In this document: positions 1 through 64,000 of the stretch, one piece after another | Position numbering within the stretch: the first letter of the stretch is position 1 | Layout: the number at the start of each line of letters is the position of its first letter | NCBI GenBank assembly: GCA_001783215.1 | Contig: MFRA01000006.1 | Coordinates: forward strand, 57,968-121,967 | From: Candidatus Magasanikbacteria bacterium RIFOXYD1_FULL_40_23 | Lineage (GTDB): Bacteria; Patescibacteriota; Patescibacteriia; Magasanikbacterales; GWA2-37-8 | Direction: 5' to 3' | DNA length: 64,000 bases | Position numbers and translations under genes: made by a program | Notes under the pieces: generated by a model | The model's database searches: none | Told to the model about the DNA's origin: nothing | Seen by the model: only the letters and a program-made list of their open reading frames with translations

Positions 1-85
1 AAACATAGTTTTCAGAATAGCCAAAGTGTAAGGGATCCCTCGACTCCACTACGGCTCCGTTCGGGATGACAATTGTATAAAAAAT

Positions 86-1777
86 ATGAACAGTGAGATT
101 AAACAACAAATTTACAATTTATTAAATAAAGCGGGAGTGTCTGGTGAGATAGAACTGACAACCCCTCCAAATCCAGAGATGGGCGATTTTGCTTTTGCCT
201 GTTTTAATGTTGCTAAAGAATGGAAAATGAGCCCAGTAGAAGCGGCCAAAACAATTGAATCAAAAATTAAAAAAAGTAATCTTGTAGATAAGGTGCAGGT
301 GATGGGTCCATATGTAAATTTTTATCTTAATCCTGGCCAAGTTGCAGAGTTGGTAATAAAAGATGTTTTAAAAAAAGGTAAAAAATACGGGATTAATAAT
401 TCTGGTAAAGGTAAAAAAGTTTTGATTGAATATCCATCTAACAACACTCACAAAGAATTTCATATTGGTCACTTGCGCAATGTTTGTATTGGAAATTCTT
501 TGGTACAGCTATACGAACAAAATGGCTACAAAGTTTACCCAGTAAATTATTTAAATGATTTTGGTAATCACGTGGCTAAATGTTTGTGGGGTTTGCAGAA
601 ATTTCACAAAGATGAAAAAGTGCCAGAAAATAAACAAAAATGGCTAGGAGAAATTTATGCCGAAGCTAGTCAAAAATTAAAAGATAATCCAGATTTTGCA
701 CCAGAAGTGGCCGAAATCCAAAAACAGATAGAAGGCCAAGACTCAAAGATTTGGAAGTTGTTTATGCAAACCAGAGAGTGGAGTATAGATAAATTTGAAG
801 AAATATTTAAACAGTTGGGCGTAAAGCATGTCGCTGTATTTTACGAAAAAGACTTAAAAGATAAAGGTCAAGGATATGTTGATGATCTTTTGCAAAAAGG
901 TATCGCCAAAGTAGGTGAGGGTGGGGCGATAATTTTAGATTTAAGTGAATATAAGCTGGATATTGCATTGCTTCGCAAATCAAACGGTACTGGTTTATAT
1001 ATGACTAGTGATTTGGCTTTAGCTGTGGAAAAATTTAAAGGTTGTTATGCTGACGAAAGTATTATAATTACTGGCACAGAGCAGAATTTTTATTTTAAGC
1101 AACTATATAAAACTCTGGAATTAATGGGCTTTGATAAAAAACTTACCCACATTAGTTATGGGCTTATAAACCTAAAAGAAGGCAAAATGTCTTCTCGTCT
1201 TGGGAATGTTATTTTATACGAAGATTTGTATGCTGAAGTGTATGAAAAATTAAAAGAAGAATCTGTTCAACGCCACCCCGAATGGAGTGAGAAAAAAATA
1301 AAAAGCAATATTGATGTGCTGGCTATGGCAGCTCTAAAGTTTGATATGCAAAAACATGAGGCCGCCAAAAATATTATCTTTGATATTAAAGAAGCTACTT
1401 CGTTTGAAGGATTTAGCGGTTTGTATGTGCTATACGCTATCGCTAGAATAAATAGTGTTTTAAATCAAGCCAAAAAACTCAAAGCCAAAGTAGATTATAA
1501 TTTGCTAAACAAACCGGAAGAAAAGCAACTTGTATTATTTTTGGCAAAATATGAAGAAGTGGTAAGGACTGCTCTGTTAAATTATAACCCATCAGAAATA
1601 ACTCGCTACTCATTTGATTTAGCTCAAGCGTTTAATGATTTTTATAATAAACATAGTATTCTAAAAGCAGAAACTGCAGATTTGGTGGCCACTCGTTTGC
1701 AATTAGCTAGCGCGGCCAAAAATGTTTTAGAAAATTCGCTTGGGTTGCTTACAATTGGTACTGTGGAAGAAATGTAA
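86..1777 (+). CDS. argS: arginine--tRNA ligase
   Basis: 563 aa. Class I HIGH motif (FHIGHLRN) and KMSKS-like 'KMSSR'. Overall ArgS architecture with a C-terminal anticodon-binding region. Confidence 0.88.
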   Translation: MNSEIKQQIYNLLNKAGVSGEIELTTPPNPEMGDFAFACFNVAKEWKMSPVEAAKTIESKIKKSNLVDKVQVMGPYVNFYLNPGQVAELVIKDVLKKGKKYGINNSGKGKKVLIEYPSNNTHKEFHIGHLRNVCIGNSLVQLYEQNGYKVYPVNYLNDFGNHVAKCLWGLQKFHKDEKVPENKQKWLGEIYAEASQKLKDNPDFAPEVAEIQKQIEGQDSKIWKLFMQTREWSIDKFEEIFKQLGVKHVAVFYEKDLKDKGQGYVDDLLQKGIAKVGEGGAIILDLSEYKLDIALLRKSNGTGLYMTSDLALAVEKFKGCYADESIIITGTEQNFYFKQLYKTLELMGFDKKLTHISYGLINLKEGKMSSRLGNVILYEDLYAEVYEKLKEESVQRHPEWSEKKIKSNIDVLAMAALKFDMQKHEAAKNIIFDIKEATSFEGFSGLYVLYAIARINSVLNQAKKLKAKVDYNLLNKPEEKQLVLFLAKYEEVVRTALLNYNPSEITRYSFDLAQAFNDFYNKHSILKAETADLVATRLQLASAAKNVLENSLGLLTIGTVEEM

Positions 1778-1794
1778 AATATTTATCAAAGGTT

Positions 1795-2820
1795 TTGTTT
1801 ATGGTGCAAGACAATTATAAGTCGTGGTTTATTAATACAGAAGATTTTCCTAAGGAGTCTGCGCTACCAGCGCAGCTTAAATTTTTATTAAAGTTTGCAA
1901 TTTTGGCTCCCTCCACTCACAATTCTCAGCCTTGGCAATTCAAAATAGATGGCAATAGGATTTATATTTTGCCAAATTTTGATAAAGCTTTGCCTGTAGG
2001 GGATAAGGAAAACCATTTCCTTTTTTTAAGTTTGGGATGCGCGTTAGAAAATTTATTGGTCGCGGCGCAGTATTATGGTTTTAGTTTTGTAGTGAAGCAC
2101 CCTTCTTCTGGTGATAAAAAAATTGAAATTACTCTGACAAAAATAGAAAAGTTAGGCGTTGCAGAAGAAAGCCTGATTTCTTATATTGCTAAGCGCATTA
2201 CTAATCGTCATAAATTTACAGATAAATTACCGTCAGAAGAATTTTTGAATACAGTCCGTGGTTTGAGTACGGACGGTATAAATGTAGAGGTGTTGGCCCT
2301 GGGAGAAAAAAATAACAAGGTAAAGCAATTGGTTGGTACGATTACCCCTAAACTATTAAATGATCCAAGTTTCCGCAAGGAATTATCTGGCTATGTAAAA
2401 ACAAATATTACGAAATCAAAACTTGGCATGCCAGCTTTTGTAATGGGTGTTCCTAATTTTTTATCTCTTTTTATCCCTACAATATTAAAGTTTGTAAATA
2501 TTGAAAAATTAAATAAAAAAAAGCAGGAGGGCGCTTTGAGTGCGGCGATTTTTATTGTTATTAGCGCCAAAAATAATAATGAAGAAGATTGGGTTAAAAC
2601 CGGACAAGTTTTTCAGAAGATTAATTTATTGGCTACAAAGTTTAGCCTATTTACTCACCCTATGGCTGCGCCTTTGCACGATATAGAAGGGCGCAAAGAG
2701 TTGCAAGAAATATTGCAGACAAATTTTAATCCGCAATTTTTATTTCGTCTTGGTTATGGATCTGTAGAGCCCAAGCATAGTCCGAGAATGTCTGTAGATG
2801 ATTGTATGATTGTAGAATAA
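1795..2820 (+). CDS. nitroreductase-family (Acg-like / SagB-like) FMN-dependent oxidoreductase
   Basis: 341 aa. Motif 'APSTHNSQPWQF', typical of nitroreductase-superfamily proteins, with a second nitroreductase-like half. Confidence 0.5.
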   Translation: MFMVQDNYKSWFINTEDFPKESALPAQLKFLLKFAILAPSTHNSQPWQFKIDGNRIYILPNFDKALPVGDKENHFLFLSLGCALENLLVAAQYYGFSFVVKHPSSGDKKIEITLTKIEKLGVAEESLISYIAKRITNRHKFTDKLPSEEFLNTVRGLSTDGINVEVLALGEKNNKVKQLVGTITPKLLNDPSFRKELSGYVKTNITKSKLGMPAFVMGVPNFLSLFIPTILKFVNIEKLNKKKQEGALSAAIFIVISAKNNNEEDWVKTGQVFQKINLLATKFSLFTHPMAAPLHDIEGRKELQEILQTNFNPQFLFRLGYGSVEPKHSPRMSVDDCMIVE

Positions 2821-2826
2821 TAGTTT

Positions 2827-3897
2827 ATGGCTATCTCTAAGTATAAAAATTTAAAAGAGTTTGATGGTCATGCTTTGGTTGTGGAGCTAAATGAGCCAAG
2901 CGTCGATTTAAAAGGCTTTATAGCTATAGATAGAAAAGCCGATAAATTTCCAGCGTTGGGAGCTACTCGTTTATGGAAGTATTCCTCGGAAGAGGATGCT
3001 ATAAATGATGCTCTGCGTTTGGCAAAGCTGATGGGTAAAAAATCGGCAATGGCAGGTTTGCCATACACGGGCGCCAAGGCGGTGTTAATGCTTCCAGAAG
3101 GTGGAATAAAGAATCGCGAAGAATATTTTAAAGTGTATGCACAAAAAGTAAACGAACTTTCAGGTCAGTTTATTACCGGCACAGATGTCGGCTTAACTGA
3201 TGATGATCTGAAGATAATGAGTGAAAACTCTAAATTCATAATTGGAATGGATGTTCCGGCAGCGTATTATACGGCCGTTGGTATTTTTTATGTTATCCAA
3301 GCAAGTTTAGAGTATAAATTCGGTAGTGGGAATATTACTGGCAGAACTTTTGCTATTCAAGGTTTGGGAAAAACAGGCTATGAATTGTTAAAATTATTGT
3401 ATGCGGAGGGAGCAAAAATATTTGTCTCCGAAATAAATACAGATATTTTAGAGCAAGTTTGTCGTGATTTTCCATTAGTAAAAAAAGTTTTACCAGAAGA
3501 TATACACAAGCAAGAAGTAGATGTTTTTTGTCCTTGCGCCATGAGTCATTCTGTTAATAGTCGTACAGTCAGTGAGTTGAAGTGTACTATAGTGGCCGGC
3601 TCCGCAAATAATCAGCTAGAAGACGAGGCTGTAGGAGAAAAACTACACAAGTTGGGTATTATTTATGTCCCAGACTATTTATCAAATTCCGGTGGTTTGA
3701 TTAGTGTGGTAGATCAATTTGAAAATAAAAAACATAATGATGAAAGGATACTATTAAAATTGAGCAAAATACCAGAGGTTTTGCGTGCTATTTTCTTAAG
3801 AAGTGAAGAAGAACAAAGTTCAATTAGTGGCGTTGCAGACGGTATGGTGCAAGAGTTTTTAAACAAAGAAGTTCGTGTTGGGGTACGTAGTTATTAA
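2827..3897 (+). CDS. Glu/Leu/Phe/Val-family amino acid dehydrogenase (leucine/phenylalanine dehydrogenase-like)
   Basis: 356 aa. N-terminal substrate domain with a conserved Lys-Gly region, then a Rossmann motif 'GLGKTGYELLKLLYAEGAKIFVSE'. Confidence 0.72.
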   Translation: MAISKYKNLKEFDGHALVVELNEPSVDLKGFIAIDRKADKFPALGATRLWKYSSEEDAINDALRLAKLMGKKSAMAGLPYTGAKAVLMLPEGGIKNREEYFKVYAQKVNELSGQFITGTDVGLTDDDLKIMSENSKFIIGMDVPAAYYTAVGIFYVIQASLEYKFGSGNITGRTFAIQGLGKTGYELLKLLYAEGAKIFVSEINTDILEQVCRDFPLVKKVLPEDIHKQEVDVFCPCAMSHSVNSRTVSELKCTIVAGSANNQLEDEAVGEKLHKLGIIYVPDYLSNSGGLISVVDQFENKKHNDERILLKLSKIPEVLRAIFLRSEEEQSSISGVADGMVQEFLNKEVRVGVRSY

Positions 3898-3904
3898 GTA
3901 TTTT

Positions 3905-5437
3905 ATGAATAAGTATTTTTTAAGTTTATATAGAAAAAACCTTGCTTCCAAACTATCTTTTCTTAAAAGAAAGGACTGTGAAGTTATGGATAAAGTGGGG
4001 GAAAAGGAGTCGGTGAAATTGTTCAATCTTGTAAGTGCGCGTGTGGTTGCGTACCAAAAATTTTTAAAAGAAAATAAAGTAGCTATCAGAAAGATTGTAA
4101 ATATTAAAGATTTTAAAAAATTACCATTAATTTCAAAAGAAAATTATATAAAAAAGAATGACCTAGAAGATTTGCTTCCTCCTAAAGAGTTGTCTAATAT
4201 TACCACTTTTTCCGCTACTTCCGGCTCTACAGGTGAACCGACATTTTTTCCGCGCAGCGAAGATCAGGACAAGAATTACGAATATATATCTGAAATATTT
4301 CTAACGACCCAGTTGGGTCTGTCCAAGAAAAAAAGCACACTTGTTATAATAGGTTTTGGGCTAGGTGTTTGGATAGGCGGTATTTTTACTTATAAAAATT
4401 TTAATAAATTGGCTAGCAAGGGTTATAAAATATCTTTATTGCCAGTTGGTCCTCAAAAAGACATGTTTCTAAAATCTCTAAAGAAATTTGGAGGATTATT
4501 TGATCAGGTTATTTTGGCAGGTTATCCGCCATTTATTAAGGATATTGTTGATGAAAGTGTAAGTTATGGCATTGATTTTGCAAAGTGCAATGCAAAAGTT
4601 TTGACTGCAGCCGAGAGTTATTCGGAAGACTTTAGAGATTATATTGCAAAAAAGATTAAGGCCAAAAATATTTATACTGATTTTGTAAATATATACGGAA
4701 CGGTTGAGCTGGGAACTATGGCTCACGAAACTCCTTTGGCAATTCTAATACGTAGATTAGCATGTAAAAATAAGGATATTTTTAAGGCTGTTTTTAATAA
4801 TTCTGCCAGGCTTCCTACGTTGGGGCAATACCACCCTTATTTGGTGTATTTTGAGGAGCTAGAGGGCGAATTGGTAGGAACGGGTGTTGGCTCGTCTATA
4901 CCGTTAATTCGTTACAAATTTGCCGATCGTGGGGGCGTTATTCCGTTTAAGGAGATGATAGAACGCCTAAAGAGTGTAGGGGTAGATATAGTGAAAGAAG
5001 CGGCAAAAAATGGAATCGACAAAACCGTTCTTAACCTTCCATTTGTTTATGTTTATGAGAGGAGTGATTTGGTTGTAAATCTAATGGGGATAAACATATA
5101 TCCGGAGTATGTTAAAAGTGGTTTGCAAAAAACCGGCATAGAAGAAAAAGTCACCGGTAAATTTTCTATGGTGACTAAAAATGATAAAAATCAGGATCAA
5201 TTTTTGGAAATTAATGTGGAGTTAAAAAATGGCGAAGCGTCATCTCCGCAGTTATTAAAATTAATTGAAAATTTTGTTGTGAGTTCTCTGCAAGAAAAAT
5301 CTACAGAGTATGATTATTTGTACAAAAATAGTTCGGAAGAATCTAAGAAAAAGATAACCCCCCAAATTTTATTATTTAATTATGAAGATAAAACTTATTT
5401 TGCTCCCGGGGCAAAGCAGAAATGGGTTTTAAAATAA
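3905..5437 (+). CDS. adenylate-forming enzyme, phenylacetate-CoA ligase / F390-synthetase / CapK-like family
   Basis: AMP-binding P-loop-like 'TSGSTGEPTFF'. About 510 aa. The start is uncertain: the ORF track begins at 3875 and overlaps the upstream gene, while the ATG at 3905 avoids that overlap. Confidence 0.55.
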   Translation: MNKYFLSLYRKNLASKLSFLKRKDCEVMDKVGEKESVKLFNLVSARVVAYQKFLKENKVAIRKIVNIKDFKKLPLISKENYIKKNDLEDLLPPKELSNITTFSATSGSTGEPTFFPRSEDQDKNYEYISEIFLTTQLGLSKKKSTLVIIGFGLGVWIGGIFTYKNFNKLASKGYKISLLPVGPQKDMFLKSLKKFGGLFDQVILAGYPPFIKDIVDESVSYGIDFAKCNAKVLTAAESYSEDFRDYIAKKIKAKNIYTDFVNIYGTVELGTMAHETPLAILIRRLACKNKDIFKAVFNNSARLPTLGQYHPYLVYFEELEGELVGTGVGSSIPLIRYKFADRGGVIPFKEMIERLKSVGVDIVKEAAKNGIDKTVLNLPFVYVYERSDLVVNLMGINIYPEYVKSGLQKTGIEEKVTGKFSMVTKNDKNQDQFLEINVELKNGEASSPQLLKLIENFVVSSLQEKSTEYDYLYKNSSEESKKKITPQILLFNYEDKTYFAPGAKQKWVLK

Positions 5438-6507
5438 TTTTTATGGAGTTTCCAATTATACTCTCCGAAGGCAGTTATACCCAAGAAGATTTGGATTTTT
5501 TGATGAAAAATAATGAGGTGGTAAAAACGGTTGATATTTATGCTCAGCAAATGGCCGAGTATTTTGAAATTTCTAATCCAGCCCTCAAGGGGAGCGTGGA
5601 ATTGCCTGGTGCTGCAAAAAAATATGTTGATGAAAATGTAAGCAAGGGAAGCTTGGTAGGTAATTGGATATACTATCCTTGGAGTAAAATTTTAGTTCAT
5701 TCGGTTACCGAAGATAAATATTTCCAGCTGCGAACCAACCGTAACAAAAATTTAATAGATGCAAAAGAACAAGAAAAGTTGTATAATTTAAATGTAGGTG
5801 TGCTCGGGCTATCTATCGGGAGTAGTATGTCTACTAGCTTAGCGTATAGTGCTATAGCAGGGCATATGAAGTTGGCAGATTTTGATACCCTGTCCACTTC
5901 CAATCTAAACAGATTGAAAGCGAAAATGTCTGATGTGGGAAGGAAAAAAATAGAGATAGCCGCGGAACAAATATTTGAAATAAATCCGTACCAGAGTCTA
6001 AAGTTATTTGAAAATGGAGTAGATAAAAATTCACTTGAAAATTTTTTAACAGAAGATCCTAAGCCAGAATTAATTTTTGAAGCAATTGATGACTTTGAAA
6101 CAAAAATTCGACTGCGTATGGTGGCGCGAGATTTGGGTATTCCAGTTATAATGTTAACTAACCTAGGCGATAGCTTGCTTATAGATGTAGAAAGATATGA
6201 TAAAGATAAGACAACTCCTATCTTAAACGGAATGATTGATCAGTCAGTTGTAGAAGAAATTTTGTCTGGGAGTTGTAGCGAAGCAGATAAAAATAGATTT
6301 GCCGTACAGGTGGTTGGCGTAGAAAATGTGCCCAAGAGAGCGATGGCTTCTCTAAAAGAAATAGGTTCAAGCCTCGTTGGTCGTCCGCAGCTAATGAGTA
6401 CAGTTACCGTAGGAGGAGGCCTAGCTTCTTTTTTAGCTAGAAAGATTGCGCTAGGAGAGGATTTACCAAGTGGAAGAAAAATAATAAAGTTGGATGAGCT
6501 AATTTAA
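5422..6507 (+). CDS. ThiF/MoeB/E1-like adenylyltransferase-family protein with a ~110 aa N-terminal extension
   Basis: Rossmann-like 'LNVGVLGLSIGSSMSTSLAYSAIAGH', then 'DFDTLSTSNLNRL' (E1-like nucleotide-binding region). The alternative start at 5443 removes the 16-nt overlap with the upstream gene. Confidence 0.58.
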   Translation: MGFKIIFMEFPIILSEGSYTQEDLDFLMKNNEVVKTVDIYAQQMAEYFEISNPALKGSVELPGAAKKYVDENVSKGSLVGNWIYYPWSKILVHSVTEDKYFQLRTNRNKNLIDAKEQEKLYNLNVGVLGLSIGSSMSTSLAYSAIAGHMKLADFDTLSTSNLNRLKAKMSDVGRKKIEIAAEQIFEINPYQSLKLFENGVDKNSLENFLTEDPKPELIFEAIDDFETKIRLRMVARDLGIPVIMLTNLGDSLLIDVERYDKDKTTPILNGMIDQSVVEEILSGSCSEADKNRFAVQVVGVENVPKRAMASLKEIGSSLVGRPQLMSTVTVGGGLASFLARKIALGEDLPSGRKIIKLDELI

Positions 6508-6511
6508 TTTT

Positions 6512-7387
6512 ATGGATGCCGAGCAAAAACTCGCAGACAAAATGGGGGTAAACTATAAAATTAATCAGTGTTTAATAGATGGTTTTAATATTAATTATCT
6601 GGTGGCCGGAGAAGGCGAGCCGCTACTATTAATTCACGGGGCAAATATAGGTTGGGGAATGTGGTATTTAAATATACCGGAGTTGTCAAAAAAATATAAA
6701 GTTATCGCTATAGATCTGCCCGGTGCCGGCGCTTCCGACAGCTTGGATTTTAAAAATATTGATCTGCAAAAAACATTCGTTCAGTTAGTAGAAAACTTTT
6801 TGTATTTTCTGGGGGTGGATAATATAAGAGTGATTGGCCATTCTTTTGGTGGTTGGGTAGCTATGAAGTTGGCTATTGCTAGTAGTATAAATATCAAAAA
6901 AATTGTACTAAGTGATTCTTTGGGGTTTAGTAGGAGTATACCGGTGTCTCAGTGGCCCGCCACATTTGGTGTTCTAACAAGATTTATTTCCAAAACATTC
7001 TTTAAAGTTACAAGAGAAAATATGGACAGATTTTTAAGCAGTGCTTTCTATGATAAAAAGTCTGTGCTGGAACTGTTTTCTCAGTATTATTTCGAATCGT
7101 TACTTTGCTCCGCCACGCGTCACCCTTTACTGTTTTTTAACAGATTATCAACTTTTTTGAGAATGCGAAAAGAGTTAGATTTAAAAAGTAGTCTCGGATT
7201 AATTAAGCAGCCAGTAATGGTGGTGTGGGGTAGTGAAGATAAAAATGTAATATATAAAAATAGTAAAGATTTTTTTAAATTGATACCAAATCATAAGGTT
7301 GAAATTATAAAAGAGACAGGGCATGTTCCTTCTTTAGAAAAAAGCAATTTATTTAACAGTCTGGTATTAAATTTTTTTCAAGATTAA
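6512..7387 (+). CDS. alpha/beta-fold hydrolase
   Basis: 291 aa. Nucleophile elbow 'GHSFGG', an N-terminal HG oxyanion motif 'IHGAN', and a C-terminal His ('ETGHVP'). Confidence 0.7.
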   Translation: MDAEQKLADKMGVNYKINQCLIDGFNINYLVAGEGEPLLLIHGANIGWGMWYLNIPELSKKYKVIAIDLPGAGASDSLDFKNIDLQKTFVQLVENFLYFLGVDNIRVIGHSFGGWVAMKLAIASSINIKKIVLSDSLGFSRSIPVSQWPATFGVLTRFISKTFFKVTRENMDRFLSSAFYDKKSVLELFSQYYFESLLCSATRHPLLFFNRLSTFLRMRKELDLKSSLGLIKQPVMVVWGSEDKNVIYKNSKDFFKLIPNHKVEIIKETGHVPSLEKSNLFNSLVLNFFQD

Positions 7388-7397
7388 TTAGTATAAT

Positions 7398-9020
7398 ATG
7401 TTGGGGGACGTTTTATATTTTAAAGAGGTTATACTTGGGGCCGTTGTGATTTGTAATATACTTATTACTTATGCGGTATATGTAAGTAATAAAAAAAGCG
7501 CCACAAATAGAGTGTTTTTATTACTAGGCTTTATTATTTCTTTTTGGCTTCTCGCCATGCATTTGTCGGTAAATCCTGCAGTGAATCTATTTTGGACACG
7601 CCAGAGTGCTTTTTGGGCTACGCTCATGAGTTTCTCGTTGTTTTTGTTAGCTTATATTTTGCCGGGGGAAAGGTTTTTGCTTAGTAAAAAGAACCTTTTT
7701 TATACAGTTGTGCCTACAATTTTTATAACAGCCACAACATTTACGCCTTATGTTTTTGAGAAAATAACTAGTAGTGCCATAGGCACAAAGGTAGTTGTAG
7801 GGTTTGGGATAATTCCGTTTAGTTTACTAACAACATTTTTTAGCATTTCCGCTGTTTATTTATTGTTAAAAAAATTAAATAAATCATCGCAAGTAGAGCG
7901 CCGTCAGTTGGGGCTTGTTCTGACAGGCTTTTTCTTAATGCTCGGACTGATTATTTTTACAATTCTAATCCCCGTTATTTTTTTAAGGGACAACTTTTTT
8001 GTCCAATTTGCACCGGTGTATGTTTTTTTCTTTTTGGCAGCGACCGCTATCGCAATTGTAAAATACCACTTATTTAATATTAAAGTTATTGCCACAGAGG
8101 CTTTGGTACTGATTTTAATAATGGTTTTATTGATTGAAGGCGCCCTCTCTGGTTCGGTATTTACAGTTATTTTTAAAGTCTCATTCGCAATTTTGGTAGG
8201 TATTATAGGTATATTGCTGGTTAAAAGTGTGCAGAAAGAAATTAAGCAAAAAAACGAGCTGTCTAAGTTAGCCACTTCTCTAGAAAAAGCCAATACTCTT
8301 TTGCAAGAAGCAGATAAGCAAAAAACTGAATTTTTGACCATTGCTTCTCACCAGTTACGCACCCCCCTTTCTATTTTAAAAGGTTACATAGAATTAATAA
8401 AAGATGGTAGCTATGGCAAGATTGAGCCAGCTACGGCCAAGGTATTAGATGATATGGATATCAATAATGAGCATCTAGTAAAGCTGGTGGACAAGCTTTT
8501 GGATATTACTCGTATTGAGCAGGGTCGTACGAAATATGCCTTTGCTGAAGTGGATATTCGCAGTTTGATAAACGAAGCAACTAATGATTTAAAAATAAAA
8601 GCCAGAGATAAAAAAATTAAAATAGATTGGATTGCTCCAAAAAAACCAAAAAATATTTTTTGTGATCAAGAAAAGATACACCACGTTGTTTATAATTTTA
8701 TAGATAACGCTTTAAAATATAGTGATGGCGGCGTAGTAAAAGTGGCGCTAGAAGAAGATGTTGATGGGGTTGCGGTGCGGGTAAAAGATCGTGGAATTGG
8801 GTTTGATAAAAATGACGAAGGAAACTTTTATCACAAGTTTTATAGGGGGGACAACGTAAGAACGATAGCTGTAAGCGGCACAGGCTTGGGCCTGTATGTT
8901 TGTCGCAAATTTATAGAGGCCCATAACGGACGTGTGTGGGCGCGTAGTGCTGGTTTGGGTATGGGCAGTGAGTTTGGTTTTTGGATACCAGCCAAGCAAA
9001 AAGCACCGTCGGCAGCTTAG
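7398..9020 (+). CDS. membrane sensor histidine kinase (orphan, no adjacent response regulator)
   Basis: About 7-8 predicted N-terminal TM helices. H-box 'HQLRTPLSIL', G-box 'GTGLGLYVCRKFIEAHNGRVWA'. Confidence 0.8.
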   Translation: MLGDVLYFKEVILGAVVICNILITYAVYVSNKKSATNRVFLLLGFIISFWLLAMHLSVNPAVNLFWTRQSAFWATLMSFSLFLLAYILPGERFLLSKKNLFYTVVPTIFITATTFTPYVFEKITSSAIGTKVVVGFGIIPFSLLTTFFSISAVYLLLKKLNKSSQVERRQLGLVLTGFFLMLGLIIFTILIPVIFLRDNFFVQFAPVYVFFFLAATAIAIVKYHLFNIKVIATEALVLILIMVLLIEGALSGSVFTVIFKVSFAILVGIIGILLVKSVQKEIKQKNELSKLATSLEKANTLLQEADKQKTEFLTIASHQLRTPLSILKGYIELIKDGSYGKIEPATAKVLDDMDINNEHLVKLVDKLLDITRIEQGRTKYAFAEVDIRSLINEATNDLKIKARDKKIKIDWIAPKKPKNIFCDQEKIHHVVYNFIDNALKYSDGGVVKVALEEDVDGVAVRVKDRGIGFDKNDEGNFYHKFYRGDNVRTIAVSGTGLGLYVCRKFIEAHNGRVWARSAGLGMGSEFGFWIPAKQKAPSAA

Positions 9021-9154
9021 TTGGTTTTTTTAAAAAAAGAGTGTATAATAATTTCATTGAATCATGAATTATGAAGTATGAATTAAGAAACGCAGGTAAG
9101 CGGTTCGATTTGTGCCATAATTCGTAATTCTTTATTCATAATTCATAAACAAAA

Positions 9155-9634
9155 TTGTATATGATATTCCAAAGGCATTCTCCAAAAGTTGTTGAAGAAA
9201 ATGAGGAATTAGACGTTAGCAATCAGTCACACCCAGATGTTCAAGATGAGGTGGAGACTGTTGTTGGTCCGTCTGTAAATGTAGAAGGGGACTTTGCCTC
9301 CGAAGGAAATATAATAGTAAAAGGAACTGTATCCGGCAGTGTTTTTACTAGTAAGCATTTATCGGTAGAAATGGGTGCAAAAATTATTGCCAATGTCAGG
9401 GCCGGTAGTGCCACTATTGCTGGCGAAGTAAAAGGTAATATGAAAGTAAAAGAATCTTTGGAATTGACATCTACCTCCAAAGTTATCGGTGATATAGATG
9501 TCAAAAATCTAAAAATCGAATCCGGTGCGATATTGTATGGCAAAATTACTATGCCAGGAGTTGAAAGCAGCGAAAAATCAATTAAAACAAAGACCTTTAA
9601 AAAATCGGATGACGCCGCGCCTCTCTTTGGTTAG
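9155..9634 (+). CDS. bactofilin-family cytoskeletal protein
   Basis: 159 aa. Repeated beta-helical 'V.G.V.G.V....L.V...A.I.G.V.A..V.I.G.V.G' pattern typical of the bactofilin/DUF583 core. Confidence 0.6.
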   Translation: MYMIFQRHSPKVVEENEELDVSNQSHPDVQDEVETVVGPSVNVEGDFASEGNIIVKGTVSGSVFTSKHLSVEMGAKIIANVRAGSATIAGEVKGNMKVKESLELTSTSKVIGDIDVKNLKIESGAILYGKITMPGVESSEKSIKTKTFKKSDDAAPLFG

Positions 9635-9665
9635 TTATAGTTTTTCTTGATAGGAGTTAGAATCT

Positions 9666-10439
9666 TTGGTACTTATGTATGTTTATATCTACGACAATTT
9701 TTTACGTCAGAAAAATTTTCTTCCAATCATTCACGCCATGGAGGTTATTCTTACCGACTATGGTATAGCTGGTAAGATTTTACGTCTTCAAAATTACACC
9801 GACTCAAAAGCTATTATAGAAGATGAAATAAAACGAGGTGCCAAAACTATTGTAATAGTTGGAAACGATGCAACTTTTGGTCAAATTCTTTCTCGCAGCG
9901 CTACTTGCAACTGCACGTTTGGTTTTTTGCCAGTTGGTCCAAATAATACCATTGCCGAAGTTTTGGGTATTCCTGTGGGCGTAGAGGCTTGCACGGTTTT
10001 ATCGCGTCGCCGCAAAGAATTTTTGGATGTCGGTTGGATGAATAACAGATACTTTGTTTCTCAACTGAAAGTAATGCCTTCCAAATTGGAAGTTGTTTAT
10101 GATGAGAGATTTAAAGTTACCGCCGCCGAAAAAATGGAGGTAATTGTTTGTAATTTACAACCGTTTTTTTGGACAAGAGATAAAAAAGATAAAGAACAGC
10201 GAGTAATTCATCCCCAAGACGGTAAGCTAGAAGCGTTTATTAGACCATTGACAAAGAGTGGTTGGTGGGGCTATAAATACGAAGAGCCTAGTATTTTTCC
10301 TTTTGAAGAAATGATTATCACTGGCAGGGAGCCATTTTCTGTAGAAGCAGATGGTAAAATGTCCAAAGAAATAAAGGTAAAAATTAAACTGGCTCATAGT
10401 AAGGTAGAAATGATTGTTGGCAGAGATAGAAAGTTTTAA
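9666..10439 (+). CDS. diacylglycerol/lipid kinase catalytic-domain (YegS/DAGK_cat-like) protein with a degenerate GGDGT motif
   Basis: N-terminal pattern 'YIYDNF...GAKTIVIVGNDATFGQIL' matches the DAGK_cat fold, but GGDGT is replaced by GNDAT. Confidence 0.42.
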   Translation: MVLMYVYIYDNFLRQKNFLPIIHAMEVILTDYGIAGKILRLQNYTDSKAIIEDEIKRGAKTIVIVGNDATFGQILSRSATCNCTFGFLPVGPNNTIAEVLGIPVGVEACTVLSRRRKEFLDVGWMNNRYFVSQLKVMPSKLEVVYDERFKVTAAEKMEVIVCNLQPFFWTRDKKDKEQRVIHPQDGKLEAFIRPLTKSGWWGYKYEEPSIFPFEEMIITGREPFSVEADGKMSKEIKVKIKLAHSKVEMIVGRDRKF

Positions 10440-10454
10440 TTTCAGACATAGGAA

Positions 10455-10535
10455 GCACGGGTGGCGAAATGGTATACGCACTACCTTGAGGTGGTAGCGC
10501 CGCAAGGCATGGAGGTTCAAATCCTCTCCCGTGCA
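10455..10535 (+). tRNA. tRNA-Leu (anticodon GAG)
   Basis: Hand-folded cloverleaf. Acceptor GCACGGG/CCCGTGC, D-loop containing GG, anticodon loop TTGAGGT, 13-nt variable arm (class II), T-arm GGAGG-TTCAAAT-CCTCT. No encoded CCA. Confidence 0.8.
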
Positions 10536-10635
10536 CAATGTATAAATAGCCGCTTTGCGGTTATTTATTTTTTACTTCACTTTTTCTTGCGGAAATGGTA
10601 TTATTTAAAGAGTATTTAATTAATCTCTTTTTAGT

Positions 10636-10890
10636 ATGCGCATTGTAATTGGCTTTGTTTTAGCTGGGATTGGAGTTTTACTTATGCTTAAAACCGAGTG
10701 GTTTGTGCAAAATTTTGGCAGCAACGCTTGGGCCGAAGAGCATCTAGGCTCTAGCGGCGGTACTCGTTTGCTCGTTAAATTAATAGCCATTGCCTTTATA
10801 TTTTTTGGGTTTTTAGCTATCACCAATATGCATATGGGCTTTTTAGATGCCACACTCGGTAAAATTTTTAAACAGAACCAATCACTCTAA
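10636..10890 (+). CDS. small hypothetical membrane protein (2 TM)
   Basis: 84-aa ORF with two hydrophobic helices. No recognisable motif. Confidence 0.35.
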   Translation: MRIVIGFVLAGIGVLLMLKTEWFVQNFGSNAWAEEHLGSSGGTRLLVKLIAIAFIFFGFLAITNMHMGFLDATLGKIFKQNQSL

Positions 10891-10897
10891 CGATTTT

Positions 10898-11446
10898 ATG
10901 GCGCACTCCGGCACAGCCTTAATTGATCCATATAAAATATTTGAAAGAATCTCTTTGTCTGCAGGTCAGAGGGTGGCTGATTTAGGTTGTGGACGCACAG
11001 GTCATTTTGTTTTTCCAGCCGCAAAAGCGGTAACAGATAAGGGTGTTATTTACGCCGTAGATGTTGTAAAAAATATTTTGGAGAGCATAAAAAGCACTGC
11101 TCGCAGCGAAGGCTTTGATAATGTGCAAACTATCTGGTCAAACATTGAGCTTCCTGGTAAAACCCCAATTCCCGACGGCTCTCTTGACGTTTGTTTTTAT
11201 GTTAATGTATTATTTCAACTAAAGAACAAGCCGGGTGCCTTACAAGAAGGCGCTCGTATGTTGAAAAAAGGGGGCTACCTAGTAGTGGTTGATTGGGCAA
11301 AAAAATTAGGAATGCTTGGTCCTTCAGCAGATCTAATGGTAGACCCAGACGCTGTGGTAGAGGTTGCTACCAAACAAAATTTAAAATTTATAGACAAAAT
11401 GTTTCCAGGAGATTATCACTTTTCTTTAATCTTTGAAAAGGTTTAA
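10898..11446 (+). CDS. class I SAM-dependent methyltransferase
   Basis: SAM-binding motif I 'VADLGCGRTGH' and an acidic-loop motif 'IYAVDV'. The start is placed at the ATG at 10898 to avoid overlap with the upstream ORF; the ORF track begins at 10847. Confidence 0.65.
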   Translation: MAHSGTALIDPYKIFERISLSAGQRVADLGCGRTGHFVFPAAKAVTDKGVIYAVDVVKNILESIKSTARSEGFDNVQTIWSNIELPGKTPIPDGSLDVCFYVNVLFQLKNKPGALQEGARMLKKGGYLVVVDWAKKLGMLGPSADLMVDPDAVVEVATKQNLKFIDKMFPGDYHFSLIFEKV

Positions 11447-11469
11447 ATAATAATTTGTCATTCTGACCT

Positions 11470-11874
11470 ATGAATATAGCAAATCTGTTCCGTGTTGATT
11501 ATTGGTTCGTCCAGCCGTTTGTTGCCACAGGATTTTCTCTTTGGTTATTAATCGGAGGGTTTTTGGTTTTGGTTCTTGCTGGTTTGGTTTGTAAAATAGT
11601 TTCTTTGTATCAAGAAGAAAAATTTAAAAAAGTAATTTTGAAAAGATCTAGCCATTTGGCCATGACTATGGGTTTCTTGGGTTTGGTTTGGATGTTTTTT
11701 CGCCAAGAACAAGCAGTATTTTTATCCTGGCGTTTTTGGTTGCTTGTTTGGGTAGGCAGTTTTGCTTGGTGGACATGGTCTATTGTAAAGTATATAACAA
11801 AAAGAGTACCGGAAATCAGAACAGAAGAAGAAAGATTAGCGCGCATAGAAAAGTATTTGCCTAAAAATAAATAG
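11470..11874 (+). CDS. hypothetical integral membrane protein
   Basis: 134 aa, 3-4 hydrophobic segments, no motif. Confidence 0.4.
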   Translation: MNIANLFRVDYWFVQPFVATGFSLWLLIGGFLVLVLAGLVCKIVSLYQEEKFKKVILKRSSHLAMTMGFLGLVWMFFRQEQAVFLSWRFWLLVWVGSFAWWTWSIVKYITKRVPEIRTEEERLARIEKYLPKNK

Positions 11875-11890
11875 TGCGTAGTTTTAATTC

Positions 11891-12247
11891 ATGACCAGGC
11901 AAAATAAAAATTTGGGAGATTGGGGAGAGGCCCAGGCTTGTAGTTTTTTGGAGCGTCACGGATTTAAAATTATAGAGCGTAATTACCACACCACTATGGG
12001 TGAAATAGATGTCATCGCCACCAAAGGCGATGATTATTATTTTGTAGAAGTTAAAACCAGAAAGAATAGTGAATTTGCCAACGATGGTTCTATTACTTAT
12101 TTTAAAAAAAGACGCATGCAAAAAGCGGTTCGGGCATATTGTTATGCTAGGGATGTCGGCAATAAATCGCTTATCTTAGCGGGTTTGATTGTAGAAGTTA
12201 AAAAAATCGAAGGCAAGCTGGGTTTTCGTTTTTGCGTTATGTCTTAG
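11891..12247 (+). CDS. yraN: YraN-family (UPF0102) endonuclease-like protein
   Basis: 118 aa. 'GEIDVIA...YYFVEVKTR' core typical of YraN/UPF0102, a PD-(D/E)xK-like fold. Confidence 0.65.
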   Translation: MTRQNKNLGDWGEAQACSFLERHGFKIIERNYHTTMGEIDVIATKGDDYYFVEVKTRKNSEFANDGSITYFKKRRMQKAVRAYCYARDVGNKSLILAGLIVEVKKIEGKLGFRFCVMS

Positions 12248-12343
12248 GGGCGTATAATTCCAGGGTTGACTTTTTGGGCATTTTGTACTATTATTAACGA
12301 AAATAAGAGGTAAATAAGTCTTTAATTAAATAATGTAATTACT

Positions 12344-12946
12344 ATGTCACATCCATCCAAAGAAAGAACATTTGTGATGATCAAACCAGATGGCGTGCAA
12401 CGCGGACTCGTTGGCGAGATTATTAAACGTGTGGAACGAGTTGGGCTCAAAGTTAGCGCATTAAAAATGGTAGTGCCAACCGAAGAGCAGTGCTGGACAC
12501 ACTATAACAAAGACGAAGCTTGGTTTCTTAAAAAAGGCGAACGCACCATAAGCGACCGTCAATCATTAGGATTGCCTGTAGATAAGCCAGCTGTAGAATA
12601 TGGTAAAGATATTGTTCGAGCCTTGGTAAAATTTATGACCTCCGGTCCGGTAGTAGCTTTTGTGTTGTCTGGTAATCAGGCAGTAGGAATTGTTACAAAA
12701 TTAGTAGGAGGCACTGAGCCGCTCACATCGGACGTAGGTACTATCCGCGGCGACTTTACTCTTGATTCATACAATCTTTCCAGCCAAGATGAGCGTGCTG
12801 TGCGAAATTTGATTCATTGCTCCGATAAGCCAGAAGAAGCTGAACGTGAAATGAAGATCTGGTTTAAACCAGAAGAGATTATTAACTACCGCCAGCTAAA
12901 CGAAGAGATACTTTACGATGTAAATTTAGACGGGATTCTGGAATAA
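12344..12946 (+). CDS. ndk: nucleoside-diphosphate kinase with a ~45-aa internal insertion
   Basis: 'ERTFVMIKPDGVQRGLVGEII' N-terminus and the catalytic-His motif 'NLIHCSD'. 200 aa against the typical ~140. Confidence 0.8.
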   Translation: MSHPSKERTFVMIKPDGVQRGLVGEIIKRVERVGLKVSALKMVVPTEEQCWTHYNKDEAWFLKKGERTISDRQSLGLPVDKPAVEYGKDIVRALVKFMTSGPVVAFVLSGNQAVGIVTKLVGGTEPLTSDVGTIRGDFTLDSYNLSSQDERAVRNLIHCSDKPEEAEREMKIWFKPEEIINYRQLNEEILYDVNLDGILE

Positions 12947-13042
12947 ATGTTTTCTACGAAAATACCCCCATAAGGGGGTATTTTGATTTAAAGAGTGCCT
13001 AGAGGTATAATAAACCCACTTATTTAAGTGTCTAGTTTTTTT

Positions 13043-14044
13043 ATGTTACAGAAAGAAAAAGTGGCAGTTTTGGGGGCAGGCAATATGGGTACGGCGGTGG
13101 CGCAAGTTATCGCTTCTAATGGTTTTGAAGTTAGGATTTGGAATCATGCAGGTGATTTGGAGCCACTCCAACAAATCAAAGAATTGGGAGAAAACAAAAA
13201 TTATTTACCGGGAGTAAAATTATCAACAAATATTGTTTGTGAACCGGATATTTCTCAGGCCGTAAAGGGAGCTAGTATTGTTTTTGTGGTTGTCCCTAGT
13301 GGGTTTGTAAAAAATGTTGTTCAGAGCGCTGCGCCATATATTCCAAAAAGTGCTACTTGTGTGGATGTTTCAAAAGGTTTGGATTTTGAAGGTGCAAAAT
13401 ATTCTCTGACAACCGATGTGTTGGGTAAGCTTTTACCAAAAAATAAAATTGCTTCTATTTCTGGGCCAGCTATTGCTGGGCAAATGGCCTTGGGCAAATT
13501 TACTGCCATGAACGTAGTGTCAGAAGATAAAAATGCAATCAAAATGGTAAAGAAAGTAATGGAGAATGAAAATTTAAAACTAGTTTCTTCTAGCGATATA
13601 ATAGGAGTAGAAACTTCCGGATCGTTTAAAAATGTTTATGCTATCGCTATGGGTATCTGCGATGGTTTGGAATTGCCAACAAATACCAAAGCAATTTTGT
13701 TCACAACCGCTCTCAAAGAGATGGTATTAATAGTTAAAAAAATGGGCGGGCAATCAGAGACAGTTTATGGTTTAGCCGGTTTAGGAGATTTGGCTGGCAC
13801 AGGTCTTGCTAGCGCCAGTAGAAATAGAAGATTCGGTGAGTTTTTAGGTAAGGGCTTAACTCCAGATGAGGCGGTTATAAAAGTAGAGAGAGTGGTAGAA
13901 GGCATGTCGGCAGTGAAAGCATTAAATATCTTATCTAAAAAATATAAATTAAAAATGCCACTGGGCGATTTAATTTATAGAATCATTTACAGCAAGGCGG
14001 ATCCAAAAAAAGAAATTGATAGTTTTTTAAAAAATTTAGCTTAG
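13043..14044 (+). CDS. gpsA: NAD(P)H-dependent glycerol-3-phosphate dehydrogenase
   Basis: Rossmann motif 'VAVLGAGNMGTAVA' and the GpsA C-terminal domain. The ORF track begins at 13028; the first ATG is at 13043. Confidence 0.8.
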   Translation: MLQKEKVAVLGAGNMGTAVAQVIASNGFEVRIWNHAGDLEPLQQIKELGENKNYLPGVKLSTNIVCEPDISQAVKGASIVFVVVPSGFVKNVVQSAAPYIPKSATCVDVSKGLDFEGAKYSLTTDVLGKLLPKNKIASISGPAIAGQMALGKFTAMNVVSEDKNAIKMVKKVMENENLKLVSSSDIIGVETSGSFKNVYAIAMGICDGLELPTNTKAILFTTALKEMVLIVKKMGGQSETVYGLAGLGDLAGTGLASASRNRRFGEFLGKGLTPDEAVIKVERVVEGMSAVKALNILSKKYKLKMPLGDLIYRIIYSKADPKKEIDSFLKNLA

Positions 14045-14050
14045 ATTCTC

Positions 14051-15778
14051 ATGGTGGCAAGCAGAGAAAAAGATAATTCACTGAGGATTATTTCGATATT
14101 TGTATTAGTGGCAGCACTGGTAATTGTCGTTAGGCTTTTTGTTTTGCAGTTTGTTGAGCATAAATATTATTCGGCGCTTGCTTTGAATAACCACGAAATT
14201 TATCAGCAGCTTTATCCGCATCGGGGCAATATTTTATTACAAGACACTCGCAATAAAAATAAAGAATATCCTGCGGCCGTAAATCGACAGTATTATTCTT
14301 TGTATGCGGTACCTAGGGACATACCCCCAGAGAGCGTCGTTTCTACCACGGAATTTTTAACAGGCTTGTTTAATTTTTCTCCGGAAGAAAAGAATAGTCT
14401 TTTGGCTAAATTATCAAAAAAAGATGATCCGTATGAGCCTATAGCCAAAAAAGTTTCCGAAGAAATTAAAGATAAAATTAAATCAGAAAATTTACCGGGT
14501 ATAAATTTTATCGGACAAGAATTTAGGTATTATCCAGAAGGAAATCTAGCTGCAAATGTTTTGGGGTTTACCGGCCAAAATGAAAAGGGGGAGTTGTCTG
14601 GTCGTTATGGTATAGAAGGGTTTTGGGATAGTACCTTAACCGGTAAGAGTGGTTTTTTGTCTGGTGAAAAAGGGGCGCTTGGTAGTGTGATATCTTCTGC
14701 CAACCGTACTCTGAAACAGGCAGAGCACGGATCTGATTTGTTGCTTACAATAGATAGAAATTTGCAATATAAATCTTGTGAGAGATTGCGCGAAGGCTTT
14801 GTAGAATATAAAGCCAAAAGCGCCGCACTTATTCTTATGGATCCAAAAACTGGTGCAATTTTATCTATGTGCAGCATGCCAGATTTTAATCCAAATAATT
14901 ATTCTGAAGTAGAAGATGTGGGTGTCTACAATAATACGGCTATTTTTACTGCTTACGAACCAGGTTCGGTATTTAAACCAATTATTATGTCGGTTGGGCT
15001 TGATCTTGGTTTGGTAAGTCCGTTTACTACTTATGTTGATACCGGAGAAAGAACTATAAATGGCTATAAAATACGCAACGCTTTGGAAAAGATTTATGGA
15101 TTATCAACCATGACAAATGTGCTGGAAAGTTCTATTAATACCGGTATGATTTGGGTATCCGAAAAAATTGGCAGATTTAGGTTCAAAGAGTATGTAGAGA
15201 ATTTTGGTTTTGGTAAAAAAACTGGCATTGGACTAGACACGGAAGTTGCCGGTGATATTTCTTCTCTTAGTAAATCAGCCGAGATTTATACAGCCGTCGG
15301 TTCTTTTGGACAAGGATTTACAGTTACGCCTTTACAAATTGCAGCAGCTTATTCTGCTTTGGCCAACGGAGGTAAAGTGCCAAAACCATATATTGTGGAT
15401 GAGGTACGTCACCCCAATGGGCAAGTGGATAAAACCGAGCCTGAGTCGGGGGTTGTAATTTCTTCTAATGCTGATAAACTGGTGACAGCGATGCTTATTT
15501 CGGTGGTAGAAAAGACTTATGTTAGGTCGGCTAGTCTTAAAAATTATTATGTAGCTGCCAAGACAGGAACCGCTCAGATTCCAGGTAAAGGTGGCTATGA
15601 AAAAGATAAAACCAATCATACGTTTGTTGGTTATTTTCCGGCCAGCGATCCAAAGTTTGTTTTGTTGGTAAAATATGAAGTGCCAGAACAGGAATGGGCC
15701 GAGTCGACTGCAGCTCCAGTATTTAAAGACGTGGCCAAATTTATTTTAGACTATTACGGCATTGCCGGTGATAAATAA
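14051..15778 (+). CDS. penicillin-binding protein 2 / FtsI-type peptidoglycan D,D-transpeptidase
   Basis: N-terminal TM anchor. Transpeptidase motifs SxxK ('SVFKP') and KTG ('KTGTAQ'). Lies next to murF. Confidence 0.82.
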   Translation: MVASREKDNSLRIISIFVLVAALVIVVRLFVLQFVEHKYYSALALNNHEIYQQLYPHRGNILLQDTRNKNKEYPAAVNRQYYSLYAVPRDIPPESVVSTTEFLTGLFNFSPEEKNSLLAKLSKKDDPYEPIAKKVSEEIKDKIKSENLPGINFIGQEFRYYPEGNLAANVLGFTGQNEKGELSGRYGIEGFWDSTLTGKSGFLSGEKGALGSVISSANRTLKQAEHGSDLLLTIDRNLQYKSCERLREGFVEYKAKSAALILMDPKTGAILSMCSMPDFNPNNYSEVEDVGVYNNTAIFTAYEPGSVFKPIIMSVGLDLGLVSPFTTYVDTGERTINGYKIRNALEKIYGLSTMTNVLESSINTGMIWVSEKIGRFRFKEYVENFGFGKKTGIGLDTEVAGDISSLSKSAEIYTAVGSFGQGFTVTPLQIAAAYSALANGGKVPKPYIVDEVRHPNGQVDKTEPESGVVISSNADKLVTAMLISVVEKTYVRSASLKNYYVAAKTGTAQIPGKGGYEKDKTNHTFVGYFPASDPKFVLLVKYEVPEQEWAESTAAPVFKDVAKFILDYYGIAGDK

Positions 15779-15783
15779 CTAAT

Positions 15784-17073
15784 ATGTTAAAATCTTTTCT
15801 ACAAAATCTACTTAACACACTATCAAAACGAATTCTAAAAAAATATAAGCCAGATATCGTTGGTATTACCGGCTCGGTAGGTAAAACTTCTTCCAAAGAA
15901 GCTATTGCTACCGTGTTGGAAGCGAAATTTTCTGTTCGTCGCACATCCAAAAATTATAATAACGAAATAGGTTTGCCGCTTACTATTATTGGTGTAGACA
16001 AAACCCCGGGCAGGTCTGTCTTGGGTTGGCTTAGTGTTATTTGGAAAGCCAAAAAATTACTTCTTGCACAAGACAAGAATTTTCCAGAGATTTTGGTTTT
16101 GGAAATGGGTGCAGATAAGCCTGGTGATATAGAATATCTAACAGATATGGCCCCATGCAAAGTGGGCGTGTTAACTTTTATTTCTCACGCGCATACCGAA
16201 TTTTTTAAGACAATTAAAAAAATAGCCCAAGAAAAAAGAATAATTATTTCACATCTTAGACAGGATGGTTTTGCAGTTCTAAACTTTGATAATGATTTGG
16301 TAATGCAAAGCATAGGCACAACCAAGGCAGAGATAATTACTTATGGTTTTAAAGATGGGGCGGATCTAAGGGCAACCGATGTGAATATCTTAAAAGACGA
16401 AGTGACTGGTTGGCCAAGTGGGCTAAACTTTAAGGTTTTATATAAAGGTAGTGTGGTGCCAGTATTTTTGCCAGGCGTTATTGCCAAGTCGGCTATTTCA
16501 TCTGCGCTCGCTGGTTTGGCCGTCGGTACAATTTTTGGTGTAAATCTGGTTGAAGGTTCCCGTGCTCTTTCTAAGTCAGAAGCTTCTCCTGGGCGCATGC
16601 GGCTAGTTAAAGGAATCAAGTCTACTTTGTTAATTGACGATACATATAACTCTAGCCCAGAAGCTGCCAAATCTGCCGTAGAAACTTTATTTCAGCTTGA
16701 GGCTAAACTAGGTGTCCGTCGTTTTGCAGCTTTGGGAGATATGTTAGAGTTAGGAACAGAAACCGAAAACGCTCATCGTGAACTTGGGTTTAAAGTAGCA
16801 GAATTGGGCGTTGATTTTTTGATTACAGTTGGTGAGGCTGCCAAATATATTGCCGCCGCCGCCAAAGAAGCTGGTTTGGATGAAAATAAAATCATCTCTT
16901 TTGCTAATAGTGTAGAAGCGGGCAGATTTTTACAAGAAAAATTAAAAGAAGGGGATTTGGTTTTGGTTAAAGGATCCCAAGGTGCGCGTATGGAAAAAAT
17001 AGTAAAAGAAGTAATGGCTGAGCCGCAAATGGCCAAAGATATTCTCTGTAGGCAAGGAGAAGAATGGAAATAA
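15784..17073 (+). CDS. murF: UDP-N-acetylmuramoyl-tripeptide--D-alanyl-D-alanine ligase
   Basis: Mur-ligase P-loop 'GITGSVGKTSSKE'. 429 aa, with a Mur-ligase C-terminal domain. Confidence 0.8.
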   Translation: MLKSFLQNLLNTLSKRILKKYKPDIVGITGSVGKTSSKEAIATVLEAKFSVRRTSKNYNNEIGLPLTIIGVDKTPGRSVLGWLSVIWKAKKLLLAQDKNFPEILVLEMGADKPGDIEYLTDMAPCKVGVLTFISHAHTEFFKTIKKIAQEKRIIISHLRQDGFAVLNFDNDLVMQSIGTTKAEIITYGFKDGADLRATDVNILKDEVTGWPSGLNFKVLYKGSVVPVFLPGVIAKSAISSALAGLAVGTIFGVNLVEGSRALSKSEASPGRMRLVKGIKSTLLIDDTYNSSPEAAKSAVETLFQLEAKLGVRRFAALGDMLELGTETENAHRELGFKVAELGVDFLITVGEAAKYIAAAAKEAGLDENKIISFANSVEAGRFLQEKLKEGDLVLVKGSQGARMEKIVKEVMAEPQMAKDILCRQGEEWK

Positions 17074-17214
17074 TATGCCCAGTAATACAACCCCGTACAA
17101 GTTGCTTTAGCAACTTAAAAGTAGATTTAATTTGTAGTACTTAATTTATTGTTTAATCTTGATTAACATGCTGTATGGGTCTAATGTAGACTATACGGGG
17201 TTGATATACTGGGT

Positions 17215-18087
17215 ATGCCGGAGCTACCAGAAGTAGAAACAATTAGACGTGATTTAACCAAAGTTATTCTTGGTAAAAAAATAACAAACATCGAAGTGCT
17301 TCATAAGGCGCCAGTGAAAGATGGTGTTAAAAAATTTCAGGAAGCGTTAAAAGATAAGGTTATAAAAAAGATAGATCGTGTAGGCAAGCTAATGATGCTG
17401 GAGTTGTCCAGCGGGAATTTTTTGTTGGTACACCTAAAGATGACCGGTCAACTAATCTATCAAAATAAGAAAAATTTAATTGCCGGTGGTCATAGTTTTT
17501 CTTCATTTGATATTACAGATTTGCCGAATAAATACACCTGGGTTATTTGGAGCTTTAGCGACGGGTCAAAATTATATTTTAACGACATGCGCAAGTTTGG
17601 GTATTTAAAGATTGTAGATAAAAAACAGAAAGAAAAAATAGTGGCAAAGTATGGTGCTGAGCCGCTGACAAAAATTTTTACCTTAAACAAATTTTTAGAA
17701 ATTTTAGATAAAAGAAACGCTCCGATTAAATCTGTCTTGCTTAATCAGGCGCTAATCGCCGGTATTGGAAATATTTATGCCGACGAAGTATGTTTTGCTG
17801 CCGGCGTATTTCCAGCCACCAAGGCCAGCAGTCTTGATAGGGCAGAAAAGATTAAATTATTTAAAGCGATTAATTCTATTTTAAAAAAAGCAATAAAATA
17901 TAAAGGGACAACATTTAAAAATTATTTGAGCGCGCATGGAAGAAAAGGGAATTTTGCTGATTTTTTACAAGTTTATGGCCGAGATAAAGAAAAATGTTTT
18001 CGTTGTGTGCAGGGTGTTATAGCTAATAAAAAAATCGGTGGTCGTAGTTCGCGATATTGCCCGGTTTGCCAAAAAGTAGTAGGGTAG
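17215..18087 (+). CDS. mutM: formamidopyrimidine-DNA glycosylase
   Basis: N-terminal 'MPELPEVETIRR' with catalytic Pro2/Glu3, and a C-terminal zinc finger 'CFRC...CPVCQK'. Confidence 0.88.
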   Translation: MPELPEVETIRRDLTKVILGKKITNIEVLHKAPVKDGVKKFQEALKDKVIKKIDRVGKLMMLELSSGNFLLVHLKMTGQLIYQNKKNLIAGGHSFSSFDITDLPNKYTWVIWSFSDGSKLYFNDMRKFGYLKIVDKKQKEKIVAKYGAEPLTKIFTLNKFLEILDKRNAPIKSVLLNQALIAGIGNIYADEVCFAAGVFPATKASSLDRAEKIKLFKAINSILKKAIKYKGTTFKNYLSAHGRKGNFADFLQVYGRDKEKCFRCVQGVIANKKIGGRSSRYCPVCQKVVG

Positions 18088-18117
18088 TTACATCAAGGAG
18101 GAACGTCATGAATAACC

Positions 18118-18363
18118 GTGAAAGGCTGGAGAAAGCGAAGAGAGTTTTCGATATTACCGGAGTGGTGCTGTTTGTTGTATTCTACATGGCTTATTCTAGG
18201 TTCAGGTTGCGTAGCCGGTGAGCCCCAAACTAGGGCTTTTCGCTTAGTGGCGCTTCGACATAAGGTCGGAGCGCATATTTTTTTAAAAAACTTAAATTCT
18301 TTACCGAATCTAGTAAATTATGGTATGATAACAACAATCAAAGCTCATTTTTTGTATGTTTAA
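18118..18363 (+). CDS. hypothetical small protein (questionable)
   Basis: 81-aa ORF preceded by a strong SD (caAGGAGGaacgtcATG). Low-complexity, with no motif. May be spurious or may overlap a structured RNA. Confidence 0.2.
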   Translation: MKGWRKRREFSILPEWCCLLYSTWLILGSGCVAGEPQTRAFRLVALRHKVGAHIFLKNLNSLPNLVNYGMITTIKAHFLYV

Positions 18364-18784
18364 TGATCAATTTAAAAAAATATCTTTTTCTTTGGAGCCA
18401 AGTAGCGATGGGGCTGATTTTTCATACTTGCAAGGCCAAGAAGCAGCTCAGATTGCAGAAGGTCAGTTGGCCGTAGATGTGGCGCAGACTGCAGACGAGT
18501 TGGTAGTGGTGGCTGCAATGGCGGGAACAAAACCAGAACATATAGAATTGCATCTTCATAACGATTTGCTTACCATTCGCGGTGAAAGGTCTTCTCCGGT
18601 AGGGGTAGCTGGCGAGCATTTTTATCAAGAATGTTATTGGGGTAAATTTTCTCGTAGTATTATTTTGCCAATAAATGTAAAGGTAGAAATGGCTCAGGCT
18701 CAATACACCAATGGTGTGCTTGTAATTAGATTGCCAAAAGCAAGCGGAGGAAATAATATTCCAATTATGGTGGTAGAAGACTAG
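18356..18784 (+). CDS. Hsp20/alpha-crystallin-family small heat-shock protein
   Basis: Alpha-crystallin-domain pattern 'AVDVAQTADELVVVAAMAGTKPEHIELHLHNDLLTIRGER...GVLVIRLPK'. Confidence 0.78.
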   Translation: MFNDQFKKISFSLEPSSDGADFSYLQGQEAAQIAEGQLAVDVAQTADELVVVAAMAGTKPEHIELHLHNDLLTIRGERSSPVGVAGEHFYQECYWGKFSRSIILPINVKVEMAQAQYTNGVLVIRLPKASGGNNIPIMVVED

Positions 18785-18806
18785 TCCAAAAGAGTATATA
18801 AATATT

Positions 18807-20735
18807 ATGGAAGAAGAAAACCAACAATCCACGCCAAATTTTAGTAAAGTTGTCCGGTCTAAAAACGCCATAATAGGCGCCGGAGCTTTTTTGTTTTTGG
18901 TGTTAGTTTTTTTTGGTGGCGCTTCTATTTATAATTTACTTTATAAAAATAAAATTTTCCCAGGTATTTATGTAGGAAGCCACCACATGGGCGGACTTAC
19001 CAAGTTGGAAGCCAAAGATTTCATGGAAAATTTTAATAATAGAATAGCCAAGGAAAGTTTGGATTTTAGCTTTGTAAAAGAAAATAAAATTAATAATTTT
19101 AAATTGAGCCCAATCTCAACAGATGATAGTTCTGTAGAAATGGTAAAGATAAACAGCGACAGTTCGACAGACAGCCTGCTCTCTGTTGGCAGGTCTGGTA
19201 ATTTTTTCAAAAATTTATGGCAACCTTTATATATTCGTTTATTTTCGGAGCATGTTGCCCGAGCGGACGTAGTGGTTGAAGACAGATTTGTTTCGAGCTT
19301 AAAAGGCTACATGTCTGATTTTGGAGATAAGCCGCGTAACGCTAACATCAAAATCACTGATCTAGCAACACTTGCCTATGTAATAGAAGAAGAAAAAAGC
19401 GGTCTTATTTTTGATTATGACGAAGTGGTAAATAAGCTGCAAAACCAACTGGCCTCTTTGGCTCTGGGTACTGTTGCGATAAATACAAAAGAATTCAAAC
19501 CGGATGTTTTTGTGGCAGATCTAAGCGCCCTGGTTCCAAAGTTATCGGAAATTTTAAGGTATGGTAATTTAGGTTTAAATTACACCGATCCGCAAACTGG
19601 CGCCAAACGAGATTGGAGCATTGGCCCAATTGTTTATGTGGAGTGGCTTGAGGTAAGAAAAGAAAATGGCGAGCCAATATTTGCGCTTAATGAAGAAAAG
19701 GTTAAATTTTATTTAGAGACTTTGCGTCCATTTATAAATAGCCCTGCGCAAGATGCGAAATTTGTTATGGAAAACGATAGAGTACAGGAATTCCAGGCAA
19801 ACCAATCGGGGTTAAGCTTGAATGAAGAAAAAACTTACAAAGATTTGGACTCTGTTTTTAAGGAGAGGAACTATAGGCCGGCTGAATTATCAAAAACAGT
19901 GACTGTCTCTGTGGATATTGTGCAGCCAAATGTGCTTATATCGGATGTAAATAATTTAGGTATTATGGGGGTAGTAGGTGTTGGTTACTCTACTTTCAAA
20001 GACAGCCACACGAATCGTATAAAAAATATTGCCAACGCTGTAAAACGTTTAAATGGTATTTTAATAAAACCTGGTGAAGAATTTTCGGCCAATAAATATG
20101 CCGGCCCATATACTGCCGAGAATGGATTTTTACCAGAAATGGTAATAAAGGGTAGGGAAATAAAACCAGAAATTGGCGGAGGTATGTGTCAGATAGGCAC
20201 TACCTTGTTTAGAACGGCTATGAATTCTGGAATGCCTATTAGCGAACGTCGCAATCATTCGCTTGTGGTAAGTTATTATGCGGATCCGGTAAATGGGAAC
20301 CCGGGTACAGATGCTACTCTTTATGAACCAAATGTTGATTTTAAATTTATAAATGATACTGGCGGATATTTGTTGTTGCAAACTTCTATAGATTACAAAA
20401 AGCAAGAATTGGTTTTTACTTTTTGGGGTAAGAGCGACGGGCGCAAAGGTTCGTACACCCATCCAGAAGTTACTAAGTGGATACCGGCAGGGGAGCCTCA
20501 AGAGATTATTGTAACAACACTTAAACCAGGTGAAAGAAAATGTCAGAATGCTTTCCGTGGCGCGGTCACATCCTTTACTTACACAATTATTAATTCTTCT
20601 AGTGAAAAAATAGAAAGAGTATTTGATAGTTATTATAGACCGTTGCCCCAGATCTGTATGGTGGGCGCGCCTTTGGCCAGCACCAGCACTCCAAACGCTT
20701 CCGGAATGCCATTAGAGGTAGGCGATAGTTTTTAA
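18807..20735 (+). CDS. VanW-domain protein
   Basis: 642 aa. N-terminal TM, then a C-terminal VanW-like region ('PGEEFSANKYAGPYTAENGF...GGGMCQIGTTLFRTAMNSG'). Confidence 0.7.
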   Translation: MEEENQQSTPNFSKVVRSKNAIIGAGAFLFLVLVFFGGASIYNLLYKNKIFPGIYVGSHHMGGLTKLEAKDFMENFNNRIAKESLDFSFVKENKINNFKLSPISTDDSSVEMVKINSDSSTDSLLSVGRSGNFFKNLWQPLYIRLFSEHVARADVVVEDRFVSSLKGYMSDFGDKPRNANIKITDLATLAYVIEEEKSGLIFDYDEVVNKLQNQLASLALGTVAINTKEFKPDVFVADLSALVPKLSEILRYGNLGLNYTDPQTGAKRDWSIGPIVYVEWLEVRKENGEPIFALNEEKVKFYLETLRPFINSPAQDAKFVMENDRVQEFQANQSGLSLNEEKTYKDLDSVFKERNYRPAELSKTVTVSVDIVQPNVLISDVNNLGIMGVVGVGYSTFKDSHTNRIKNIANAVKRLNGILIKPGEEFSANKYAGPYTAENGFLPEMVIKGREIKPEIGGGMCQIGTTLFRTAMNSGMPISERRNHSLVVSYYADPVNGNPGTDATLYEPNVDFKFINDTGGYLLLQTSIDYKKQELVFTFWGKSDGRKGSYTHPEVTKWIPAGEPQEIIVTTLKPGERKCQNAFRGAVTSFTYTIINSSSEKIERVFDSYYRPLPQICMVGAPLASTSTPNASGMPLEVGDSF

Positions 20736-20756
20736 AAAAACCTCTAAAAAACAACA

Positions 20757-20796
20757 CACCCTCCGACTAAACGTCGGAGGGTGGTTAAATTTTATT
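20757..20796 (+). terminator. rho-independent terminator after the VanW gene
   Basis: Hairpin caccctccgac-taaac-gtcggagggtg followed by a T-rich tract. Confidence 0.5.
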
Positions 20797-21149
20797 GAAG
20801 GGAAGAAACTTCCCTCCTGAAACCGCACCCAAGAAGATGTGTTAAAGAAGAAAACGAGCCGAAGCCTGTTGTTCCCTCTAACACACCTCCATGCTTGTCG
20901 TGGATACGGGACGATGCATACTAGCTGACAAGTTCGATTTCTACCATGCACTACCCAAACCCTCTAAGCTATAGAAGTGTGGACGCCCCATTAATTATCG
21001 CTTTAGCGATGCTTTTTGGGGTTGTTATCCGATACTTACCTTACTTGGAATATCTGATTACTTTAGATAACTCCGAAGTATACCAGACTATTTATATTTT
21101 GTCAAGGGGGTAAGCGGGGATAAATGGGTAATTTTAGCTTAAATTAGTC

Positions 21150-21181
21150 AAAAAGCCACCCATATTAGGGGTGGCTTTTTG
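21150..21181. terminator. bidirectional intrinsic terminator downstream of clpP
   Basis: aaaaAGCCACCC-atatta-GGGGTGGCTttttt: a perfect GC stem flanked by an A-run and a T-run. Confidence 0.6.
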
Positions 21182-21199
21182 GCTTGTTCGCTGTGTAAA

Positions 21200-21802
21200 T
21201 TATTGTTTTTCTATCACCTTATCAATCAGGCCGTACTTTTGAGCTTCTTCGGCATTCATGAAGTTGTCTCGATCTGTATCCTTTTCTATCGTGGCCAAAT
21301 CCTTGCCAGTATGTCTGGACATAATCTTGTTTAGGTTGTCTTTCATTTTCAAGATTCGTTCGGCACGGATTTTGATGTCACTTGCTTGGCCTTCCATACC
21401 ACCCATTACTTGGTGGATCATAATTTCGGAATTAGGTAAGGCAAATCGCTTGCCTTTGGCGCCAGCAGATAGTAGAAAGGCGCCCATACTTGCAGCCATA
21501 CCAATACAAATGGTGCTTACGTCTGGCTTTATATATTGCATGGTGTCATAAATGGCCATGCCAGCAGTAACTGATCCACCCGGAGAGTTGATATATAATT
21601 TAATATCTTTGTCTGGGCTTTGGTTTTCCAAAAATAACAATTGAGCAATTATTACATTGGCGACGTTGTCGTCTACAGCTGTGCCGAGAAATATAATGCG
21701 GTCTTGGAGTAGGCGAGAGTATATATCGTATGCTCGTTCGCCATAGTTTGTTTTTTCTATTACGGTTGGAATGAGATATTGGGATTTAGCATCAGTATTC
21801 AT
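21200..21802 (-). CDS. clpP: ATP-dependent Clp protease proteolytic subunit
   Basis: Catalytic Ser in '[11 protein letters not shown]', His in 'MIHQVMGG'. 200 aa. Confidence 0.9.
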
Positions 21803-21955
21803 ATAGTGAAAAGTTAATTTATATAGGAAGTGAGTGAAATAGCCAGTGAGATATTTATAATCGCTTGCGAGTTATAAATATTGAATCTGGATATTTTCGA
21901 GCGAATGAGTATATATGGGTTAAAGCCCATATATTTATATTAGCTTAACCTATTT

Positions 21956-22909
21956 TTACCTTAGCGTCAAAATTGTGTTTAGCGTGCTTTCTATCGTACC
22001 CTCCACTGTAAAGCCGGCTGCTTTTTTGTGCCCACCGCCACCCATTTTTTTGGCCAGAGCGGCCACGTCCACATCTTCTTGAGTAGTGCGGAAACTCCCT
22101 TTTATTTTTCCGTCCTCTGTTTCTTTCATGAAAAGAGAAATTGTCGCGTCGTTTAATTTGTTTAAGAAATTAGAAATGCCTTCTACATCTGCGTCGTTGG
22201 CGCCGTGCTCTGCCAAATCTTTATTGGTTAGATAGGTATAAGCGATATCTGTGTCTGGTTTTTTATTTAATCTGCTTAGTACTATGCCCCAAAGTTTGAG
22301 TAAGTGAATAGATTTATTTTGCATTAGAGATCTATTGATAATAGTCCAGTTTCCGCCCAAGCGTAATAGTTCTCCGGCGGCAGTTAATGCTGTATAAGAA
22401 GTGGCGCCGTTGGTAAAATTTTCTGTGTCGGTAATTAATCCAGTAAGTAGCGCTGTAGCCATGGTTGGAGTAATGCGAATATTATTTACTTTAAAAAAAT
22501 TATAAACCACCTCGGTAGCCGAAGCCCACTTGTCCATCACTAGATTAAAATGTCCATACTTTTCGTTGGTAGCATGGTGGTCAATATTAATAATAGTAGC
22601 GCTGTGGTCTTTGAGAAGTTCGGCCACTCCGGCATAGCGCAGGTCTCCGCAATCTACCACTGTTATAGTATCCACATCCTTAAAGACATTTGGATCGGTA
22701 CTGACCATTTCTATATTATGTAGAAAATTAAATTTATCTGGTACTGGGCTTAAGCAGTACATCTTTACGCTTTTTCCCATACTGGTTAGGTATTCGGCAA
22801 AAGCCAAAGCAGACCCAAGAGTGTCTCCATCTGGGTTTTGGTGGGATACCAAAGCAAAGGCGTTCGCGCCCTGTATATGCTTATGAATTTGTTTGGCAGT
22901 TGTATGCAT
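21956..22909 (-). CDS. nrnA: DHH-family phosphoesterase (NrnA-like oligoribonuclease / pAp phosphatase)
   Basis: Motifs 'HQNPDGDTLGS', 'NIDHHATN' and a C-terminal 'GGGGHKKAAG' (DHHA1). Confidence 0.75.
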   Translation of the reverse strand: MHTTAKQIHKHIQGANAFALVSHQNPDGDTLGSALAFAEYLTSMGKSVKMYCLSPVPDKFNFLHNIEMVSTDPNVFKDVDTITVVDCGDLRYAGVAELLKDHSATIINIDHHATNEKYGHFNLVMDKWASATEVVYNFFKVNNIRITPTMATALLTGLITDTENFTNGATSYTALTAAGELLRLGGNWTIINRSLMQNKSIHLLKLWGIVLSRLNKKPDTDIAYTYLTNKDLAEHGANDADVEGISNFLNKLNDATISLFMKETEDGKIKGSFRTTQEDVDVAALAKKMGGGGHKKAAGFTVEGTIESTLNTILTLR

Positions 22910-23005
22910 AATTTGTTTAACAAGCGAGTATATAGGTATTTGAATGGGTTGTCAAGGTATGGTATATTAAAGCCCGTAAAGTCCCTAAAGTTCAGGAATT
23001 CGATT

Positions 23006-25672
23006 ATGCACTTAAAGCGTCTAGAAATAAAAGGCTTTAAATCCTTTGCCGAGAAAACGGTATTGGATTTTTTTCCGTATAAAAATGGACGTTATAGTAT
23101 TACTGCCATAGTGGGGCCAAACGGCTCAGGAAAATCCAATGTAGCCGACGCTATCCGTTGGGTAATGGGTGAGCAGAGCTTAAAGAATCTTCGTGGCAAG
23201 AAAAACGAAGATGTAATCTTTAATGGTTCAGAAGCCAAGGGTCAGCTGGGCGCTGCGGAAGTAAGTATGGTGCTAGACAACAGCACCGATATTTTGGATT
23301 CAGAAAGAAATAAAGTGATGCCAGATCACCCGGAAATTACAGTTTCACGCAGATTGTATCGTTCGGGAGAAGGTGAGTATTTAATAAATAATAATCAAGT
23401 ACGATTACTAGATATACATTTACTTTTGGCACAAGCGCAATTTGCTCAACATTCGTATAGTGTGGTGGGGCAGGGTATGATAGATAAATTACTTACTGTT
23501 AGTCCGGCCGAACGCAAAGATTTTCTAGACGAAGCATCTGGTATAAAAGAATTTCAACTAAAACAGCATCAAGCAGATTTAAAATTAACCAGAACAAGAG
23601 AAAATTTAACCCAAGCCGAAAGATTGGTAGAAGAAGTAGAACCCCGTTTAAAAATTTTGGCCAGACAGGTCAAAAAATTAGAACAGCGCCAAGAAGTAGA
23701 AATTAAGTTGCGAGAAAATCAAGAAAAGTATTATGCCTCTATTTATTTGGCCAATAAGTCAGAACTGGATCAAGTAAATTCAGTTTTGGTTGGCATAGAA
23801 ACCAATTATCGCCAGGCCTTTAAAGAATTAGAAGAAGCACAAAAAGAAATGGCTGCTTTGGCTCACGACGCAGAAAAAGATAGTGGAAAAAATAAAAACG
23901 CAGATAGTGCTGGGCAAGTAATCGCCGAACAAAGAAAGGCGTTGGAGCAACTTTCCAAAGATAAAACGAATGCGCAGCTCAAAATATTTACGCTTGAGAA
24001 ACAAATATTTCAAGATCAGTCAGAACAAAATTATCGCCAAATTAGCGGTCTGTTTGCCGCTCAAGCAGTTTTGGAAAACAAAGACAAATTTGGCAAGGTG
24101 CACGGGTTAGTGGCTCAGCTGGGTGAGGTAGAAGAAAAATTTCAGTTGGCGCTAGAGACTGCAGCCGGCTCATATTTGTCGGCATTAGTAGTAGAAAACG
24201 ACGATGTAGCTAAATCAGCCATAGAATTTTTGCGAACCAACCGACTTGGATTCGCTACTTTTTTACCTTTAAATAAAATTAATCCTAGAGCTGCAGAAAA
24301 TTTATCGAGTATTTTATCTGTGCCGGGTGTGCTAGGGCTTGCTACAGATTTAATTAAGCACCAAGACGAGTTTGCTAATATTTTTGCTTTTGTTTTTGGG
24401 CAAACAGTTGTGGTAGAAAATTTGGCAGTGGCCCAAAAAATAGGCATTGGTCGCGCACGCATGGTTACCCTAGCCGGAGATTTGGTAGAAAAAACCGGTG
24501 TAATGAAAGGCGGATATAAACAAATCAAAAAAGATAGCTTGAAATTTTCTAGCCATGTGGCTTGGAGCAAAGATAGACTTGCTGAATATCAAGAACAGAT
24601 AAATATCGAGAAACAAAAAATTATAGAATTAGAAGGAAGGTATGAACAAGAGAAACAAAAATTATTGGAATTAGAATCCAAGCGGGATGAGGCAAATTCC
24701 AAAACAAAACTTTTGCAAGCTTTTTCGTTGCAAGAAGCCATGCAAAAAAAGCAGAATTTGGTAAATGAAATTTTGGCCAAGAGGAATGATTTAAAGATAG
24801 AAGCTGCTAGACTAGAAACAAAACGAAGCTCGCTTTCCGAAGAGGTTGGAGCAGAGTTAAATTCTACGCTTGAACTGATTGTGGAGCGCAAACCAGAAAT
24901 AGTGAGTATGGATAAGGTGGTAGAGGTAATGAGTGAAATCCAAAAATTAAAATACCAACTCAGTTTAATCGGTGGCATAGACACAGAGGTGGTGGAGGAG
25001 TATCAGCAGACCAAAGAAAGATTTGATTTCTTGTCCGACCAGATTGGTGATTTATCTACCGCTTTGGCTGATTTAGAAAAAATGATTTTGGAATTGGATG
25101 AAATAATGAAGAAAAAACGTGCCGCTTCATTTAAAAAAATACGCAAAGAGTTTGATCGTTATGTAAAGATATTGTTTGGTGGTGGTGATGGAGATATCTT
25201 TGAAATTTATGGAGAAGAAAAAGAAGAGGATGCAGAATTATTAGAGGGCCAGGTAGAGGGGGAGTTGGTGGAAGAAAAACCAAAACGCAAAGAAAAGATT
25301 CTAACTGGTATAGATATTTCTATAAATCCGCCTGGCAAGAAAATTAAAAATATTAGCACTCTGTCTGGTGGAGAAAGAACCCTTGTTTCTATTGCCCTTA
25401 TATGTGCGATTCTAAGTTATAATCCGGCACCGTTTGTAGTGTTAGATGAAGTAGAAGCAGCGCTCGACGAAGCCAACACTCGCAGATTTGCCGAAATTGT
25501 AGCCGAGCTTTCTTCTCGCTCTCAGTTTATAATTATCACCCATAATAGGGTAACCATGCATGCTGCCGACGCCCTATATGGTGTAGTTATGAATAATGAT
25601 GGTATTTCCAAGTTACTTAGCGTTAAGCTGGAAGAAGTGCCAAACTTTGAACCCGCTCCTGTTGACAAATAA
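23006..25672 (+). CDS. smc: chromosome segregation protein SMC (short form, ~888 aa)
   Basis: Walker A 'GPNGSGKSN', a long coiled coil, the ABC signature 'LSGGERTLVSIAL' and Walker B 'FVVLDEVEAALD'. The start is set at 'MHLKRLEIKGFKSF' (23006); the ORF-track extension back to 22838 overlaps the convergent nrnA and looks spurious. Confidence 0.82.
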   Translation: MHLKRLEIKGFKSFAEKTVLDFFPYKNGRYSITAIVGPNGSGKSNVADAIRWVMGEQSLKNLRGKKNEDVIFNGSEAKGQLGAAEVSMVLDNSTDILDSERNKVMPDHPEITVSRRLYRSGEGEYLINNNQVRLLDIHLLLAQAQFAQHSYSVVGQGMIDKLLTVSPAERKDFLDEASGIKEFQLKQHQADLKLTRTRENLTQAERLVEEVEPRLKILARQVKKLEQRQEVEIKLRENQEKYYASIYLANKSELDQVNSVLVGIETNYRQAFKELEEAQKEMAALAHDAEKDSGKNKNADSAGQVIAEQRKALEQLSKDKTNAQLKIFTLEKQIFQDQSEQNYRQISGLFAAQAVLENKDKFGKVHGLVAQLGEVEEKFQLALETAAGSYLSALVVENDDVAKSAIEFLRTNRLGFATFLPLNKINPRAAENLSSILSVPGVLGLATDLIKHQDEFANIFAFVFGQTVVVENLAVAQKIGIGRARMVTLAGDLVEKTGVMKGGYKQIKKDSLKFSSHVAWSKDRLAEYQEQINIEKQKIIELEGRYEQEKQKLLELESKRDEANSKTKLLQAFSLQEAMQKKQNLVNEILAKRNDLKIEAARLETKRSSLSEEVGAELNSTLELIVERKPEIVSMDKVVEVMSEIQKLKYQLSLIGGIDTEVVEEYQQTKERFDFLSDQIGDLSTALADLEKMILELDEIMKKKRAASFKKIRKEFDRYVKILFGGGDGDIFEIYGEEKEEDAELLEGQVEGELVEEKPKRKEKILTGIDISINPPGKKIKNISTLSGGERTLVSIALICAILSYNPAPFVVLDEVEAALDEANTRRFAEIVAELSSRSQFIIITHNRVTMHAADALYGVVMNNDGISKLLSVKLEEVPNFEPAPVDK

Positions 25673-25781
25673 GCAAAGTTGGTATATATTATTGGGGCTC
25701 TTAATTAGTTCTGTCACGAAACAGAATTAACTAAAAATCGTCACTTTTTTAATCAAAAATCTAAATTTGAATATTTATTGT

Positions 25782-26171
25782 ATGCTTACTATTCGTTTGC
25801 AAAGAATGGGAAAAAAGAATGCTCCGACTTATCGCTTGGTTATTGCCGAAAAAGGTAGAGATACTCAAGGCAGAAACCTAGAGATTTTGGGAACATTTAA
25901 TCCTCGCGCCAAAGAAAATGGTTTTGTGCCAAATGTAGACAGAATTAAGTTCTGGCTAGAAAGAGGCGCTCAACCTTCTCCTACACTTCACAACTTGTTT
26001 GTAGGTTCCGGTCTTATTACCGACAAAAAGAAAGCAAAGTCCGTTTATATTTCTGATAAACGAGCTAAGAAAATAGAAGAAAAGAAAAAGTCAGAAAAAC
26101 CAGCTGCTGCCGCTCCAGCACCAGTTGCTGAAGTCGCACCTGCTCCTGTCGAAGAGGCACCTGCTGCATAA
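25782..26171 (+). CDS. rpsP: 30S ribosomal protein S16 with an Ala/Pro-rich C-terminal extension
   Basis: 'MLTIRLQRMGKKNAPTYRLVIAEKGRDTQGR' bS16 N-terminus. C-terminal tail 'KPAAAAPAPVAEVAPAPVEEAPAA'. Confidence 0.85.
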   Translation: MLTIRLQRMGKKNAPTYRLVIAEKGRDTQGRNLEILGTFNPRAKENGFVPNVDRIKFWLERGAQPSPTLHNLFVGSGLITDKKKAKSVYISDKRAKKIEEKKKSEKPAAAAPAPVAEVAPAPVEEAPAA

Positions 26172-26290
26172 GAAAAAGTTTGACCGGTTTTTGTAGATTT
26201 GATATTATTAGAACAAGCAGAACTGGCGATCGCTTAAAGCGATCATGGTCGACAGGCTGCACTCAATAAAAATTGAAGTAAAGAATTTAT

Positions 26291-26626
26291 ATGGAAGCAG
26301 ATCAACAGTTTGTAGAGACACTCGTACGATCGATTGTCAACAACCCTGAAGATGTAAAGACAGTGCGCACCATAGATGAAAGAGGAGTTTTGATTACTTT
26401 GGATGTCAATCCAGCCGATATGGGCTATGTGATTGGTCGCCAGGGTCAAACTGCTCGTTCTATCCGCACCTTGCTCAAAATCGTTGGCGCAAAGCACAAT
26501 GCTCGCGTTAACCTAAAGATTAATGAGCCAGCTGGTGGAAGAGCTCCTCGTGTTAATCAAATGGATCACCAGCCAATGGACAACCAGATGATTGATACTA
26601 GTACTGTAGACAGCTTGAACATCTAG
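26291..26626 (+). CDS. KH-domain RNA-binding protein (YlqC/UPF0109-like)
   Basis: KH 'GYVIGRQGQTARSIRTLLKIVG' (GxxG loop). Conserved position after rpsP. Confidence 0.72.
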   Translation: MEADQQFVETLVRSIVNNPEDVKTVRTIDERGVLITLDVNPADMGYVIGRQGQTARSIRTLLKIVGAKHNARVNLKINEPAGGRAPRVNQMDHQPMDNQMIDTSTVDSLNI

Positions 26627-26722
26627 TTACAGCGCCGCGCTGCAATGGACGCGAGGTCGGGCTTCAATGGACACTACCCGACATGATTATGTTGAATCAA
26701 TTTCGCTAAATCAAAAAAATTA

Positions 26723-26758
26723 AAAACCACTCCGAGTAATCGGGGTGGTTTTGTTTTT
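26723..26758 (+). terminator. intrinsic terminator after the KH-protein gene
   Basis: aaaaCCACTCCGagtaatCGGGGTGGttttgttttt. Confidence 0.5.
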
Positions 26759-26832
26759 GAAGCTTTTGAGTACTTTGGCTTAAAACTTAATATTATCTAT
26801 GGTATAATATTAAAGGAGAAAATCGATTAGTT

Positions 26833-29800
26833 ATGGTCAAAATTATTAGAAATAGTCGGTCTGTTTTTTCGAAAATACTTTTTTTGGTATTATTTTTTGT
26901 TGTTACAAGTTTTTTCTCAAAGTATTTTTTCTTTAAACCATTACCAGCAAAAGGTTCTTGGCTGGCAACTACAACCTGGATTGGCACTGCGTCCACTGGC
27001 AATTGGCACGATCCTACAAAATGGGATAATGGCGTGCCTACCAGTACGATGCTTGCTATTATTGCTAGTAGCTCAGCTATCACTATTACTGCTACCACCA
27101 CGATTGAGTTTGATACCCTGCGTATTGGTGGTGGTGGGGGTACAGCCTCTTCAACACTTATTCTTGCTACCAATATTGGCGCAGGTGTAGATATAGATAT
27201 TAAAACGATGGGTAAAATTACTCAGAGTAGTACCGCGCAACAAACAATTTCTGGAACATTACTGATCGAAGATGGAGGTCGGCTTACACATTCTGGTAAT
27301 ACCACCGTACAAGCTCGCAGTGTAAATTTTAGGGCAAATACAATAACTGTAAATTCTGGTGGTGTAATTTTTGCTAGCAGTTTAGGATATGCGGGTAGTG
27401 CTGGGGGATCTGGTGAGCCTGGGCAAGGTCCTGGAGCCGGGCAATCTTCTGGTGTTATGGCAGAAGGTGGTGGCGGTGGCCATGGAGGTAGTGGTGCAGA
27501 TGATGGTACAAGTTCGGGTGGTCAAGGATATTGTGATATAACTAACTTAAACACGATAGGTTCCGGAGGCGGTGGTAATAGCTCGTGGGTGGGTACTGCG
27601 GGCGGTGGTCTGATTATTTTATCGGCGACAGGAACGATTACTATAAATGGCTCTATATTGGCTGATGGTGGTACAGGTGGTTCTTTTTCTGCGGGTGGTG
27701 GTGCGGGCGGAGGTATAAAAATAACTGCTGATGTTATAGCTGGTACTCCAAGTAAATTTTCTGCCGATGGTGGAGACACCAGCGGTGTTGGTGGAGGGGG
27801 AGGGTGTGTTTTTTTGGGTTATACAACATCCAATACTATTATTCCCACTTCGTCATATTTTTCAGTCAATGGAGGAGATGGGGATGGTGCTAGTGCTAGT
27901 CTTAACGGATCTGGAGGTATGGTCCTTGTTAAGCAAGATAGTGCTAATGGTAATTTGTATGTTTTAAATGATGTTCTTGTTCCGTCTGTTACCCAGCCCT
28001 CATCTACTGTACCAGCAATAACTGCAGATTTTATTTATGTTAGTAGTACAGTATTTCAAATTACTTCTACAAAAACATTTACCTTGGTAAATAGTGATCC
28101 TTTTTCCGGAAATGGTAGAGGTGAAATTAGAATATATGGAAGTATGGTGAAATCAGCCGGTGTTTTTGATAATGTAAATGATGTTGTTCTTACAATACAA
28201 TCTGGTGGAAGTGTTGCAGTGTCCTCTACGTTTACAGCCAGCTCATCTCTTAGTTTGTATAGAGGTTTTGTTGGTATTACAACTAACACGTTTACTAATC
28301 TTGTTATACAGTCAGGAACAACAACTGTGCACAATTACAGTACTTCCAGTGTGCCACTGACCGTTTCTAACTTAACAGTAAATGGAGGTATTTTTACTCA
28401 CGGAGTTAATTCGTCAACTCAAGATAATATTTTAAATGTTGCTGCTACTAGTAATATTACAGTAAATGCAGGCGGAACTATTTCTGCTAGCGGTACCGGT
28501 TATATTGGAGGTGTTGTGGGTAATGGGCTTGGTCAGGGTCCGGGTGGTGCTTCAAGTTCTCAGAGTAATACGGGCGCCGGAGGTGCTCATGGTGGAAACG
28601 GTGGAAATAATAGCGCAAGTATGGCTGGGCAGGGTTATTGTGATATATCCGATGTAACTACGATTGGTTCCGGAGGAGCCGGTTCTGTATCGGCAAGAGG
28701 TGGTGCGGGCGGCGGTCTTATTATTTTGTCCGCAACTGGTACAATTACCTTAGACGGTGTTATATCCGCCAATGGCGGAGCTGCCAACGATAGTTCGTCT
28801 GGCGGCGGCGGAGGTGGGGGGATTAAAATAACTGCTGATATTATAGCTGGCACTCCAAGTAAATTTTTTGCTGCAGGCGGGAGTCGTTCAAGCGGCAATA
28901 TTGGTGGCGGCGGTGGTGGGTGTGTAAATATATTTTACACCACTTCTAACACTATTTCTCCGACATCGTCTTACTTTTCAATTAGTGGAGGTGTTGGGAG
29001 AGGAACCGGTGTAGATGGTAGTGGAGGTATGGCGTTAATAAAACAAGTCGGTGTTGGTAATGGTGGTTTGTATGTTTTAAATGGTGCTATGGCTGCTTCT
29101 GCCATTACCCAACCCTCATCCACTGTACCAGCTATAACTGCAGATTTTATTTATGTTAGCAGTACAGTATTCCAAATCACTTCTACAAAAACATTTACTT
29201 TGGTAAACAATGATCCTTTTTCCGGAAATGGTAGAGGTGAAATTAGAGTGTATGGAAGCATGGTGAAATCATCAGGTGCTTTTGAAGAGATTAACGATAT
29301 TATTTTTACAATACGATCTGGAGGAAGTATATCTGTCTCTTCTACATTTACAGCTAGTTCATCATTGAATTTATATCGAGGATTTATTGGTACTGCATCC
29401 AATACATTTACCAATTTTATTATTCAATCGGGCACAACCACACTTTATGATTATAATACAAACACAGTGCCGTTGTTTGTAACAAATTTAACAATGAATA
29501 GTAGCAGTGTTTTTACTAATGCTACTAATACGACAGCGCAATCACATATTCTTTATGTGGCTGCGAGCAGTTCAATAACTATCAATGTTGGTGCTCGTGC
29601 TGTATCTAATGGACTAGGTTATGCTGGCGGCGCTGTAAATACGGTGGGTAGTGGTCCGGGTTTTGGATCGGCCACATCTAGCAAAGGCGGCGGCGGCGGA
29701 GCTCATGGTGGTAATGGTGGTGATGGTGCTTCTAGCGGCGGGCTTGGTGGTACAGCTTATTGTAATAGTACAAACCCTACCACAATTGGTTCTGGTGGTG

Positions 29801-31908
29801 GTGGTGGAAATGGGCAGGCGGGGGGATATGGGGGAGGTTTAATTATATTTTCAGCATCAAGCACTATTACTATTAGTGGTAGAATCCAAGCCAATGGAAA
29901 TAGTACAACCGCCAGTGGCGGCGGTGGCGGCGGTGGTGCTATTAGATTAGATGCTCCTACTGTTGCTGGCACCCCTCAAAGTTTTACTGCCAACGGAGGA
30001 AATGGTGGCAGTACTGGTGGTGGCGGTGGTGGTGGTGGTGGATGTATATTTATACGATATAGTGTATCCAATAGTGTAACTAGTAGTAGAGCTACAAGCA
30101 CTTTCGGTACTGGCGGTACAGGCATAGATGGTGTGGCTGGTACATTTGAAACTTTGCAGGTAGTTGTAGTACCTACAGTTACTGCTATTTTTCCTGTTCA
30201 AACCTCTACCAATATTGTGGTGGTTACTACTACAATCGCTGACTCAGAGTTAAATATTACTTCTTTAGCGGTTCTTTATTCTACCGATGGCACCACTTGG
30301 GTATCATCTACAATTGTTAGCGTAAGTCAGGGTGGAGTGGGCGATGGTGTTACAACTTCAACAGGTTTAATTTCTGGGATTGATACCGATGGCTCCGGTT
30401 CTATTAATCTTACATTTGAGTGGAATGCTGGTGTAGATATTTCTAGCACCGAAGACACGACTGTGTATATAAAAATTACACCAAACAACGGCACTTCAAA
30501 TGGCACAGCTGTCTCTTCCACAGCTTTTGCTGCAGATACCAAAGCGCCAACTGCGCCTGGTAGTCTTACCTTATTTAACACTTCAACTCAATCGGCAACT
30601 TTTACTTTTGGTTCTACTTCAACCGATTCAAACTTTGTTCAGTATATTATTTTTTATAAAACCGGATCTTCAAGCGTGGCTATTACTGACACAGCTTTCG
30701 CATCATCTAGCAATTCTAATTTGGGTTTTATAAATTATAACAGTGCCACCAGTACTACGGTTTCGGGTCTAGCCACTTCAACTCAGTATGTTTTTAATAT
30801 TTGGGCTTTTGATGGTTTTAGTAATACTCCTGCAGCAACAGAATCATCTTTTTATACTTTGGCAACAGTCCCTTTGGCACCCACACTTTCTAATCCAGCA
30901 ACATCTACAATAGATGTAACTATCGCATCCGGTGATACTAATCCAGCTGGTGTCACATATGCTATTCAAGAAGCTAGCTCTTCTAGTTATGTACAGAGCA
31001 ATGGAAGTTTAAGTGGTGCTGCTGTCTGGCAGAGTATTTCTACTTGGGGCACAGAAACAGTTACTGGTTTAAACCCTAATACAGGATATTATTTTAGAGT
31101 AAAAGCTAGAAATGGAAATAATGTGGAGACAGGCACATCAACGCAAAGTGCAATAAAATACACTCTAGCTTCTGTTCCTTCGTCGGTTGTAGCTGCGGCA
31201 GATAGTCAAACCCAAATAACTTTATCGTGGACTAGAGATGCAACTTCGTCCTATGCAGAAAATGTAACCGCTAGCACAACTTCGAGCTGGATTTCCGACA
31301 CGTCGTATGCATTTACTGGTTTAACTTGCGCTACAACTTATTTATTTAGAGTTAAAGCGATAAATGGTGAAGGTGTGGAAACTTCTTTTTCATCATCTGT
31401 ATCGGCTCAAACCAGTGCCTGTTCTAGTGATGAAAGTTCTGGTAGTAATAGTGGTGGTGTGGCATATCCAGTCACGCTCTCTCCTCCTCCGGTAGTAGTT
31501 TTGCCAACCCTGCCTGTTGTTGAACCAGAGATTATTGAACCTGAATCAGAAATTGTATATCCAGCAACTCCTACCATAAAGAATGTTCCACCTATCAAAA
31601 ATATTCCACCAAAGGTTCAACCTCCAAAATTAAATCCGTCGGTAAGCACGCCACCGCAAGCGACTGCTACAAAAATTATCCCAAAGCAAACTAGCACTAA
31701 AGAAGATGTTAAGCCGCCAACGGTATCAATCCCTTTAGAAAAAAAAGACACGCTTATTTCTACAACCGATAAAGGAGTGATAAAAAATACTTCAACCAAG
31801 AAGATGGTTGATGATCGTAAGGGCGATTTTGTTAGTAGGATAAATTTGGTCGCTGATAGTTTGTACCTGGCAATTTTGCGATTTTTCAGTTGGTTAAAGT
31901 GGTGGTAG
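26833..31908 (+). CDS. giant (1691 aa) glycine-rich beta-helix-like surface protein with internal tandem repeats, FN3 domains and a Pro-rich stalk
   Basis: N-terminal signal/TM, then three ~370-aa tandem repeats rich in GGxGG and 'GQGYCD...IGSGG'. FN3-like modules follow ('TYLFRVKAINGEGVETS', 'GYYFRVKARNGNNVETG'). Pro-rich region 'PPKVQPPKLNP'. Confidence 0.75.
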   Translation: MVKIIRNSRSVFSKILFLVLFFVVTSFFSKYFFFKPLPAKGSWLATTTWIGTASTGNWHDPTKWDNGVPTSTMLAIIASSSAITITATTTIEFDTLRIGGGGGTASSTLILATNIGAGVDIDIKTMGKITQSSTAQQTISGTLLIEDGGRLTHSGNTTVQARSVNFRANTITVNSGGVIFASSLGYAGSAGGSGEPGQGPGAGQSSGVMAEGGGGGHGGSGADDGTSSGGQGYCDITNLNTIGSGGGGNSSWVGTAGGGLIILSATGTITINGSILADGGTGGSFSAGGGAGGGIKITADVIAGTPSKFSADGGDTSGVGGGGGCVFLGYTTSNTIIPTSSYFSVNGGDGDGASASLNGSGGMVLVKQDSANGNLYVLNDVLVPSVTQPSSTVPAITADFIYVSSTVFQITSTKTFTLVNSDPFSGNGRGEIRIYGSMVKSAGVFDNVNDVVLTIQSGGSVAVSSTFTASSSLSLYRGFVGITTNTFTNLVIQSGTTTVHNYSTSSVPLTVSNLTVNGGIFTHGVNSSTQDNILNVAATSNITVNAGGTISASGTGYIGGVVGNGLGQGPGGASSSQSNTGAGGAHGGNGGNNSASMAGQGYCDISDVTTIGSGGAGSVSARGGAGGGLIILSATGTITLDGVISANGGAANDSSSGGGGGGGIKITADIIAGTPSKFFAAGGSRSSGNIGGGGGGCVNIFYTTSNTISPTSSYFSISGGVGRGTGVDGSGGMALIKQVGVGNGGLYVLNGAMAASAITQPSSTVPAITADFIYVSSTVFQITSTKTFTLVNNDPFSGNGRGEIRVYGSMVKSSGAFEEINDIIFTIRSGGSISVSSTFTASSSLNLYRGFIGTASNTFTNFIIQSGTTTLYDYNTNTVPLFVTNLTMNSSSVFTNATNTTAQSHILYVAASSSITINVGARAVSNGLGYAGGAVNTVGSGPGFGSATSSKGGGGGAHGGNGGDGASSGGLGGTAYCNSTNPTTIGSGGGGGNGQAGGYGGGLIIFSASSTITISGRIQANGNSTTASGGGGGGGAIRLDAPTVAGTPQSFTANGGNGGSTGGGGGGGGGCIFIRYSVSNSVTSSRATSTFGTGGTGIDGVAGTFETLQVVVVPTVTAIFPVQTSTNIVVVTTTIADSELNITSLAVLYSTDGTTWVSSTIVSVSQGGVGDGVTTSTGLISGIDTDGSGSINLTFEWNAGVDISSTEDTTVYIKITPNNGTSNGTAVSSTAFAADTKAPTAPGSLTLFNTSTQSATFTFGSTSTDSNFVQYIIFYKTGSSSVAITDTAFASSSNSNLGFINYNSATSTTVSGLATSTQYVFNIWAFDGFSNTPAATESSFYTLATVPLAPTLSNPATSTIDVTIASGDTNPAGVTYAIQEASSSSYVQSNGSLSGAAVWQSISTWGTETVTGLNPNTGYYFRVKARNGNNVETGTSTQSAIKYTLASVPSSVVAAADSQTQITLSWTRDATSSYAENVTASTTSSWISDTSYAFTGLTCATTYLFRVKAINGEGVETSFSSSVSAQTSACSSDESSGSNSGGVAYPVTLSPPPVVVLPTLPVVEPEIIEPESEIVYPATPTIKNVPPIKNIPPKVQPPKLNPSVSTPPQATATKIIPKQTSTKEDVKPPTVSIPLEKKDTLISTTDKGVIKNTSTKKMVDDRKGDFVSRINLVADSLYLAILRFFSWLKWW
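27298..30140 (+). repeat. about 2.5 intragenic tandem repeats of ~1.11 kb inside the giant CDS
   Basis: Repeat units start near 27298, 28408 and 29527. Stretches such as 27990-28160 and 29105-29275 are about 95% identical at the nucleotide level. Confidence 0.85.
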
Positions 31909-32090
31909 ACTTTTTTGTGTTAGTTAGTTGGTTTGTTAGCTAGTGGACGGACAATTGATAGTTTTTCTGATTTTGGTTATAGTGTTGTAGTAATATTATC
32001 GTATATCAGATAGGGGCTTCGCCACATATATTCTCATTCGCTCGAAAATAATTAAAAAGAGTTTAATTATTTTGCTCACTCATTTCGATT

Positions 32091-32783
32091 ATGAAATTCG
32101 ATATCCTTACAATCTTCCCAAAGTTTTTTGAAAGCTTTAAAACAGAAGCTTTAATTTTACGCGCACAAAAAAAGGAATTAGTTGAAATCAATATTCATAA
32201 CCTGCGCGATTATGCCGATGATGCGCGTGGTACAGTAGATGATAGGCCATACGGCGGTGGGGCTGGAATGGTGCTTATGTTCCCGCCAATTTATAAAGCC
32301 ATAGAAAAAATAAAATCAAAGATAAAAGGAAAAAGTAAAAAAACCAAAATAATTGTTTTTAACCCAAAAGGAAATAAATTTACTCAAGCCATGGCGCGCG
32401 AGTGGTCTAAGTTAGATAGAGTAGTTATGGTTTGTGGTCGCTACGAAGGTATAGATGAGCGAGTTATGACAGAGCTCGCCGATGAAGAAATATCTATCGG
32501 AGATTATGTTTTGTTTGGCGGTGAAGTGCCTGCCATGGTAGTTATGGAAGCAGTTACCAGACTGATACCTGGCGCTATTGGTAAACAAGAATCACTTAAA
32601 GACGAATCGTTTAATGATGCGGGAGAAATGGGTAGGGAACAGTTAACAAAATTTATTGAGTATCCTCATTATACTAGACCGGAGGTTGTGGTTGTAAAGA
32701 AGAAGAAAGTAAAAGTTCCGGAAGTTTTGCTTTCCGGTGATCATAAAAAAATAGAAGAGTGGCGAAGAGAGCAGAGTAAGTAA
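32091..32783 (+). CDS. trmD: tRNA (guanine37-N1)-methyltransferase
   Basis: Classic 'MKFDILTIFP' start and the SPOUT-knot region 'SIGDYVLFGGEVPAMVV'. Confidence 0.88.
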   Translation: MKFDILTIFPKFFESFKTEALILRAQKKELVEINIHNLRDYADDARGTVDDRPYGGGAGMVLMFPPIYKAIEKIKSKIKGKSKKTKIIVFNPKGNKFTQAMAREWSKLDRVVMVCGRYEGIDERVMTELADEEISIGDYVLFGGEVPAMVVMEAVTRLIPGAIGKQESLKDESFNDAGEMGREQLTKFIEYPHYTRPEVVVVKKKKVKVPEVLLSGDHKKIEEWRREQSK

Positions 32784-32826
32784 AAAGGTCTATAAAAATA
32801 TGTGCTTTGCTGCATATTTTCTTCGT

Positions 32827-32945
32827 TCGTTCGGAAATGAAAATTGATTTTCATTTCACTCACTTTACTTGAAAATACTTGGGTATTTTCGGCGTGCGTT
32901 CGGAAGTAAAAATAAATTTTCACTTCCCTCACTTTACTTGAAAAT
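32827..32945 (+). repeat. two tandem copies (~69-nt period) of a hairpin-containing element downstream of trmD
   Basis: cgttcggaaatgaaaattgattttcatttcactcactttacttgaaaata compared with cgttcggaagtaaaaataaattttcacttccctcactttacttgaaaata. Each copy holds a 11-12 bp inverted repeat with one compensatory change. Confidence 0.7.
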
Positions 32946-32950
32946 AATTT

Positions 32951-32980
32951 GCCCCCGTGCACGCGTTGCGTGCCGGGGGC
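32951..32980. terminator. GC-rich hairpin (gcccccgtgcacgc-gtt-gcgtgccgggggc), probably the terminator of the minus-strand NUDIX gene
   Basis: Perfect 13-bp GC stem immediately 3' of the NUDIX stop. Confidence 0.5.
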
Positions 32981-32986
32981 AATTGT

Positions 32987-33640
32987 TCAGCGAGCAATCT
33001 TGAGGCCGAGATGGCTCAGGGCTCGTATCGTGGTGGTGACGGCCGAAGGTTCGGAGATCGAACCATTCATCACCATCTCGAGCCATTGCTCGAGTGAGAC
33101 AAGCCGAGTCTCGATGTCTTCGTTCTCGTCCAGCTTGGCGGGTCCGACCTTCTTGCAGCCGGTTGCCAGGAAGCAGTGGAAGCGGGTGGGTGAGCTACGA
33201 GTGCTAATCCAGCCGAAGCCCAGATAGACCATGAGCTCGGGTACGTAGCCAGTCTCATCGCGTAGTTCGCGACGCATCACCTCTTCGGGAGATTCGCCAA
33301 ACTCCGCAGTTCCTGCCGGTAACTCGTCATCGACGGCATTGCGTCCCTGCTTGAACTCAGACACCACCAGCACCTGCCCGTCGCTGGTGATGGCAAGGCA
33401 GACGGACCAGTCGCGTTGGGCGAACTGCACGTAGTCTTGGATCTTGCCCGACTTCGGGTTAAGGAACTGTTTGACGATGAGCTTCTTGCCGAACTTGCCG
33501 GCCAGAGTCACATCTTCGCCGACTTGTTTCCAGGGCACGATTGCCATTGTGCTCTCCAGTTTGCGTGAGGGTTGGCTGCTTTCAGTGAGTGCAAAGCGCT
33601 CGCGCCGAAAGACCCTGCACAATATCATAAAAACCGTCAT
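32987..33640 (-). CDS. NUDIX hydrolase (high-GC, compositionally foreign)
   Basis: Nudix box 'GTAEFGESPEEVMRRELRDETG'. About 60% GC against ~37% locally. The true start may be the internal Met ('MAIVPWK', ~33547). Confidence 0.7.
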   Translation of the reverse strand: MTVFMILCRVFRRERFALTESSQPSRKLESTMAIVPWKQVGEDVTLAGKFGKKLIVKQFLNPKSGKIQDYVQFAQRDWSVCLAITSDGQVLVVSEFKQGRNAVDDELPAGTAEFGESPEEVMRRELRDETGYVPELMVYLGFGWISTRSSPTRFHCFLATGCKKVGPAKLDENEDIETRLVSLEQWLEMVMNGSISEPSAVTTTIRALSHLGLKIAR

Positions 33641-33697
33641 TCGTCAACCGTTAAAAAGTAATATGTTTTATCCCCAATTTGGCCACAGCCATAGCCC

Positions 33698-33726
33698 TTG
33701 ACGGATATTTGGACTTGTGTTAATAT
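33698..33726 (+). promoter_or_regulatory. candidate sigma70-type promoter upstream of the 16S rRNA
   Basis: TTGACG, a 17-nt spacer, then TAATAT. Sits about 390 nt upstream of the mature 16S 5' end. Confidence 0.45.
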
Positions 33727-34113
33727 TTAGACACTTAAAAACTAAGTAAAAAACCTGCAAATAAAGCACCTCAAAAATTAATTAACTTTGGCAAGTCTCA
33801 ACGCGAGAAACTACCAGTGCTACAACCTACAAATTTTTTTGTAGAGTAGCCGAGAGAAAAGAGCAATCAAGATTTGATTTCTCTTTTTTCTTTCTAGTCA
33901 GGTAACTGGAAAGAAAAAAGTTTTCCAAATGTAAAAATATTGGAAAAGTACATTGACAACACAAATGTGACAAAGACCACAAAAAAAGTCTATCCGAAAA
34001 AACTCGGGTTATTCCGAGTATAAATAATAAATAAATCCAAAAATGATAACTTGTTCATCAGCCCTTGCAGCTTCGGCTGTGTAGGGTGAACAAAAATCAA
34101 TACTCTTTTTTTA

Positions 34114-35732
<1,619 letters not shown>

Positions 35733-35964
35733 GGAGAAACTCAATCGAAAGATTGTGACTCTGTCGAGCCTGGCAACGCAAGTTGCAGAGGCGCTTGCGA
35801 TAAACTTCGGTTTATCAAAAGTTCTGAAAGGATAGAAAAATCTTTGTGTAATCTTTGTCACATTTGTGAAGTCAATGCAAGAAACTGCTTATGGCAGTTT
35901 TTTTGTTTTTGTTTGCATTGACCCTCAGTTGATTTTTTGTTATATATATTGTAAGGAGAGCGTC

Positions 35965-36189
35965 ATGTATTCATCAGATCCGCAACTCAAGTTTAATCTT
36001 TGGTCAGTGCAAATGTCTGAGCAGATGGAGCTTAATCATGTTCCTTTTACTTGGATGGAGCGATTTATAATGGGCGACGCTAAAGTTGATGCCTTTCTCA
36101 AGGCACAACGAAAGCGTTTACGCAAAAATAAACAACAACGCGAGAGAAGAAAAGCGCAAAAGAAGCTGCAAAAGAGGAGGGTCAGGTAA
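35965..36189 (+). CDS. small hypothetical protein with a highly basic C-terminus
   Basis: Strong SD (AAGGAGagcgtcATG). 74 aa ending 'RKRLRKNKQQRERRKAQKKLQKRRVR'. Translationally coupled (TAATG) to the next ORF. Confidence 0.5.
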   Translation: MYSSDPQLKFNLWSVQMSEQMELNHVPFTWMERFIMGDAKVDAFLKAQRKRLRKNKQQRERRKAQKKLQKRRVR

Positions 36190-36515
36190 TGGATAAGGAT
36201 GACCACGAGGAGCGAGATTTAGATCTTGTAGATCCTAAATTTGAAGCGCGGTTTCAAAAGGTGTTGGATGGCATACCGCCAACACCAAAGAAAGGTGACA
36301 AAATTCCTCTCAAGCAAGTTGCTGAGAGTGTGGCGCGTGTCTTGCGCGGGGATTGCTCTAATCGTGAAGTGTCGGAAGAAGAATTGCAAAACGCGCTTGA
36401 ATGGATGGGTGAGCGTGAAGAAGAGCGCAAGCAAGAACAGGTTGTGTTGTTGGTTCAAGTTGTAGGATTGGTGGTGTTTGTTGTTGCGGTGTTGTACGTT
36501 ATTTTTACAGTATAG
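36189..36515 (+). CDS. hypothetical tail-anchored membrane protein
   Basis: Acidic and charged N-terminal region with a single C-terminal TM 'VVLLVQVVGLVVFVVAVLYVIF'. ATG overlaps the upstream stop. Confidence 0.5.
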   Translation: MDKDDHEERDLDLVDPKFEARFQKVLDGIPPTPKKGDKIPLKQVAESVARVLRGDCSNREVSEEELQNALEWMGEREEERKQEQVVLLVQVVGLVVFVVAVLYVIFTV

Positions 36516-36555
36516 CTTTCCAAGGCTTGGGAGCTAAATGTAAAAGTTTATAATT

Positions 36556-36625
36556 TCTAGCCACGAGGATGTAAAATTCGTGGCCTATACAAAAACAATC
36601 TTATAACCTAAGGTTGTTTTTGTTT
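36556..36625 (+). repeat. structured hairpin + 'ctatacaaaaacaatcttataa' + terminator-like element (copy 1)
   Basis: ccacgaggatgtaaaattcgtggcctatacaaaaacaatcttataacctaaggttgtttttg. Confidence 0.6.
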
Positions 36626-36668
36626 TATTTTGCCGCTGTGATATTATAAATTTAGGAGGCAACAAACC

Positions 36669-36860
36669 ATGCGAAAAAGAAGGCGAAAGCTAGTAGCAGG
36701 TAGTGTGCTCTCTGTCGAAGTAGTCGCTCGGAAATTAGGGCCTGCTTTCTTAGATCTTTCTCTTCAGTCAGTCCGTGATGGTCTGGATGAGCAGGAGATG
36801 CAGTTGCTAGTAGCAATTGGTATTAAGTTTGATACGTCAAACTCCATTCTCAGAAATTGA
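36669..36860 (+). CDS. small hypothetical protein
   Basis: Strong SD (ttAGGAGGcaacaaaccATG). 63 aa, basic N-terminus. Confidence 0.45.
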   Translation: MRKRRRKLVAGSVLSVEVVARKLGPAFLDLSLQSVRDGLDEQEMQLLVAIGIKFDTSNSILRN

Positions 36861-36872
36861 GGTTCTATTACA

Positions 36873-36950
36873 AACTTGCCGCGAGGTGCTTATAGGTATT
36901 TCGCGGCCTATACAAAAACAATCTTATAAATTAAGGTTGTTTTTTAATTA
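36873..36950 (+). repeat. structured hairpin + 'ctatacaaaaacaatcttataa' + terminator-like element (copy 2)
   Basis: gccgcgaggtgcttataggtatttcgcggcctatacaaaaacaatcttataaattaaggttgtttttt. The stem differs from copy 1 by compensatory changes (ccacga/tcgtgg versus gccgcga/tcgcggc). Confidence 0.6.
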
Positions 36951-37083
36951 AACAAAGTCGGGCTGCATATTATTGAAACGCAGCGTGGTAAGTATTGACA
37001 AGTCGCATATTTTATGGTTGTGTGGCTATACACAATCACAAAAAAATTTCACTTGTTCCCAGTTGGGAGCGAGAGGGGGTTCA

Positions 37084-37809
37084 ATGACAAAACGAACGTT
37101 GTCAATGTTAGCAGTAGTAGTACTGCTACAGATGTTTTTTGCTCAATCCGCCACCGCCGATGATAAGAGTTTGAAGGTGGAGGAGGAGGTAAAAGACTAT
37201 AAGTGGGCATATTTTGTCGCTTTGCCGGGCTATTATTTTGGGGTGGAGATTCCGTTCCACGAAAGTATGCATGGACTTGCGGCGGCGTTTAACTCGAATT
37301 ACGATGTTGTCGAGTTTAAGCCGTATATGCATTATGACTACAATCAGAATAGGTTTCTCTTTGGTAGTGTGGTCATGGAATGTGAAAAATCGTGCTCTGA
37401 TAAAGTTGGTTTAGGCAAGATAGCTCTTGCGCCTTCCGTTATGACGTCAACACTTTTCATTACATCGGACGTGTTGCTTGCCACCAACGCGGTAGAGCCA
37501 ACCAGTGTTTCTGGTAGGGTTATGTATTTTGCTGGAATGGTTGCTCCTTGGTTAGACTTCACTTACAACACTTTTTGGGCAACAGATATTTCCGATAATG
37601 CAAAGGTCGCCGAAGGTTTTGGGATGTCGCGTTCGTCTGTGGTGGCTGGTGGCGCGCTTATTTCGGCAGTGGGAGCCTGGAGAATTTGGAGTGGGTACAA
37701 GAGAGCTTTTCCCAAAAATATTCGCGCAAAGGCCAAGGAGTCAAACGTGCTTGTCGTTCCTATGGGTGGAGCAGAAACGGTTGGAGTATCGCTCCACGTA
37801 ACATTCTAG
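37084..37809 (+). CDS. secreted HExxH-motif protein (putative zinc metallopeptidase-like)
   Basis: SD 'agggggttcaATG'. Signal peptide 'MTKRTLSMLAVVVLLQMFFAQSATA'. HExxH in 'FHESMHGLAAAF'. The ORF track begins at 36973 but the signal peptide argues for a start at 37084. Confidence 0.5.
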   Translation: MTKRTLSMLAVVVLLQMFFAQSATADDKSLKVEEEVKDYKWAYFVALPGYYFGVEIPFHESMHGLAAAFNSNYDVVEFKPYMHYDYNQNRFLFGSVVMECEKSCSDKVGLGKIALAPSVMTSTLFITSDVLLATNAVEPTSVSGRVMYFAGMVAPWLDFTYNTFWATDISDNAKVAEGFGMSRSSVVAGGALISAVGAWRIWSGYKRAFPKNIRAKAKESNVLVVPMGGAETVGVSLHVTF

Positions 37810-38000
37810 GCAATTTGCAAGGTTCGTATAATCCGGTTTTTCTCCAAGGAGATAGCCGGATATTTTTTATTTATCAATTCGTTCTCAAGAATTATAAAAA
37901 CCAGAGGGCGTTATTTAGGTGTAATTTAGTTAATCAAATAACAACCGCCCCACAGGATGGAGCGGCAAATAGGCGCAATGCCTTAAAGTAAGGAGCTGTG

Positions 38001-38189
38001 TTATTGAAGTTTCTTGCAATCCTTGTCGCCCTGCGAGCCGCTTCCATTGCCACCATCGACGGCGCCAAAGCTTATTGCGTTTGGTGTTGTAGCTCCTTGG
38101 CGACAAAGAGTGCCGCCACCTCTGCCACAGGCGGTGGCAAACACGGATAGGCACAACAGAATCAAAACACCCCTCATCGTTCGGTTCAT
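38001..38189 (-). CDS. small putative lipoprotein / secreted peptide
   Basis: 62 aa. 'MNRTMRGVLILLCLSVFATAC' signal followed by Cys (lipobox-like), then a Gly-rich tail. Confidence 0.3.
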   Translation of the reverse strand: MNRTMRGVLILLCLSVFATACGRGGGTLCRQGATTPNAISFGAVDGGNGSGSQGDKDCKKLQ

Positions 38190-38301
38190 AAGCGTTCTAC
38201 CTCCTGATTTTTATCGTAGCACGCCAGTTAGATAAGGGCAAACCATACCCCTTGATTTATTAGTTTATTTTTGTTACACTTCACTTCGTAAATTAAAAAA
38301 A

Positions 38302-38395
38302 GGCATGTAGCTCAGTTGGTTACCCGCCCGACTGAACGACTTCAGTCGTTCGGGCGGGGAGCGCGGTCGCCTAGGCGACTAATGACGAGTCATTG
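38302..38395 (+). pseudogene. decayed tRNA-Ile-like remnant interrupted by a 36-nt GC-rich hairpin
   Basis: GGCATGTAGCTCAGTTGGTTA matches the 5' third of the adjacent tRNA-Ile. It is followed by cccgcccgactgaacgacttcagtcgttcgggcggg and then a degenerate anticodon-arm-like 'gagcgcggtc...actaatgacgagtc'. No T-arm or acceptor 3' strand. Confidence 0.55.
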
Positions 38396-38414
38396 AAAAA
38401 TGTAGGTAAAAAAA

Positions 38415-38488
38415 GGGCATGTAGCTCAGTTGGTTAGAGCGCGTCACTGATAATGACGAGGTCCCAAGTTCAACTCTTGGCATGCCCA
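38415..38488 (+). tRNA. tRNA-Ile (anticodon GAU)
   Basis: GGGCATGTAGCTCAGTTGGTTAGAGCGCGTCACTGATAATGACGAGGTCCCAAGTTCAACTCTTGGCATGCCCA: canonical Ile(GAT) sequence and cloverleaf. Confidence 0.92.
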
Positions 38489-38497
38489 CACGAAAGG

Positions 38498-38571
38498 GGG
38501 TTCGTAGCTCAGTTGGTTAGAGCGTCGCATTGACATTGCGAAGGTCAGCCGTTCAAGTCGGCTCGGACCCA
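38498..38571 (+). tRNA. tRNA-Val (anticodon GAC)
   Basis: Acceptor GGGTTCG/CGGACCC, anticodon arm TCGCA-TTGACAT-TGCGA, T-arm AGCCG-TTCAAGT-CGGCT, discriminator A. Confidence 0.8.
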
Positions 38572-38674
38572 CAGTTAGAGCGTATCCCACGACGTTTTTT
38601 TGCTGTTTTGCCTAACTTGCAAAAGCTCGAATTTTCATGTAGTATAAGCATACTTAAATTATCTGGATTTTATT

Positions 38675-39280
38675 ATGGTTGATAGCCAAAAACCTAGTTT
38701 TAAACAGTCTCTTTTAATGGCCTTTGGCAGCATTGGTTTATTTTTATTAGAGCTTATAAAAGTAGCTGTTTTGGCTGGTGTGACCATTGCTTTAGTCCGA
38801 TATTTTTTATTCAAGCCCTTTTATGTAAAAGGCGCCTCTATGGAGCCTAATTTTTTTGATAAAGAATATTTGATTATAGATGAATTGAGCTATCGTTTAC
38901 GCGCACCGCAAAGAGGAGAAGTGGTAGTGTTCAAATATCCAGAAAATCCAAAAGAATATTTCTTAAAAAGAATAATTGCCTTGCCAGGTGAAAGAGTAAA
39001 AGTTTCCGAAGGGCAAATTACTATTTATAATCAAGAGCACCCAGAGGGTGTGATTTTAGATGAATCATATTTACCAGACGATTTACTTACCAGTGGCGAC
39101 AGATCTTTTGCACCTTTAACACAAGATCAATATTTTGTAATGGGGGATAATCGACCAAACAGTTATGATTCTCGTCGTTTTGGCGCAGTAGACAAAAGTT
39201 TGGTTGTTGGCAAAGTTTTTTTTAGAGGTTGGCCTTTCAGTCGCGCACAATTTATTTCCGAACCAGATTTAAATATTTAA
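38675..39280 (+). CDS. lepB: signal peptidase I
   Basis: N-terminal TM. Catalytic Ser in 'GASMEPNF', Lys region, and box E 'GDNRPNSYDSR'. Confidence 0.85.
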   Translation: MVDSQKPSFKQSLLMAFGSIGLFLLELIKVAVLAGVTIALVRYFLFKPFYVKGASMEPNFFDKEYLIIDELSYRLRAPQRGEVVVFKYPENPKEYFLKRIIALPGERVKVSEGQITIYNQEHPEGVILDESYLPDDLLTSGDRSFAPLTQDQYFVMGDNRPNSYDSRRFGAVDKSLVVGKVFFRGWPFSRAQFISEPDLNI

Positions 39281-39337
39281 ACTAACAAAATTCACGATTC
39301 ACGTATCATGATACAGGTGTATCCTGCTATATGAATC

Positions 39338-40768
39338 ATGTATTATGAACTAATTATGCCAAAGCAGAAAAAAATAGAAAAGAAAAAATTTGTAAAAAAA
39401 CCAAAATCAGAAAAGCCAAAAGCTCACGCTGAATCTGGTGCAGCAGAACGAGGTAAAAAATCCTACGCTTTGCTTCGTGGTATGCATGACATTTTGCCTA
39501 AAGAAGAAAAGTATTGGAAAGCTGCCTATCACACCGCCGAAAATTTAGCTGAGCATTTTCAGTTTGGTCGTATAGAAAGTCCGCTTCTAGAAGAGGCTAG
39601 CATGTTTGTTCGTTCCATTGGTAAAGGTACAGATGTGGTAGATAAAGAAATGTATATCTTTGAAGACCGTGATGGAAACAAGGTTGCGCTCCGCCCAGAA
39701 GAAACTGCTTCTGTTGTGCGTGCATACATTATGCATGGCATGTGGAATATGGTTCAGCCAGTCAAAATGTGGTACTGGGGATCTATGTTTAGGTACGACC
39801 GCCCACAAGCTGGTAGATTTAGACAATTTAACCAGGTAGGCTTTGAAATTTTAGGAGATGCCGATCCGGTGCAGGATGCGGAATTAATTTTAATTGCTCA
39901 TAATTTTTATAAAGACTTAGGTTTGCCGGTTGAGATTCACATAAACAGCATTGGTGTTCCAGAAGAAAGACAAAAGTATAAAACAGCTTTGGTGGAGTAT
40001 TACCGTAGTAAGCGCAGTTATTTGTGCGATGATTGCAAGCAAAGATTAAACAAGAATCCATTACGTCTTCTTGATTGTAAACAAGAAAGATGTCTCCCGA
40101 TAAAAGAAGAAGCTCCACAAATTATTGCTTGGCTAGAAGAAGAATCCAAAAACCACTTCATGAAAGTTTTGGAATATTTGGATGAGCTATCTGTTCCGTA
40201 CGTTCTAAAATCTACACTTGTTCGTGGTTTGGATTATTACACCCGCACCGTTTTTGAAGTTTATCCGGTTATGCCAGAAGGAGATGAGTCTGCGCTTGGC
40301 GCCCAAAGCGCTTTGGGCGGTGGCGGACGTTACGATTTGCTTGTAGAAGAAATGGGAGGCAAGTCTGCTCCAGCTGTAGGGTTTTCTTTGGGGGTAGAGA
40401 GATCGGTTTCGGCTCTTAAGCAATATCTAGATGCTCAACAAATTAAATTTCCAACACAGCAGGTAGATGTATTTTTGGCGCAGCTTGGAGATCAGGCTCG
40501 TCGCCGCGCGCTTAAGACCATAAATGAGTTGCGAACTTCCGGGGTGAAGGTTGCTTATAACTTTTCCAAGAACTCATTAAAGAGTCAGTTGGAAACAGCC
40601 AACAATTTACAAGTTCCTTATGCTCTTATTTTGGGTCAAAAAGAAGTTCAGGATGGCACAATTATTATCCGAGATATGGAATCAGGCGTCCAAGAAATTG
40701 TTGATCAGAAGAAAGTTGAGCACTTGCTCAAAAAGAAATTATCTCGGTTTGACGTTAATGCAAAATAA
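39338..40768 (+). CDS. hisS: histidine--tRNA ligase with a Lys-rich N-terminal extension
   Basis: Class II motifs ('YYTRTVFEV', 'GGGRYD') and a C-terminal anticodon-binding domain. About 40-aa K-rich leader 'MPKQKKIEKKKFVKKPKSEKPK'. An alternative start lies at 39356. Confidence 0.85.
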   Translation: MYYELIMPKQKKIEKKKFVKKPKSEKPKAHAESGAAERGKKSYALLRGMHDILPKEEKYWKAAYHTAENLAEHFQFGRIESPLLEEASMFVRSIGKGTDVVDKEMYIFEDRDGNKVALRPEETASVVRAYIMHGMWNMVQPVKMWYWGSMFRYDRPQAGRFRQFNQVGFEILGDADPVQDAELILIAHNFYKDLGLPVEIHINSIGVPEERQKYKTALVEYYRSKRSYLCDDCKQRLNKNPLRLLDCKQERCLPIKEEAPQIIAWLEEESKNHFMKVLEYLDELSVPYVLKSTLVRGLDYYTRTVFEVYPVMPEGDESALGAQSALGGGGRYDLLVEEMGGKSAPAVGFSLGVERSVSALKQYLDAQQIKFPTQQVDVFLAQLGDQARRRALKTINELRTSGVKVAYNFSKNSLKSQLETANNLQVPYALILGQKEVQDGTIIIRDMESGVQEIVDQKKVEHLLKKKLSRFDVNAK

Positions 40769-40825
40769 TAGTATTATTAATATGTTATTATATATTAAAT
40801 ATAATTTAGAAAGTGAGGTGAACTT

Positions 40826-41065
40826 GTGTCAGAAGTAAAACGAAAGAAAAGTGAGTCTTTTGAAGCTTTTTTGCGTAGAGTAAAGAAGCGTTGGCAGCAA
40901 TCCGGCAAAATTCTACAAGTCAAAAAAATTCAATTCTACGAACGACCAAAGAATAAAAACATGCGCAAAAAAAGCGCCCTACATCGTTTGGCTGTTTCCC
41001 AAAAGATTGAATACTTGAAGAAAATCGGCCAGATGCCAGAAGAGACAAAGAGGTTCGGAAGATAA
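40826..41065 (+). CDS. rpsU: 30S ribosomal protein S21
   Basis: 79 aa, basic. 'SFEAFLRRVKKRWQQSGKILQVKKIQFYERP' matches the bS21 pattern (ALRRFKR...EVRRREFYEKP). Confidence 0.6.
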   Translation: MSEVKRKKSESFEAFLRRVKKRWQQSGKILQVKKIQFYERPKNKNMRKKSALHRLAVSQKIEYLKKIGQMPEETKRFGR

Positions 41066-41086
41066 TTTAACTTTTTCCATTGTCCC

Positions 41087-43111
41087 ATGCTTCAATGGAT
41101 GCGAGAAAAATTTGTTCTAACTCTGAAAATCGCCATAACTACGATTGTGTTTTTATTGGCGATTTTTAGTTTCTCGCCCCCAGCTCACGCCCAAAGCATA
41201 GCCGATGCAGATAGTGAATTGCAAACCGGTGTACAGGTTATCAATCAGCCCTTAGGCCTCGCCTCTACCGACATTAGATTGGTAGTAGCCAGAATAATTC
41301 GCGTGGCTTTAGGATTTCTTGGTACCGTAGCTTTAGCCCTGATGATTTATGCCGGTTATTTGTGGATGACAGCCGGTGGAAATGAAAGTCAGATAGAAGA
41401 TGCAAAAAGAGTTTTAATAAATGCAGCTATTGGTTTGGCTATTATTCTTAGCGCATACGCTATTGTTAGTTTTGTAATTAGCAAATTAGTAGACGCTACT
41501 TTGGGTAATGGTTTTGGAGGAGATAATTTAGTTTTAGAACCACCAATATCAGAAAATTTCCAGGGCAGCGGCGCGTTGGGTCAGATTGTAAAGGATCATT
41601 ACCCTTCACGAGACCAATCCGAAGTTCCTAGAAACACTCGAATTATTGTTAGTTTCCGCCAGCCAGTTAGGTTGGATAGTTTCGTAGACGACACTACCGG
41701 CGATGGTGTGCTTGGAAATTGTAGAACTACTGTGGCAAATTGGTATAACGATTGCGATAGATTACGAAATGTGAGTGATAATTTAATAAATATTAAGCGC
41801 GCAGACAATAACGAGAGTATTTTTGGTGCAGTTGTTTTGGGTACAGTTACAACCGAAAATAATATTACCGGTGTATATACGATAGTGATTAAGCCTATTA
41901 CAGACGCAGCCAATCCTGGCGGAGGATACTTGGGTAGTACCAACGAACCAGTTAGCTACATTGTTCATATGGGTCCAGGCATGTTGTTAGATGATCCTGC
42001 CAACAATAACCCTTCTGTATTTAGAGCAACTATTTTGGGTAACAATTATTATGAATGGAGATTTACAAATGGCACAGCCCTAGATATTTCTCCTCCAACT
42101 GTAACGAGTGTATTTCCAGAAGACGGAACTACCGAAGATAAAAATAGTGTATTGCAAATTAATTTTAATGAACCAGTAGACCCAATTGGTATTACTGGCA
42201 GATTTAATCAGGGAGCTGGCCACTATTATTTAGATGGTCAAAATGTTTTTCTAAAATCAAATAACAGCGCTTTGCCCCAAGGTAATTTTAGTTTAACCAA
42301 TGGTTACCGTACTTTGGAATTTGCGCCTTCGCAAGAATGCGGAAGAAATGCTTGTGGAAATAGAGTGTTTTGTTTACCTGTTTGTGATGTGGCCGGTGCC
42401 AATTGTACTCAGGATGGCTACGAAGTGCTGCTGCGCGCAGCCAGAACAATAAATGCAGGCTCGTTCGAATCTCAACCGTTTTCCGGTATTACTGATTTAG
42501 CTGGCAATGCTTTGGATGGAAATAGAAATAATATTCCAAATAACGCACCTACCACTTTGCCGATTTTCCCAAATCAAAAACAACCAGATAACTATTTCTG
42601 GGATTTTACAATACGAAATCAAATAAATACCTCCTCTCCATTTATACAAACTATCGTACCGGGAGTTGATGCGCAAAATATTAGCCGCAACCAAGAGTTG
42701 AGCATGACATTTAATAAAAGAATGCGTGCAGAAACAATGTATAATATTGGTTTAGAAGAACAGCCAACGCATCCGGTTCCTATTTGGAGAGTGCCTTCTG
42801 TTTTGTTTAATGAAGACGATACTACTTATACACGATTAGGTCATGGACCGTTTTTGGATGCAATAAGACAGTATTATTTTACAGTAGTTAGCTCTACTGT
42901 AGAGGATGTTCATTTTAATTGTTTTTATCCTGGCAAGGGTCCGAGAATGACAGTAATTCCAAATACTGTTATTTCTCCAAATTGTGAAGATTCAAATCCG
43001 CAGAATTGTTGCCAAGTAATAAATGATCAAAACAGTGATTTTTGTTGCAATGGCTCAGCTGGTCCAAATATGTCGGCCTGTATGGATTATTTAAGACAAA
43101 ATAGTATTTAA
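41087..43111 (+). CDS. large secreted protein (674 aa): signal peptide + VirB2/TrbC-like two-TM 'T4SS pilin' module + Big/Ig-like extracellular domains
   Basis: Signal 'IFSFSPPAHAQS'. Pilin-like module 'IIRVALGFLGTVALALMIYAGYLWMTAGGNESQIEDAKRVLINAAIGLAIILSAYAIVSFVISKL'. Big-like domain 'PPTVTSVFPEDGTTEDKNSVLQINFNEPVD'. Cys-rich C-terminus. Confidence 0.75.
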   Translation: MLQWMREKFVLTLKIAITTIVFLLAIFSFSPPAHAQSIADADSELQTGVQVINQPLGLASTDIRLVVARIIRVALGFLGTVALALMIYAGYLWMTAGGNESQIEDAKRVLINAAIGLAIILSAYAIVSFVISKLVDATLGNGFGGDNLVLEPPISENFQGSGALGQIVKDHYPSRDQSEVPRNTRIIVSFRQPVRLDSFVDDTTGDGVLGNCRTTVANWYNDCDRLRNVSDNLINIKRADNNESIFGAVVLGTVTTENNITGVYTIVIKPITDAANPGGGYLGSTNEPVSYIVHMGPGMLLDDPANNNPSVFRATILGNNYYEWRFTNGTALDISPPTVTSVFPEDGTTEDKNSVLQINFNEPVDPIGITGRFNQGAGHYYLDGQNVFLKSNNSALPQGNFSLTNGYRTLEFAPSQECGRNACGNRVFCLPVCDVAGANCTQDGYEVLLRAARTINAGSFESQPFSGITDLAGNALDGNRNNIPNNAPTTLPIFPNQKQPDNYFWDFTIRNQINTSSPFIQTIVPGVDAQNISRNQELSMTFNKRMRAETMYNIGLEEQPTHPVPIWRVPSVLFNEDDTTYTRLGHGPFLDAIRQYYFTVVSSTVEDVHFNCFYPGKGPRMTVIPNTVISPNCEDSNPQNCCQVINDQNSDFCCNGSAGPNMSACMDYLRQNSI

Positions 43112-43128
43112 GGAGTAAAATTAGAGGA

Positions 43129-46100
43129 GTGGAAATTATGGAAAAAAATAAGTTTAAAAAAATAATAATTGCATCTTTATTCTCGGTTTTGGTAACCGGT
43201 AGTTTGTTTTTTCTAAAAGATTTAGTTTTTGCTCAAACTATAAGTAGTACAGAATTGGGATTGGGTCAAATAGAAGCGCCTCTTGGATTGCCATCTACAG
43301 ATATCAGAATAGTGGTGGCTAGAATTATTCGTGTTGCGTTAAGCTTGCTCGGAACAGTAGCGCTAGTTCTAATGTTGTATGCAGGGTTTGTCTGGATGAC
43401 TGCCGGTGGAGAGGCTTCAAAAATTGAAGACGCAAAAAAAATAATGGTTAATGCCGCTATTGGTTTGGCTATTATTTTGTCTGCTTATGCAATTACAAGT
43501 TTTGTAATTAGTAAATTAGTAGATGCCACAACGGGTGGGCCGGGAAGTGGTACAGGTGGGCCAGGGCCAGGGGATAACCCATATCTTCCACCTGGAATTT
43601 TTTATGTTGATAATTTGCCGCAAGGTGGACAAATGTGTATTCGCAATGTTCACCCAGCAATCACATTTAATAGGCAGGTAGATTTGGCCACTCTCAGTGG
43701 CAATTTAGTAGTGAGAGAAGCTAATGGCAATGTATATCCGGGGCAGTGGCAGTCATTGGGTCAGAATACCGTAGCATTTGTACCAACCGGAGATTGTGGC
43801 GGCGGTCCAGCCGACTGTTTTGCGCCTTCTACAACCTATAATGTGCATTTCCAAAATGCAGCTTCAATCAGGTCTAGCGAGGGCAATCTTACGCTTAATT
43901 GTACATTTAGAGCGGGTTGTGGAGATGTACAATTTATTACCGGCAATGGCGTAGATAGAACCGCTCCTCAGGTAAGAATAGAGCCTATTTCTAGTGATTT
44001 ATTGCGTGTTGGCACAACCGTACCAGTGGTGGTTAGTTATACCGACGACAACGGCGTGCAAAAGATAGATTTATCGGCTGATACTTATTTTGTTGGCAGT
44101 CAAACAGTATCGGGTTGTCAAAGCACAGGCTCTGTTACTATAAATTGGCCGACAGTTGGAATTCCTACCGGCCAGCATACTTTATATGCTACAGGTTTTG
44201 ATTGGTCTGCATTAAATTACACCACTTCTACAAATGTTAATCTGTTACCGCAACATTGTTTTGATAATGCCTTGCAAGCAGATTTGGGTGAAGTTCGGGT
44301 AGGCCCACCAGCTTGTGGAGGAGAATGTGGTGCTTGTTCTGGTACGCCTTGTACCAATAATACTCAATGTGCCAGCGGGTACTGTGATACGCTTTCAGGA
44401 GTTTGTGTAGATAGAATGAGGATAAATGGTGTTTCTCCTCTTACCGGCGGGCCAGGGACATTTGTTTCTATTTCAGGAAATTATTTTGGTAACACACCCG
44501 GTAGAGTTTTTATAAATAATGTACTAGCACCTTTGGCGCCTTGCGGAGGAAGTGCTTGGTTGCCATGGCAAATAATTACAGAAGTGCCTGCGGGTGCAAG
44601 TACCGGTCCGATTAGAGTAGAAACTGCCACTAGTAGTGGTACAAGTTTTGTAGATTCTACCAACGATGCCTTTGGTCCGATGATTAGTAATTTTACAGTT
44701 GACAATGTTGTTCGTCCTGGTTTGTGCGGTGCTACTCCAGCCAACGGCTTGCCTGGTTCAGAAACTTCTCTTTCCGGCAGGCGTTTGGGTAATTCTCCAG
44801 GGCAAGTATCTTTTGGTATAAACAATGTAGTAGTAAGTTTGGCAAACTGGGCAGATACTTTGGTGCGAGCCAGGGTACCAATGGGTGAAGTTGGTCCGGT
44901 AGCAGTAAAAGTTATTCAAAATAATGTAGAAAGTAATAGTATTAGATTTTTTGTAGAGCAAGGGGTTAGCGATTCTGTGGCAGTAATTTCTAGCGTATCC
45001 CCAGATCATGGGGCTAGGGGAGAGTATATTACTATTACCGGTAATAATTTTGGTAATCAAATAGGAAGAGTTTGGTTTAAAGAAAATATTAATGGTCAGC
45101 CAGGAGATGCAATAGATGGTGATTTTAGTTTTCCGCAAGGATGTCAAAGTACCTGGACAAATAATCAGATAATTGTAAAGTTTCCTCTTGGTAGTGGTAC
45201 ACCAGGAAGATCTTATTTTGTGCAGGTACGTCCAGCCGATGCTTCTCAAGGTCCAAGCCCAATAGGTCCCACATTTAATTTAGAAAATGGCCAACCTTCT
45301 CCTGGTATTTGTAATATTAATCCAGTGTCTGGTCCGGTGCCGTTTCCTGGCGCTGCGCCTCGTATGCAAATTGTTGGAGAGTATTTCGGCGCAACCCCAG
45401 CTGTTTATTTTTGGACAGAAGGCGCTTCGCCAACCGCTATAACTGGTCGTTTATTGTCCGGTTTAGCCACGGTTACCAATTTAGTTGTTGGACAATCTAT
45501 TTCCACAGAACCTCCAGCCGGTACTCGTACCGGTCCGGTAGTTGTATTTAGAAGTTCAGATAATAAAATAAGCAATCCGGCAAATTTTTCTGTATTAGAC
45601 TGCGTAAGAAATAATAATACTTGTACAGCTCCAAATACCCATTGTTGTGTGTCTGGCGCAGAAGCTGGGTTGTGTCGACCAACTAACCAGCTGTGTGCAG
45701 GAGAAACCATTACGGCTGGATATATTTGGCGTTTTAGTACCAGAGATATTCCACCGGTTCCTCGTGTAGTAGAAAGATGTAATAACAATACAGATTTAGG
45801 ACTAAATATTCCTAGCCCATCCCCAAGTATTTTATGGGATTCTTCTGCTGGTGACCCTCATCATAATGTTTGTCGAAGCGCTACTGTCGTAACAGAATTT
45901 AGTTTGCCAAACATAAACAATATTGCTAGAACCAATTTATTAGTTAATGAATGCCAGGCAGACACAATAAATGAAACATCTAGAACATGTACAGTTGCAC
46001 AAGTAGTGCCTATGGCAGGTGCTGGGGATTTTGTGCCGCAACTTAGCACAGAAAATACAAGTTATTTAGAATTAAATCCAGACGCTACTTATAATACAGG

Positions 46101-49100
46101 CAAGTGGAAAGATAATACTTGGTATCAGGTGGTGTTAAGGTCTGCAATAAGTTCAGGTACCGGCACCTCCACTGCTTTTTTGGCGCAAGACAAGCCTTGT
46201 GGTCCGGGATCTTCATACTGTTTTGTGTTCCGATCGGATTCTCAGGATTGTAGAATGAGAAGTGTGGTAATAACGCCGTATACTTATTGGACTTCGGTTT
46301 TGGAAGCTCCTATTAAGAAAAGAAATAGCGTAGATGATGTAGGTGTTGATGTGGTTTATAATGGTCACGGTTTGAGCACACAACATTGTGTTATGATGAA
46401 TACAGATGCGTTTGCTTGGTCCTGGGATACCAGTAACCCGACTTACTCAAGTCTTTTTGTCACAGATAATTCTTGGGCCAAATTTGCGGCCTGGGCTAAT
46501 ACGGTGGGTGTTGGTTTAGTTAACCCAAATAATGCTGTTAATGTAAGAGCTACTGCTAGTCTGGCTTCAGCAAACTATACTGGTGTTAGTTCGCTTACTA
46601 TAGATTTAAATAATCCAGAGGTTGTAGATTTTTGGCCTAAATGTTTGCAGTCATGTACAAATGCCGAAGTGGGTGTTCGTTTTAATACCACCATGTCAAC
46701 CAGAAACCTACCAGGTTCAGCAGTTAGCGGCCCGATTAAATTATTAAGGTGTAATGATGAAAATTGTTTTAACACTACACCAGTACTTTCTTCTTCGGAT
46801 GTAATTTTGGACAGTACCGGTGATTACAGAGTATTAAAATTAGCAAACTCTGTTTCTGGCTCATTAGAGTTGTTGCCAAACACTGTTTACAAAGTTGTCT
46901 TGTCTGTTTCTACAACCAATATTAATTCCCCAGAGTTACTATGGTCGGCAGCTGTTATAGGAGATCCGACTACTTTTTCTAAGCCATATAACAAAGAATT
47001 TAGTTGGAGATTTAAAACCAAAGCAGATAGATGTAGAATTGCCAAGGTAGATGTAACACCAAATATTTTTACAGCTTCTTTTATTACCGATAAAAATATT
47101 TATAGCGCTCAGCCATACTCTTCTCCAGACACTTGTAGTACTCAAGGTCAAAAATTAAATCCTTGGTCTGTTAGTTGGAATTGGAGTTCTGCCCAACCAC
47201 AAGTAGCAAGCATAACCACTTTTAGTTCCAGAGGGAACAATCCTTTCTGCACTTTAAGTTGTACGCGCAAAGGTAGTAGTATTGCAGCCGGTTCTCCGTC
47301 AGTACCAGTTTGTGGAAATAATGTAGTAGAAGCTGGAGAAAATTGCGATTCACCAAATAGAGGCGCTGGCTGTAGTTTGGATTGTCGTAGATTAGGAAAT
47401 ATGAGCAGTTCTACTTGTGGTAATGGTGTTATTGAACCTAACTTGGGAGAAACATGTGATCGCGGTTCTGCTACTTCGTCCATAGGCTGTAGTGATGTTT
47501 GTTTGCACACTGGTTCTTCTAATACCACAGCCCCTGGAGCGGTTAATGCTTCCATTTGTGGAAATGGCATGGTTGGTAGTGGAGAAGATTGTGATGTTGC
47601 AGTTTCGCAGTCTGGAAACACATTATTAAATGGTTTAGTAGGCTGGTGGACTATGGATGCTGCAGATGCAAATGCTACACAAGTCTTTGATAGAAGTGGA
47701 AATAATAATGTTGCAAGTATATTTGGTCCAACAATCGCCACAGGAACGGTCGGCGAAGCAAGGGTTTTTGATGGTGTCGATGATTATCTTTCTCTCCCAA
47801 CACCAAGAGCCAATACCACCACTATTTCTCTGTGGTATAAGACCAATACCATAGTTTTACCTAATAATCATAAAATGTTATTTTCTGGTAGTGTTAATGC
47901 TACTTACATAAGTTTATTTTCAAATGGTGTAGCTAACCCGTTTGTTTCTTTTTGGATTGGAAACACCCAAAGAACATTGAGCAGCGGTGTTCCTTCGGTA
48001 GTAGGCAAATGGACACATGTTATAGTTACTTGGGATGGTGCATTTATTAGGATTTATGTAGATGGAATTCTTAGAAATACTAGCGCCAATTTTTCCGGAG
48101 CTGCTTTAGTCGGCTTAGATTCTGGAGTGGGGTATATTGGTAAGTATCGGGCAAATAACGGTTATGAAACATCTGGCTCTATAGATGATGTGCGAATTTA
48201 TAATCGTGTTCTTTCGGCTGCCGAAATTACTTCCCTTCATCAGTACGGTCAAAATATTATAAATCAATCAACTGGTTGTTCCGAAAGATGTTTGCATTTA
48301 GGTACGCCTATATCTAGTAGTTGGTGTTTTACCAATAATGCTACTCGGGGTGGCTTTTCTCAGACAGACTTTACAGCTGCTTGTAGAAATTCTATTAGTC
48401 GTTGCGGTAATGGTGTGGCCGATCCAGACGAAGATGTTGGTTGTGATTTGGGAGGAGGCAACAAAGCTTCCTGGTGTAATATTTATTGTTTAGCAAACAA
48501 TATTTCTAATCCAGAGTGTGCCGTTGGTGCTGAAGGTTGTAATAGTGTTCGTCAGCATATTGGTTCGTCACTTCTTTACTCAACGCCTTCTCTTTGTGGA
48601 GATGCGGTAGTTGGAATTGGTGAAGATAATTTCTGTGAAACTACTTTGCCAAATACACACACTGGCACTAATCCTTGGGCATTAGTTACCGGAGTAGGAA
48701 GAGGTATTGCTACCGGCGTACCGCCAACTCAAGTTGCATATATTCAAGCCAATACCTCAGATGGAACCGCGAGTGGTCCGGTTGGTGATAGTGGTCAGTT
48801 TGTTATTCCTTGCGGCTATACTTCCGATGCAGAGTGCCAATCTAGAATGGGTGCTGGCTGGGGAGTTGCTACAAACGGTTGTTGTTATTTGCGTCCGCAG
48901 CTAGTTAGCGTTACTCCAGGCAGTACTTCTACAAACCGATTTAATATTTGCCCAAACACTGCCATAGAAGCTTTGTTTGATCAAGATATGGATGTGGGCA
49001 GCGTAATAAATAATGTAGTAGTAGCCCGCGGAACAACGTCTACTTCTTGTGGTGCCAACGAAGATGTCACATCTCTAGCGCTGCTATTAGAAGATGGAAA

Positions 49101-50541
49101 TAAATTACCTTGGTACAAAAAAGTATTTGCTACGATTATTAATTTATTTAAATATATTACTGGTCAGCCAGCCTCTGCTTTGCGCACAGAAGTTCTTTCT
49201 ACTAGATGGTGTGCCGGAGAAGATGTAGGCCGAGCTGATGTTGAAATGGCTAGCGGTACTTTGGGTAAGGTTGTATTTAAATTAAATCGTCCACTTGCCA
49301 CTGATACAGATTATTTCGTAGCTCTTAAAGATGGAATAAGAAGCAAACAGGGGATTAGCATTGGTAGAAACAGTGCAACCAACAGACCTATAGGTTGGAA
49401 ATTTATAACTGGTGAAAGAATTTGTGAAATTGATAGCGTAGATGTTGATCCTCCACAAGTTTATTTTGATAAAGTTGGTGCTACCTCCACTCTCCATGCC
49501 TCCGCTTATACTGCCAGCTCTGCTCGCATACAAACTATACCAGGCTTCTATTCTTGGGAGTATATTTGGCAGCCTGTAAATAATTCTTATGTGGCTTTGC
49601 AAGTTACAACCTCTTCGTTTAATACTATTACTTCCGAAAATCATAATGGTGAAACAGATGTTCGTGCTACAGCCGTAATCACTAGCAATATCTATTCTGC
49701 GCAAGCTGGTGCCGTAGCTACCGGCAAATCCCATATAATTGTATTTTTATGCGAGAATCCATGGCCACCAAAAGATTTGTATATGGGTGGCAATGGTCCT
49801 TATATTATTTTCCCGTATGAAGATAAGATTGGTAATAATGATGGATTTGATTTAGCTTTAAACGCTTTCAACAATACCGCTATTCCAGCTTCTCCTAGTG
49901 GTGGATATTTTAATTTCCGTACTTACTATTGTGCCGACAACGCTGCTTTTGGTACAGATGATGATTTGCCATATCTACGTCCGGCCGTTCAGGTTTCTGC
50001 ATCCGTGGTAGCCGACACTCCTACCTCCAGTTTAAAGAGATTTATTTTTAGTAATAATGACAATAGTGATGGTATCGGAATTGCAGTATTTTCTAATTCG
50101 CAACACTTAACTGTTTCGGAGTGGTTTGAAAACGACCGCGCTTTGGGAGGCCAAGGGTTTACTGGTAATATGCAAACAGCAAAAATCGACGGTTATGACG
50201 CTCTTACAGATGGTAATAATATATATGTTGATGCGTTAAATTATTCTAATTCTTCTAACAATCTATTTTCCAATATTTATTTATTTAGCATAAATTCTAA
50301 CGCCCAAACAGAAACAAGAAAAGTCTTTGAGCAACTAATTGCCAATCTTAGATTTAATACAAACCTAACTAACTATGGTTATTGTGGTTCTACGATGGCT
50401 AATCCGGGAGCGTCTACCACTTGCCAAACTGATTTGGATTGTTCTGGTGCAGAAGTTTGTTCGGTGCAGATAGATAAGTTAAAAAGAAATTATATAAGAT
50501 TAAGGGATCTAAATGAGATTCAAAATTTGCTGGGACCATAA
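43129..50541 (+). CDS. giant (2470 aa) surface protein: signal + T4SS-pilin-like two-TM module + IPT/TIG domains + Myxococcus-type Cys-rich repeats + LamG domain
   Basis: N-terminal module about 80% identical to that of the 41087 protein. Four or more IPT-like units ('INGVSPLTGGPGTFVSISGNYFGNTPGRV'). CGNGV(V/I)E.GE.CD repeats. LamG ('WTHVIVTWDGAFIRIYVDGILRN...IDDVRIYNRVLSAAEI'). Confidence 0.8.
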   Translation: MEIMEKNKFKKIIIASLFSVLVTGSLFFLKDLVFAQTISSTELGLGQIEAPLGLPSTDIRIVVARIIRVALSLLGTVALVLMLYAGFVWMTAGGEASKIEDAKKIMVNAAIGLAIILSAYAITSFVISKLVDATTGGPGSGTGGPGPGDNPYLPPGIFYVDNLPQGGQMCIRNVHPAITFNRQVDLATLSGNLVVREANGNVYPGQWQSLGQNTVAFVPTGDCGGGPADCFAPSTTYNVHFQNAASIRSSEGNLTLNCTFRAGCGDVQFITGNGVDRTAPQVRIEPISSDLLRVGTTVPVVVSYTDDNGVQKIDLSADTYFVGSQTVSGCQSTGSVTINWPTVGIPTGQHTLYATGFDWSALNYTTSTNVNLLPQHCFDNALQADLGEVRVGPPACGGECGACSGTPCTNNTQCASGYCDTLSGVCVDRMRINGVSPLTGGPGTFVSISGNYFGNTPGRVFINNVLAPLAPCGGSAWLPWQIITEVPAGASTGPIRVETATSSGTSFVDSTNDAFGPMISNFTVDNVVRPGLCGATPANGLPGSETSLSGRRLGNSPGQVSFGINNVVVSLANWADTLVRARVPMGEVGPVAVKVIQNNVESNSIRFFVEQGVSDSVAVISSVSPDHGARGEYITITGNNFGNQIGRVWFKENINGQPGDAIDGDFSFPQGCQSTWTNNQIIVKFPLGSGTPGRSYFVQVRPADASQGPSPIGPTFNLENGQPSPGICNINPVSGPVPFPGAAPRMQIVGEYFGATPAVYFWTEGASPTAITGRLLSGLATVTNLVVGQSISTEPPAGTRTGPVVVFRSSDNKISNPANFSVLDCVRNNNTCTAPNTHCCVSGAEAGLCRPTNQLCAGETITAGYIWRFSTRDIPPVPRVVERCNNNTDLGLNIPSPSPSILWDSSAGDPHHNVCRSATVVTEFSLPNINNIARTNLLVNECQADTINETSRTCTVAQVVPMAGAGDFVPQLSTENTSYLELNPDATYNTGKWKDNTWYQVVLRSAISSGTGTSTAFLAQDKPCGPGSSYCFVFRSDSQDCRMRSVVITPYTYWTSVLEAPIKKRNSVDDVGVDVVYNGHGLSTQHCVMMNTDAFAWSWDTSNPTYSSLFVTDNSWAKFAAWANTVGVGLVNPNNAVNVRATASLASANYTGVSSLTIDLNNPEVVDFWPKCLQSCTNAEVGVRFNTTMSTRNLPGSAVSGPIKLLRCNDENCFNTTPVLSSSDVILDSTGDYRVLKLANSVSGSLELLPNTVYKVVLSVSTTNINSPELLWSAAVIGDPTTFSKPYNKEFSWRFKTKADRCRIAKVDVTPNIFTASFITDKNIYSAQPYSSPDTCSTQGQKLNPWSVSWNWSSAQPQVASITTFSSRGNNPFCTLSCTRKGSSIAAGSPSVPVCGNNVVEAGENCDSPNRGAGCSLDCRRLGNMSSSTCGNGVIEPNLGETCDRGSATSSIGCSDVCLHTGSSNTTAPGAVNASICGNGMVGSGEDCDVAVSQSGNTLLNGLVGWWTMDAADANATQVFDRSGNNNVASIFGPTIATGTVGEARVFDGVDDYLSLPTPRANTTTISLWYKTNTIVLPNNHKMLFSGSVNATYISLFSNGVANPFVSFWIGNTQRTLSSGVPSVVGKWTHVIVTWDGAFIRIYVDGILRNTSANFSGAALVGLDSGVGYIGKYRANNGYETSGSIDDVRIYNRVLSAAEITSLHQYGQNIINQSTGCSERCLHLGTPISSSWCFTNNATRGGFSQTDFTAACRNSISRCGNGVADPDEDVGCDLGGGNKASWCNIYCLANNISNPECAVGAEGCNSVRQHIGSSLLYSTPSLCGDAVVGIGEDNFCETTLPNTHTGTNPWALVTGVGRGIATGVPPTQVAYIQANTSDGTASGPVGDSGQFVIPCGYTSDAECQSRMGAGWGVATNGCCYLRPQLVSVTPGSTSTNRFNICPNTAIEALFDQDMDVGSVINNVVVARGTTSTSCGANEDVTSLALLLEDGNKLPWYKKVFATIINLFKYITGQPASALRTEVLSTRWCAGEDVGRADVEMASGTLGKVVFKLNRPLATDTDYFVALKDGIRSKQGISIGRNSATNRPIGWKFITGERICEIDSVDVDPPQVYFDKVGATSTLHASAYTASSARIQTIPGFYSWEYIWQPVNNSYVALQVTTSSFNTITSENHNGETDVRATAVITSNIYSAQAGAVATGKSHIIVFLCENPWPPKDLYMGGNGPYIIFPYEDKIGNNDGFDLALNAFNNTAIPASPSGGYFNFRTYYCADNAAFGTDDDLPYLRPAVQVSASVVADTPTSSLKRFIFSNNDNSDGIGIAVFSNSQHLTVSEWFENDRALGGQGFTGNMQTAKIDGYDALTDGNNIYVDALNYSNSSNNLFSNIYLFSINSNAQTETRKVFEQLIANLRFNTNLTNYGYCGSTMANPGASTTCQTDLDCSGAEVCSVQIDKLKRNYIRLRDLNEIQNLLGP

Positions 50542-50701
50542 ATTAAATAAAGATTTGTGGTATAATATACCCGTTCATCTAACATATATGGGCTAAAAGC
50601 CACATATATACCCGCTCACTCGGAAATATCCAGATTTAATATTTATAACTCGCAAGCGATTATAAATACCTCACTGGCTGTTTCCCTCATTCATTTCGTA
50701 T

Positions 50702-53700
50702 ATGATAAATAAAAAACTAATAGCAATATTTGTAGTAACAGTTTCAGTCTTTAGTTTTTGTATTTATCAAAAAGTAATCGCCGCTCCGACACTAAAAGAG
50801 GGAACATATTTGTCCGGTCAAACTCTGAGCGTATGGCCATCCTGGTCGTTGTTGGGCAATACTTTGGGAAGATCTCTTCCAACAGACCCAATCAACCAGC
50901 TAGGGCTAGCTGGCACCTGTGCTACCACCACCAATAGATTTTGTTTAAATAACTCGCAATGTCCAAATAATGAAGCCTGTGTTTTGCACGACCCAAACAC
51001 TGGCTGGAGTACTGCCGACAGGCGTTTTAGTTTTGCTTGTAATCGTGAATCTTTTGCCTATAGGTATATGGTTGCCACTTCTACTGGCGCATATACAGTG
51101 CGGGCCAATTTTGAAGACCCGGGATTTACCCCGGCTAATTTTAATAATTTTGTATCTGGGTTTATTAGCACCAGTATTTTTAAAATAAATGAAGTTTCTG
51201 GTATATGTAATTTTGATCAAGAAATTTCCACCCTTCAGTCTGGCGTTTGTGGAGATGGTAGATTAAATACGGATAGAGGAGAGCAGTGCGATCCGCCTGG
51301 TCGAATAGAGTACGAAGCTGGACCTTGTATCACAATGATAAAAAATTTAACTGTTTGTAATAACAATTGTAGATGGACTCCTTCTACCACTCTTTGTAGT
51401 AGCTTGCGTAAATGTGGAAATGGGGTAAAAGAATCTCTTGAAACTTGTGATGACGGTGCTTTAAATGGAAGATACAATCATTGTAATACAACCTGCAATG
51501 GTTTTAGTCCTTTAGGCAGATGTGGAAATGGCACTCTAGAATCTGCTTATGAAGTCTGTGACCCTGGCACTGGTAGAGAAAGATATGGAGCAACAGGTCA
51601 ACAAAGTTCTTGTAGTTGGGACTGTCAAAATTGGGGACCGTATTGTGGTAATGGCACTGTTGAAGATCAATTTAACGAAGAATGCGATGGTTCAAAAACT
51701 TGTACATTAGGAGAAAGCTCTGGGCAAAGAGTCTGTACTAGTAATTGTAAAATGGCGCCCAAAGCAGGCCTAGTTGCTTGGTGGAGCTTTTTTAATGGTG
51801 GCTTTACAGACAGCTCCGGAAACGGCAACAACGGTAGTTGTGCTCCGGCAAACAGTTGTCCCACAAACACACAAAGTCTTTCTGATGGTCGCAGATTCAT
51901 GATGTTCCAAAGTAACGACTCTTTCATTGTAGGTGGTAGTCCTACCGTTAATCTTGTTAGTTCCGGTACCATCCAAGCCTGGATAAAACCCCAAGGCTCG
52001 GCAGGACTTAACCAGCGTGTGGTAGAAAAAGGCGCTTCTGCATACGGATACTGGTACGATTTAGAGGTAAATGCCACTGCTAGTGGAACGGCTAGATTTA
52101 ATTTTGCCAACTATTCATCTTTCTCAGTAGATTCTACTTCCCGCATTCCAACTAGTACTTGGACTCATTTGGCCGGAACATTTGAAAGAATAGGTCAAAC
52201 TAACTACATTAAAATTTATGTAAATGGTGTCTTGGAAGGTTCTAGAGAAATTCCTCATCCTCCATTTGTTAGTACTCAAGGCTGGGCACCATTAACTGTA
52301 GGTGCATCCAGAGCGCAAAATGGAACTTATTCAAACTTTTTCTTTGGCGACATAGATGATATTAAAATATATAATCGAGCCATATCTGCTGCCGAAGTGC
52401 TAAGTGATTACCAAAACAATTGGCCATGTTCAGCCACCTCTTCTCAGGCTATCTCAAATCAACCCGGTGTATGTGGAAACAATGTTGTTGATTCAAATGA
52501 GGCCTGCGATAGAGGGGTAGATAATGGACGAGTTTGTACGCCTGGTTATGGTAGTAGTTGTACATACTGTTCCACTGATTGCCAAAATACAATCGATGTT
52601 CAGCCAACCCAATATTGCGGCAATGGTATTATCGAAGCATCCGAAAAATGTGATCAGGCCGGCGGGGTGATATATGCTGCTGCCACAAATACTAATAACA
52701 CCACTCTTCCTACAAGAGATGCAGCTCGCAACGGTTATCAAGAGCTAGCTTGTTCATCCGAAACTAGTCCTGCACACACCCTTAAAAAAGGAACAAAGGA
52801 TTGTAGCAATTGTTCTTTGGGTGTAGTGCGAAATTGTGTCCAGTGCGGTGTTAAATCCGACGGCGTAAGTGCTGGTGGAGGGCTCATAAATGTTTTGCAG
52901 GCTCGAACAAATCCGGATCCGCTTTTTGCTGCGGACTTCGTTACTGGAACTCTAGATCTTTCTATTGGTCCTTGTTATTACATGGGTATAACTGGCATGC
53001 AAAATGTATGCAACAGATCTGGCTCCTTGCTCAATCCTTCAAATCCGGTGGGTGGTACGGTTTCTAAGTATGCAAACTCAACCGATCGTTCAAATTATGT
53101 TTTGCAGAATCCATATGGAGTTGGTAATGCTTTGGTTAATAGCGATACGATGTGTTCCACAGATGATCCAATTCGTAGAAGGTATTGGATGTATGTAAAC
53201 AAAGATTGGACACGTCCGTTTAGCATTCCAATAGTAGATCAACCCCAAACTTGGCAATATGATATGGTTTTATCACCAATAGTGCTACAAGCGTTTAGCA
53301 GAGATGGCGGCGTAACGATTAGAAGAAATCAAGATGTGCGCGTGGTGGTAAGCTGGGTTGGCCCCGATGATTTTTCTAGCGGAATTATCAATCCGTTTGT
53401 TACCCCTCAAGAAATTAATGGTGCTTCATATTGTCCATACGCCTACTGTGGTTCGCAGAGAAGAAGTTATTCAACAGGCGTAGATTATTTCAATACCCCA
53501 AATGCTAATTGGTATGGCGCTTTTTATCATGGCTACAACATAACTACTGGCCAAACCAATGCCGAAGCATTTACAATCAATACGGGTGATATGTCTGGTA
53601 ACACATACTCTTTCTTTGTTAAGTCGCCTAGCGTACCTATCAGACAGTTTAGAAATACGGCCAGAATGAAAGTAGAAGTTTATTTACCGGAACCAGGAGA

Positions 53701-54205
53701 CTTTGTTTATCCAACATTTTGTTGTGAGCCAACCTATACTAACTTAAATCGACGTAGATTTGGCACGCCTGTTAAGACCTATTATCTATTAGGCGCAGCA
53801 CCTTCGGACAACCAAAACGCCAAGTATTGGCAAGTGTTTAATATCAACAGGCCAGGTGTTACCACCACTGTTTCTTCTACGGATATTATTGATGTAAGTA
53901 GTATTGTTACTGGGCCGGCGAATTTTTTATATACAGGCCCTCTTGTTGTCAGACCTCCTTGTACGCTTGCAGATTGGCAGAGCTCAATTACCTATAGTTC
54001 TGGCAATCCTGCTGCAGTAATATGTTATGCGCCAGACACATACACTACAACTTGGTCAAAAGTACCAACATCAGATTGTGCTGGTGGAGTACCGCAACCA
54101 GCTACGGTAACTGCTACTTGTCAGCCTCTCCCTGTTATCGCCCCTGTTTCGTCGCCTATTGTTTCGCCGCCCATTGTTGATCCAAATCCAATATTTTTCC
54201 AATAA
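50702..54205 (+). CDS. large (1167 aa) secreted Cys-rich repeat / LamG-domain protein
   Basis: Signal peptide. Six or more Myxococcus-type Cys-rich repeats (CGDGRLNTDRGEQCD, CGNGTLESAYEVCD, CGNGIIEASEKCD...). LamG ('WTHLAGTFERIGQTNYIKIYVNGVLEGS...IDDIKIYNRAISAAEV'). Pro-rich C-terminus. Confidence 0.78.
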   Translation: MINKKLIAIFVVTVSVFSFCIYQKVIAAPTLKEGTYLSGQTLSVWPSWSLLGNTLGRSLPTDPINQLGLAGTCATTTNRFCLNNSQCPNNEACVLHDPNTGWSTADRRFSFACNRESFAYRYMVATSTGAYTVRANFEDPGFTPANFNNFVSGFISTSIFKINEVSGICNFDQEISTLQSGVCGDGRLNTDRGEQCDPPGRIEYEAGPCITMIKNLTVCNNNCRWTPSTTLCSSLRKCGNGVKESLETCDDGALNGRYNHCNTTCNGFSPLGRCGNGTLESAYEVCDPGTGRERYGATGQQSSCSWDCQNWGPYCGNGTVEDQFNEECDGSKTCTLGESSGQRVCTSNCKMAPKAGLVAWWSFFNGGFTDSSGNGNNGSCAPANSCPTNTQSLSDGRRFMMFQSNDSFIVGGSPTVNLVSSGTIQAWIKPQGSAGLNQRVVEKGASAYGYWYDLEVNATASGTARFNFANYSSFSVDSTSRIPTSTWTHLAGTFERIGQTNYIKIYVNGVLEGSREIPHPPFVSTQGWAPLTVGASRAQNGTYSNFFFGDIDDIKIYNRAISAAEVLSDYQNNWPCSATSSQAISNQPGVCGNNVVDSNEACDRGVDNGRVCTPGYGSSCTYCSTDCQNTIDVQPTQYCGNGIIEASEKCDQAGGVIYAAATNTNNTTLPTRDAARNGYQELACSSETSPAHTLKKGTKDCSNCSLGVVRNCVQCGVKSDGVSAGGGLINVLQARTNPDPLFAADFVTGTLDLSIGPCYYMGITGMQNVCNRSGSLLNPSNPVGGTVSKYANSTDRSNYVLQNPYGVGNALVNSDTMCSTDDPIRRRYWMYVNKDWTRPFSIPIVDQPQTWQYDMVLSPIVLQAFSRDGGVTIRRNQDVRVVVSWVGPDDFSSGIINPFVTPQEINGASYCPYAYCGSQRRSYSTGVDYFNTPNANWYGAFYHGYNITTGQTNAEAFTINTGDMSGNTYSFFVKSPSVPIRQFRNTARMKVEVYLPEPGDFVYPTFCCEPTYTNLNRRRFGTPVKTYYLLGAAPSDNQNAKYWQVFNINRPGVTTTVSSTDIIDVSSIVTGPANFLYTGPLVVRPPCTLADWQSSITYSSGNPAAVICYAPDTYTTTWSKVPTSDCAGGVPQPATVTATCQPLPVIAPVSSPIVSPPIVDPNPIFFQ

Positions 54206-54216
54206 AATAAAGTTGT

Positions 54217-54645
54217 ATGGCAAATAGTAAAAAAATTATAATTTTCTTAATTGTTACAGCGCTCGCGGTGGGTGGGTTCTTCTTGTTGAGAACTTTTGTA
54301 GGTGTAAAGACAAAGGTTGTTTTGCCGCCAGCCACAGAGGATTCTGCCTATGCAAATATAGACAAAGTCAAACAGCAAGAATTTTACGATACTCTAAAAA
54401 AGAGTTATTCATCCGATCAAGACATGGATGGATTGCCAGACAGTGAAGAGCCAAATTATCAAACAAGTGCCACTTCTTCCGATAGTGATAATGACGGCCT
54501 ATCTGACTGGCAAGAGATTAATATTTATGGAACTAGTCCTATAAAAACCGATGATGACGGTGATGGGTATGCCGATGGTTACGAAGTGCGCCGTGGTTTT
54601 AATCCGAAAGGGGAGGGTAAATTACCAGAAACAAAAAAACCATAA
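54217..54645 (+). CDS. membrane-anchored protein with aspartate-rich (TSP3/dockerin-like) Ca-binding repeats, paralog 1
   Basis: N-terminal TM 'IIIFLIVTALAVGGFFLL'. Repeats 'DQDMDGLPDSEE', 'DSDNDGLSDWQE', 'DDDGDGYADGYE'. Confidence 0.65.
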   Translation: MANSKKIIIFLIVTALAVGGFFLLRTFVGVKTKVVLPPATEDSAYANIDKVKQQEFYDTLKKSYSSDQDMDGLPDSEEPNYQTSATSSDSDNDGLSDWQEINIYGTSPIKTDDDGDGYADGYEVRRGFNPKGEGKLPETKKP

Positions 54646-54663
54646 AATTTTAATTAGTATTAT

Positions 54664-55464
54664 ATGTTTGATGAGCAAAATCAAAACCCAATAGTTCCAA
54701 AAAATTTGCCTACTGAACCGGAGGATATGTTTGCCGGCGTAGACAAAAATGCAGGTCAGCCACCAGTAGGTGAATCTGTGCCAGATGCCTTATCCAATGG
54801 TCTTTTGAAGAGAAAAGAGCCATCAAGAAATGAGCCAGGCTTATTGCCAACGGGTGAAGAGGGTGTGGATTTAGGGAAATATAAAATGAGTGAGCCTATT
54901 TTGGGTAAAATTTTGTTGTTTGTAGTAATTATTTTATTTTTAGGCGGTCTAGCATATGCGGGTTGGAGAATTTTTTATAGCGCCAAGAGCGGTCCAGTAG
55001 ATAAATTACCAGTTCAAACTGTTCCAACCAATACTCAAACAGAAGTTCCGCCATCTACAAATCAAGTTGGTGTGTCTAGCAGTCTTCCGGCTCAAATAAA
55101 TAATGATCAAATATTGTTTGGCCAAGGTGTTGATTTGGATAAAGACGGTTTGGATGATGTGCGTGAGAAAGAGATCAAGACTAATCCACAGAATCCGGAT
55201 AGTGATAGTGACGGCATAAATGATGGTGATGAAGTAATTTTGTATAAAAGTCTTCCTCTTAATGCCGACACAGATAGTGATGGATTAAGCGATGGAGATG
55301 AGGTGTTGATTTGGAAAACAAATGTGCTAAACCCAGATACTGATGGAGACAGTTACCCAGATGGTGCAGAGGTAAAGAATGGGTATAGTCCAGTGGGCTC
55401 AGGAAAGCTCTTTAGTCCGCCAACCACAAGCACTACAAGCTCTGCTTCAGTATCAACCACCTAA
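54664..55464 (+). CDS. membrane-anchored protein with aspartate-rich (TSP3/dockerin-like) Ca-binding repeats, paralog 2
   Basis: TM 'ILLFVVIILFLGGLAYAGW'. Repeats 'DLDKDGLDDVRE', 'DSDSDGINDGDE', 'DTDSDGLSDGDE', 'DTDGDSYPDGAE'. Confidence 0.65.
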   Translation: MFDEQNQNPIVPKNLPTEPEDMFAGVDKNAGQPPVGESVPDALSNGLLKRKEPSRNEPGLLPTGEEGVDLGKYKMSEPILGKILLFVVIILFLGGLAYAGWRIFYSAKSGPVDKLPVQTVPTNTQTEVPPSTNQVGVSSSLPAQINNDQILFGQGVDLDKDGLDDVREKEIKTNPQNPDSDSDGINDGDEVILYKSLPLNADTDSDGLSDGDEVLIWKTNVLNPDTDGDSYPDGAEVKNGYSPVGSGKLFSPPTTSTTSSASVSTT

Positions 55465-55477
55465 ATATTATTTTGGT

Positions 55478-56593
55478 ATGTTTGGAAAAAAACCGGATTC
55501 TTCTTTAGAACAATCATTGCCAAATATAAATGTGCAGACTATACCTGCCGATTTTTATGGTGGAGTAAATCCAGTGGTAAAATTTAAAAAAGTTGAAAAA
55601 GAAGTACTTTTGGATTCCAAACCAAAGCTAACACCGGCAGAAAAGAAAATATTAGATAAAATTACATCTGCTGGCAATGACCAGCCGTTGCACGCAGTAA
55701 ATATCTTGGCTAATAAAAAGTACGCTATAATTTTAGGTTTTGTTTTGTTTATAGTTATATCGGCAGTGGTGGGTGGATATTATTATTTGCAAATGAGAAA
55801 TAGTAATACAGGCACTACTCCTACCGCTCCCGAAATAACTATACCTGTTACCGTACCAGAAACCACAGAAACACCCCCAGTAACAACCGAAGTACCAACT
55901 ACCACTGATTCTGCCCCTAAATTTTTAGCAGATGCTCCAATTGAATTCCCATCAAATTTATTAGGCGATAGTGTGGATTTGGATAAAGATGATATAAGCG
56001 ATATGGCCGAAGAGTTGTTTGGTTCCGATCCAAGTAAGCCAGACACGGATGAAGATGGGTACGAAGATGGGCATGAAGTTTTCTATTTATATAATCCGGC
56101 CGGAAAAGAGCCAATGAGGATAATTGAATCAGGATATGTAAAAGAATATCAAAACCCAACATTTGGTTATAAGCTTTTCTATCCAACAGATTGGGCGGTT
56201 GGGGCAGTAGATGATACTGCTCGGGATGTTTTGTTTAGCACCATTACAGGCGAAAACATTGAAGTGAGAACATTTGATTTGCCAGCCAATCAAACTTTTG
56301 CAGACTGGTTTAGAGAATGGGCCCCAAATCAAAATTTCCAAAATAATATAAATGTTCAAACCAAGTTTTTTGAAGCCGGTAAAAGCAGAGCCGATAGTTT
56401 GGTCTATTACTTTGCAGACAGCGCTCATGTTTATGCTATAATCTATCACACCACTGATTCTAATACCGTTAATTTCCGTTCCATTATAGTTATGATGGCC
56501 AGAAGCTTTAGAACAGCCGGGTTTGTCCCGCCAGAAACTGCTCCAGATACCAGTGCGTTCCCTACAGAAATGCCTGAATCTATAAATCAATAA
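55478..56593 (+). CDS. membrane-anchored protein with aspartate-rich repeats plus a C-terminal globular domain, paralog 3
   Basis: TM 'AIILGFVLFIVISAVVGGYYY'. Thr/Pro linker. Repeats 'DLDKDDISDMAE', 'DTDEDGYEDGHE'. The start is set at the ATG at 55478; the ORF track begins at 55379 and overlaps the upstream gene. Confidence 0.6.
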   Translation: MFGKKPDSSLEQSLPNINVQTIPADFYGGVNPVVKFKKVEKEVLLDSKPKLTPAEKKILDKITSAGNDQPLHAVNILANKKYAIILGFVLFIVISAVVGGYYYLQMRNSNTGTTPTAPEITIPVTVPETTETPPVTTEVPTTTDSAPKFLADAPIEFPSNLLGDSVDLDKDDISDMAEELFGSDPSKPDTDEDGYEDGHEVFYLYNPAGKEPMRIIESGYVKEYQNPTFGYKLFYPTDWAVGAVDDTARDVLFSTITGENIEVRTFDLPANQTFADWFREWAPNQNFQNNINVQTKFFEAGKSRADSLVYYFADSAHVYAIIYHTTDSNTVNFRSIIVMMARSFRTAGFVPPETAPDTSAFPTEMPESINQ

Positions 56594-56595
56594 AT

Positions 56596-57036
56596 TTGAC
56601 TAGCATGTTATCTCTAGATTTTAATAAACGAGTGCGATGCCCGTGGAGCTTGGCAGATATACAAAAAGTATTCAAGGTAATCCATAAAAATACAAAAATA
56701 AATGGAGAAGTAGAAGTAAATATCGTTGGGGATAAAGAAATAAAGGATTTAAATTTTAGGTATAGGGGGTTAAACAAACCAACGGATGTTTTATCTTTTG
56801 CTTGGAAAGAAGATAAAATTATTAGAACAAATTATCTGGGCCAGATTTATATTTCTTATCCGCAAATATCTCGTCAAGCCAAAGAATTAGCCATAGAAGC
56901 CAAGGAAGAATTCGTAAGAATGTTGGCGCACGGATTCCTACATATTATAGGCCACGATCATATAGAGAAGAAAGAAGCAAAAGTTATGTTTGGAATTCAA
57001 GAAAAGATAGTAGAGCAGTATTTTAGTAAAAAATAA
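56596..57036 (+). CDS. ybeY: rRNA maturation endoribonuclease YbeY
   Basis: Metal-binding 'HGFLHIIGHDH' (H-x3-H-x5-H). 146 aa. Confidence 0.85.
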   Translation: MTSMLSLDFNKRVRCPWSLADIQKVFKVIHKNTKINGEVEVNIVGDKEIKDLNFRYRGLNKPTDVLSFAWKEDKIIRTNYLGQIYISYPQISRQAKELAIEAKEEFVRMLAHGFLHIIGHDHIEKKEAKVMFGIQEKIVEQYFSKK

Positions 57037-57041
57037 AAATT

Positions 57042-57395
57042 ATGTTTTTCTCTAGATTGCTAAAAAGTTTTGCCGATGCCGCTCGCGGATTAAAACATGT
57101 TTTTAAATCAGAGCAAAATTTTAGAATTCAAGTTTTAATCGGTGTGTTGGTAGTATCGGCAGCGTTTTGGTTGCCTTTGCAGGTGTGGGAAAAAATACTA
57201 GTTATTTTGTTGGTTTTACTTGTTTTGTTGGTAGAAATTTTAAATACAGTTTTTGAATATTTTAGCGACTTGCTCAAACCTCGTTTGCACCACTATATAT
57301 ATGTTATAAAAGATGTTATGGCCGGAGCGGTGCTCCTTACATCGATGGTAGCAATGGTAGTGGGTATAATCATATTCTATCCCTATTTGAAATGA
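57042..57395 (+). CDS. dgkA: diacylglycerol kinase (DgkA-family membrane kinase)
   Basis: 117 aa, 3 TM. N-terminal amphipathic 'LLKSFADAARGLKHVFKSEQNFRIQ' and 'EILNTVFE' motifs. Conserved ybeY-dgkA adjacency. Confidence 0.75.
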   Translation: MFFSRLLKSFADAARGLKHVFKSEQNFRIQVLIGVLVVSAAFWLPLQVWEKILVILLVLLVLLVEILNTVFEYFSDLLKPRLHHYIYVIKDVMAGAVLLTSMVAMVVGIIIFYPYLK

Positions 57396-57484
57396 ACGAG
57401 GTCTCAATTTGAAAAGCATGCTTAATTAGTGATATAATATTACGGCCTATTAGAAAGTAAAGGGTAAATCTGTATAAAACCTAT

Positions 57485-58753
57485 ATGAGCAAAAATCAAG
57501 GAAATTTAATAAGCGGGCTAGATATAGGGTCAAATTTTGTTCGCATGGTGGTAGGGCAGGTAGTAGATAAAGAAAATAGCGCAGAAGAATTGCAGATTTT
57601 GGGGGCTGCCGAGTTTCCTTCCGAAGGCGTTCAGAAGGGTGTGATAAATAGCATAGAAGACGTTGTGTCCTCTGTTTCGGCGTGTTTAGAGCGAGTAGAG
57701 AGAATGGTGGGTGTTCCGATAGATAGTACTTGGGTTGGTATATCTGGACTGCATATTTTGTCACAGAACAGCAAAGGAGTCATAGCGGTCTCCAAAGCCA
57801 ATAACGAAATATCAGAAGAAGATATAAACAGAGCAGTAGAAGCTGCCAGATCAATTGCCACACCTTTGAATTATGAAGTTCTACATGTATTACCCAAACA
57901 CTATACAGTAGATGGGCAAGCTGGAATTAAAGATCCAACATCAATGACTGGTGTGCGTTTGGAAGTAGATACTCAAATTATTCTAGGATCATCATCTCAA
58001 ATTAAAAATTTAACTAAAGCTGTATATAGGGCAGGTATAGACATAGAAGACCTTGTTTTATCTATTATCGCCACAGCCGAAACAGTGGTCACTAAACGCC
58101 AAAAAGAGCTGGGAGTAATGGTGGTAAATTTTGGCGGCTCTACTACTAGTATAGCCGTGTTCGAAGAAGGCCAATTAATTCATACGGCAATTATACCGAT
58201 CGGTTCTCAGCTAGTTACCAACGATATTGCTGTAGGTTTGCGCACGTCGGTAGATATAGCAGAGAGAGTAAAATTAGAATTTGGCGATTGCAGGGCAGAT
58301 ATTTCTTCTAAGAAAGAAGAAATAGACCTATTTGAATTAGGCTCACCAGAGCATGAATTGGTAAAGAAAAAATATCTTAATGAAATAATTTCTGCTCGCG
58401 TAGAAGAGATTTTACAAAAAGTTGATAATGAGTTGCGCAAAATACAACGCTCTGGTTTGTTGCCTGCCGGCGTTATGTTTACAGGGGCCGGAGCTAAACT
58501 TCCAGGTTTGGTAGAAATGTCCAAGAAAGTTTTGCGTTTACCAGCCAATCTTGGGTATCCAATAAATGTTGTTAGTGTTACCGACAAGGTGAATGATTTA
58601 GGATTTGCTACTGCTGTAGGTTTGGTCAAATGGGGTAGTATTATGCATGTTGGCAACGGACGCGGTAAACCTTCATCAGGGGGTATGCTTGGAGGAGGTA
58701 CTAGCAAAGTTTTAGATCATATGAAAGGATGGTTTAAAACACTCATTCCATAA
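57485..58753 (+). CDS. ftsA: cell division protein FtsA
   Basis: Actin-like 'ISGLDIGSNFVRMVVGQV', about 420 aa, immediately upstream of ftsZ. Confidence 0.85.
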   Translation: MSKNQGNLISGLDIGSNFVRMVVGQVVDKENSAEELQILGAAEFPSEGVQKGVINSIEDVVSSVSACLERVERMVGVPIDSTWVGISGLHILSQNSKGVIAVSKANNEISEEDINRAVEAARSIATPLNYEVLHVLPKHYTVDGQAGIKDPTSMTGVRLEVDTQIILGSSSQIKNLTKAVYRAGIDIEDLVLSIIATAETVVTKRQKELGVMVVNFGGSTTSIAVFEEGQLIHTAIIPIGSQLVTNDIAVGLRTSVDIAERVKLEFGDCRADISSKKEEIDLFELGSPEHELVKKKYLNEIISARVEEILQKVDNELRKIQRSGLLPAGVMFTGAGAKLPGLVEMSKKVLRLPANLGYPINVVSVTDKVNDLGFATAVGLVKWGSIMHVGNGRGKPSSGGMLGGGTSKVLDHMKGWFKTLIP

Positions 58754-58945
58754 TCTTTAGAACAAGTCTTCTTGTCCACATTGGAGATAAAATTTTCTTG
58801 ACAGTACAATTCTTTAGCTATAAACTATATACCGGAGGCCACTCCGTTATTTTGTTTAAGCGCGTGTTGAATACAAAATTTATCCAATGAACTTATTCGT
58901 GTAGCTTTGCTCATTTCTGACTTTTAACTTTATAACCGTTATTGT

Positions 58946-60160
58946 ATGCCTCAAGTAAAACCAGATATAGAAACATTTGCCAAAATAAAAGTTATTGGTG
59001 TTGGTGGCTCTGGGGGCTCGGCTGTAAATCGCATGGTGAAAAGCAATATCCGCGGTGTAGATTTTATTGCCATGAATACAGATGTGCAAGCTCTTCACCA
59101 TAATGCAGCTCCGCAAAAACTTCATATTGGTAAAACAGTTACCCGCGGGTTGGGTGCTGGCATGGATCCAGAAGTAGGAAGAAAAGCTGCCGAAGAAAGC
59201 CAGAACGAAATTAGAGACATGGTAAAAGATGCCGATATGGTTTTTATTACCTGTGGCTTGGGTGGTGGTACAGGATCAGGAGCAGCTCCAATTGTTGCTG
59301 CTGTAGCCAAAGAAGTAGGAGCATTAACAGTTGCTGTAGTTACAAAACCCTTTGCTTTTGAAGGTCCCCAAAGAAGAGATATTGCTGACAAAGCTTGGGA
59401 GCAGCTAGCAAGAAATGTAGACGCAATCATTACAATTCCTAACGATCGTATTTTACAAATTATAGACAAGAAAACTACACTGTTAGAATCATTTAAAATC
59501 GTAGATGATATTCTGCGCCAAGGCGTACAGGGTATTGCCGAACTTATTACTATACCTGGTCTTATCAATGTAGACTTTGCTGATGTTAAAACTATCATGA
59601 AGGATGCTGGATCTGCGCTCATGGGTATCGGTACTGGTACCGGAGAGAACAGGGCAGTAGAAGCGGCCAAAGCAGCCATCTCCAGTCCTTTGTTGGAGTT
59701 GTCTATAGATGGCGCCAGAGGTATCTTGTTTACTATAACTGGTGGCCCAGATTTGGCTATGACAGAAGTAAGTGAAGCGGCCAGAATAGTTACTAGCTCA
59801 GCAGCCGAAGATTCCAAAGTTATTTTTGGTACAACCATAGATGAATCCATGGTTGGAAGTATGCGTATCGCAGTTATAGCCACCGGCTTCGATGATCGTC
59901 GTTCTAACTTTTCAACAGTCGAAGAAGATCAAGCGCAATCATTTTTTTCTAGCGCTCCAAAATATACCCCAAGTCCATTTATGAGAAGAGTGCAAAAGGA
60001 TGAAGAAGAGGAAGAAAAGAAATTTAAACAGATCGTTCATAATCCTGGCAATATACCAACTCCTTTATCCCGCAATCCGGTAGCGCCTCAAGTAAAAGAT
60101 AAAAACAGTGATGACGACTTAGAGATCCCAGCCTTTATTAGAAAGAAAATGGGAATATAA
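58946..60160 (+). CDS. ftsZ: cell division GTPase FtsZ
   Basis: 'GVGGSGGSAVNRM' and the tubulin signature 'GGGTGSGAAPIVA'. C-terminal conserved peptide 'DDLEIPAFIRKK'. Confidence 0.92.
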   Translation: MPQVKPDIETFAKIKVIGVGGSGGSAVNRMVKSNIRGVDFIAMNTDVQALHHNAAPQKLHIGKTVTRGLGAGMDPEVGRKAAEESQNEIRDMVKDADMVFITCGLGGGTGSGAAPIVAAVAKEVGALTVAVVTKPFAFEGPQRRDIADKAWEQLARNVDAIITIPNDRILQIIDKKTTLLESFKIVDDILRQGVQGIAELITIPGLINVDFADVKTIMKDAGSALMGIGTGTGENRAVEAAKAAISSPLLELSIDGARGILFTITGGPDLAMTEVSEAARIVTSSAAEDSKVIFGTTIDESMVGSMRIAVIATGFDDRRSNFSTVEEDQAQSFFSSAPKYTPSPFMRRVQKDEEEEEKKFKQIVHNPGNIPTPLSRNPVAPQVKDKNSDDDLEIPAFIRKKMGI

Positions 60161-60244
60161 ATTTATCTACTAAAAAACAGCACCTAATTAGGGTGTTGTT
60201 TTTTATAATAGCTAGAGGTATAATAATTGCAAGAAATCAAATTT

Positions 60245-60706
60245 ATGCGTTGTCCAATTTGCAACAATACAGAGACTAGCGTGGTAGATACCCGCCCAGC
60301 GGAAGACGATCTATCTATTCGTCGTCGTCGAGAGTGCGACAAATGCCAATATAGGTTTTCTACCGTAGAAGAAATGGAGTTGTTAGATATTATTGTTATA
60401 AAAAGCGACGGTGATAGGGAAACCTATATGCGTGACAAAATAGAGCATGGCATAAAGATGTCTCTTACTAAGCGCCCATATACCAGAGATGGGTTTCATC
60501 GTTTGGTGCATGCCATAGAGCTAGATATCCAGAAGAAAAAAACAAAAGAAATTTCTAGCAAAGATTTAGGCGAAGTTGTAATTAAACATCTGCGTGGTTT
60601 TGATAAGGTTGCTTACATTAGGTTCGCCAGTGTTTATAGAGATTTCAGAGATGTCCGTACCTTTGAAAAAGAATTAAAAAAGCTATCTTCTAAACAAGTA
60701 AAATAA
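60245..60706 (+). CDS. nrdR: transcriptional repressor NrdR
   Basis: Zn-ribbon 'MRCPICNNTETSVVDTRPAEDDLSIRRRRECDKCQYRFST' followed by an ATP-cone. The ORF track begins at 60227; the canonical start is 60245. Confidence 0.85.
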   Translation: MRCPICNNTETSVVDTRPAEDDLSIRRRRECDKCQYRFSTVEEMELLDIIVIKSDGDRETYMRDKIEHGIKMSLTKRPYTRDGFHRLVHAIELDIQKKKTKEISSKDLGEVVIKHLRGFDKVAYIRFASVYRDFRDVRTFEKELKKLSSKQVK

Positions 60707-60710
60707 TAAT

Positions 60711-61154
60711 ATGTTTAGGCACGCGCAAGTCCCAGATTCAGAAAATACGAAAAAAAATGATCAAAAAACAGACGTTACTCCAGCGCCGATTGTTAGCGCT
60801 ATCGAAAAAAGTAAGCCTGTGGCTACGTTAAGTGGCGATCTCGGATTAAAAGAGTTGGTTGAAAAAAATTTAAAATGGTCCCAAATTATCTACGAACAAA
60901 ATAGAAAGATAAATAGTAAGTTAATGTGGATGGCGATAGCTAGCTGGATTAAACTGTTTGTTATTATTATTCCTCTTATTTTGGCCATATTATTTTTACC
61001 TCCGGTATTTAAAGACATCTGGTCTCAGTATGGAGAGTTGTTGGGATCCGGCGCTTCCGACCCTAACCAAAAAACAAATTCTTTTGATAGTGTCATAAAA
61101 TTATTAAATTTGGACCCAGCCAAACAGGAGCAGTTAAAAGCTTTATTAAAATAG
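60711..61154 (+). CDS. hypothetical membrane protein
   Basis: 147 aa with one central TM 'LMWMAIASWIKLFVIIIPLILAILFLPPVF'. No motif. Confidence 0.4.
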   Translation: MFRHAQVPDSENTKKNDQKTDVTPAPIVSAIEKSKPVATLSGDLGLKELVEKNLKWSQIIYEQNRKINSKLMWMAIASWIKLFVIIIPLILAILFLPPVFKDIWSQYGELLGSGASDPNQKTNSFDSVIKLLNLDPAKQEQLKALLK

Positions 61155-61169
61155 CCAGACTTTTTAGTT

Positions 61170-62612
61170 ATGTTAGTAAAGAAAACCAAAATTTGTGCCA
61201 CCATCGGCCCTTCTTGTCAGGATTTTGATACATTGGTGTCTATGGTAAAAGCCGGTATGAATATTGCTCGGCTTAATTTTTCTCATGGTGACTATAAAAG
61301 TCATAAGTCTTTAATTGAAAATATAAGAAAAGTAGAGATAGAAACTGGTGAACCGGTTGCGATAATGCAAGATTTGCAGGGGCCAAAAATTAGAATAGGT
61401 GCTTTGCCAGAATCTGGCGTGGCAATAAAAGTTGGTGAAGAAGTCGTCCTCGACACTGCTTTGGTAGAGTATAAAGGCGGAGCTATCCCAGTTGACTACC
61501 CAGATTTACATAAATTTTTAGGAGCGGGAGAGAGGCTGCTTGTAGATGATGGTCATATTGAAATAAAGGTAAAAGGTGTCCAGGGAACAAAAATAACAGG
61601 TGAAGTAGTAGAAGGTTCGCTAATTTTATCCCACAAAGGATTAAATTTTCCAGACAGTGACTTGGATGTGGATGCGCTGGATGAAAAGGATAGAAAAGAC
61701 CTAAAGTTTGGCATAGAGCAAGGTGTAGATTTGGTAGCTATGTCTTTTGTGCGTAGTGCCAAGGATATTATTGATCTTCGTTTTTTAATAAAAGAATTTG
61801 AAACTGAGTTGGGTATTAAAAATCAGCAACCTATACGTATAGTAGCCAAAATAGAAAGAAGAATTGCTGTAGAAAATTTACAAGAAATTTTGGAAGCTAG
61901 CGACGGCGTGATGGTGGCGCGTGGAGATTTAGGTTTGGAAATGCCTGCGCCAGAAGTGCCGCTAGTACAGAAAAAGATAATAGACGATGCAAACGCTTTG
62001 GCCAAGCCGGTAATTGTTGCCACGCAAATGCTAGATTCTATGCGAGAGAATCGTCGTCCAACCAGAGCCGAAGTAAGCGATGTGGCCAACGCGGTGATAG
62101 ACCATGCCGATACACTTATGTTATCCAACGAAACCGCTGTAGGTAAACATCCGGTGTTAGTAATAGAAACGATGGCCGACATTATAGTAAGTACTGAAAA
62201 ATCGCACTATGATAACACCCCTTTGCCAGGCATACACAAAAATGGAACCTCTACCGAGGTGGCTATAAGCGAGCTATCTCGTATTTTGGCCGAAGAAGTG
62301 AAAGCTAAATTAATTTTGGCAGCTTCTTTTTCCGGAGAAACTGGTAGGCTCGTTAGTCATGTTCGTCCGCCGTTATTTATTTTAGTTGGTACTAGCACCC
62401 AAAGAGTCCAGAGACAGCTTAATTTATCTTGGGGAGTAACGCCGTTTATTTTGGAGCCATGCCAATCTATAGAAGAGCTGGTAGAGAGATCTATTGCTTA
62501 TATAAAGAAAAACAAAATTGCCAAAGTAGGGGACAAAATGGTGGTGGTGGCAGGGGAGCCAGTAGGGCATGCAGGTACGGTAAACTTGGTAGAAGTGCGA
62601 GAAATAAAATAA
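61170..62612 (+). CDS. pyk: pyruvate kinase
   Basis: 'KICATIGPSCQD', 'NFSHGDY', 'MVARGDLGLEMP', 480 aa. Confidence 0.88.
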   Translation: MLVKKTKICATIGPSCQDFDTLVSMVKAGMNIARLNFSHGDYKSHKSLIENIRKVEIETGEPVAIMQDLQGPKIRIGALPESGVAIKVGEEVVLDTALVEYKGGAIPVDYPDLHKFLGAGERLLVDDGHIEIKVKGVQGTKITGEVVEGSLILSHKGLNFPDSDLDVDALDEKDRKDLKFGIEQGVDLVAMSFVRSAKDIIDLRFLIKEFETELGIKNQQPIRIVAKIERRIAVENLQEILEASDGVMVARGDLGLEMPAPEVPLVQKKIIDDANALAKPVIVATQMLDSMRENRRPTRAEVSDVANAVIDHADTLMLSNETAVGKHPVLVIETMADIIVSTEKSHYDNTPLPGIHKNGTSTEVAISELSRILAEEVKAKLILAASFSGETGRLVSHVRPPLFILVGTSTQRVQRQLNLSWGVTPFILEPCQSIEELVERSIAYIKKNKIAKVGDKMVVVAGEPVGHAGTVNLVEVREIK

Positions 62613-62693
62613 GCAAAGCTTGAAATTACGTTGGGCTTCGAAAGAAAAAATAAATTTTTTCTTTCCTCACCCCTAGTAATTATAGATAAAAAC

Positions 62694-62731
62694 AAAAAAC
62701 CTCCAAATTCGGAGGTTTTTTGTTTTTATTT
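62694..62731 (+). terminator. rho-independent terminator after pyk
   Basis: aaaaaaCCTCCaaattcGGAGGttttttgtttttatttttt. Confidence 0.65.
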
Positions 62732-62772
62732 TTTTATCCACAGGTACGCTTGAAAGGCAAAGAGAGAGAGTA

Positions 62773-62810
62773 TTATATAGATTAGATTAATTCAGTCTAA
62801 TCTATATAAT
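62773..62810. promoter_or_regulatory. 13-bp perfect inverted repeat abutting the start codon of the 62811 ORF (candidate operator)
   Basis: tatatagattaga-ttaattcag-tctaatctatata. Confidence 0.35.
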
Positions 62811-63080
62811 ATGCCAAAACATGAAGGCGGGGGAATGCGGGAAAACCAGGAAAGCGAAGCGGAGTTTGCTAAGCGTGTGTTAGAAAGTACAGGTGTAGAT
62901 TTAAAGGATATGCAAGAAGGTGATCAGGGAGAGTTGGTAGGAAGCCATATCTTTTGTCAAAGAGGCGACGTTTTTGTTATAGCGACAGGTTATCCATCAA
63001 GAACTGATGAGACAACGGGGCAAGAGTTTTGGGAAGACCCGAAGAGTTTTAAAAAGATCACGTTTAAAGGAAGTAAATAA
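62811..63080 (+). CDS. hypothetical small protein
   Basis: 89 aa, acidic, no motif. Flanked by a palindrome upstream and a hairpin terminator downstream. Confidence 0.4.
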   Translation: MPKHEGGGMRENQESEAEFAKRVLESTGVDLKDMQEGDQGELVGSHIFCQRGDVFVIATGYPSRTDETTGQEFWEDPKSFKKITFKGSK

Positions 63081-63092
63081 CTATAATTAACT

Positions 63093-63127
63093 AAAATCGC
63101 CCCGATATTATGTCGAGGCGATTTTTT
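63093..63127. terminator. bidirectional hairpin terminator between the 62811 ORF and glyA
   Basis: aaaATCGCCccgatattatgtcgaGGCGATttttttatt. Confidence 0.55.
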
Positions 63128-63129
63128 TA

Positions 63130-64000
63130 TTACTTTAATGTCGGATACAGAGGAAACTTTTTTGTTAGTTCTAGTACTTGTTGTTTTATAGTCGCCAGCT
63201 TGGCATCGTCTTGCCAGTTAGTAATAGCTTCGTCTATCCAGCCAGCAATCAGTTTCATTTCTTCTTCCTTCATGCCGCGAGTAGTAATTGCTGGTGTGCC
63301 AAGGCGGATTCCAGATGGATCCATCGGTGAGCGAGGGTCGTCTGGGATCATATTTTTATTTACAGTAATTGCGGCTTTATCTAGTGCGATTTGGGCTTGC
63401 TTGCCAGGTACACCTTTGCTAGACATAACGTCTATAAGCAGTAAGTGGTTATCTGACCCGCCAAAGCATAATTTGTAATCTCGTTTGCGGAATTCTTCTT
63501 CTAAAATTTTTATATTCTTTTTTATTTGCTTGGCGTATTCTTTAAATTCCGGCAAGAGAGCTTCTTTAAAGGCAATGGCTTTGGCAGCAATATTATTTTC
63601 GTGCGGTCCGCCTTGGAACCCAGGGAAAACAGATTTGTCTATATCTTTGGCAAATTTTTCTTTACACATAATCATACCGCCGCGTGGGCCACGCAAAGTT
63701 TTATGAGTGGTGGTAGTTACAATATCAAAAATCGGTACAGGATTATTCATTTGTCCGCCAGCAATCAAGCCTGCAATATGAGCAATGTCGGCCATGGTAA
63801 TTGCGCCTACTTCATCGGCAATTGCTTTTATTTTTTCGTATTCTATTTCGCGCGAATATGCACTATAACCAACCAAAATAATTTTTGGTTTGTGTTCCAG
63901 AGCCATTTGGCGCAAATTTTCCAAATCAATCAATCCTTCGGCGTTAGTTTTGTAGCGTACGAAGTTATATATTTTGGCCATGTAAGTGACTGGGTGTCCG
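63130..64000 (-). CDS. glyA: serine hydroxymethyltransferase (3' portion; the gene runs past the window end)
   Basis: PLP-Lys region 'VTTTTHKTLRGPRGGMIM' and the SHMT C-terminal domain. The reading frame stays open upstream beyond 64000. Confidence 0.85.
   Translation of the reverse strand, partial: GHPVTYMAKIYNFVRYKTNAEGLIDLENLRQMALEHKPKIILVGYSAYSREIEYEKIKAIADEVGAITMADIAHIAGLIAGGQMNNPVPIFDIVTTTTHKTLRGPRGGMIMCKEKFAKDIDKSVFPGFQGGPHENNIAAKAIAFKEALLPEFKEYAKQIKKNIKILEEEFRKRDYKLCFGGSDNHLLLIDVMSSKGVPGKQAQIALDKAAITVNKNMIPDDPRSPMDPSGIRLGTPAITTRGMKEEEMKLIAGWIDEAITNWQDDAKLATIKQQVLELTKKFPLYPTLK

Follow-up and report, generated by a model that had tools for sequence, protein, structure and literature searches.

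Between the housekeeping genes rpsU and ybeY of a Magasanikbacteria genome lie six genes, three of them encoding giant proteins, and the question they raise is whether their products form one apparatus on the cell surface and what such an apparatus would do. The reading that we favor, with modest confidence, is a fibrillar-adhesin-like apparatus of Magasanikbacteria that is anchored N-terminally by pilin hairpins and has TSP3 calcium-binding proteins at its base.

Layout and domain content of the locus

The original prediction, made on the 64-kb window (the whole stretch of DNA that was analyzed), had placed here six co-directional genes, g1 to g6, and the ORF positions bore this out: all are on the + strand and together span 41087-56593 (Table 1). 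The sizes given for the three giant proteins (674, 2470, and 1167 aa) agreed with the ORF coordinates. Public gene calls start g2 at the ATG at 43138, giving 2467 aa. Translated from the ATG at 55478, g6 was 100% identical to a deposited Magasanikbacteria protein of 371 aa, and its orthologues have 372-386 aa; the 85-nt overlap of g5 and g6 was an ORF-calling artefact, because g6 really starts at this ATG. The expectation of almost no intergenic space held for the gaps of 2-26 nt but not for g2/g3.

Table 1. Coordinates of the genes, domains, and spacer of the locus within the window.
Feature	Positions (nt)	Strand	Length	Protein positions	Basis or remark
rpsU	40826-41065				upstream of g1
g1	41087-43111	+	674 aa		ORF
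g1 VirB2/TrbC-type two-helix hairpin	41264-41485	+		aa ~60-133	T4SS_pilin match, hydropathy
g2	43129-50541	+	2470 aa		ORF, from GTG
g2 hairpin	43294-43515	+		aa 56-129	similar to g1 anchor
g2 LamG (Laminin_G_3) cassette	47626-48258	+		aa ~1500-1710	Pfam, 88-95 bits
g2/g3 spacer	50542-50701	+	160 nt		sequence read directly
g3	50702-54205	+	1167 aa		ORF
g3 LamG cassette	51749-52426	+		aa ~350-575	Pfam
g4	54217-54645	+	142 aa		ORF
g5	54664-55464	+	266 aa		ORF
g6	55478-56593	+	371 aa		ATG start; ORF list had 55379-56593
ybeY	56596-57036				downstream of g6

Pfam and NCBIfam searches across the locus matched T4SS_pilin, Big_5, Big_7, IPT/TIG, Laminin_G_3, DUF4215/myxo_disulf_rpt (TIGR02232), and TSP3_bac, with best E-values well outside chance (1e-25 for LamG and 1e-12 for TSP3_bac). 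No catalytic or enzyme domain was found in the locus proteins by Pfam, NCBIfam, or PDB searches or in the models. The IPT/TIG, Big-like, and LamG content predicted for the giants was recovered in g2 and g3, while g1 has Big_5 Ig-like domains alone. Cys-rich repeats were likewise present, but in modest counts (approximately 3-5 in g2, six in g3, and no CG[ND]G repeat in g1) rather than the many that had been announced. Hydropathy showed a signal peptide with two TM helices in g1 and g2 and a signal peptide alone in g3. Domains and topology together supported the proposed combination of extracytoplasmic, membrane-tethered giants with Ca-binding-repeat membrane proteins.

A pilin-type hairpin as membrane anchor

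Analysis of g1 showed a signal peptide (aa 1-35) with a conserved A-Q cleavage motif, a two-helix hairpin, and an ectodomain of Big_5-type Ig-like domains (48.6 bits, Pfam) with a Cys-rich C-terminus, in which the orthologue alignment contained 12-13 invariant Cys; TIG and LamG were absent by HMM and motif scan. Hydrophobic segments lie at aa 9-27, 63-88, and 113-131 of g1 and at aa 11-29, 66-84, and 109-127 of g2, so that both have the signal peptide and two hydrophobic helices of the VirB2/TrbC pilin architecture, and their anchors are 58% identical over 132 aa. The T4SS_pilin scores of g1 (25.1 bits) and g2 (26.5 bits) were both slightly under the gathering cutoff of 26.6 bits. The same family (PF18895) was matched by 17 of 17 g1 family members (best E 1.7e-10) and by precomputed matches on g1 and g2 orthologues; weaker matches to the anchor were TrbC (PF04956, 19 bits) and NF045849 (23 bits). 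These matches identify the anchor of g1 and g2 as a signal peptide followed by a two-helix pilin hairpin of the VirB2/TrbC type. The g1 family (298 matches, 46-88% identity) is constant in length.

In two sources (PMC12102498; Wang et al. 2023 in PMC12857230), the VirB2/TrbC-like pilins of Patescibacteria share with g1 and g2 the PF18895 family, the signal peptide with two TM helices, and the phylum, but are described there as small, arranged in tandem arrays, and usually located near virB4. The hairpins of this locus, in contrast, carry ectodomains of 540 and 2,340 aa, with a maximum of ~4,850 aa in fused relatives, and lie in a housekeeping neighborhood whose 64 kb contain no T4SS gene. At 674 aa (g1), 2467-2470 aa (g2), and up to 4,978 aa (fused relatives), these proteins are not small hairpin-only pilins.

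They could nevertheless be modular VirB2 pilins, with a T4SS encoded elsewhere in the genome extracting and polymerising the g1 and g2 hairpins and the ectodomains displayed on the pilus or at its tip. The PF18895/TrbC matches and the two-TM architecture would fit, as would the precedent of modular type IV pilins with LamG or vWA modules (PMC8179133), and the lectin module of Streptococcus sanguinis PilC structurally matches the LamG domain of g3. T4SS and VirB2-like pilins occur widely in Patescibacteria; Saccharibacteria need them for epibiotic growth, and T4SS loci are present in the class ABY1 (PMC12102498; PMC12857230). However, virB4, virB6, and virD4 were all absent from the annotated ORFs of the 64-kb window and from the flanks of the related loci examined, and ectodomains of 2,300-4,800 aa per subunit would be hard to accommodate in a helical pilus, other than as a minor subunit or a rare one at the tip. 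A simple membrane anchor is another possible role of the hairpin, and polymerisation into a pilus appears distinctly unlikely to us.

The g2 stalk and its separated distal part

After the hairpin, g2 continues with a Gly-rich linker, Big_5/Big_7 domains, and, at aa ~430-850, IPT/TIG domains. A beta region without annotation (aa 880-1380) comes next, then Cys-rich acidic repeats and Big_5-like domains, and the C-terminal domain of the protein is conserved. Its tandem stalk domains thus include Big_5, Big_7, and several IPT/TIG, together with Ig-like arrays in the AF2 model, which in the C-terminal part resemble those of adhesins and S-layer proteins. The Cys-rich repeats scored with TIGR02232 in g2 (25.4 bits) and g3 (33.3 bits; cutoff 20.8) and with PF13948 (DUF4215) in a g2 slice (33.9 bits; cutoff 27). 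In g3, the signal peptide is followed by an N-domain (aa 28-180) that is conserved and rich in Trp. The variable LamG cassette has four Cys-rich acidic repeats before it and two more after it, and the C-terminal region (aa ~640-1140) is conserved and all-beta. The N-domain, presumably the part that docks on g2, was poorly modeled (pLDDT 25-74).

In 12 genome loci, fully read and belonging to more distant relatives (36-49% g1 identity), g2 and g3 form a single ORF of 3,090-3,502 aa, and colinear fused polypeptides of up to 4,978 aa accounted for 35/35 library representatives with 3,000 aa or more. The coding sequence of the fused relatives continues uninterrupted across the junction point. By this comparison, g3 reads as the distal part of g2, separated here from an ancestral fused gene, with the spacer as the fission point. 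Fusion in many relatives is independent evidence that g2 and g3, at least, work together as a single physical unit. An extended -10-like TGgTATAAT at 50558-50566 in the spacer, found by eye at a site that the pattern scan did not list, is a possible internal promoter. A GspG-like look of the g2C/g3N junction gained no support from Pfam, the PDB profile search, or NCBIfam.

Exchangeable cassettes on a conserved backbone

The LamG segment of g2 was 100% gapped in 13/13 aligned orthologues and is a lineage-specific insertion between Cys-rich repeats. That of g3 was the least conserved segment of the protein (27-48% identity and 22-29% gapped, with flanks at 60-78%), and relatives have fn3, PKD, or disintegrin at this position instead; VWA-like sequence was also read there directly. 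Ligand-binding modules thus behave like swappable cassettes in g2 and g3. The LamG model matched carbohydrate-binding modules as well as the lectin module of the modular pilin PilC of S. sanguinis. By sequence, the top-ranking PDB entry for the g3 LamG was 4qvs, an 'S-layer domain-containing protein' (E 3e-11). The putative adhesive domain, be it LamG in g3 or VWA, fn3, PKD, or disintegrin in relatives, lies distal to the N-terminal anchor, and its fold alone suggests that it is adhesive.

Apart from these LamG-type cassettes, the g2 backbone is conserved evenly and fairly strongly (50-75% among close orthologues). Fibrillar adhesins are usually fast-evolving, and such even conservation would be unusual for a host-specific adhesin, such as one serving the episymbiotic host contact that had been put forward as an example. 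Together with the core-genome site next to cell-division genes, it is just as compatible with a structural role in the envelope. In one such role, g1 to g3 would be the main units of a regular surface layer, as known on ultrasmall groundwater bacteria, with the hairpin as their membrane anchor and the TSP3 proteins bracing them via Ca2+; attachment would be secondary or absent. S-layer assembly that depends on Ca2+ is well known. The even conservation along 2,470 aa, the fixed site beside ybeY-dgkA-ftsA-ftsZ and near PBP/Mur genes, and the 4qvs match would all suit a coat of this kind. Against it, neither SLH nor any other S-layer anchoring or assembly domain was matched by Pfam or NCBIfam in the six proteins or their slices, the distal LamG/VWA/fn3/PKD cassettes, being swappable, point to the recognition of ligands more than to contacts within a lattice, and monomers of 3,000-5,000 aa are atypical of lattice proteins. 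We consider the coat rather improbable.

The TSP3 membrane proteins

Hydropathy and motif scans gave one TM helix each for g4 to g6, with the repeats C-terminal to it. g4 is an N-in signal-anchor protein with three TSP3-type repeats (TSP3_bac, PF18884: E 2e-12, 47.1 bits; cutoff 25), and its orthologues occupy the matching locus position. g5 has a cytoplasmic N-terminus of ~78 aa, the TM helix, and four TSP3 repeats (E 1e-11, 44.8 bits; cutoff 25); the cytoplasmic motif NLPxEPxDMFxG is conserved in its orthologues. The D-x-D-x-D-G-x-x-D-x-x-E motifs, three in g4 and four in g5, are spaced at 22-23 aa. The single-pass g6 has a cytoplasmic N-terminus with an IPADFYGGxNP motif that was invariant in the orthologue alignment. 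A Thr/Pro linker and two TSP3-like loops come after its TM helix, and the globular domain at the C-terminus is PsbP-like (22.2 bits, below the cutoff of 23.5). g6 had no Pfam TSP3 match of its own but was paralogous to g4 and g5 by BLASTP (E 3e-8 and 2e-8). The description of g4 to g6 as three paralogous Ca-repeat membrane proteins therefore stands, with the correction that g6 contains just two TSP3-like loops, of which one is degenerate.

Dockerins, like TSP3 repeats, are EF-hand-like Ca2+ loops of ~22 residues, and it had been suggested that the giants receive the D-x-D-x-D-G repeats of g4 to g6 in their LamG or IPT modules, in a cohesin/dockerin-like manner. The 22-23-aa spacing and the adjacent, co-directional genes are compatible with this. 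However, the searches did not support it: no Dockerin_1 (PF00404, E<=0.01) was found in g4-g6 and no Cohesin (PF00963) in g1-g3, searched whole and as 19 overlapping slices at E<=0.1. The repeats of g4 and g5 score as TSP3_bac, another Ca-binding family, and resemble those of CglD and MtsD. In addition, LamG cassettes were gained and lost in the lineage of the window and in relatives while the TSP3 proteins persisted, which argues against LamG as their fixed partner. Docking of this type is very unlikely.

Conservation of the block

Every related contig examined that was long enough for the comparison had the block lepB-hisS-rpsU-g1-g2-g3-g4-g5-g6-ybeY-dgkA-ftsA in colinear order. Among the 80 species-genome loci this was true of essentially all, with g1 identities as low as 34%, and the ~43 metagenome contigs of 9 kb or more agreed without exception, with g6 identities as low as 28%. 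The complete six-gene order was read directly in related loci, and a g1 relative was encoded on 393 stretches of the species-genome collection. The genes had been proposed to form a unit, for which scattered orthologues would have been damaging; the synteny comparison instead gave identical gene order, and none of the genome loci and metagenome contigs compared had the giants separated from the TSP3 genes.

The housekeeping neighbors (lepB, hisS, rpsU, ybeY, dgkA, and ftsA) are exactly as syntenic as g4 to g6, however, so adjacency by itself does not prove that the latter work with g1 to g3. The only grounds for linking g4 to g6 to the giants are adjacency, tight spacing, and shared location. 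There may thus be no single apparatus, but one fibre made by g1 to g3 and, in frozen synteny with it, unrelated envelope proteins g4 to g6, for example of division or the wall. The 2 nt between g6 and ybeY, the conserved cytoplasmic motifs of g5 and g6, and the presence of ftsA and ftsZ 1-2.5 kb further downstream are in line with this separation of roles. On the other side, g4 begins 11 nt past g3, a TSP3 gene directly follows the giant ORF at its 3' end in fused relatives, and the two groups of genes were never separated in the loci compared. We regard two unrelated sets of proteins as quite unlikely.

Proposed function and comparison with known systems

In the favored fibrillar-adhesin-like apparatus, Sec would export g1 and g2, the signal peptide would be cleaved, and the hairpin would hold both in the cytoplasmic membrane, with everything C-terminal to it outside the cell. 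g2 would be a long stalk of Ig-like, IPT/TIG, and novel beta domains, to which many disulfides would give stiffness. g3 would be the distal third of the g2/g3 fibre, here a separate secreted subunit that would have to dock non-covalently on the conserved C-terminal domain of g2. Between rigid Cys-rich acidic repeats it would present the exchangeable ligand-binding cassette, in this organism a LamG with a lectin-type jelly roll. g1, a short paralogue of g2 with a common anchor, probably co-assembles with it via the hairpins. The TSP3 proteins, oriented N-in/C-out, may bind Ca2+ with their extracellular loops and probably serve the fibre as a base close to the membrane or brace it there, while g5 and g6 would offer their conserved cytoplasmic motifs to a partner inside the cell. 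The whole would work like a fibrillar adhesin, with anchor, stalk, and distal binding head.

Like fibrillar adhesins, the locus encodes a long single-polypeptide fibre with repeated Ig-like stalk domains (Big, TIG) and a binding domain far from the anchor, LamG/lectin and VWA being typical modules (PMC8286594, PMC9210967). Unlike theirs, the anchor is N-terminal and a VirB2-type hairpin, which is missing from the anchor list of the survey, covering LPxTG, SLH, LysM, autotransporter barrels, and others (PMC8286594, PMC9210967); Pfam matched no LPxTG, SLH, LysM, or autotransporter anchor in the six proteins or their slices. Further differences are the strongly conserved rather than fast-evolving backbone, the split of the fibre over two genes in this lineage, and the three dedicated TSP3 membrane proteins. 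The modular type IV pilins PilB (vWA) and PilC (lectin) of S. sanguinis (PMC8179133) similarly combine an N-terminal membrane or filament carrier with binding modules, among them concanavalin-A-like/LamG. Their carrier, however, is a class III signal peptide with a single alpha1 helix, compared to a Sec signal and hairpin here, where the passenger exceeds theirs by an order of magnitude and Pfam found no N_methyl (IPR012902, PF07963) in the six proteins. The Myxococcus proteins CglD and MtsD share TSP3_bac with g4 and g5 and myxo_disulf_rpt/DUF4215 with g2 and g3, repeats of adhesion and cohesion proteins judging by the family names. The repeats alone match (23-38 bits vs. full-length cutoffs of 400-800), and architecture, phylum, and envelope type all differ. 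No paper describing the locus was found in the searchable literature, in agreement with the original prediction that as a unit it is unlike described systems.

A more far-reaching and rather improbable reading would make VirB2-type hairpins a widespread and hitherto unlisted carrier for giant surface proteins (700 to ~5,000 aa) of Patescibacteria. Through their near-identical hairpins, g1 and g2 would co-assemble to give an organelle of several subunits, rooted in the membrane or resembling a pilus. Magasanikbacteria would attach to partner cells by means of the g2/g3 fibre, whose lectin/VWA head is swappable, and the TSP3 proteins would link this fibre to the envelope in a Ca2+-dependent manner and, via their cytoplasmic motifs, to the interior. 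If true, this would establish a class of 'modular VirB2 pilins' parallel to the modular type IV pilins. As a fibrillar-adhesin-like apparatus, the locus is so far the best candidate for the means by which the uncultured, ultrasmall Magasanikbacteria may touch other cells or surfaces.

Gene content and genomic setting

The original prediction of six co-directional genes between rpsU and ybeY agreed with the ORFs present there. Its description of almost no intergenic space was accurate for gaps of 2–26 nt but not for the g2/g3 gap of 160 nt, the sole exception. The downstream ATG was taken as the true start of g6 because the resulting protein matches, at 100% identity, a hypothetical protein deposited for a Candidatus Magasanikbacteria MAG (RIFOXYD2_FULL_39...), and its orthologues have 372–386 aa. 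The block is embedded in housekeeping genes, with SMC, S16, KhpA, trmD, a 16S rRNA gene, tRNAs, lepB, and hisS upstream and ybeY, dgkA, ftsA, ftsZ, nrdR, pyruvate kinase, and SHMT downstream. Contigs identical to the window sequence, which comes from a Magasanikbacteria genome, were found in several groundwater metagenomes. A promoter and terminator scan was uninformative, since counts were close to shuffle expectation.

Coordinates of the six-gene block and of other features in the window
Feature	Position	Strand	Length	Remarks
Gene run	1795–9020	+		nitroreductase-family protein, ELFV-dehydrogenase-like protein, 520-aa ORF without family match, ThiF-like protein, alpha/beta hydrolase, 7TM-sensor histidine kinase
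Bactofilin gene	9155–9634	+		adjoins DAGK-like kinase and tRNA-Leu
PBP2/MurE-like	14051–17073
VanW-domain protein	18807–20735
Second giant secreted protein	26833–31908	+	1691 aa	N-terminal TM/signal segment; fn3 domains near C-terminus
16S rRNA gene	34107–35730	+	1624 nt	complete
Small ORFs 3' of 16S rRNA gene	35866–37809		~2.7 kb	no family match
tRNA-Ile	38415
tRNA-Val	38498
rpsU	40826–41065			upstream of block
Six-gene block	41087–56593	+		co-directional ORFs
g1		+	674 aa
g2	from GTG 43129	+	2470 aa	2467 aa from ATG 43138 in public gene calls
g2/g3 spacer	50542–50701		160 nt	extended -10-like TGgTATAAT at 50558–50566
g3		+	1167 aa
g4		+	142 aa
g5		+	266 aa
g5 N-terminus with motif	54664–54900			NLPxEPxDMFxG
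g6	from ATG 55478	+	371 aa	nominal ORF start 55379
g6 N-terminus with motif	55478–55720			IPADFYGGxNPxxKFKK
ybeY	56596–57036			downstream of block

The 16S rRNA gene is longer than the model (1533 nt), an excess that points to some 90 additional nt; the small ORFs on its 3' side are followed by the two tRNA genes. No 23S gene was found in the window, and the rRNA genes therefore appear unlinked. The window is rich in envelope and cytoskeleton genes (bactofilin, PBP2/MurE-like, VanW-domain). The second giant protein, encoded between a KhpA-like gene and trmD and in the same position in the identical contigs, has a Cys content of just 0.5% and lacks a pilin-type hairpin. The gene run near the start of the window may represent a small cluster for modification or biosynthesis.

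Conservation of the gene order

The g1 family (298 matches) has a constant length and 46–88% identity. A scan with one genome per species gave 393 stretches with a g1 relative. Among the best 80 of these 393, lineage labels, where given, were Magasanikbacteria or unclassified Patescibacteria, apart from about half labelled 'uncultured Gammaproteobacteria' and one labelled 'Candidatus Udaeobacter', which are taken to be mislabels. Also among these best 80, lepB-hisS-rpsU-g1-g2-g3 was colinear in essentially every long-enough locus, down to 34% g1 identity. The full order hisS-rpsU-g1-g2-g3-g4-g5-g6-ybeY-dgkA-ftsA-ftsZ was present in three genomes among the g3-centred loci (50–55% g3 identity), and a metagenome scan with g6 recovered g2-g3-g4/g5-g6-ybeY-dgkA-ftsA in every one of the approximately 43 contigs that reached 9 kb, even where the g6 relative was only 28–31% identical. 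Scattered orthologues, which would have spoken against the predicted linked unit, were thus not what the relatives show: the block is colinear both in their genomes and in the metagenome contigs. A mobile-element or phage origin was rejected, since all relatives have the locus embedded in the same frozen stretch of housekeeping genes. The order by itself is no proof of function, because the housekeeping neighbours are equally syntenic, and g4–g6 could belong to an envelope module of their own that frozen synteny has kept in place. Two features link g4–g6 to the giant genes: the start of g4 lies only 11 nt past the end of g3, and in relatives with a fused g2 and g3 a TSP3 gene comes directly after the giant ORF.

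Hairpin anchor and ectodomains of g1 and g2

In both g1 and g2, an N-terminal signal peptide precedes two hydrophobic helices, and the N-terminal 132 aa of the two proteins are 58% identical. This shared hairpin was assigned to the VirB2/TrbC-type family T4SS_pilin (PF18895): the copies in the window scored 25.1 (g1) and 26.5 bits (g2), below the cutoff of 26.6, while 17 of 17 aligned g1 orthologues matched the family (best E 1.7e-10) and g2 orthologues were marked by precomputed PF18895 matches. The established VirB2 topology places everything C-terminal to the hairpin of g1 and g2 outside the cell. In g1, this ectodomain consists of Big_5-type Ig-like domains with 12–13 invariant cysteines. 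In g2, the hairpin is followed by a Gly-rich linker, Big_5, Big_7, several IPT/TIG domains, and approximately 500 aa without a family match. Cys-rich acidic repeats (TIGR02232/DUF4215) come next, then LamG and another Big_5-like domain, and the C-terminal region is conserved. Cysteine content increases from 2.1% in g1 to 3.1% in g2 and 4.5% in g3, and is zero in g4–g6. Slice-wise Pfam searches of the unannotated stretches (E ≤ 0.1) gave no catalytic or enzyme domains, and in PDB profile searches with g1 and g3 the only matches were to LamG or were noise (e.g., methane monooxygenase, E 0.004).

The common anchor suggests that the hairpins of g1 and g2 may co-assemble. Incorporation of both into a true pilus by a type IV secretion system (T4SS) encoded elsewhere in the genome is possible, as T4SS loci occur in ABY1-class Patescibacteria (PMC12102498), but no type IV secretion genes were found within the 64-kb window, and subunits of a pilus would not be expected to have such large ectodomains. 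A search of 1.84 billion representative proteins with the g1 hairpin (E ≤ 1e-3) gave 28,538 matches. Some relatives of the hairpin (representative library proteins P0358, P0359, P0371, P0375, P0378, P0412, and P0453) are of 400–820 aa with 4–8 tandem copies, and two copies occur in many proteins of 200–300 aa.

Fusion and fission of g2 and g3

The g3 protein has a signal peptide only, without a hairpin. Its Trp-rich N-domain is conserved, LamG sits between four Cys-rich repeats on the N-terminal side and two on the C-terminal side, and a C-terminal region of approximately 500 aa is again conserved. In the predicted model, built with 43 sequences, LamG and the all-beta C-terminal region were confident (pLDDT 80–94) and the N-domain and repeats were poorly modelled. 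Whole-model searches were dominated by LamG and gave no fold assignment for the C-terminal region.

A single ORF of 3,090–3,502 aa covers both g2 and g3 in 12 genome loci, and in it the C-terminal helix of g2 continues directly into the mature g3 N-domain. Among the best 150 of the 28,538 hairpin matches, each of the 35 that reach 3,000 aa (3,122–4,978 aa) was likewise a colinear g2 plus g3. In loci read end to end, the more distant relatives had the fused form, and the split form, in which g3 has gained a signal peptide, was mainly that of relatives close to the window (two exceptions). Because the two genes are fused in relatives (Rosetta-stone evidence), g3 most probably represents the distal portion of the g2 fibre and, as a separately secreted protein, would dock on g2. 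The spacer between them is the scar of gene fission; its length is not conserved, as it measures 36–41 nt in the close relatives L007 and L008.

A GspG/type IV pilin (pseudopilin) head at the junction of the g2 C-terminus and g3 N-terminus, a likeness suggested by the sequence RNYxRLRDLxxIExALxxYAxxNNGxYP...LPxDPIN, was dropped as unsupported: no pilin match was obtained there with Pfam (three fused junctions), a PDB profile search (E ≤ 10), or NCBIfam, and the AF2 model of the g3 domain at the junction was poor.

Exchangeable cassettes

Along its length, g2 showed an even 50–75% identity in 13 close orthologues, highest at the C-terminus. Its LamG region (aa ~1500–1710) was missing from all 13 and is a lineage-specific insertion between Cys-rich repeats. 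In g3, LamG was the least conserved segment (27–48% identity and 22–29% gaps vs. 60–78% identity in the flanks). More distant g3 orthologues kept the conserved ends and carried fn3, PKD, or disintegrin at the LamG position, or in some cases a VWA-like segment, as read from the sequence. In L088 and L089, the most distant fused loci (36–38% g1 identity), a VWA-like segment recognized by eye (YFLIDVSGSM... / YFLVDASNSM...) replaces LamG at the position it has in the window, and a LamG is placed before the remnant of the conserved N-domain. Since the backbone is conserved and the LamG segments are variable or replaced, the fibre has a constant scaffold with swappable, putatively binding cassettes. 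A structural S-layer-like coat also fits the even conservation of the backbone and the core-genome position of the locus, but the S-layer matches were Ig folds of a generic kind, and cassettes that can be swapped point to recognition.

TSP3 membrane proteins g4–g6

Each of g4, g5, and g6 has one TM helix with TSP3-type D-x-D-x-D-G-x-x-D-x-x-E loops on its C-terminal side (three, four, and two, respectively, spaced 22–23 aa), and the three are paralogous within this TM/TSP3 part. The loops suggest Ca2+ binding. The cohesin/dockerin-like assembly raised in the original prediction found no HMM support. Long cytoplasmic N-termini precede the TM helix in g5 and g6; the g5 motif is conserved, that of g6 is invariant in 42 orthologues, and these N-termini were the only two matches to the motif pattern within the window. 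FtsZ, with the C-terminal peptide DDDLEIPAFIRKKMGI, is encoded 2.4–3.5 kb downstream. Mimicry of this peptide by the motifs was considered, but the IPA-F likeness is loose and weak. A PsbP-like domain at the C-terminal end of g6 scored 22 bits, slightly below cutoff, and a few orthologues had a precomputed PsbP match; a common origin with the PsbP/LpqN-like subdomain at the g2 C-terminus was not significant (hhalign probability 1.8%).

Proposed apparatus and its significance

We propose that the locus encodes a fibrillar-adhesin-like apparatus with its anchor at the N-terminus. This anchor would be the pilin-type hairpin and an Ig/TIG array stiffened by disulfides the stalk, with a lectin-type head presented by the distal g3 segment. 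With about 25 beta-sandwich domains, such fibres would by a rough estimate measure some tens of nm. The g1 protein would be a short co-anchored partner, and the three TSP3 membrane proteins would form a Ca2+-dependent base carrying contact motifs on the cytoplasmic side. Adhesion to a target would be the role of the whole.

The g1–g3 fibre follows the same logic as fibrillar adhesins (PMC8286594), from which it differs in a hairpin anchor type outside the published list, a reversed orientation, and slow evolution. The small VirB2-like pilins of Patescibacteria T4SS (PMC12102498; PMC12857230) belong to the same hairpin family as g1 and g2 but differ in size and gene context, and modular type IV pilins (PMC8179133) share the carrier-plus-passenger design with a different carrier. 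No description of the g1–g6 locus was found in the literature on Magasanikbacteria, T4SS_pilin, VirB2 fusions, or CPR LamG/Cys-rich surface proteins.

To our knowledge, almost nothing is known about how Patescibacteria beyond the cultured Saccharibacteria make contact with other cells. The g1–g6 locus offers a concrete, testable attachment candidate for an uncultured lineage, conserved lineage-wide: one giant fibre in which an anchor, a stalk, and an exchangeable head can be identified, plus three dedicated Ca-binding membrane proteins. The pilin-type hairpin adds an anchor type for giant surface proteins that is missing from fibrillar-adhesin surveys, the g2/g3 fusion-fission pair is a ready test case for subunit docking, and the LamG/VWA/fn3 swaps make it possible to compare head types with habitats or partners. 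If the fibre instead forms an envelope lattice, the surface-layer proteins of these ultrasmall cells, long unassigned, would be identified.

What the first reader, a model, noticed from the sequence alone, without database searches (positions are those of the whole stretch)
54217..56593. Three tandem paralogs: N-terminal TM anchor + Asp-rich TSP3/dockerin-like calcium-binding repeats
Each protein has a single N-terminal TM helix and 3-4 repeats of D-x-D-x-D-G-(L/I/Y)-x-D-x-x-E spaced about 20 aa apart, the EF-hand-like Ca2+-binding loop of thrombospondin type-3 and dockerin repeats. The third paralog adds a ~200-aa C-terminal globular domain ('YVKEYQNPTFGYKLFYPTDWAVG...'). Tandem triplication directly 3' of the megaprotein genes suggests they are partners (anchors or scaffolds) of those proteins.
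Basis: partly seen in the sequence, partly recalled or inferred. Interest (0 to 1): 0.55.

Follow-up and report, generated by a model that had tools for sequence, protein, structure and literature searches.

The report
Membrane-anchored calcium-loop proteins beside giant genes
Three small neighbouring genes of a Magasanikbacteria (CPR) genome encode single-pass membrane proteins that most likely display calcium-binding loops on the cell surface; all are conserved across this lineage (the smallest missing in about a fifth of species), next to genes for giant surface proteins, and their function is untested.

Summary
Three co-directional genes (54217-54645, 54664-55464, 55478-56593) each encode one transmembrane helix plus 12-residue D-x-D-x-D-G-h-x-D-x-x-E loops spaced 22-23 residues apart. 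P1 and P2 pass Pfam TSP3_bac. The only solved relative by sequence is the Ca-responsive EF-hand 2/3 pair of staphylococcal Bap.

Corrections:
- Loop counts are 3, 4 and 2, not 3-4 each.
- Only P1 has its helix at the N-terminus. P2 and P3 carry about 80-residue cytoplasmic tails that are strongly conserved.
- P3's C-terminal domain is about 130 residues and has a PsbP/Mog1-like fold.
- No dockerin or eukaryotic TSP_3 model matches.

These are three old orthologous families, not a recent triplication. In 80 species, P2 and P3 are always present, between a large surface-protein gene and ybeY-dgkA-ftsA-ftsZ.

That synteny cannot show partnership, because both flanks are equally conserved. One result does discriminate. 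P1 is present only where the C-terminal module of the upstream LamG protein is present (48/48 against 0/13, lost in at least three places of the tree). Adjacency could explain this.

Best reading: Ca2+-stabilised, membrane-anchored adaptors of a lineage-specific surface-protein operon. It is an uncharacterised variant of a known kind, of moderate interest.

The parts
54217..54645 (+). P1, 142 aa. Transmembrane helix at aa 6-24, then three Ca-loop/short-helix units. No cysteine.
   Evidence: ORF. TSP3_bac 2e-12, 47.1 bits. Hydropathy and loop positions. 60 orthologues have ligand Asp/Glu 90-100% conserved. P1 is absent in about 17 of 76 species.
54415..54585 (+). P1 loops: DQDMDGLPDSEE (54415-54450), DSDNDGLSDWQE (54481-54516), DDDGDGYADGYE (54550-54585).
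   Evidence: conservation.
54664..55464 (+). P2, 266 aa. Conserved cytoplasmic tail (aa 1-78), transmembrane helix (aa 79-107), Pro/Thr/Ser-rich linker, four Ca-loop units, Ser/Thr-rich C-terminal end.
   Evidence: ORF. TSP3_bac 1.1e-11 with 4 stretches. Orthologue alignment A2. AF2 model has pLDDT 79-91 over the repeats, and each loop is followed by a short helix. Present in 76/76 species loci.
54664..54897 (+). P2 cytoplasmic tail. Family consensus: MFDDQ..P.NLPTEP.DMFAGVEK....PDALSAGLLKKK. Predicted disordered.
   Evidence: Invariant residues M1 F2 P12 N14 L15 P16 P19 D21 A42 G46 L48. Conserved in the deep clade too. pLDDT below 50. The profile hits only P2 ORFs in 89 loci.
55132..55371 (+). 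P2 loops: DLDKDGLDDVRE, DSDSDGINDGDE, DTDSDGLSDGDE, DTDGDSYPDGAE.
   Evidence: The second unit is missing in distant orthologues. Sequence match to Bap EF-hand 2/3. Structural superposition at 0.8-0.9 A.
55478..56593 (+). P3, 371 aa. Conserved cytoplasmic tail, transmembrane helix (aa 80-108), Pro/Thr linker, two Ca-loop units, PsbP/Mog1-like domain.
   Evidence: Start confirmed by gene calls on 18 contigs. 212 homologues. Alignment A1. AF2 mean pLDDT 81, mostly above 90 from aa 160 to 350.
55478..55714 (+). P3 cytoplasmic tail. Consensus: MFGKK...VQTIPADFYGG.NPVVKFK.VEKEV..LT..EKK.LDK.TA.G.G..LHP.NLL.
   Evidence: Invariant residues P23 F26 G29 N31 P32 K56. The core IP..FYGG.[DN]P is kept in the deepest clade. 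A tail+TM profile finds only 102 representatives among 1.84 billion proteins. Nearly all are 350-450 aa, and every full-length one inspected has the same architecture.
55976..56077 (+). P3 loops: DLDKDDISDMAE (55976-56011) and DTDEDGYEDGHE (56042-56077).
   Evidence: D167 D169 D171 E178 D189 D191 D193 D197 E200 are invariant in 50 sequences. Match to the Bap EF pair at E 0.0015.
56120..56512 (+). P3 extracytoplasmic PsbP/Mog1-like alpha-beta domain (about aa 215-345).
   Evidence: Pfam PsbP 19.9 bits, below the 23.5 cutoff. 28/50 orthologues match PsbP at E<=0.01, best 7e-7. Foldseek hits: CyanoP 2lnj 1.2e-4, BT_1490, plant PsbP, Tsi3, SciW, Mog1.
50702..54205 (+). Upstream LamG / Cys-rich-repeat protein, 1167 aa. 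Signal peptide only, no other transmembrane helix. Its C-terminal module (about aa 700-1080, window 52799-53941) co-varies with P1.
   Evidence: Laminin_G_3 5e-25 and myxo_disulf_rpt. Hydropathy. Co-variation with P1. No PDB relative for the module.
41087..50541 (+). Two surface proteins (674 aa and 2470 aa). Each has a signal peptide and a two-helix VirB2/TrbC-like pilin domain at the N-terminus, followed by Big_5/TIG/LamG domains.
   Evidence: Pfam T4SS_pilin, Big_5, TIG, Laminin_G_3. NCBIfam pilin-like. Hydropathy.
40749..57438 (+). Putative transcription unit rpsU - 674 aa - 2470 aa - 1167 aa - P1 - P2 - P3 - ybeY - dgkA. Gaps around P1-P3 are 2-18 nt. The best promoter-like sites lie before rpsU (40749-40805) and before ftsA (57409-57438).
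   Evidence: ORF coordinates. Consensus scans only; no terminator-like site lies in an intergenic gap between 54205 and 57395.

Best explanation
P1, P2 and P3 are single-pass membrane proteins, inferred to be N-in/C-out, of a Candidatus Magasanikbacteria (CPR/Patescibacteria) genome.

Architecture:
- Outside the cell, on a Pro/Thr/Ser-rich stalk, each displays 2-4 EF-hand-like Ca2+ loops of the bacterial TSP3 type. Each loop is followed by a short helix.
- P3 packs its loop pair against a PsbP/Mog1-fold domain, a fold generally used for protein-protein docking.
- P2 and P3 also carry family-specific, disordered but highly conserved cytoplasmic tails. These look like short linear motifs for an unknown cytoplasmic partner.

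Proposed role: the three genes belong to a lineage-specific surface-protein operon that sits between rpsU and ybeY-dgkA. They most likely act as Ca2+-stabilised, membrane-proximal adaptors or tethers for the large secreted proteins encoded just upstream. P1 is tied to the C-terminal module of the LamG protein. P2 and P3 form the invariant core.

Shown: the architecture, the conservation, the loop homology, the fold and the synteny. Inferred: the topology, Ca2+ binding, the operon, the partnership and the role of the tails.
For: - Real genes and loops.
- Ligand positions invariant across orthologues.
- Homology to the Bap EF-hand 2/3 pair (E 3.4e-8), with superposition at 0.8-0.9 A and 52% identity. 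Those Bap loops are experimentally Ca-responsive (PMC7785521).
- PsbP-like fold.
- One hydrophobic helix per protein and confident ectodomain models.
- Conservation in 80 species representatives: P2 in 76/76 loci, a large surface-protein gene upstream in 65/66 (the exception has an NHL-repeat protein). The deep clade has the same order.
- Gaps of 2-18 nt around P1-P3, and promoter-like sites only at the ends of the array.
- The LamG protein has a signal peptide but no membrane anchor.
- P1 is present only where the LamG C-terminal module is present: 48/48 against 0/13, plus 3/3 in the deep clade. The losses fall in at least three separate tree positions.
- The P3 tail occurs only with this architecture among 1.84 billion representatives.
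Against: - There is no experimental datum for any member.
- ybeY-dgkA-ftsA-ftsZ is just as invariably downstream (67/67). Synteny therefore does not single out the giant proteins as partners.
- P1 and the LamG C-terminal module are adjacent, so one deletion removes both. One species (L029) keeps the module without P1.
- P1 is retained where the LamG protein is fused to the pilin-anchored giant, so it is not simply an anchor for a free protein.
- The upstream large protein varies in family (LamG/Cys-rich or NHL) while P2 and P3 stay constant.
- P3 itself is below the Pfam cutoffs for both TSP3_bac and PsbP.
- AF2 does not model Ca2+.
- Promoter and terminator scans are consensus matches only.
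Confidence: 0.45

Rival explanations
1. P2 and P3 are bitopic envelope or division-site proteins in the style of MapZ, DivIB or FtsN. Their conserved cytoplasmic tails would bind FtsA, FtsZ or another cytoskeletal protein encoded just downstream. Their ectodomains would report or organise the wall or surface at the division site. On this reading the giant-protein neighbours are incidental.
For: - ybeY-dgkA-ftsA-ftsZ follows P3 in 67/67 loci and in the deep clade.
- The tails are the most conserved non-loop parts of P2 and P3.
- The general architecture (tail, transmembrane helix, linker, ectodomain) is that of several division proteins (own knowledge).
- The P3 tail 'TIPADFYGG' loosely recalls the FtsZ C-terminal peptide 'LEIPAFIRK' of this genome.
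Against: - ybeY and dgkA lie in between, and ftsA has the strongest promoter-like site of the region directly in front of it.
- No Pfam or NCBIfam match to POTRA/FtsQ, FtsN, MapZ or any division family at E<=1.
- The P3 ectodomain is PsbP-like, not POTRA.
- The motif resemblance to the FtsZ peptide is off by one residue and was not tested.
- The P2 and P3 tails are not significantly alike (hhalign E 0.16).
Confidence: 0.12
2. They are free-standing Ca2+-binding surface or envelope proteins, acting for example as a cation store, a wall or S-layer spacer, or an adhesin for a host cell. They have no specific partner among their neighbours. The gene order persists only because this part of Magasanikbacteria genomes rearranges slowly.
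For: - The whole 20-kb block, including unrelated housekeeping genes (nrdR, pyk, glyA), is syntenic in every locus.
- TSP3_bac repeats occur in many unrelated bacterial surface proteins, such as OmpA-type proteins (P0229), CglD/MtsD and giant Omnitrophota proteins.
- The upstream protein family varies while P2 and P3 do not.
Against: - Gaps of 2-18 nt, and start/stop overlaps in several species, suggest co-translation.
- P1 is repeatedly co-lost with the LamG C-terminal module.
- The conserved cytoplasmic tails are hard to explain for a passive surface protein.
- The PsbP-like fold is typically a docking module (own knowledge).
Confidence: 0.28
3. They are dockerin-like modules that plug into cohesin-like domains of the megaproteins, forming a cellulosome-style assembly.
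For: - The loop-helix units are spaced 22-23 residues apart and occur in pairs, as in dockerins.
- TSP3_bac and dockerin co-occur in giant Omnitrophota proteins.
Against: - No Dockerin_1 hit at E<=1 in P1-P3, and no cohesin hit in the three upstream proteins.
- The closest solved relative is Bap, not a dockerin.
Confidence: 0.05

Closest known systems
Bacterial TSP3 repeat proteins (Pfam PF18884), e.g. Myxococcus CglD/MtsD and OmpA-family proteins with TSP3 linkers
   Same: The 12-residue DxDxDG loops, in tandem with a 22-23 residue period, on extracytoplasmic proteins. P1 and P2 pass the curated cutoff. Local matches to CglD/MtsD models.
   Different: - No OmpA, VWA or lipoprotein part.
- Anchored by a single transmembrane helix.
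- Only 2-4 repeats.
- P2 and P3 add conserved cytoplasmic tails, and P3 adds a PsbP-like domain.
- Scores are far below the equivalog cutoffs for CglD (400) and MtsD (800).
Staphylococcal Bap B-domain EF-hand 2/3 pair (PDB 7C7R/7C7U)
   Same: The only solved relative by sequence (E 3.4e-8). Two consecutive loops superpose at 0.8-0.9 A with 51-52% identity. In Bap these loops make aggregation and biofilm formation Ca2+-sensitive (PMC7785521).
   Different: Bap is a wall-anchored adhesin of more than 2000 aa, and the similarity covers about 45-78 residues only. There is no evidence here for amyloid-forming segments.
PsbP / CyanoP / Mog1 / DUF1795 (SciW, Tsi3) fold
   Same: The P3 C-terminal domain has this alpha-beta sandwich. 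Foldseek E 1.2e-4 to CyanoP at probability 1.0. PsbP HMM hits in 28/50 orthologues.
   Different: - The organism is a CPR bacterium, a group not known to be photosynthetic, and no photosystem gene is in the window.
- The window copy is below the Pfam cutoff (19.9 against 23.5 bits).
- The domain is fused to Ca loops, a transmembrane helix and a cytoplasmic tail. This combination was not seen in any other protein retrieved here.
Eukaryotic thrombospondin type-3 repeats and clostridial dockerins
   Same: DxDxDG-type Ca2+ loops in tandem.
   Different: No Pfam TSP_3 or Dockerin_1 match at E<=1. No cysteines, whereas eukaryotic TSP3 repeats are disulfide-pinned (own knowledge). No cohesin partner detected.

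Membership tests
Bacterial TSP3 repeat (Pfam PF18884, TSP3_bac) | Whole-protein HMM score at or above the curated cutoff (25 bits) | tested here: met
   P1 47.1 bits and P2 44.8 bits. P3 scores only 15.3 bits and so fails on its own. However, 8/50 P3 orthologues match at E<=0.01 (best 3e-7), and P3 aligns to the P2 repeats (BLASTP 7e-10).
Bacterial TSP3 repeat (Pfam PF18884, TSP3_bac) | Tandem 12-residue loops with acidic residues at positions 1, 3, 5, 9 and 12 and Gly at position 6 | tested here: met
   Nine loops, spaced 22-23 aa apart. Ligand positions are invariant or at least 90% conserved in the orthologues.
Bacterial TSP3 repeat (Pfam PF18884, TSP3_bac) | Ca2+ is actually bound | not testable with these tools
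   Only indirect evidence: sequence and structural match to the Ca-responsive Bap EF-hand 2/3 pair.
Eukaryotic thrombospondin type-3 repeat (Pfam TSP_3) | HMM match and disulfide-pinned repeats | tested here: not met
   Not among the Pfam hits at E<=1. P1, P2 and P3 contain no cysteine.
Dockerin type I (Pfam Dockerin_1) | HMM match to the duplicated F-hand segment | tested here: not met
   No hit at E<=1 for P1, P2 or P3.
Dockerin type I (Pfam Dockerin_1) | A cohesin-bearing partner protein | tested here: not met
   No cohesin family among the Pfam hits of the three upstream proteins. Their structures were not predicted.
PsbP family (Pfam PF01789) / PsbP-Mog1 fold | HMM score at or above the curated cutoff (23.5 bits) | tested here: not met
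   The window P3 scores 19.6-19.9 bits. 28/50 orthologues match at E<=0.01, best 7e-7.
PsbP family (Pfam PF01789) / PsbP-Mog1 fold | Alpha-beta sandwich fold shared with PsbP, CyanoP and Mog1 | tested here: met
   AF2 pLDDT mostly above 90 over the domain. Foldseek top hits are CyanoP 2lnj (1.2e-4), BT_1490, plant PsbP (target-normalised TM 0.43-0.54), Tsi3, SciW and Mog1.
PsbP family (Pfam PF01789) / PsbP-Mog1 fold | Association with photosystem II | tested here: not met
   No photosystem family appears among the Pfam hits of the 43 larger window ORFs that were scanned. The source is a Magasanikbacteria MAG.
Divisome bitopic proteins (FtsQ/DivIB POTRA, FtsN, MapZ) | Sequence or fold match to the family's ectodomain | tested here: not met
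   No such Pfam or NCBIfam hit at E<=1. The P3 ectodomain is PsbP-like.
OmpA-type peptidoglycan-associated TSP3 proteins (a source's name for the P2 orthologue P0151) | C-terminal OmpA domain (PF00691) | tested here: not met
   P2 has only TSP3_bac hits. An OmpA domain is seen only in the unrelated hit P0229.

The most novel reading that the evidence does not exclude
P2 and P3 form a transmembrane coupling device specific to Magasanikbacteria. Their invariant cytoplasmic motifs (P2: NLP.EP.DMF; P3: IP..FYGG.[DN]P) would recruit a conserved cytoplasmic machine, possibly FtsA/FtsZ encoded downstream. Their Ca2+-loaded ectodomains would hold the giant pilin-anchored surface proteins. Together this would couple surface architecture, or attachment to a host, to the cell interior in an integrin-like or MapZ-like way.
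Probability: 0.1. Interest if true: 0.7.

Novelty: new variant of a known kind. Interest (0 to 1): 0.38.

Why it matters
CPR bacteria are thought to live attached to other cells, and most of their surface machinery is unknown. This work defines a surface-protein operon conserved across the Magasanikbacteria sampled here. Its invariant core is two small Ca2+-loop membrane proteins with conserved cytoplasmic motifs, next to giant proteins whose families vary. That gives concrete, small, expressible targets for studying how giant surface proteins are organised. Candidate experiments are Ca2+ binding, tail-peptide pull-downs and complex prediction with the LamG C-terminal module. The work also corrects misleading database names for these families. 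On present evidence it is a moderately interesting, uncharacterised lineage-specific variant rather than a new principle.

Tried and rejected
- Dockerin or eukaryotic TSP3 membership: no HMM hits and no cysteines.
- Recent tandem duplication: no DNA repeat longer than 34 nt, and three separate orthologous families are present in every clade.
- Recent horizontal insertion: GC content is 0.37-0.44 across the region, with no break at the genes.
- A shared cytoplasmic motif in P2 and P3: hhalign of the two tail profiles gives E 0.16, which is not significant.
- The same tails on other proteins: tail HMMs hit only P2 and P3 ORFs in the window and 89 loci. The P3 tail profile finds a closed family of 102 representatives.
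- Co-occurrence with the giant genes as a test of partnership: uninformative, because both flanks are equally conserved.
- Outgroup contexts: the 'distant' clade reached through P0335 is also Magasanikbacteria and has the same gene order. No relative outside the lineage was found.
- RNA elements in the region: none among Rfam gathering-level hits.
- PDB relatives of the LamG C-terminal module: none.
- Literature: no paper links TSP3 repeats to Patescibacteria, and the only paper pairing 'Magasanikbacteria' with 'surface protein' mentions each term once and was not read.
Full report
**What is there.** Three co-directional ORFs lie at 54217-54645 (P1, 142 aa), 54664-55464 (P2, 266 aa) and 55379/55478-56593 (P3). 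Gene calls on 18 public contigs that carry the identical P3 start it at 55478, giving 371 aa, 13 nt after the P2 stop. The source is a Candidatus Magasanikbacteria MAG of the CPR/Patescibacteria group. The gaps are 11 nt (LamG gene to P1), 18 nt, 13 nt, and 2-11 nt (P3 to ybeY, depending on the ybeY start).

**The repeats are real and specific.** A loose pattern for D-x-D-x-D-G-h-x-D-x-x-E matches nine times: P1 at aa 67, 89 and 112; P2 at aa 157, 179, 202 and 225; P3 at aa 167 and 189. The spacing is 22-23 residues. The pattern matches nowhere else in the six reading frames of the 64-kb window.

- Pfam TSP3_bac (PF18884) scores 47.1 bits for P1 and 44.8 bits for P2 against a cutoff of 25. P3 reaches only 15.3 bits.
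- No dockerin or eukaryotic TSP_3 model appears at E<=1, and the three proteins contain no cysteine.
- NCBIfam gives only local matches to the TSP3 parts of Myxococcus CglD and MtsD, far below their cutoffs.

**The loops look like working Ca2+ sites.**

- In 50 P3 orthologues the residues D167, D169, D171, E178, D189, D191, D193, D197 and E200 are invariant.
- The equivalent positions are invariant in 43 P2 orthologues and 90-100% conserved in 60 P1 orthologues.
- A profile of the P2 family finds a single family among all PDB sequences: the B domain of staphylococcal Bap (7C7U/7C7R, E 3.4e-8). The alignment falls on the consecutive loops DYDKDGLLDRYE and DTDGDGKNDGDE. The P3 profile finds the same pair (E 0.0015).
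- The AF2 model of P2 has pLDDT 79-91 over the repeats, and each loop is followed by a short helix. It superposes on that Bap segment at 0.8-0.9 A over 44-45 columns with 51-52% identity.
- A review reports that Bap region B carries two EF-hand motifs with the DxDxDG loop. Point mutations at loop positions 1, 3 and 12 abolish the Ca2+ sensitivity of Bap-mediated biofilm (PMC7785521).
- Ca2+ binding by P1-P3 themselves remains an inference.

**Architecture, corrected.** Each protein has one strongly hydrophobic segment: P1 at aa 6-24, P2 at aa 79-97 and P3 at aa 82-100. AF2 models the P2 and P3 segments as helices 79-107 and 80-108.

- Only P1 is anchored at its N-terminus. P2 and P3 carry tails of about 80 residues in front of the helix.
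- I infer an N-in/C-out topology. This rests on the extracytoplasmic nature of TSP3 and PsbP-like modules and on the lysines before the helices. It was not tested.
- P3 is modelled confidently: mean pLDDT 81, and mostly above 90 from aa 160 to 350. Its C-terminal domain (about aa 215-345) matches CyanoP (2lnj, E 1.2e-4), BT_1490, plant PsbP, Tsi3, SciW (DUF1795) and Mog1.
- The Pfam PsbP score is 19.9 bits, below the 23.5 cutoff, but 28 of 50 orthologues match at E<=0.01, best 7e-7.
- It is therefore a PsbP/Mog1-fold domain, not a photosystem protein.

**Three old families, not a recent triplication.** The proteins are related through their repeat regions. P1/P2 share 39% identity over 90 aa (E 4e-16). 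The P2/P3 alignment extends through the helix, the linker and the first repeats (E 7e-10). P1/P3 gives E 2e-9. At the DNA level nothing longer than 34 nt is repeated, and base composition is even across the region.

- P3 has 212 homologues, full length, down to 44% identity.
- P2 has a parallel series of orthologues, some with three loops instead of four.
- A scan of one genome per GTDB species found 116 loci, of which 80 were kept. Many titles say 'Gammaproteobacteria' although the records named by their submitters are Magasanikbacteria or Patescibacteria.
- In those 80 loci the order is large surface protein(s) - (P1) - P2 - P3 - ybeY - dgkA - ftsA - ftsZ - nrdR - pyk. The counts are P2 in 76/76, P1 by BLAST in 57/76, a giant/LamG hit upstream in 65/66, and ybeY+dgkA+ftsA downstream in 67/67.
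- The one locus without a giant/LamG hit has an NHL-repeat protein of about 990 aa in that position.
- A deeper clade was reached through a weak hit of the tail profile (P0335). Its members are also named Magasanikbacteria and keep the same order, apart from small insertions and one dgkA loss.

**The cytoplasmic tails are the unexpected part.**

- The P2 tail consensus is MFDDQ..P.NLPTEP.DMFAGVEK....PDALSAGLLKKK. Residues M1 F2 P12 N14 L15 P16 P19 D21 A42 G46 L48 are invariant. The tail is kept in the deep clade.
- The P3 tail consensus is MFGKK...VQTIPADFYGG.NPVVKFK.VEKEV..LT..EKK.LDK. Residues P23 F26 G29 N31 P32 K56 are invariant. In the deepest members it reduces to IP..FYGG.[DN]P.
- Both tails are predicted disordered.
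- The two tails look alike to the eye (P-x-D-[FM]-[FY]-[GA]-G), but profile-profile comparison is not significant (E 0.16).
- Tail HMMs hit no other ORF in the window or in 89 loci.
- A profile of the P3 tail plus helix, run against 1.84 billion representatives, found only 102 proteins at E<=0.001. Apart from fragments and one spurious repeat protein, nearly all are 350-450 aa, and every full-length one inspected has the same architecture.
- P3 is thus a closed, lineage-restricted family without its own Pfam model.

**Does the neighbourhood indicate partnership with the megaproteins?**

- The 674-aa and 2470-aa proteins each start with a signal peptide and a two-helix VirB2/TrbC-like pilin domain, followed by Big_5, TIG and LamG domains. 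The 1167-aa LamG / Cys-rich-repeat protein has a signal peptide only.
- The best promoter-like sites lie before rpsU (40749-40805) and before ftsA (57409-57438). No terminator-like site falls in an intergenic gap between the LamG gene and dgkA. These are consensus matches only. They fit one unit from rpsU to dgkA, with ftsA transcribed separately.
- Conserved adjacency alone cannot separate 'partner of the giants' from 'slowly rearranging block', because both flanks are equally conserved.
- One comparison does discriminate, and it concerns P1 only. Among loci with at least 3.5 kb upstream, all 48 with a P1-like gene also have the C-terminal module of the LamG protein (about aa 700-1080). All 13 without P1 lack that module. 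The three deep-clade loci have both.
- The P1-less species sit in at least three or four places of a P3+FtsA+FtsZ neighbour-joining tree. Their nearest relatives carry P1 in 198-200 of 200 bootstrap resamplings.
- Caveats: the module and P1 are adjacent, so one deletion removes both. One short locus (L029) keeps the module without P1. The tree is a simple distance tree.
- P2 and P3, by contrast, stay constant while the upstream protein varies between split and fused forms and between LamG/Cys-rich and NHL families.

**Most likely mechanism.** P1-P3 are membrane-anchored proteins whose Ca2+-loaded loop-helix units form a rigid, acidic, membrane-proximal module outside the cell. P3 adds a docking domain.

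They are probably co-expressed with the giant surface proteins and act as their adaptors or tethers. P1 serves the LamG C-terminal module, and P2 and P3 form the constant core. The P2 and P3 tails connect this core to an unknown cytoplasmic partner. I put this at about 0.45.

- The main rival is a set of free-standing Ca2+-binding surface proteins with no specific partner (0.28).
- A division-linked role through the tails is possible (0.12). It has no homology support, and the resemblance of 'TIPADFYGG' to the FtsZ C-terminal peptide 'LEIPAFIRK' is only a lead.
- A dockerin-cohesin reading is unlikely (0.05).

**Known or new.** TSP3_bac loops, Bap-type EF-hand pairs and PsbP-like domains are all known. 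TSP3_bac repeats are also reported inside giant proteins of Omnitrophota, sometimes together with dockerins (bioRxiv 10.64898/2026.06.07.730766). In the library searched, no paper links thrombospondin-type repeats to Patescibacteria. The single paper that pairs 'Magasanikbacteria' with 'surface protein' mentions each term once and was not read.

Three things have no description that I could find:
- the combination of conserved tail, transmembrane helix, two loops and PsbP-like domain;
- the P2 family with its own tail;
- their fixed place in a lineage-wide surface-protein operon.

This is a new variant of a known kind, of moderate interest.

Noticed in passing
window 34107-38572: The 16S rRNA gene (34107-35730) spans 1624 nt against a 1533-position model, and no 23S gene is in the window. 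About 2.7 kb with ORFs lacking convincing Pfam hits (35866-36189, 36189-36515 with only weak sub-cutoff matches, 36973-37809) separates it from tRNA-Ile(GAT) and tRNA-Val(GAC) at 38415-38572.
   Followed up: partly
window 43129-54205; loci L026-L089: The 2470-aa and 1167-aa proteins are separate genes here and in close relatives. In many other species the stretch is one unbroken reading frame of about 2900-3250 codons, a gene fusion or fission within the lineage.
   Followed up: partly
window 41087-41500 and 43129-43530: The 674-aa and 2470-aa proteins share nearly the same N-terminus: a signal peptide plus a two-helix VirB2/TrbC-like pilin domain (PF18895, and the NCBIfam Mbov_0395 pilin-like family). 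No type IV secretion ATPase or other T4SS component appears among the Pfam hits of the 43 larger window ORFs that were scanned.
   Followed up: partly
window 1795-7387: A run of co-directional genes: nitroreductase/SagB-like, Glu/Leu dehydrogenase-like, a 520-aa protein with no Pfam hit, ThiF-like, and an alpha/beta hydrolase. This is possibly a small biosynthetic cluster.
   Followed up: no
L091 8617-8994; L090 14870-15268: Small '23S_rRNA_IVP' family genes are inserted between P1 and P2 in one species and after ftsZ in another. They interrupt an otherwise fixed gene order.
   Followed up: no
window 7398-9634: A histidine kinase with a 7TM N-terminal region (7398-9020) lies directly upstream of a bactofilin gene (9155-9634).
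   Followed up: no
window 26833-31908: A further large protein (1691 aa, with fn3 domains near the C-terminus) is followed by trmD. No TSP3-type gene lies next to it.
   Followed up: no
database records for orthologues (P0030, P0151, P0239, P0403; locus titles L011-L089): Source names are misleading. P3 and P2 orthologues are called 'Fibronectin type III domain protein', 'von Willebrand factor type A' or 'Peptidoglycan-associated outer membrane protein'. Many of the MAGs are titled 'uncultured Gammaproteobacteria' although they carry this Magasanikbacteria-type block.
   Followed up: partly
P0313 (946 aa, representative library): The P3 tail profile matched positions 29-48 six times in an unrelated 946-aa repeat protein (units such as 'VGVNPVVVFQTVHTV'). 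This is probably chance similarity of a beta-strand repeat to the 'NPVVKFKxVEKEV' stretch.
   Followed up: no
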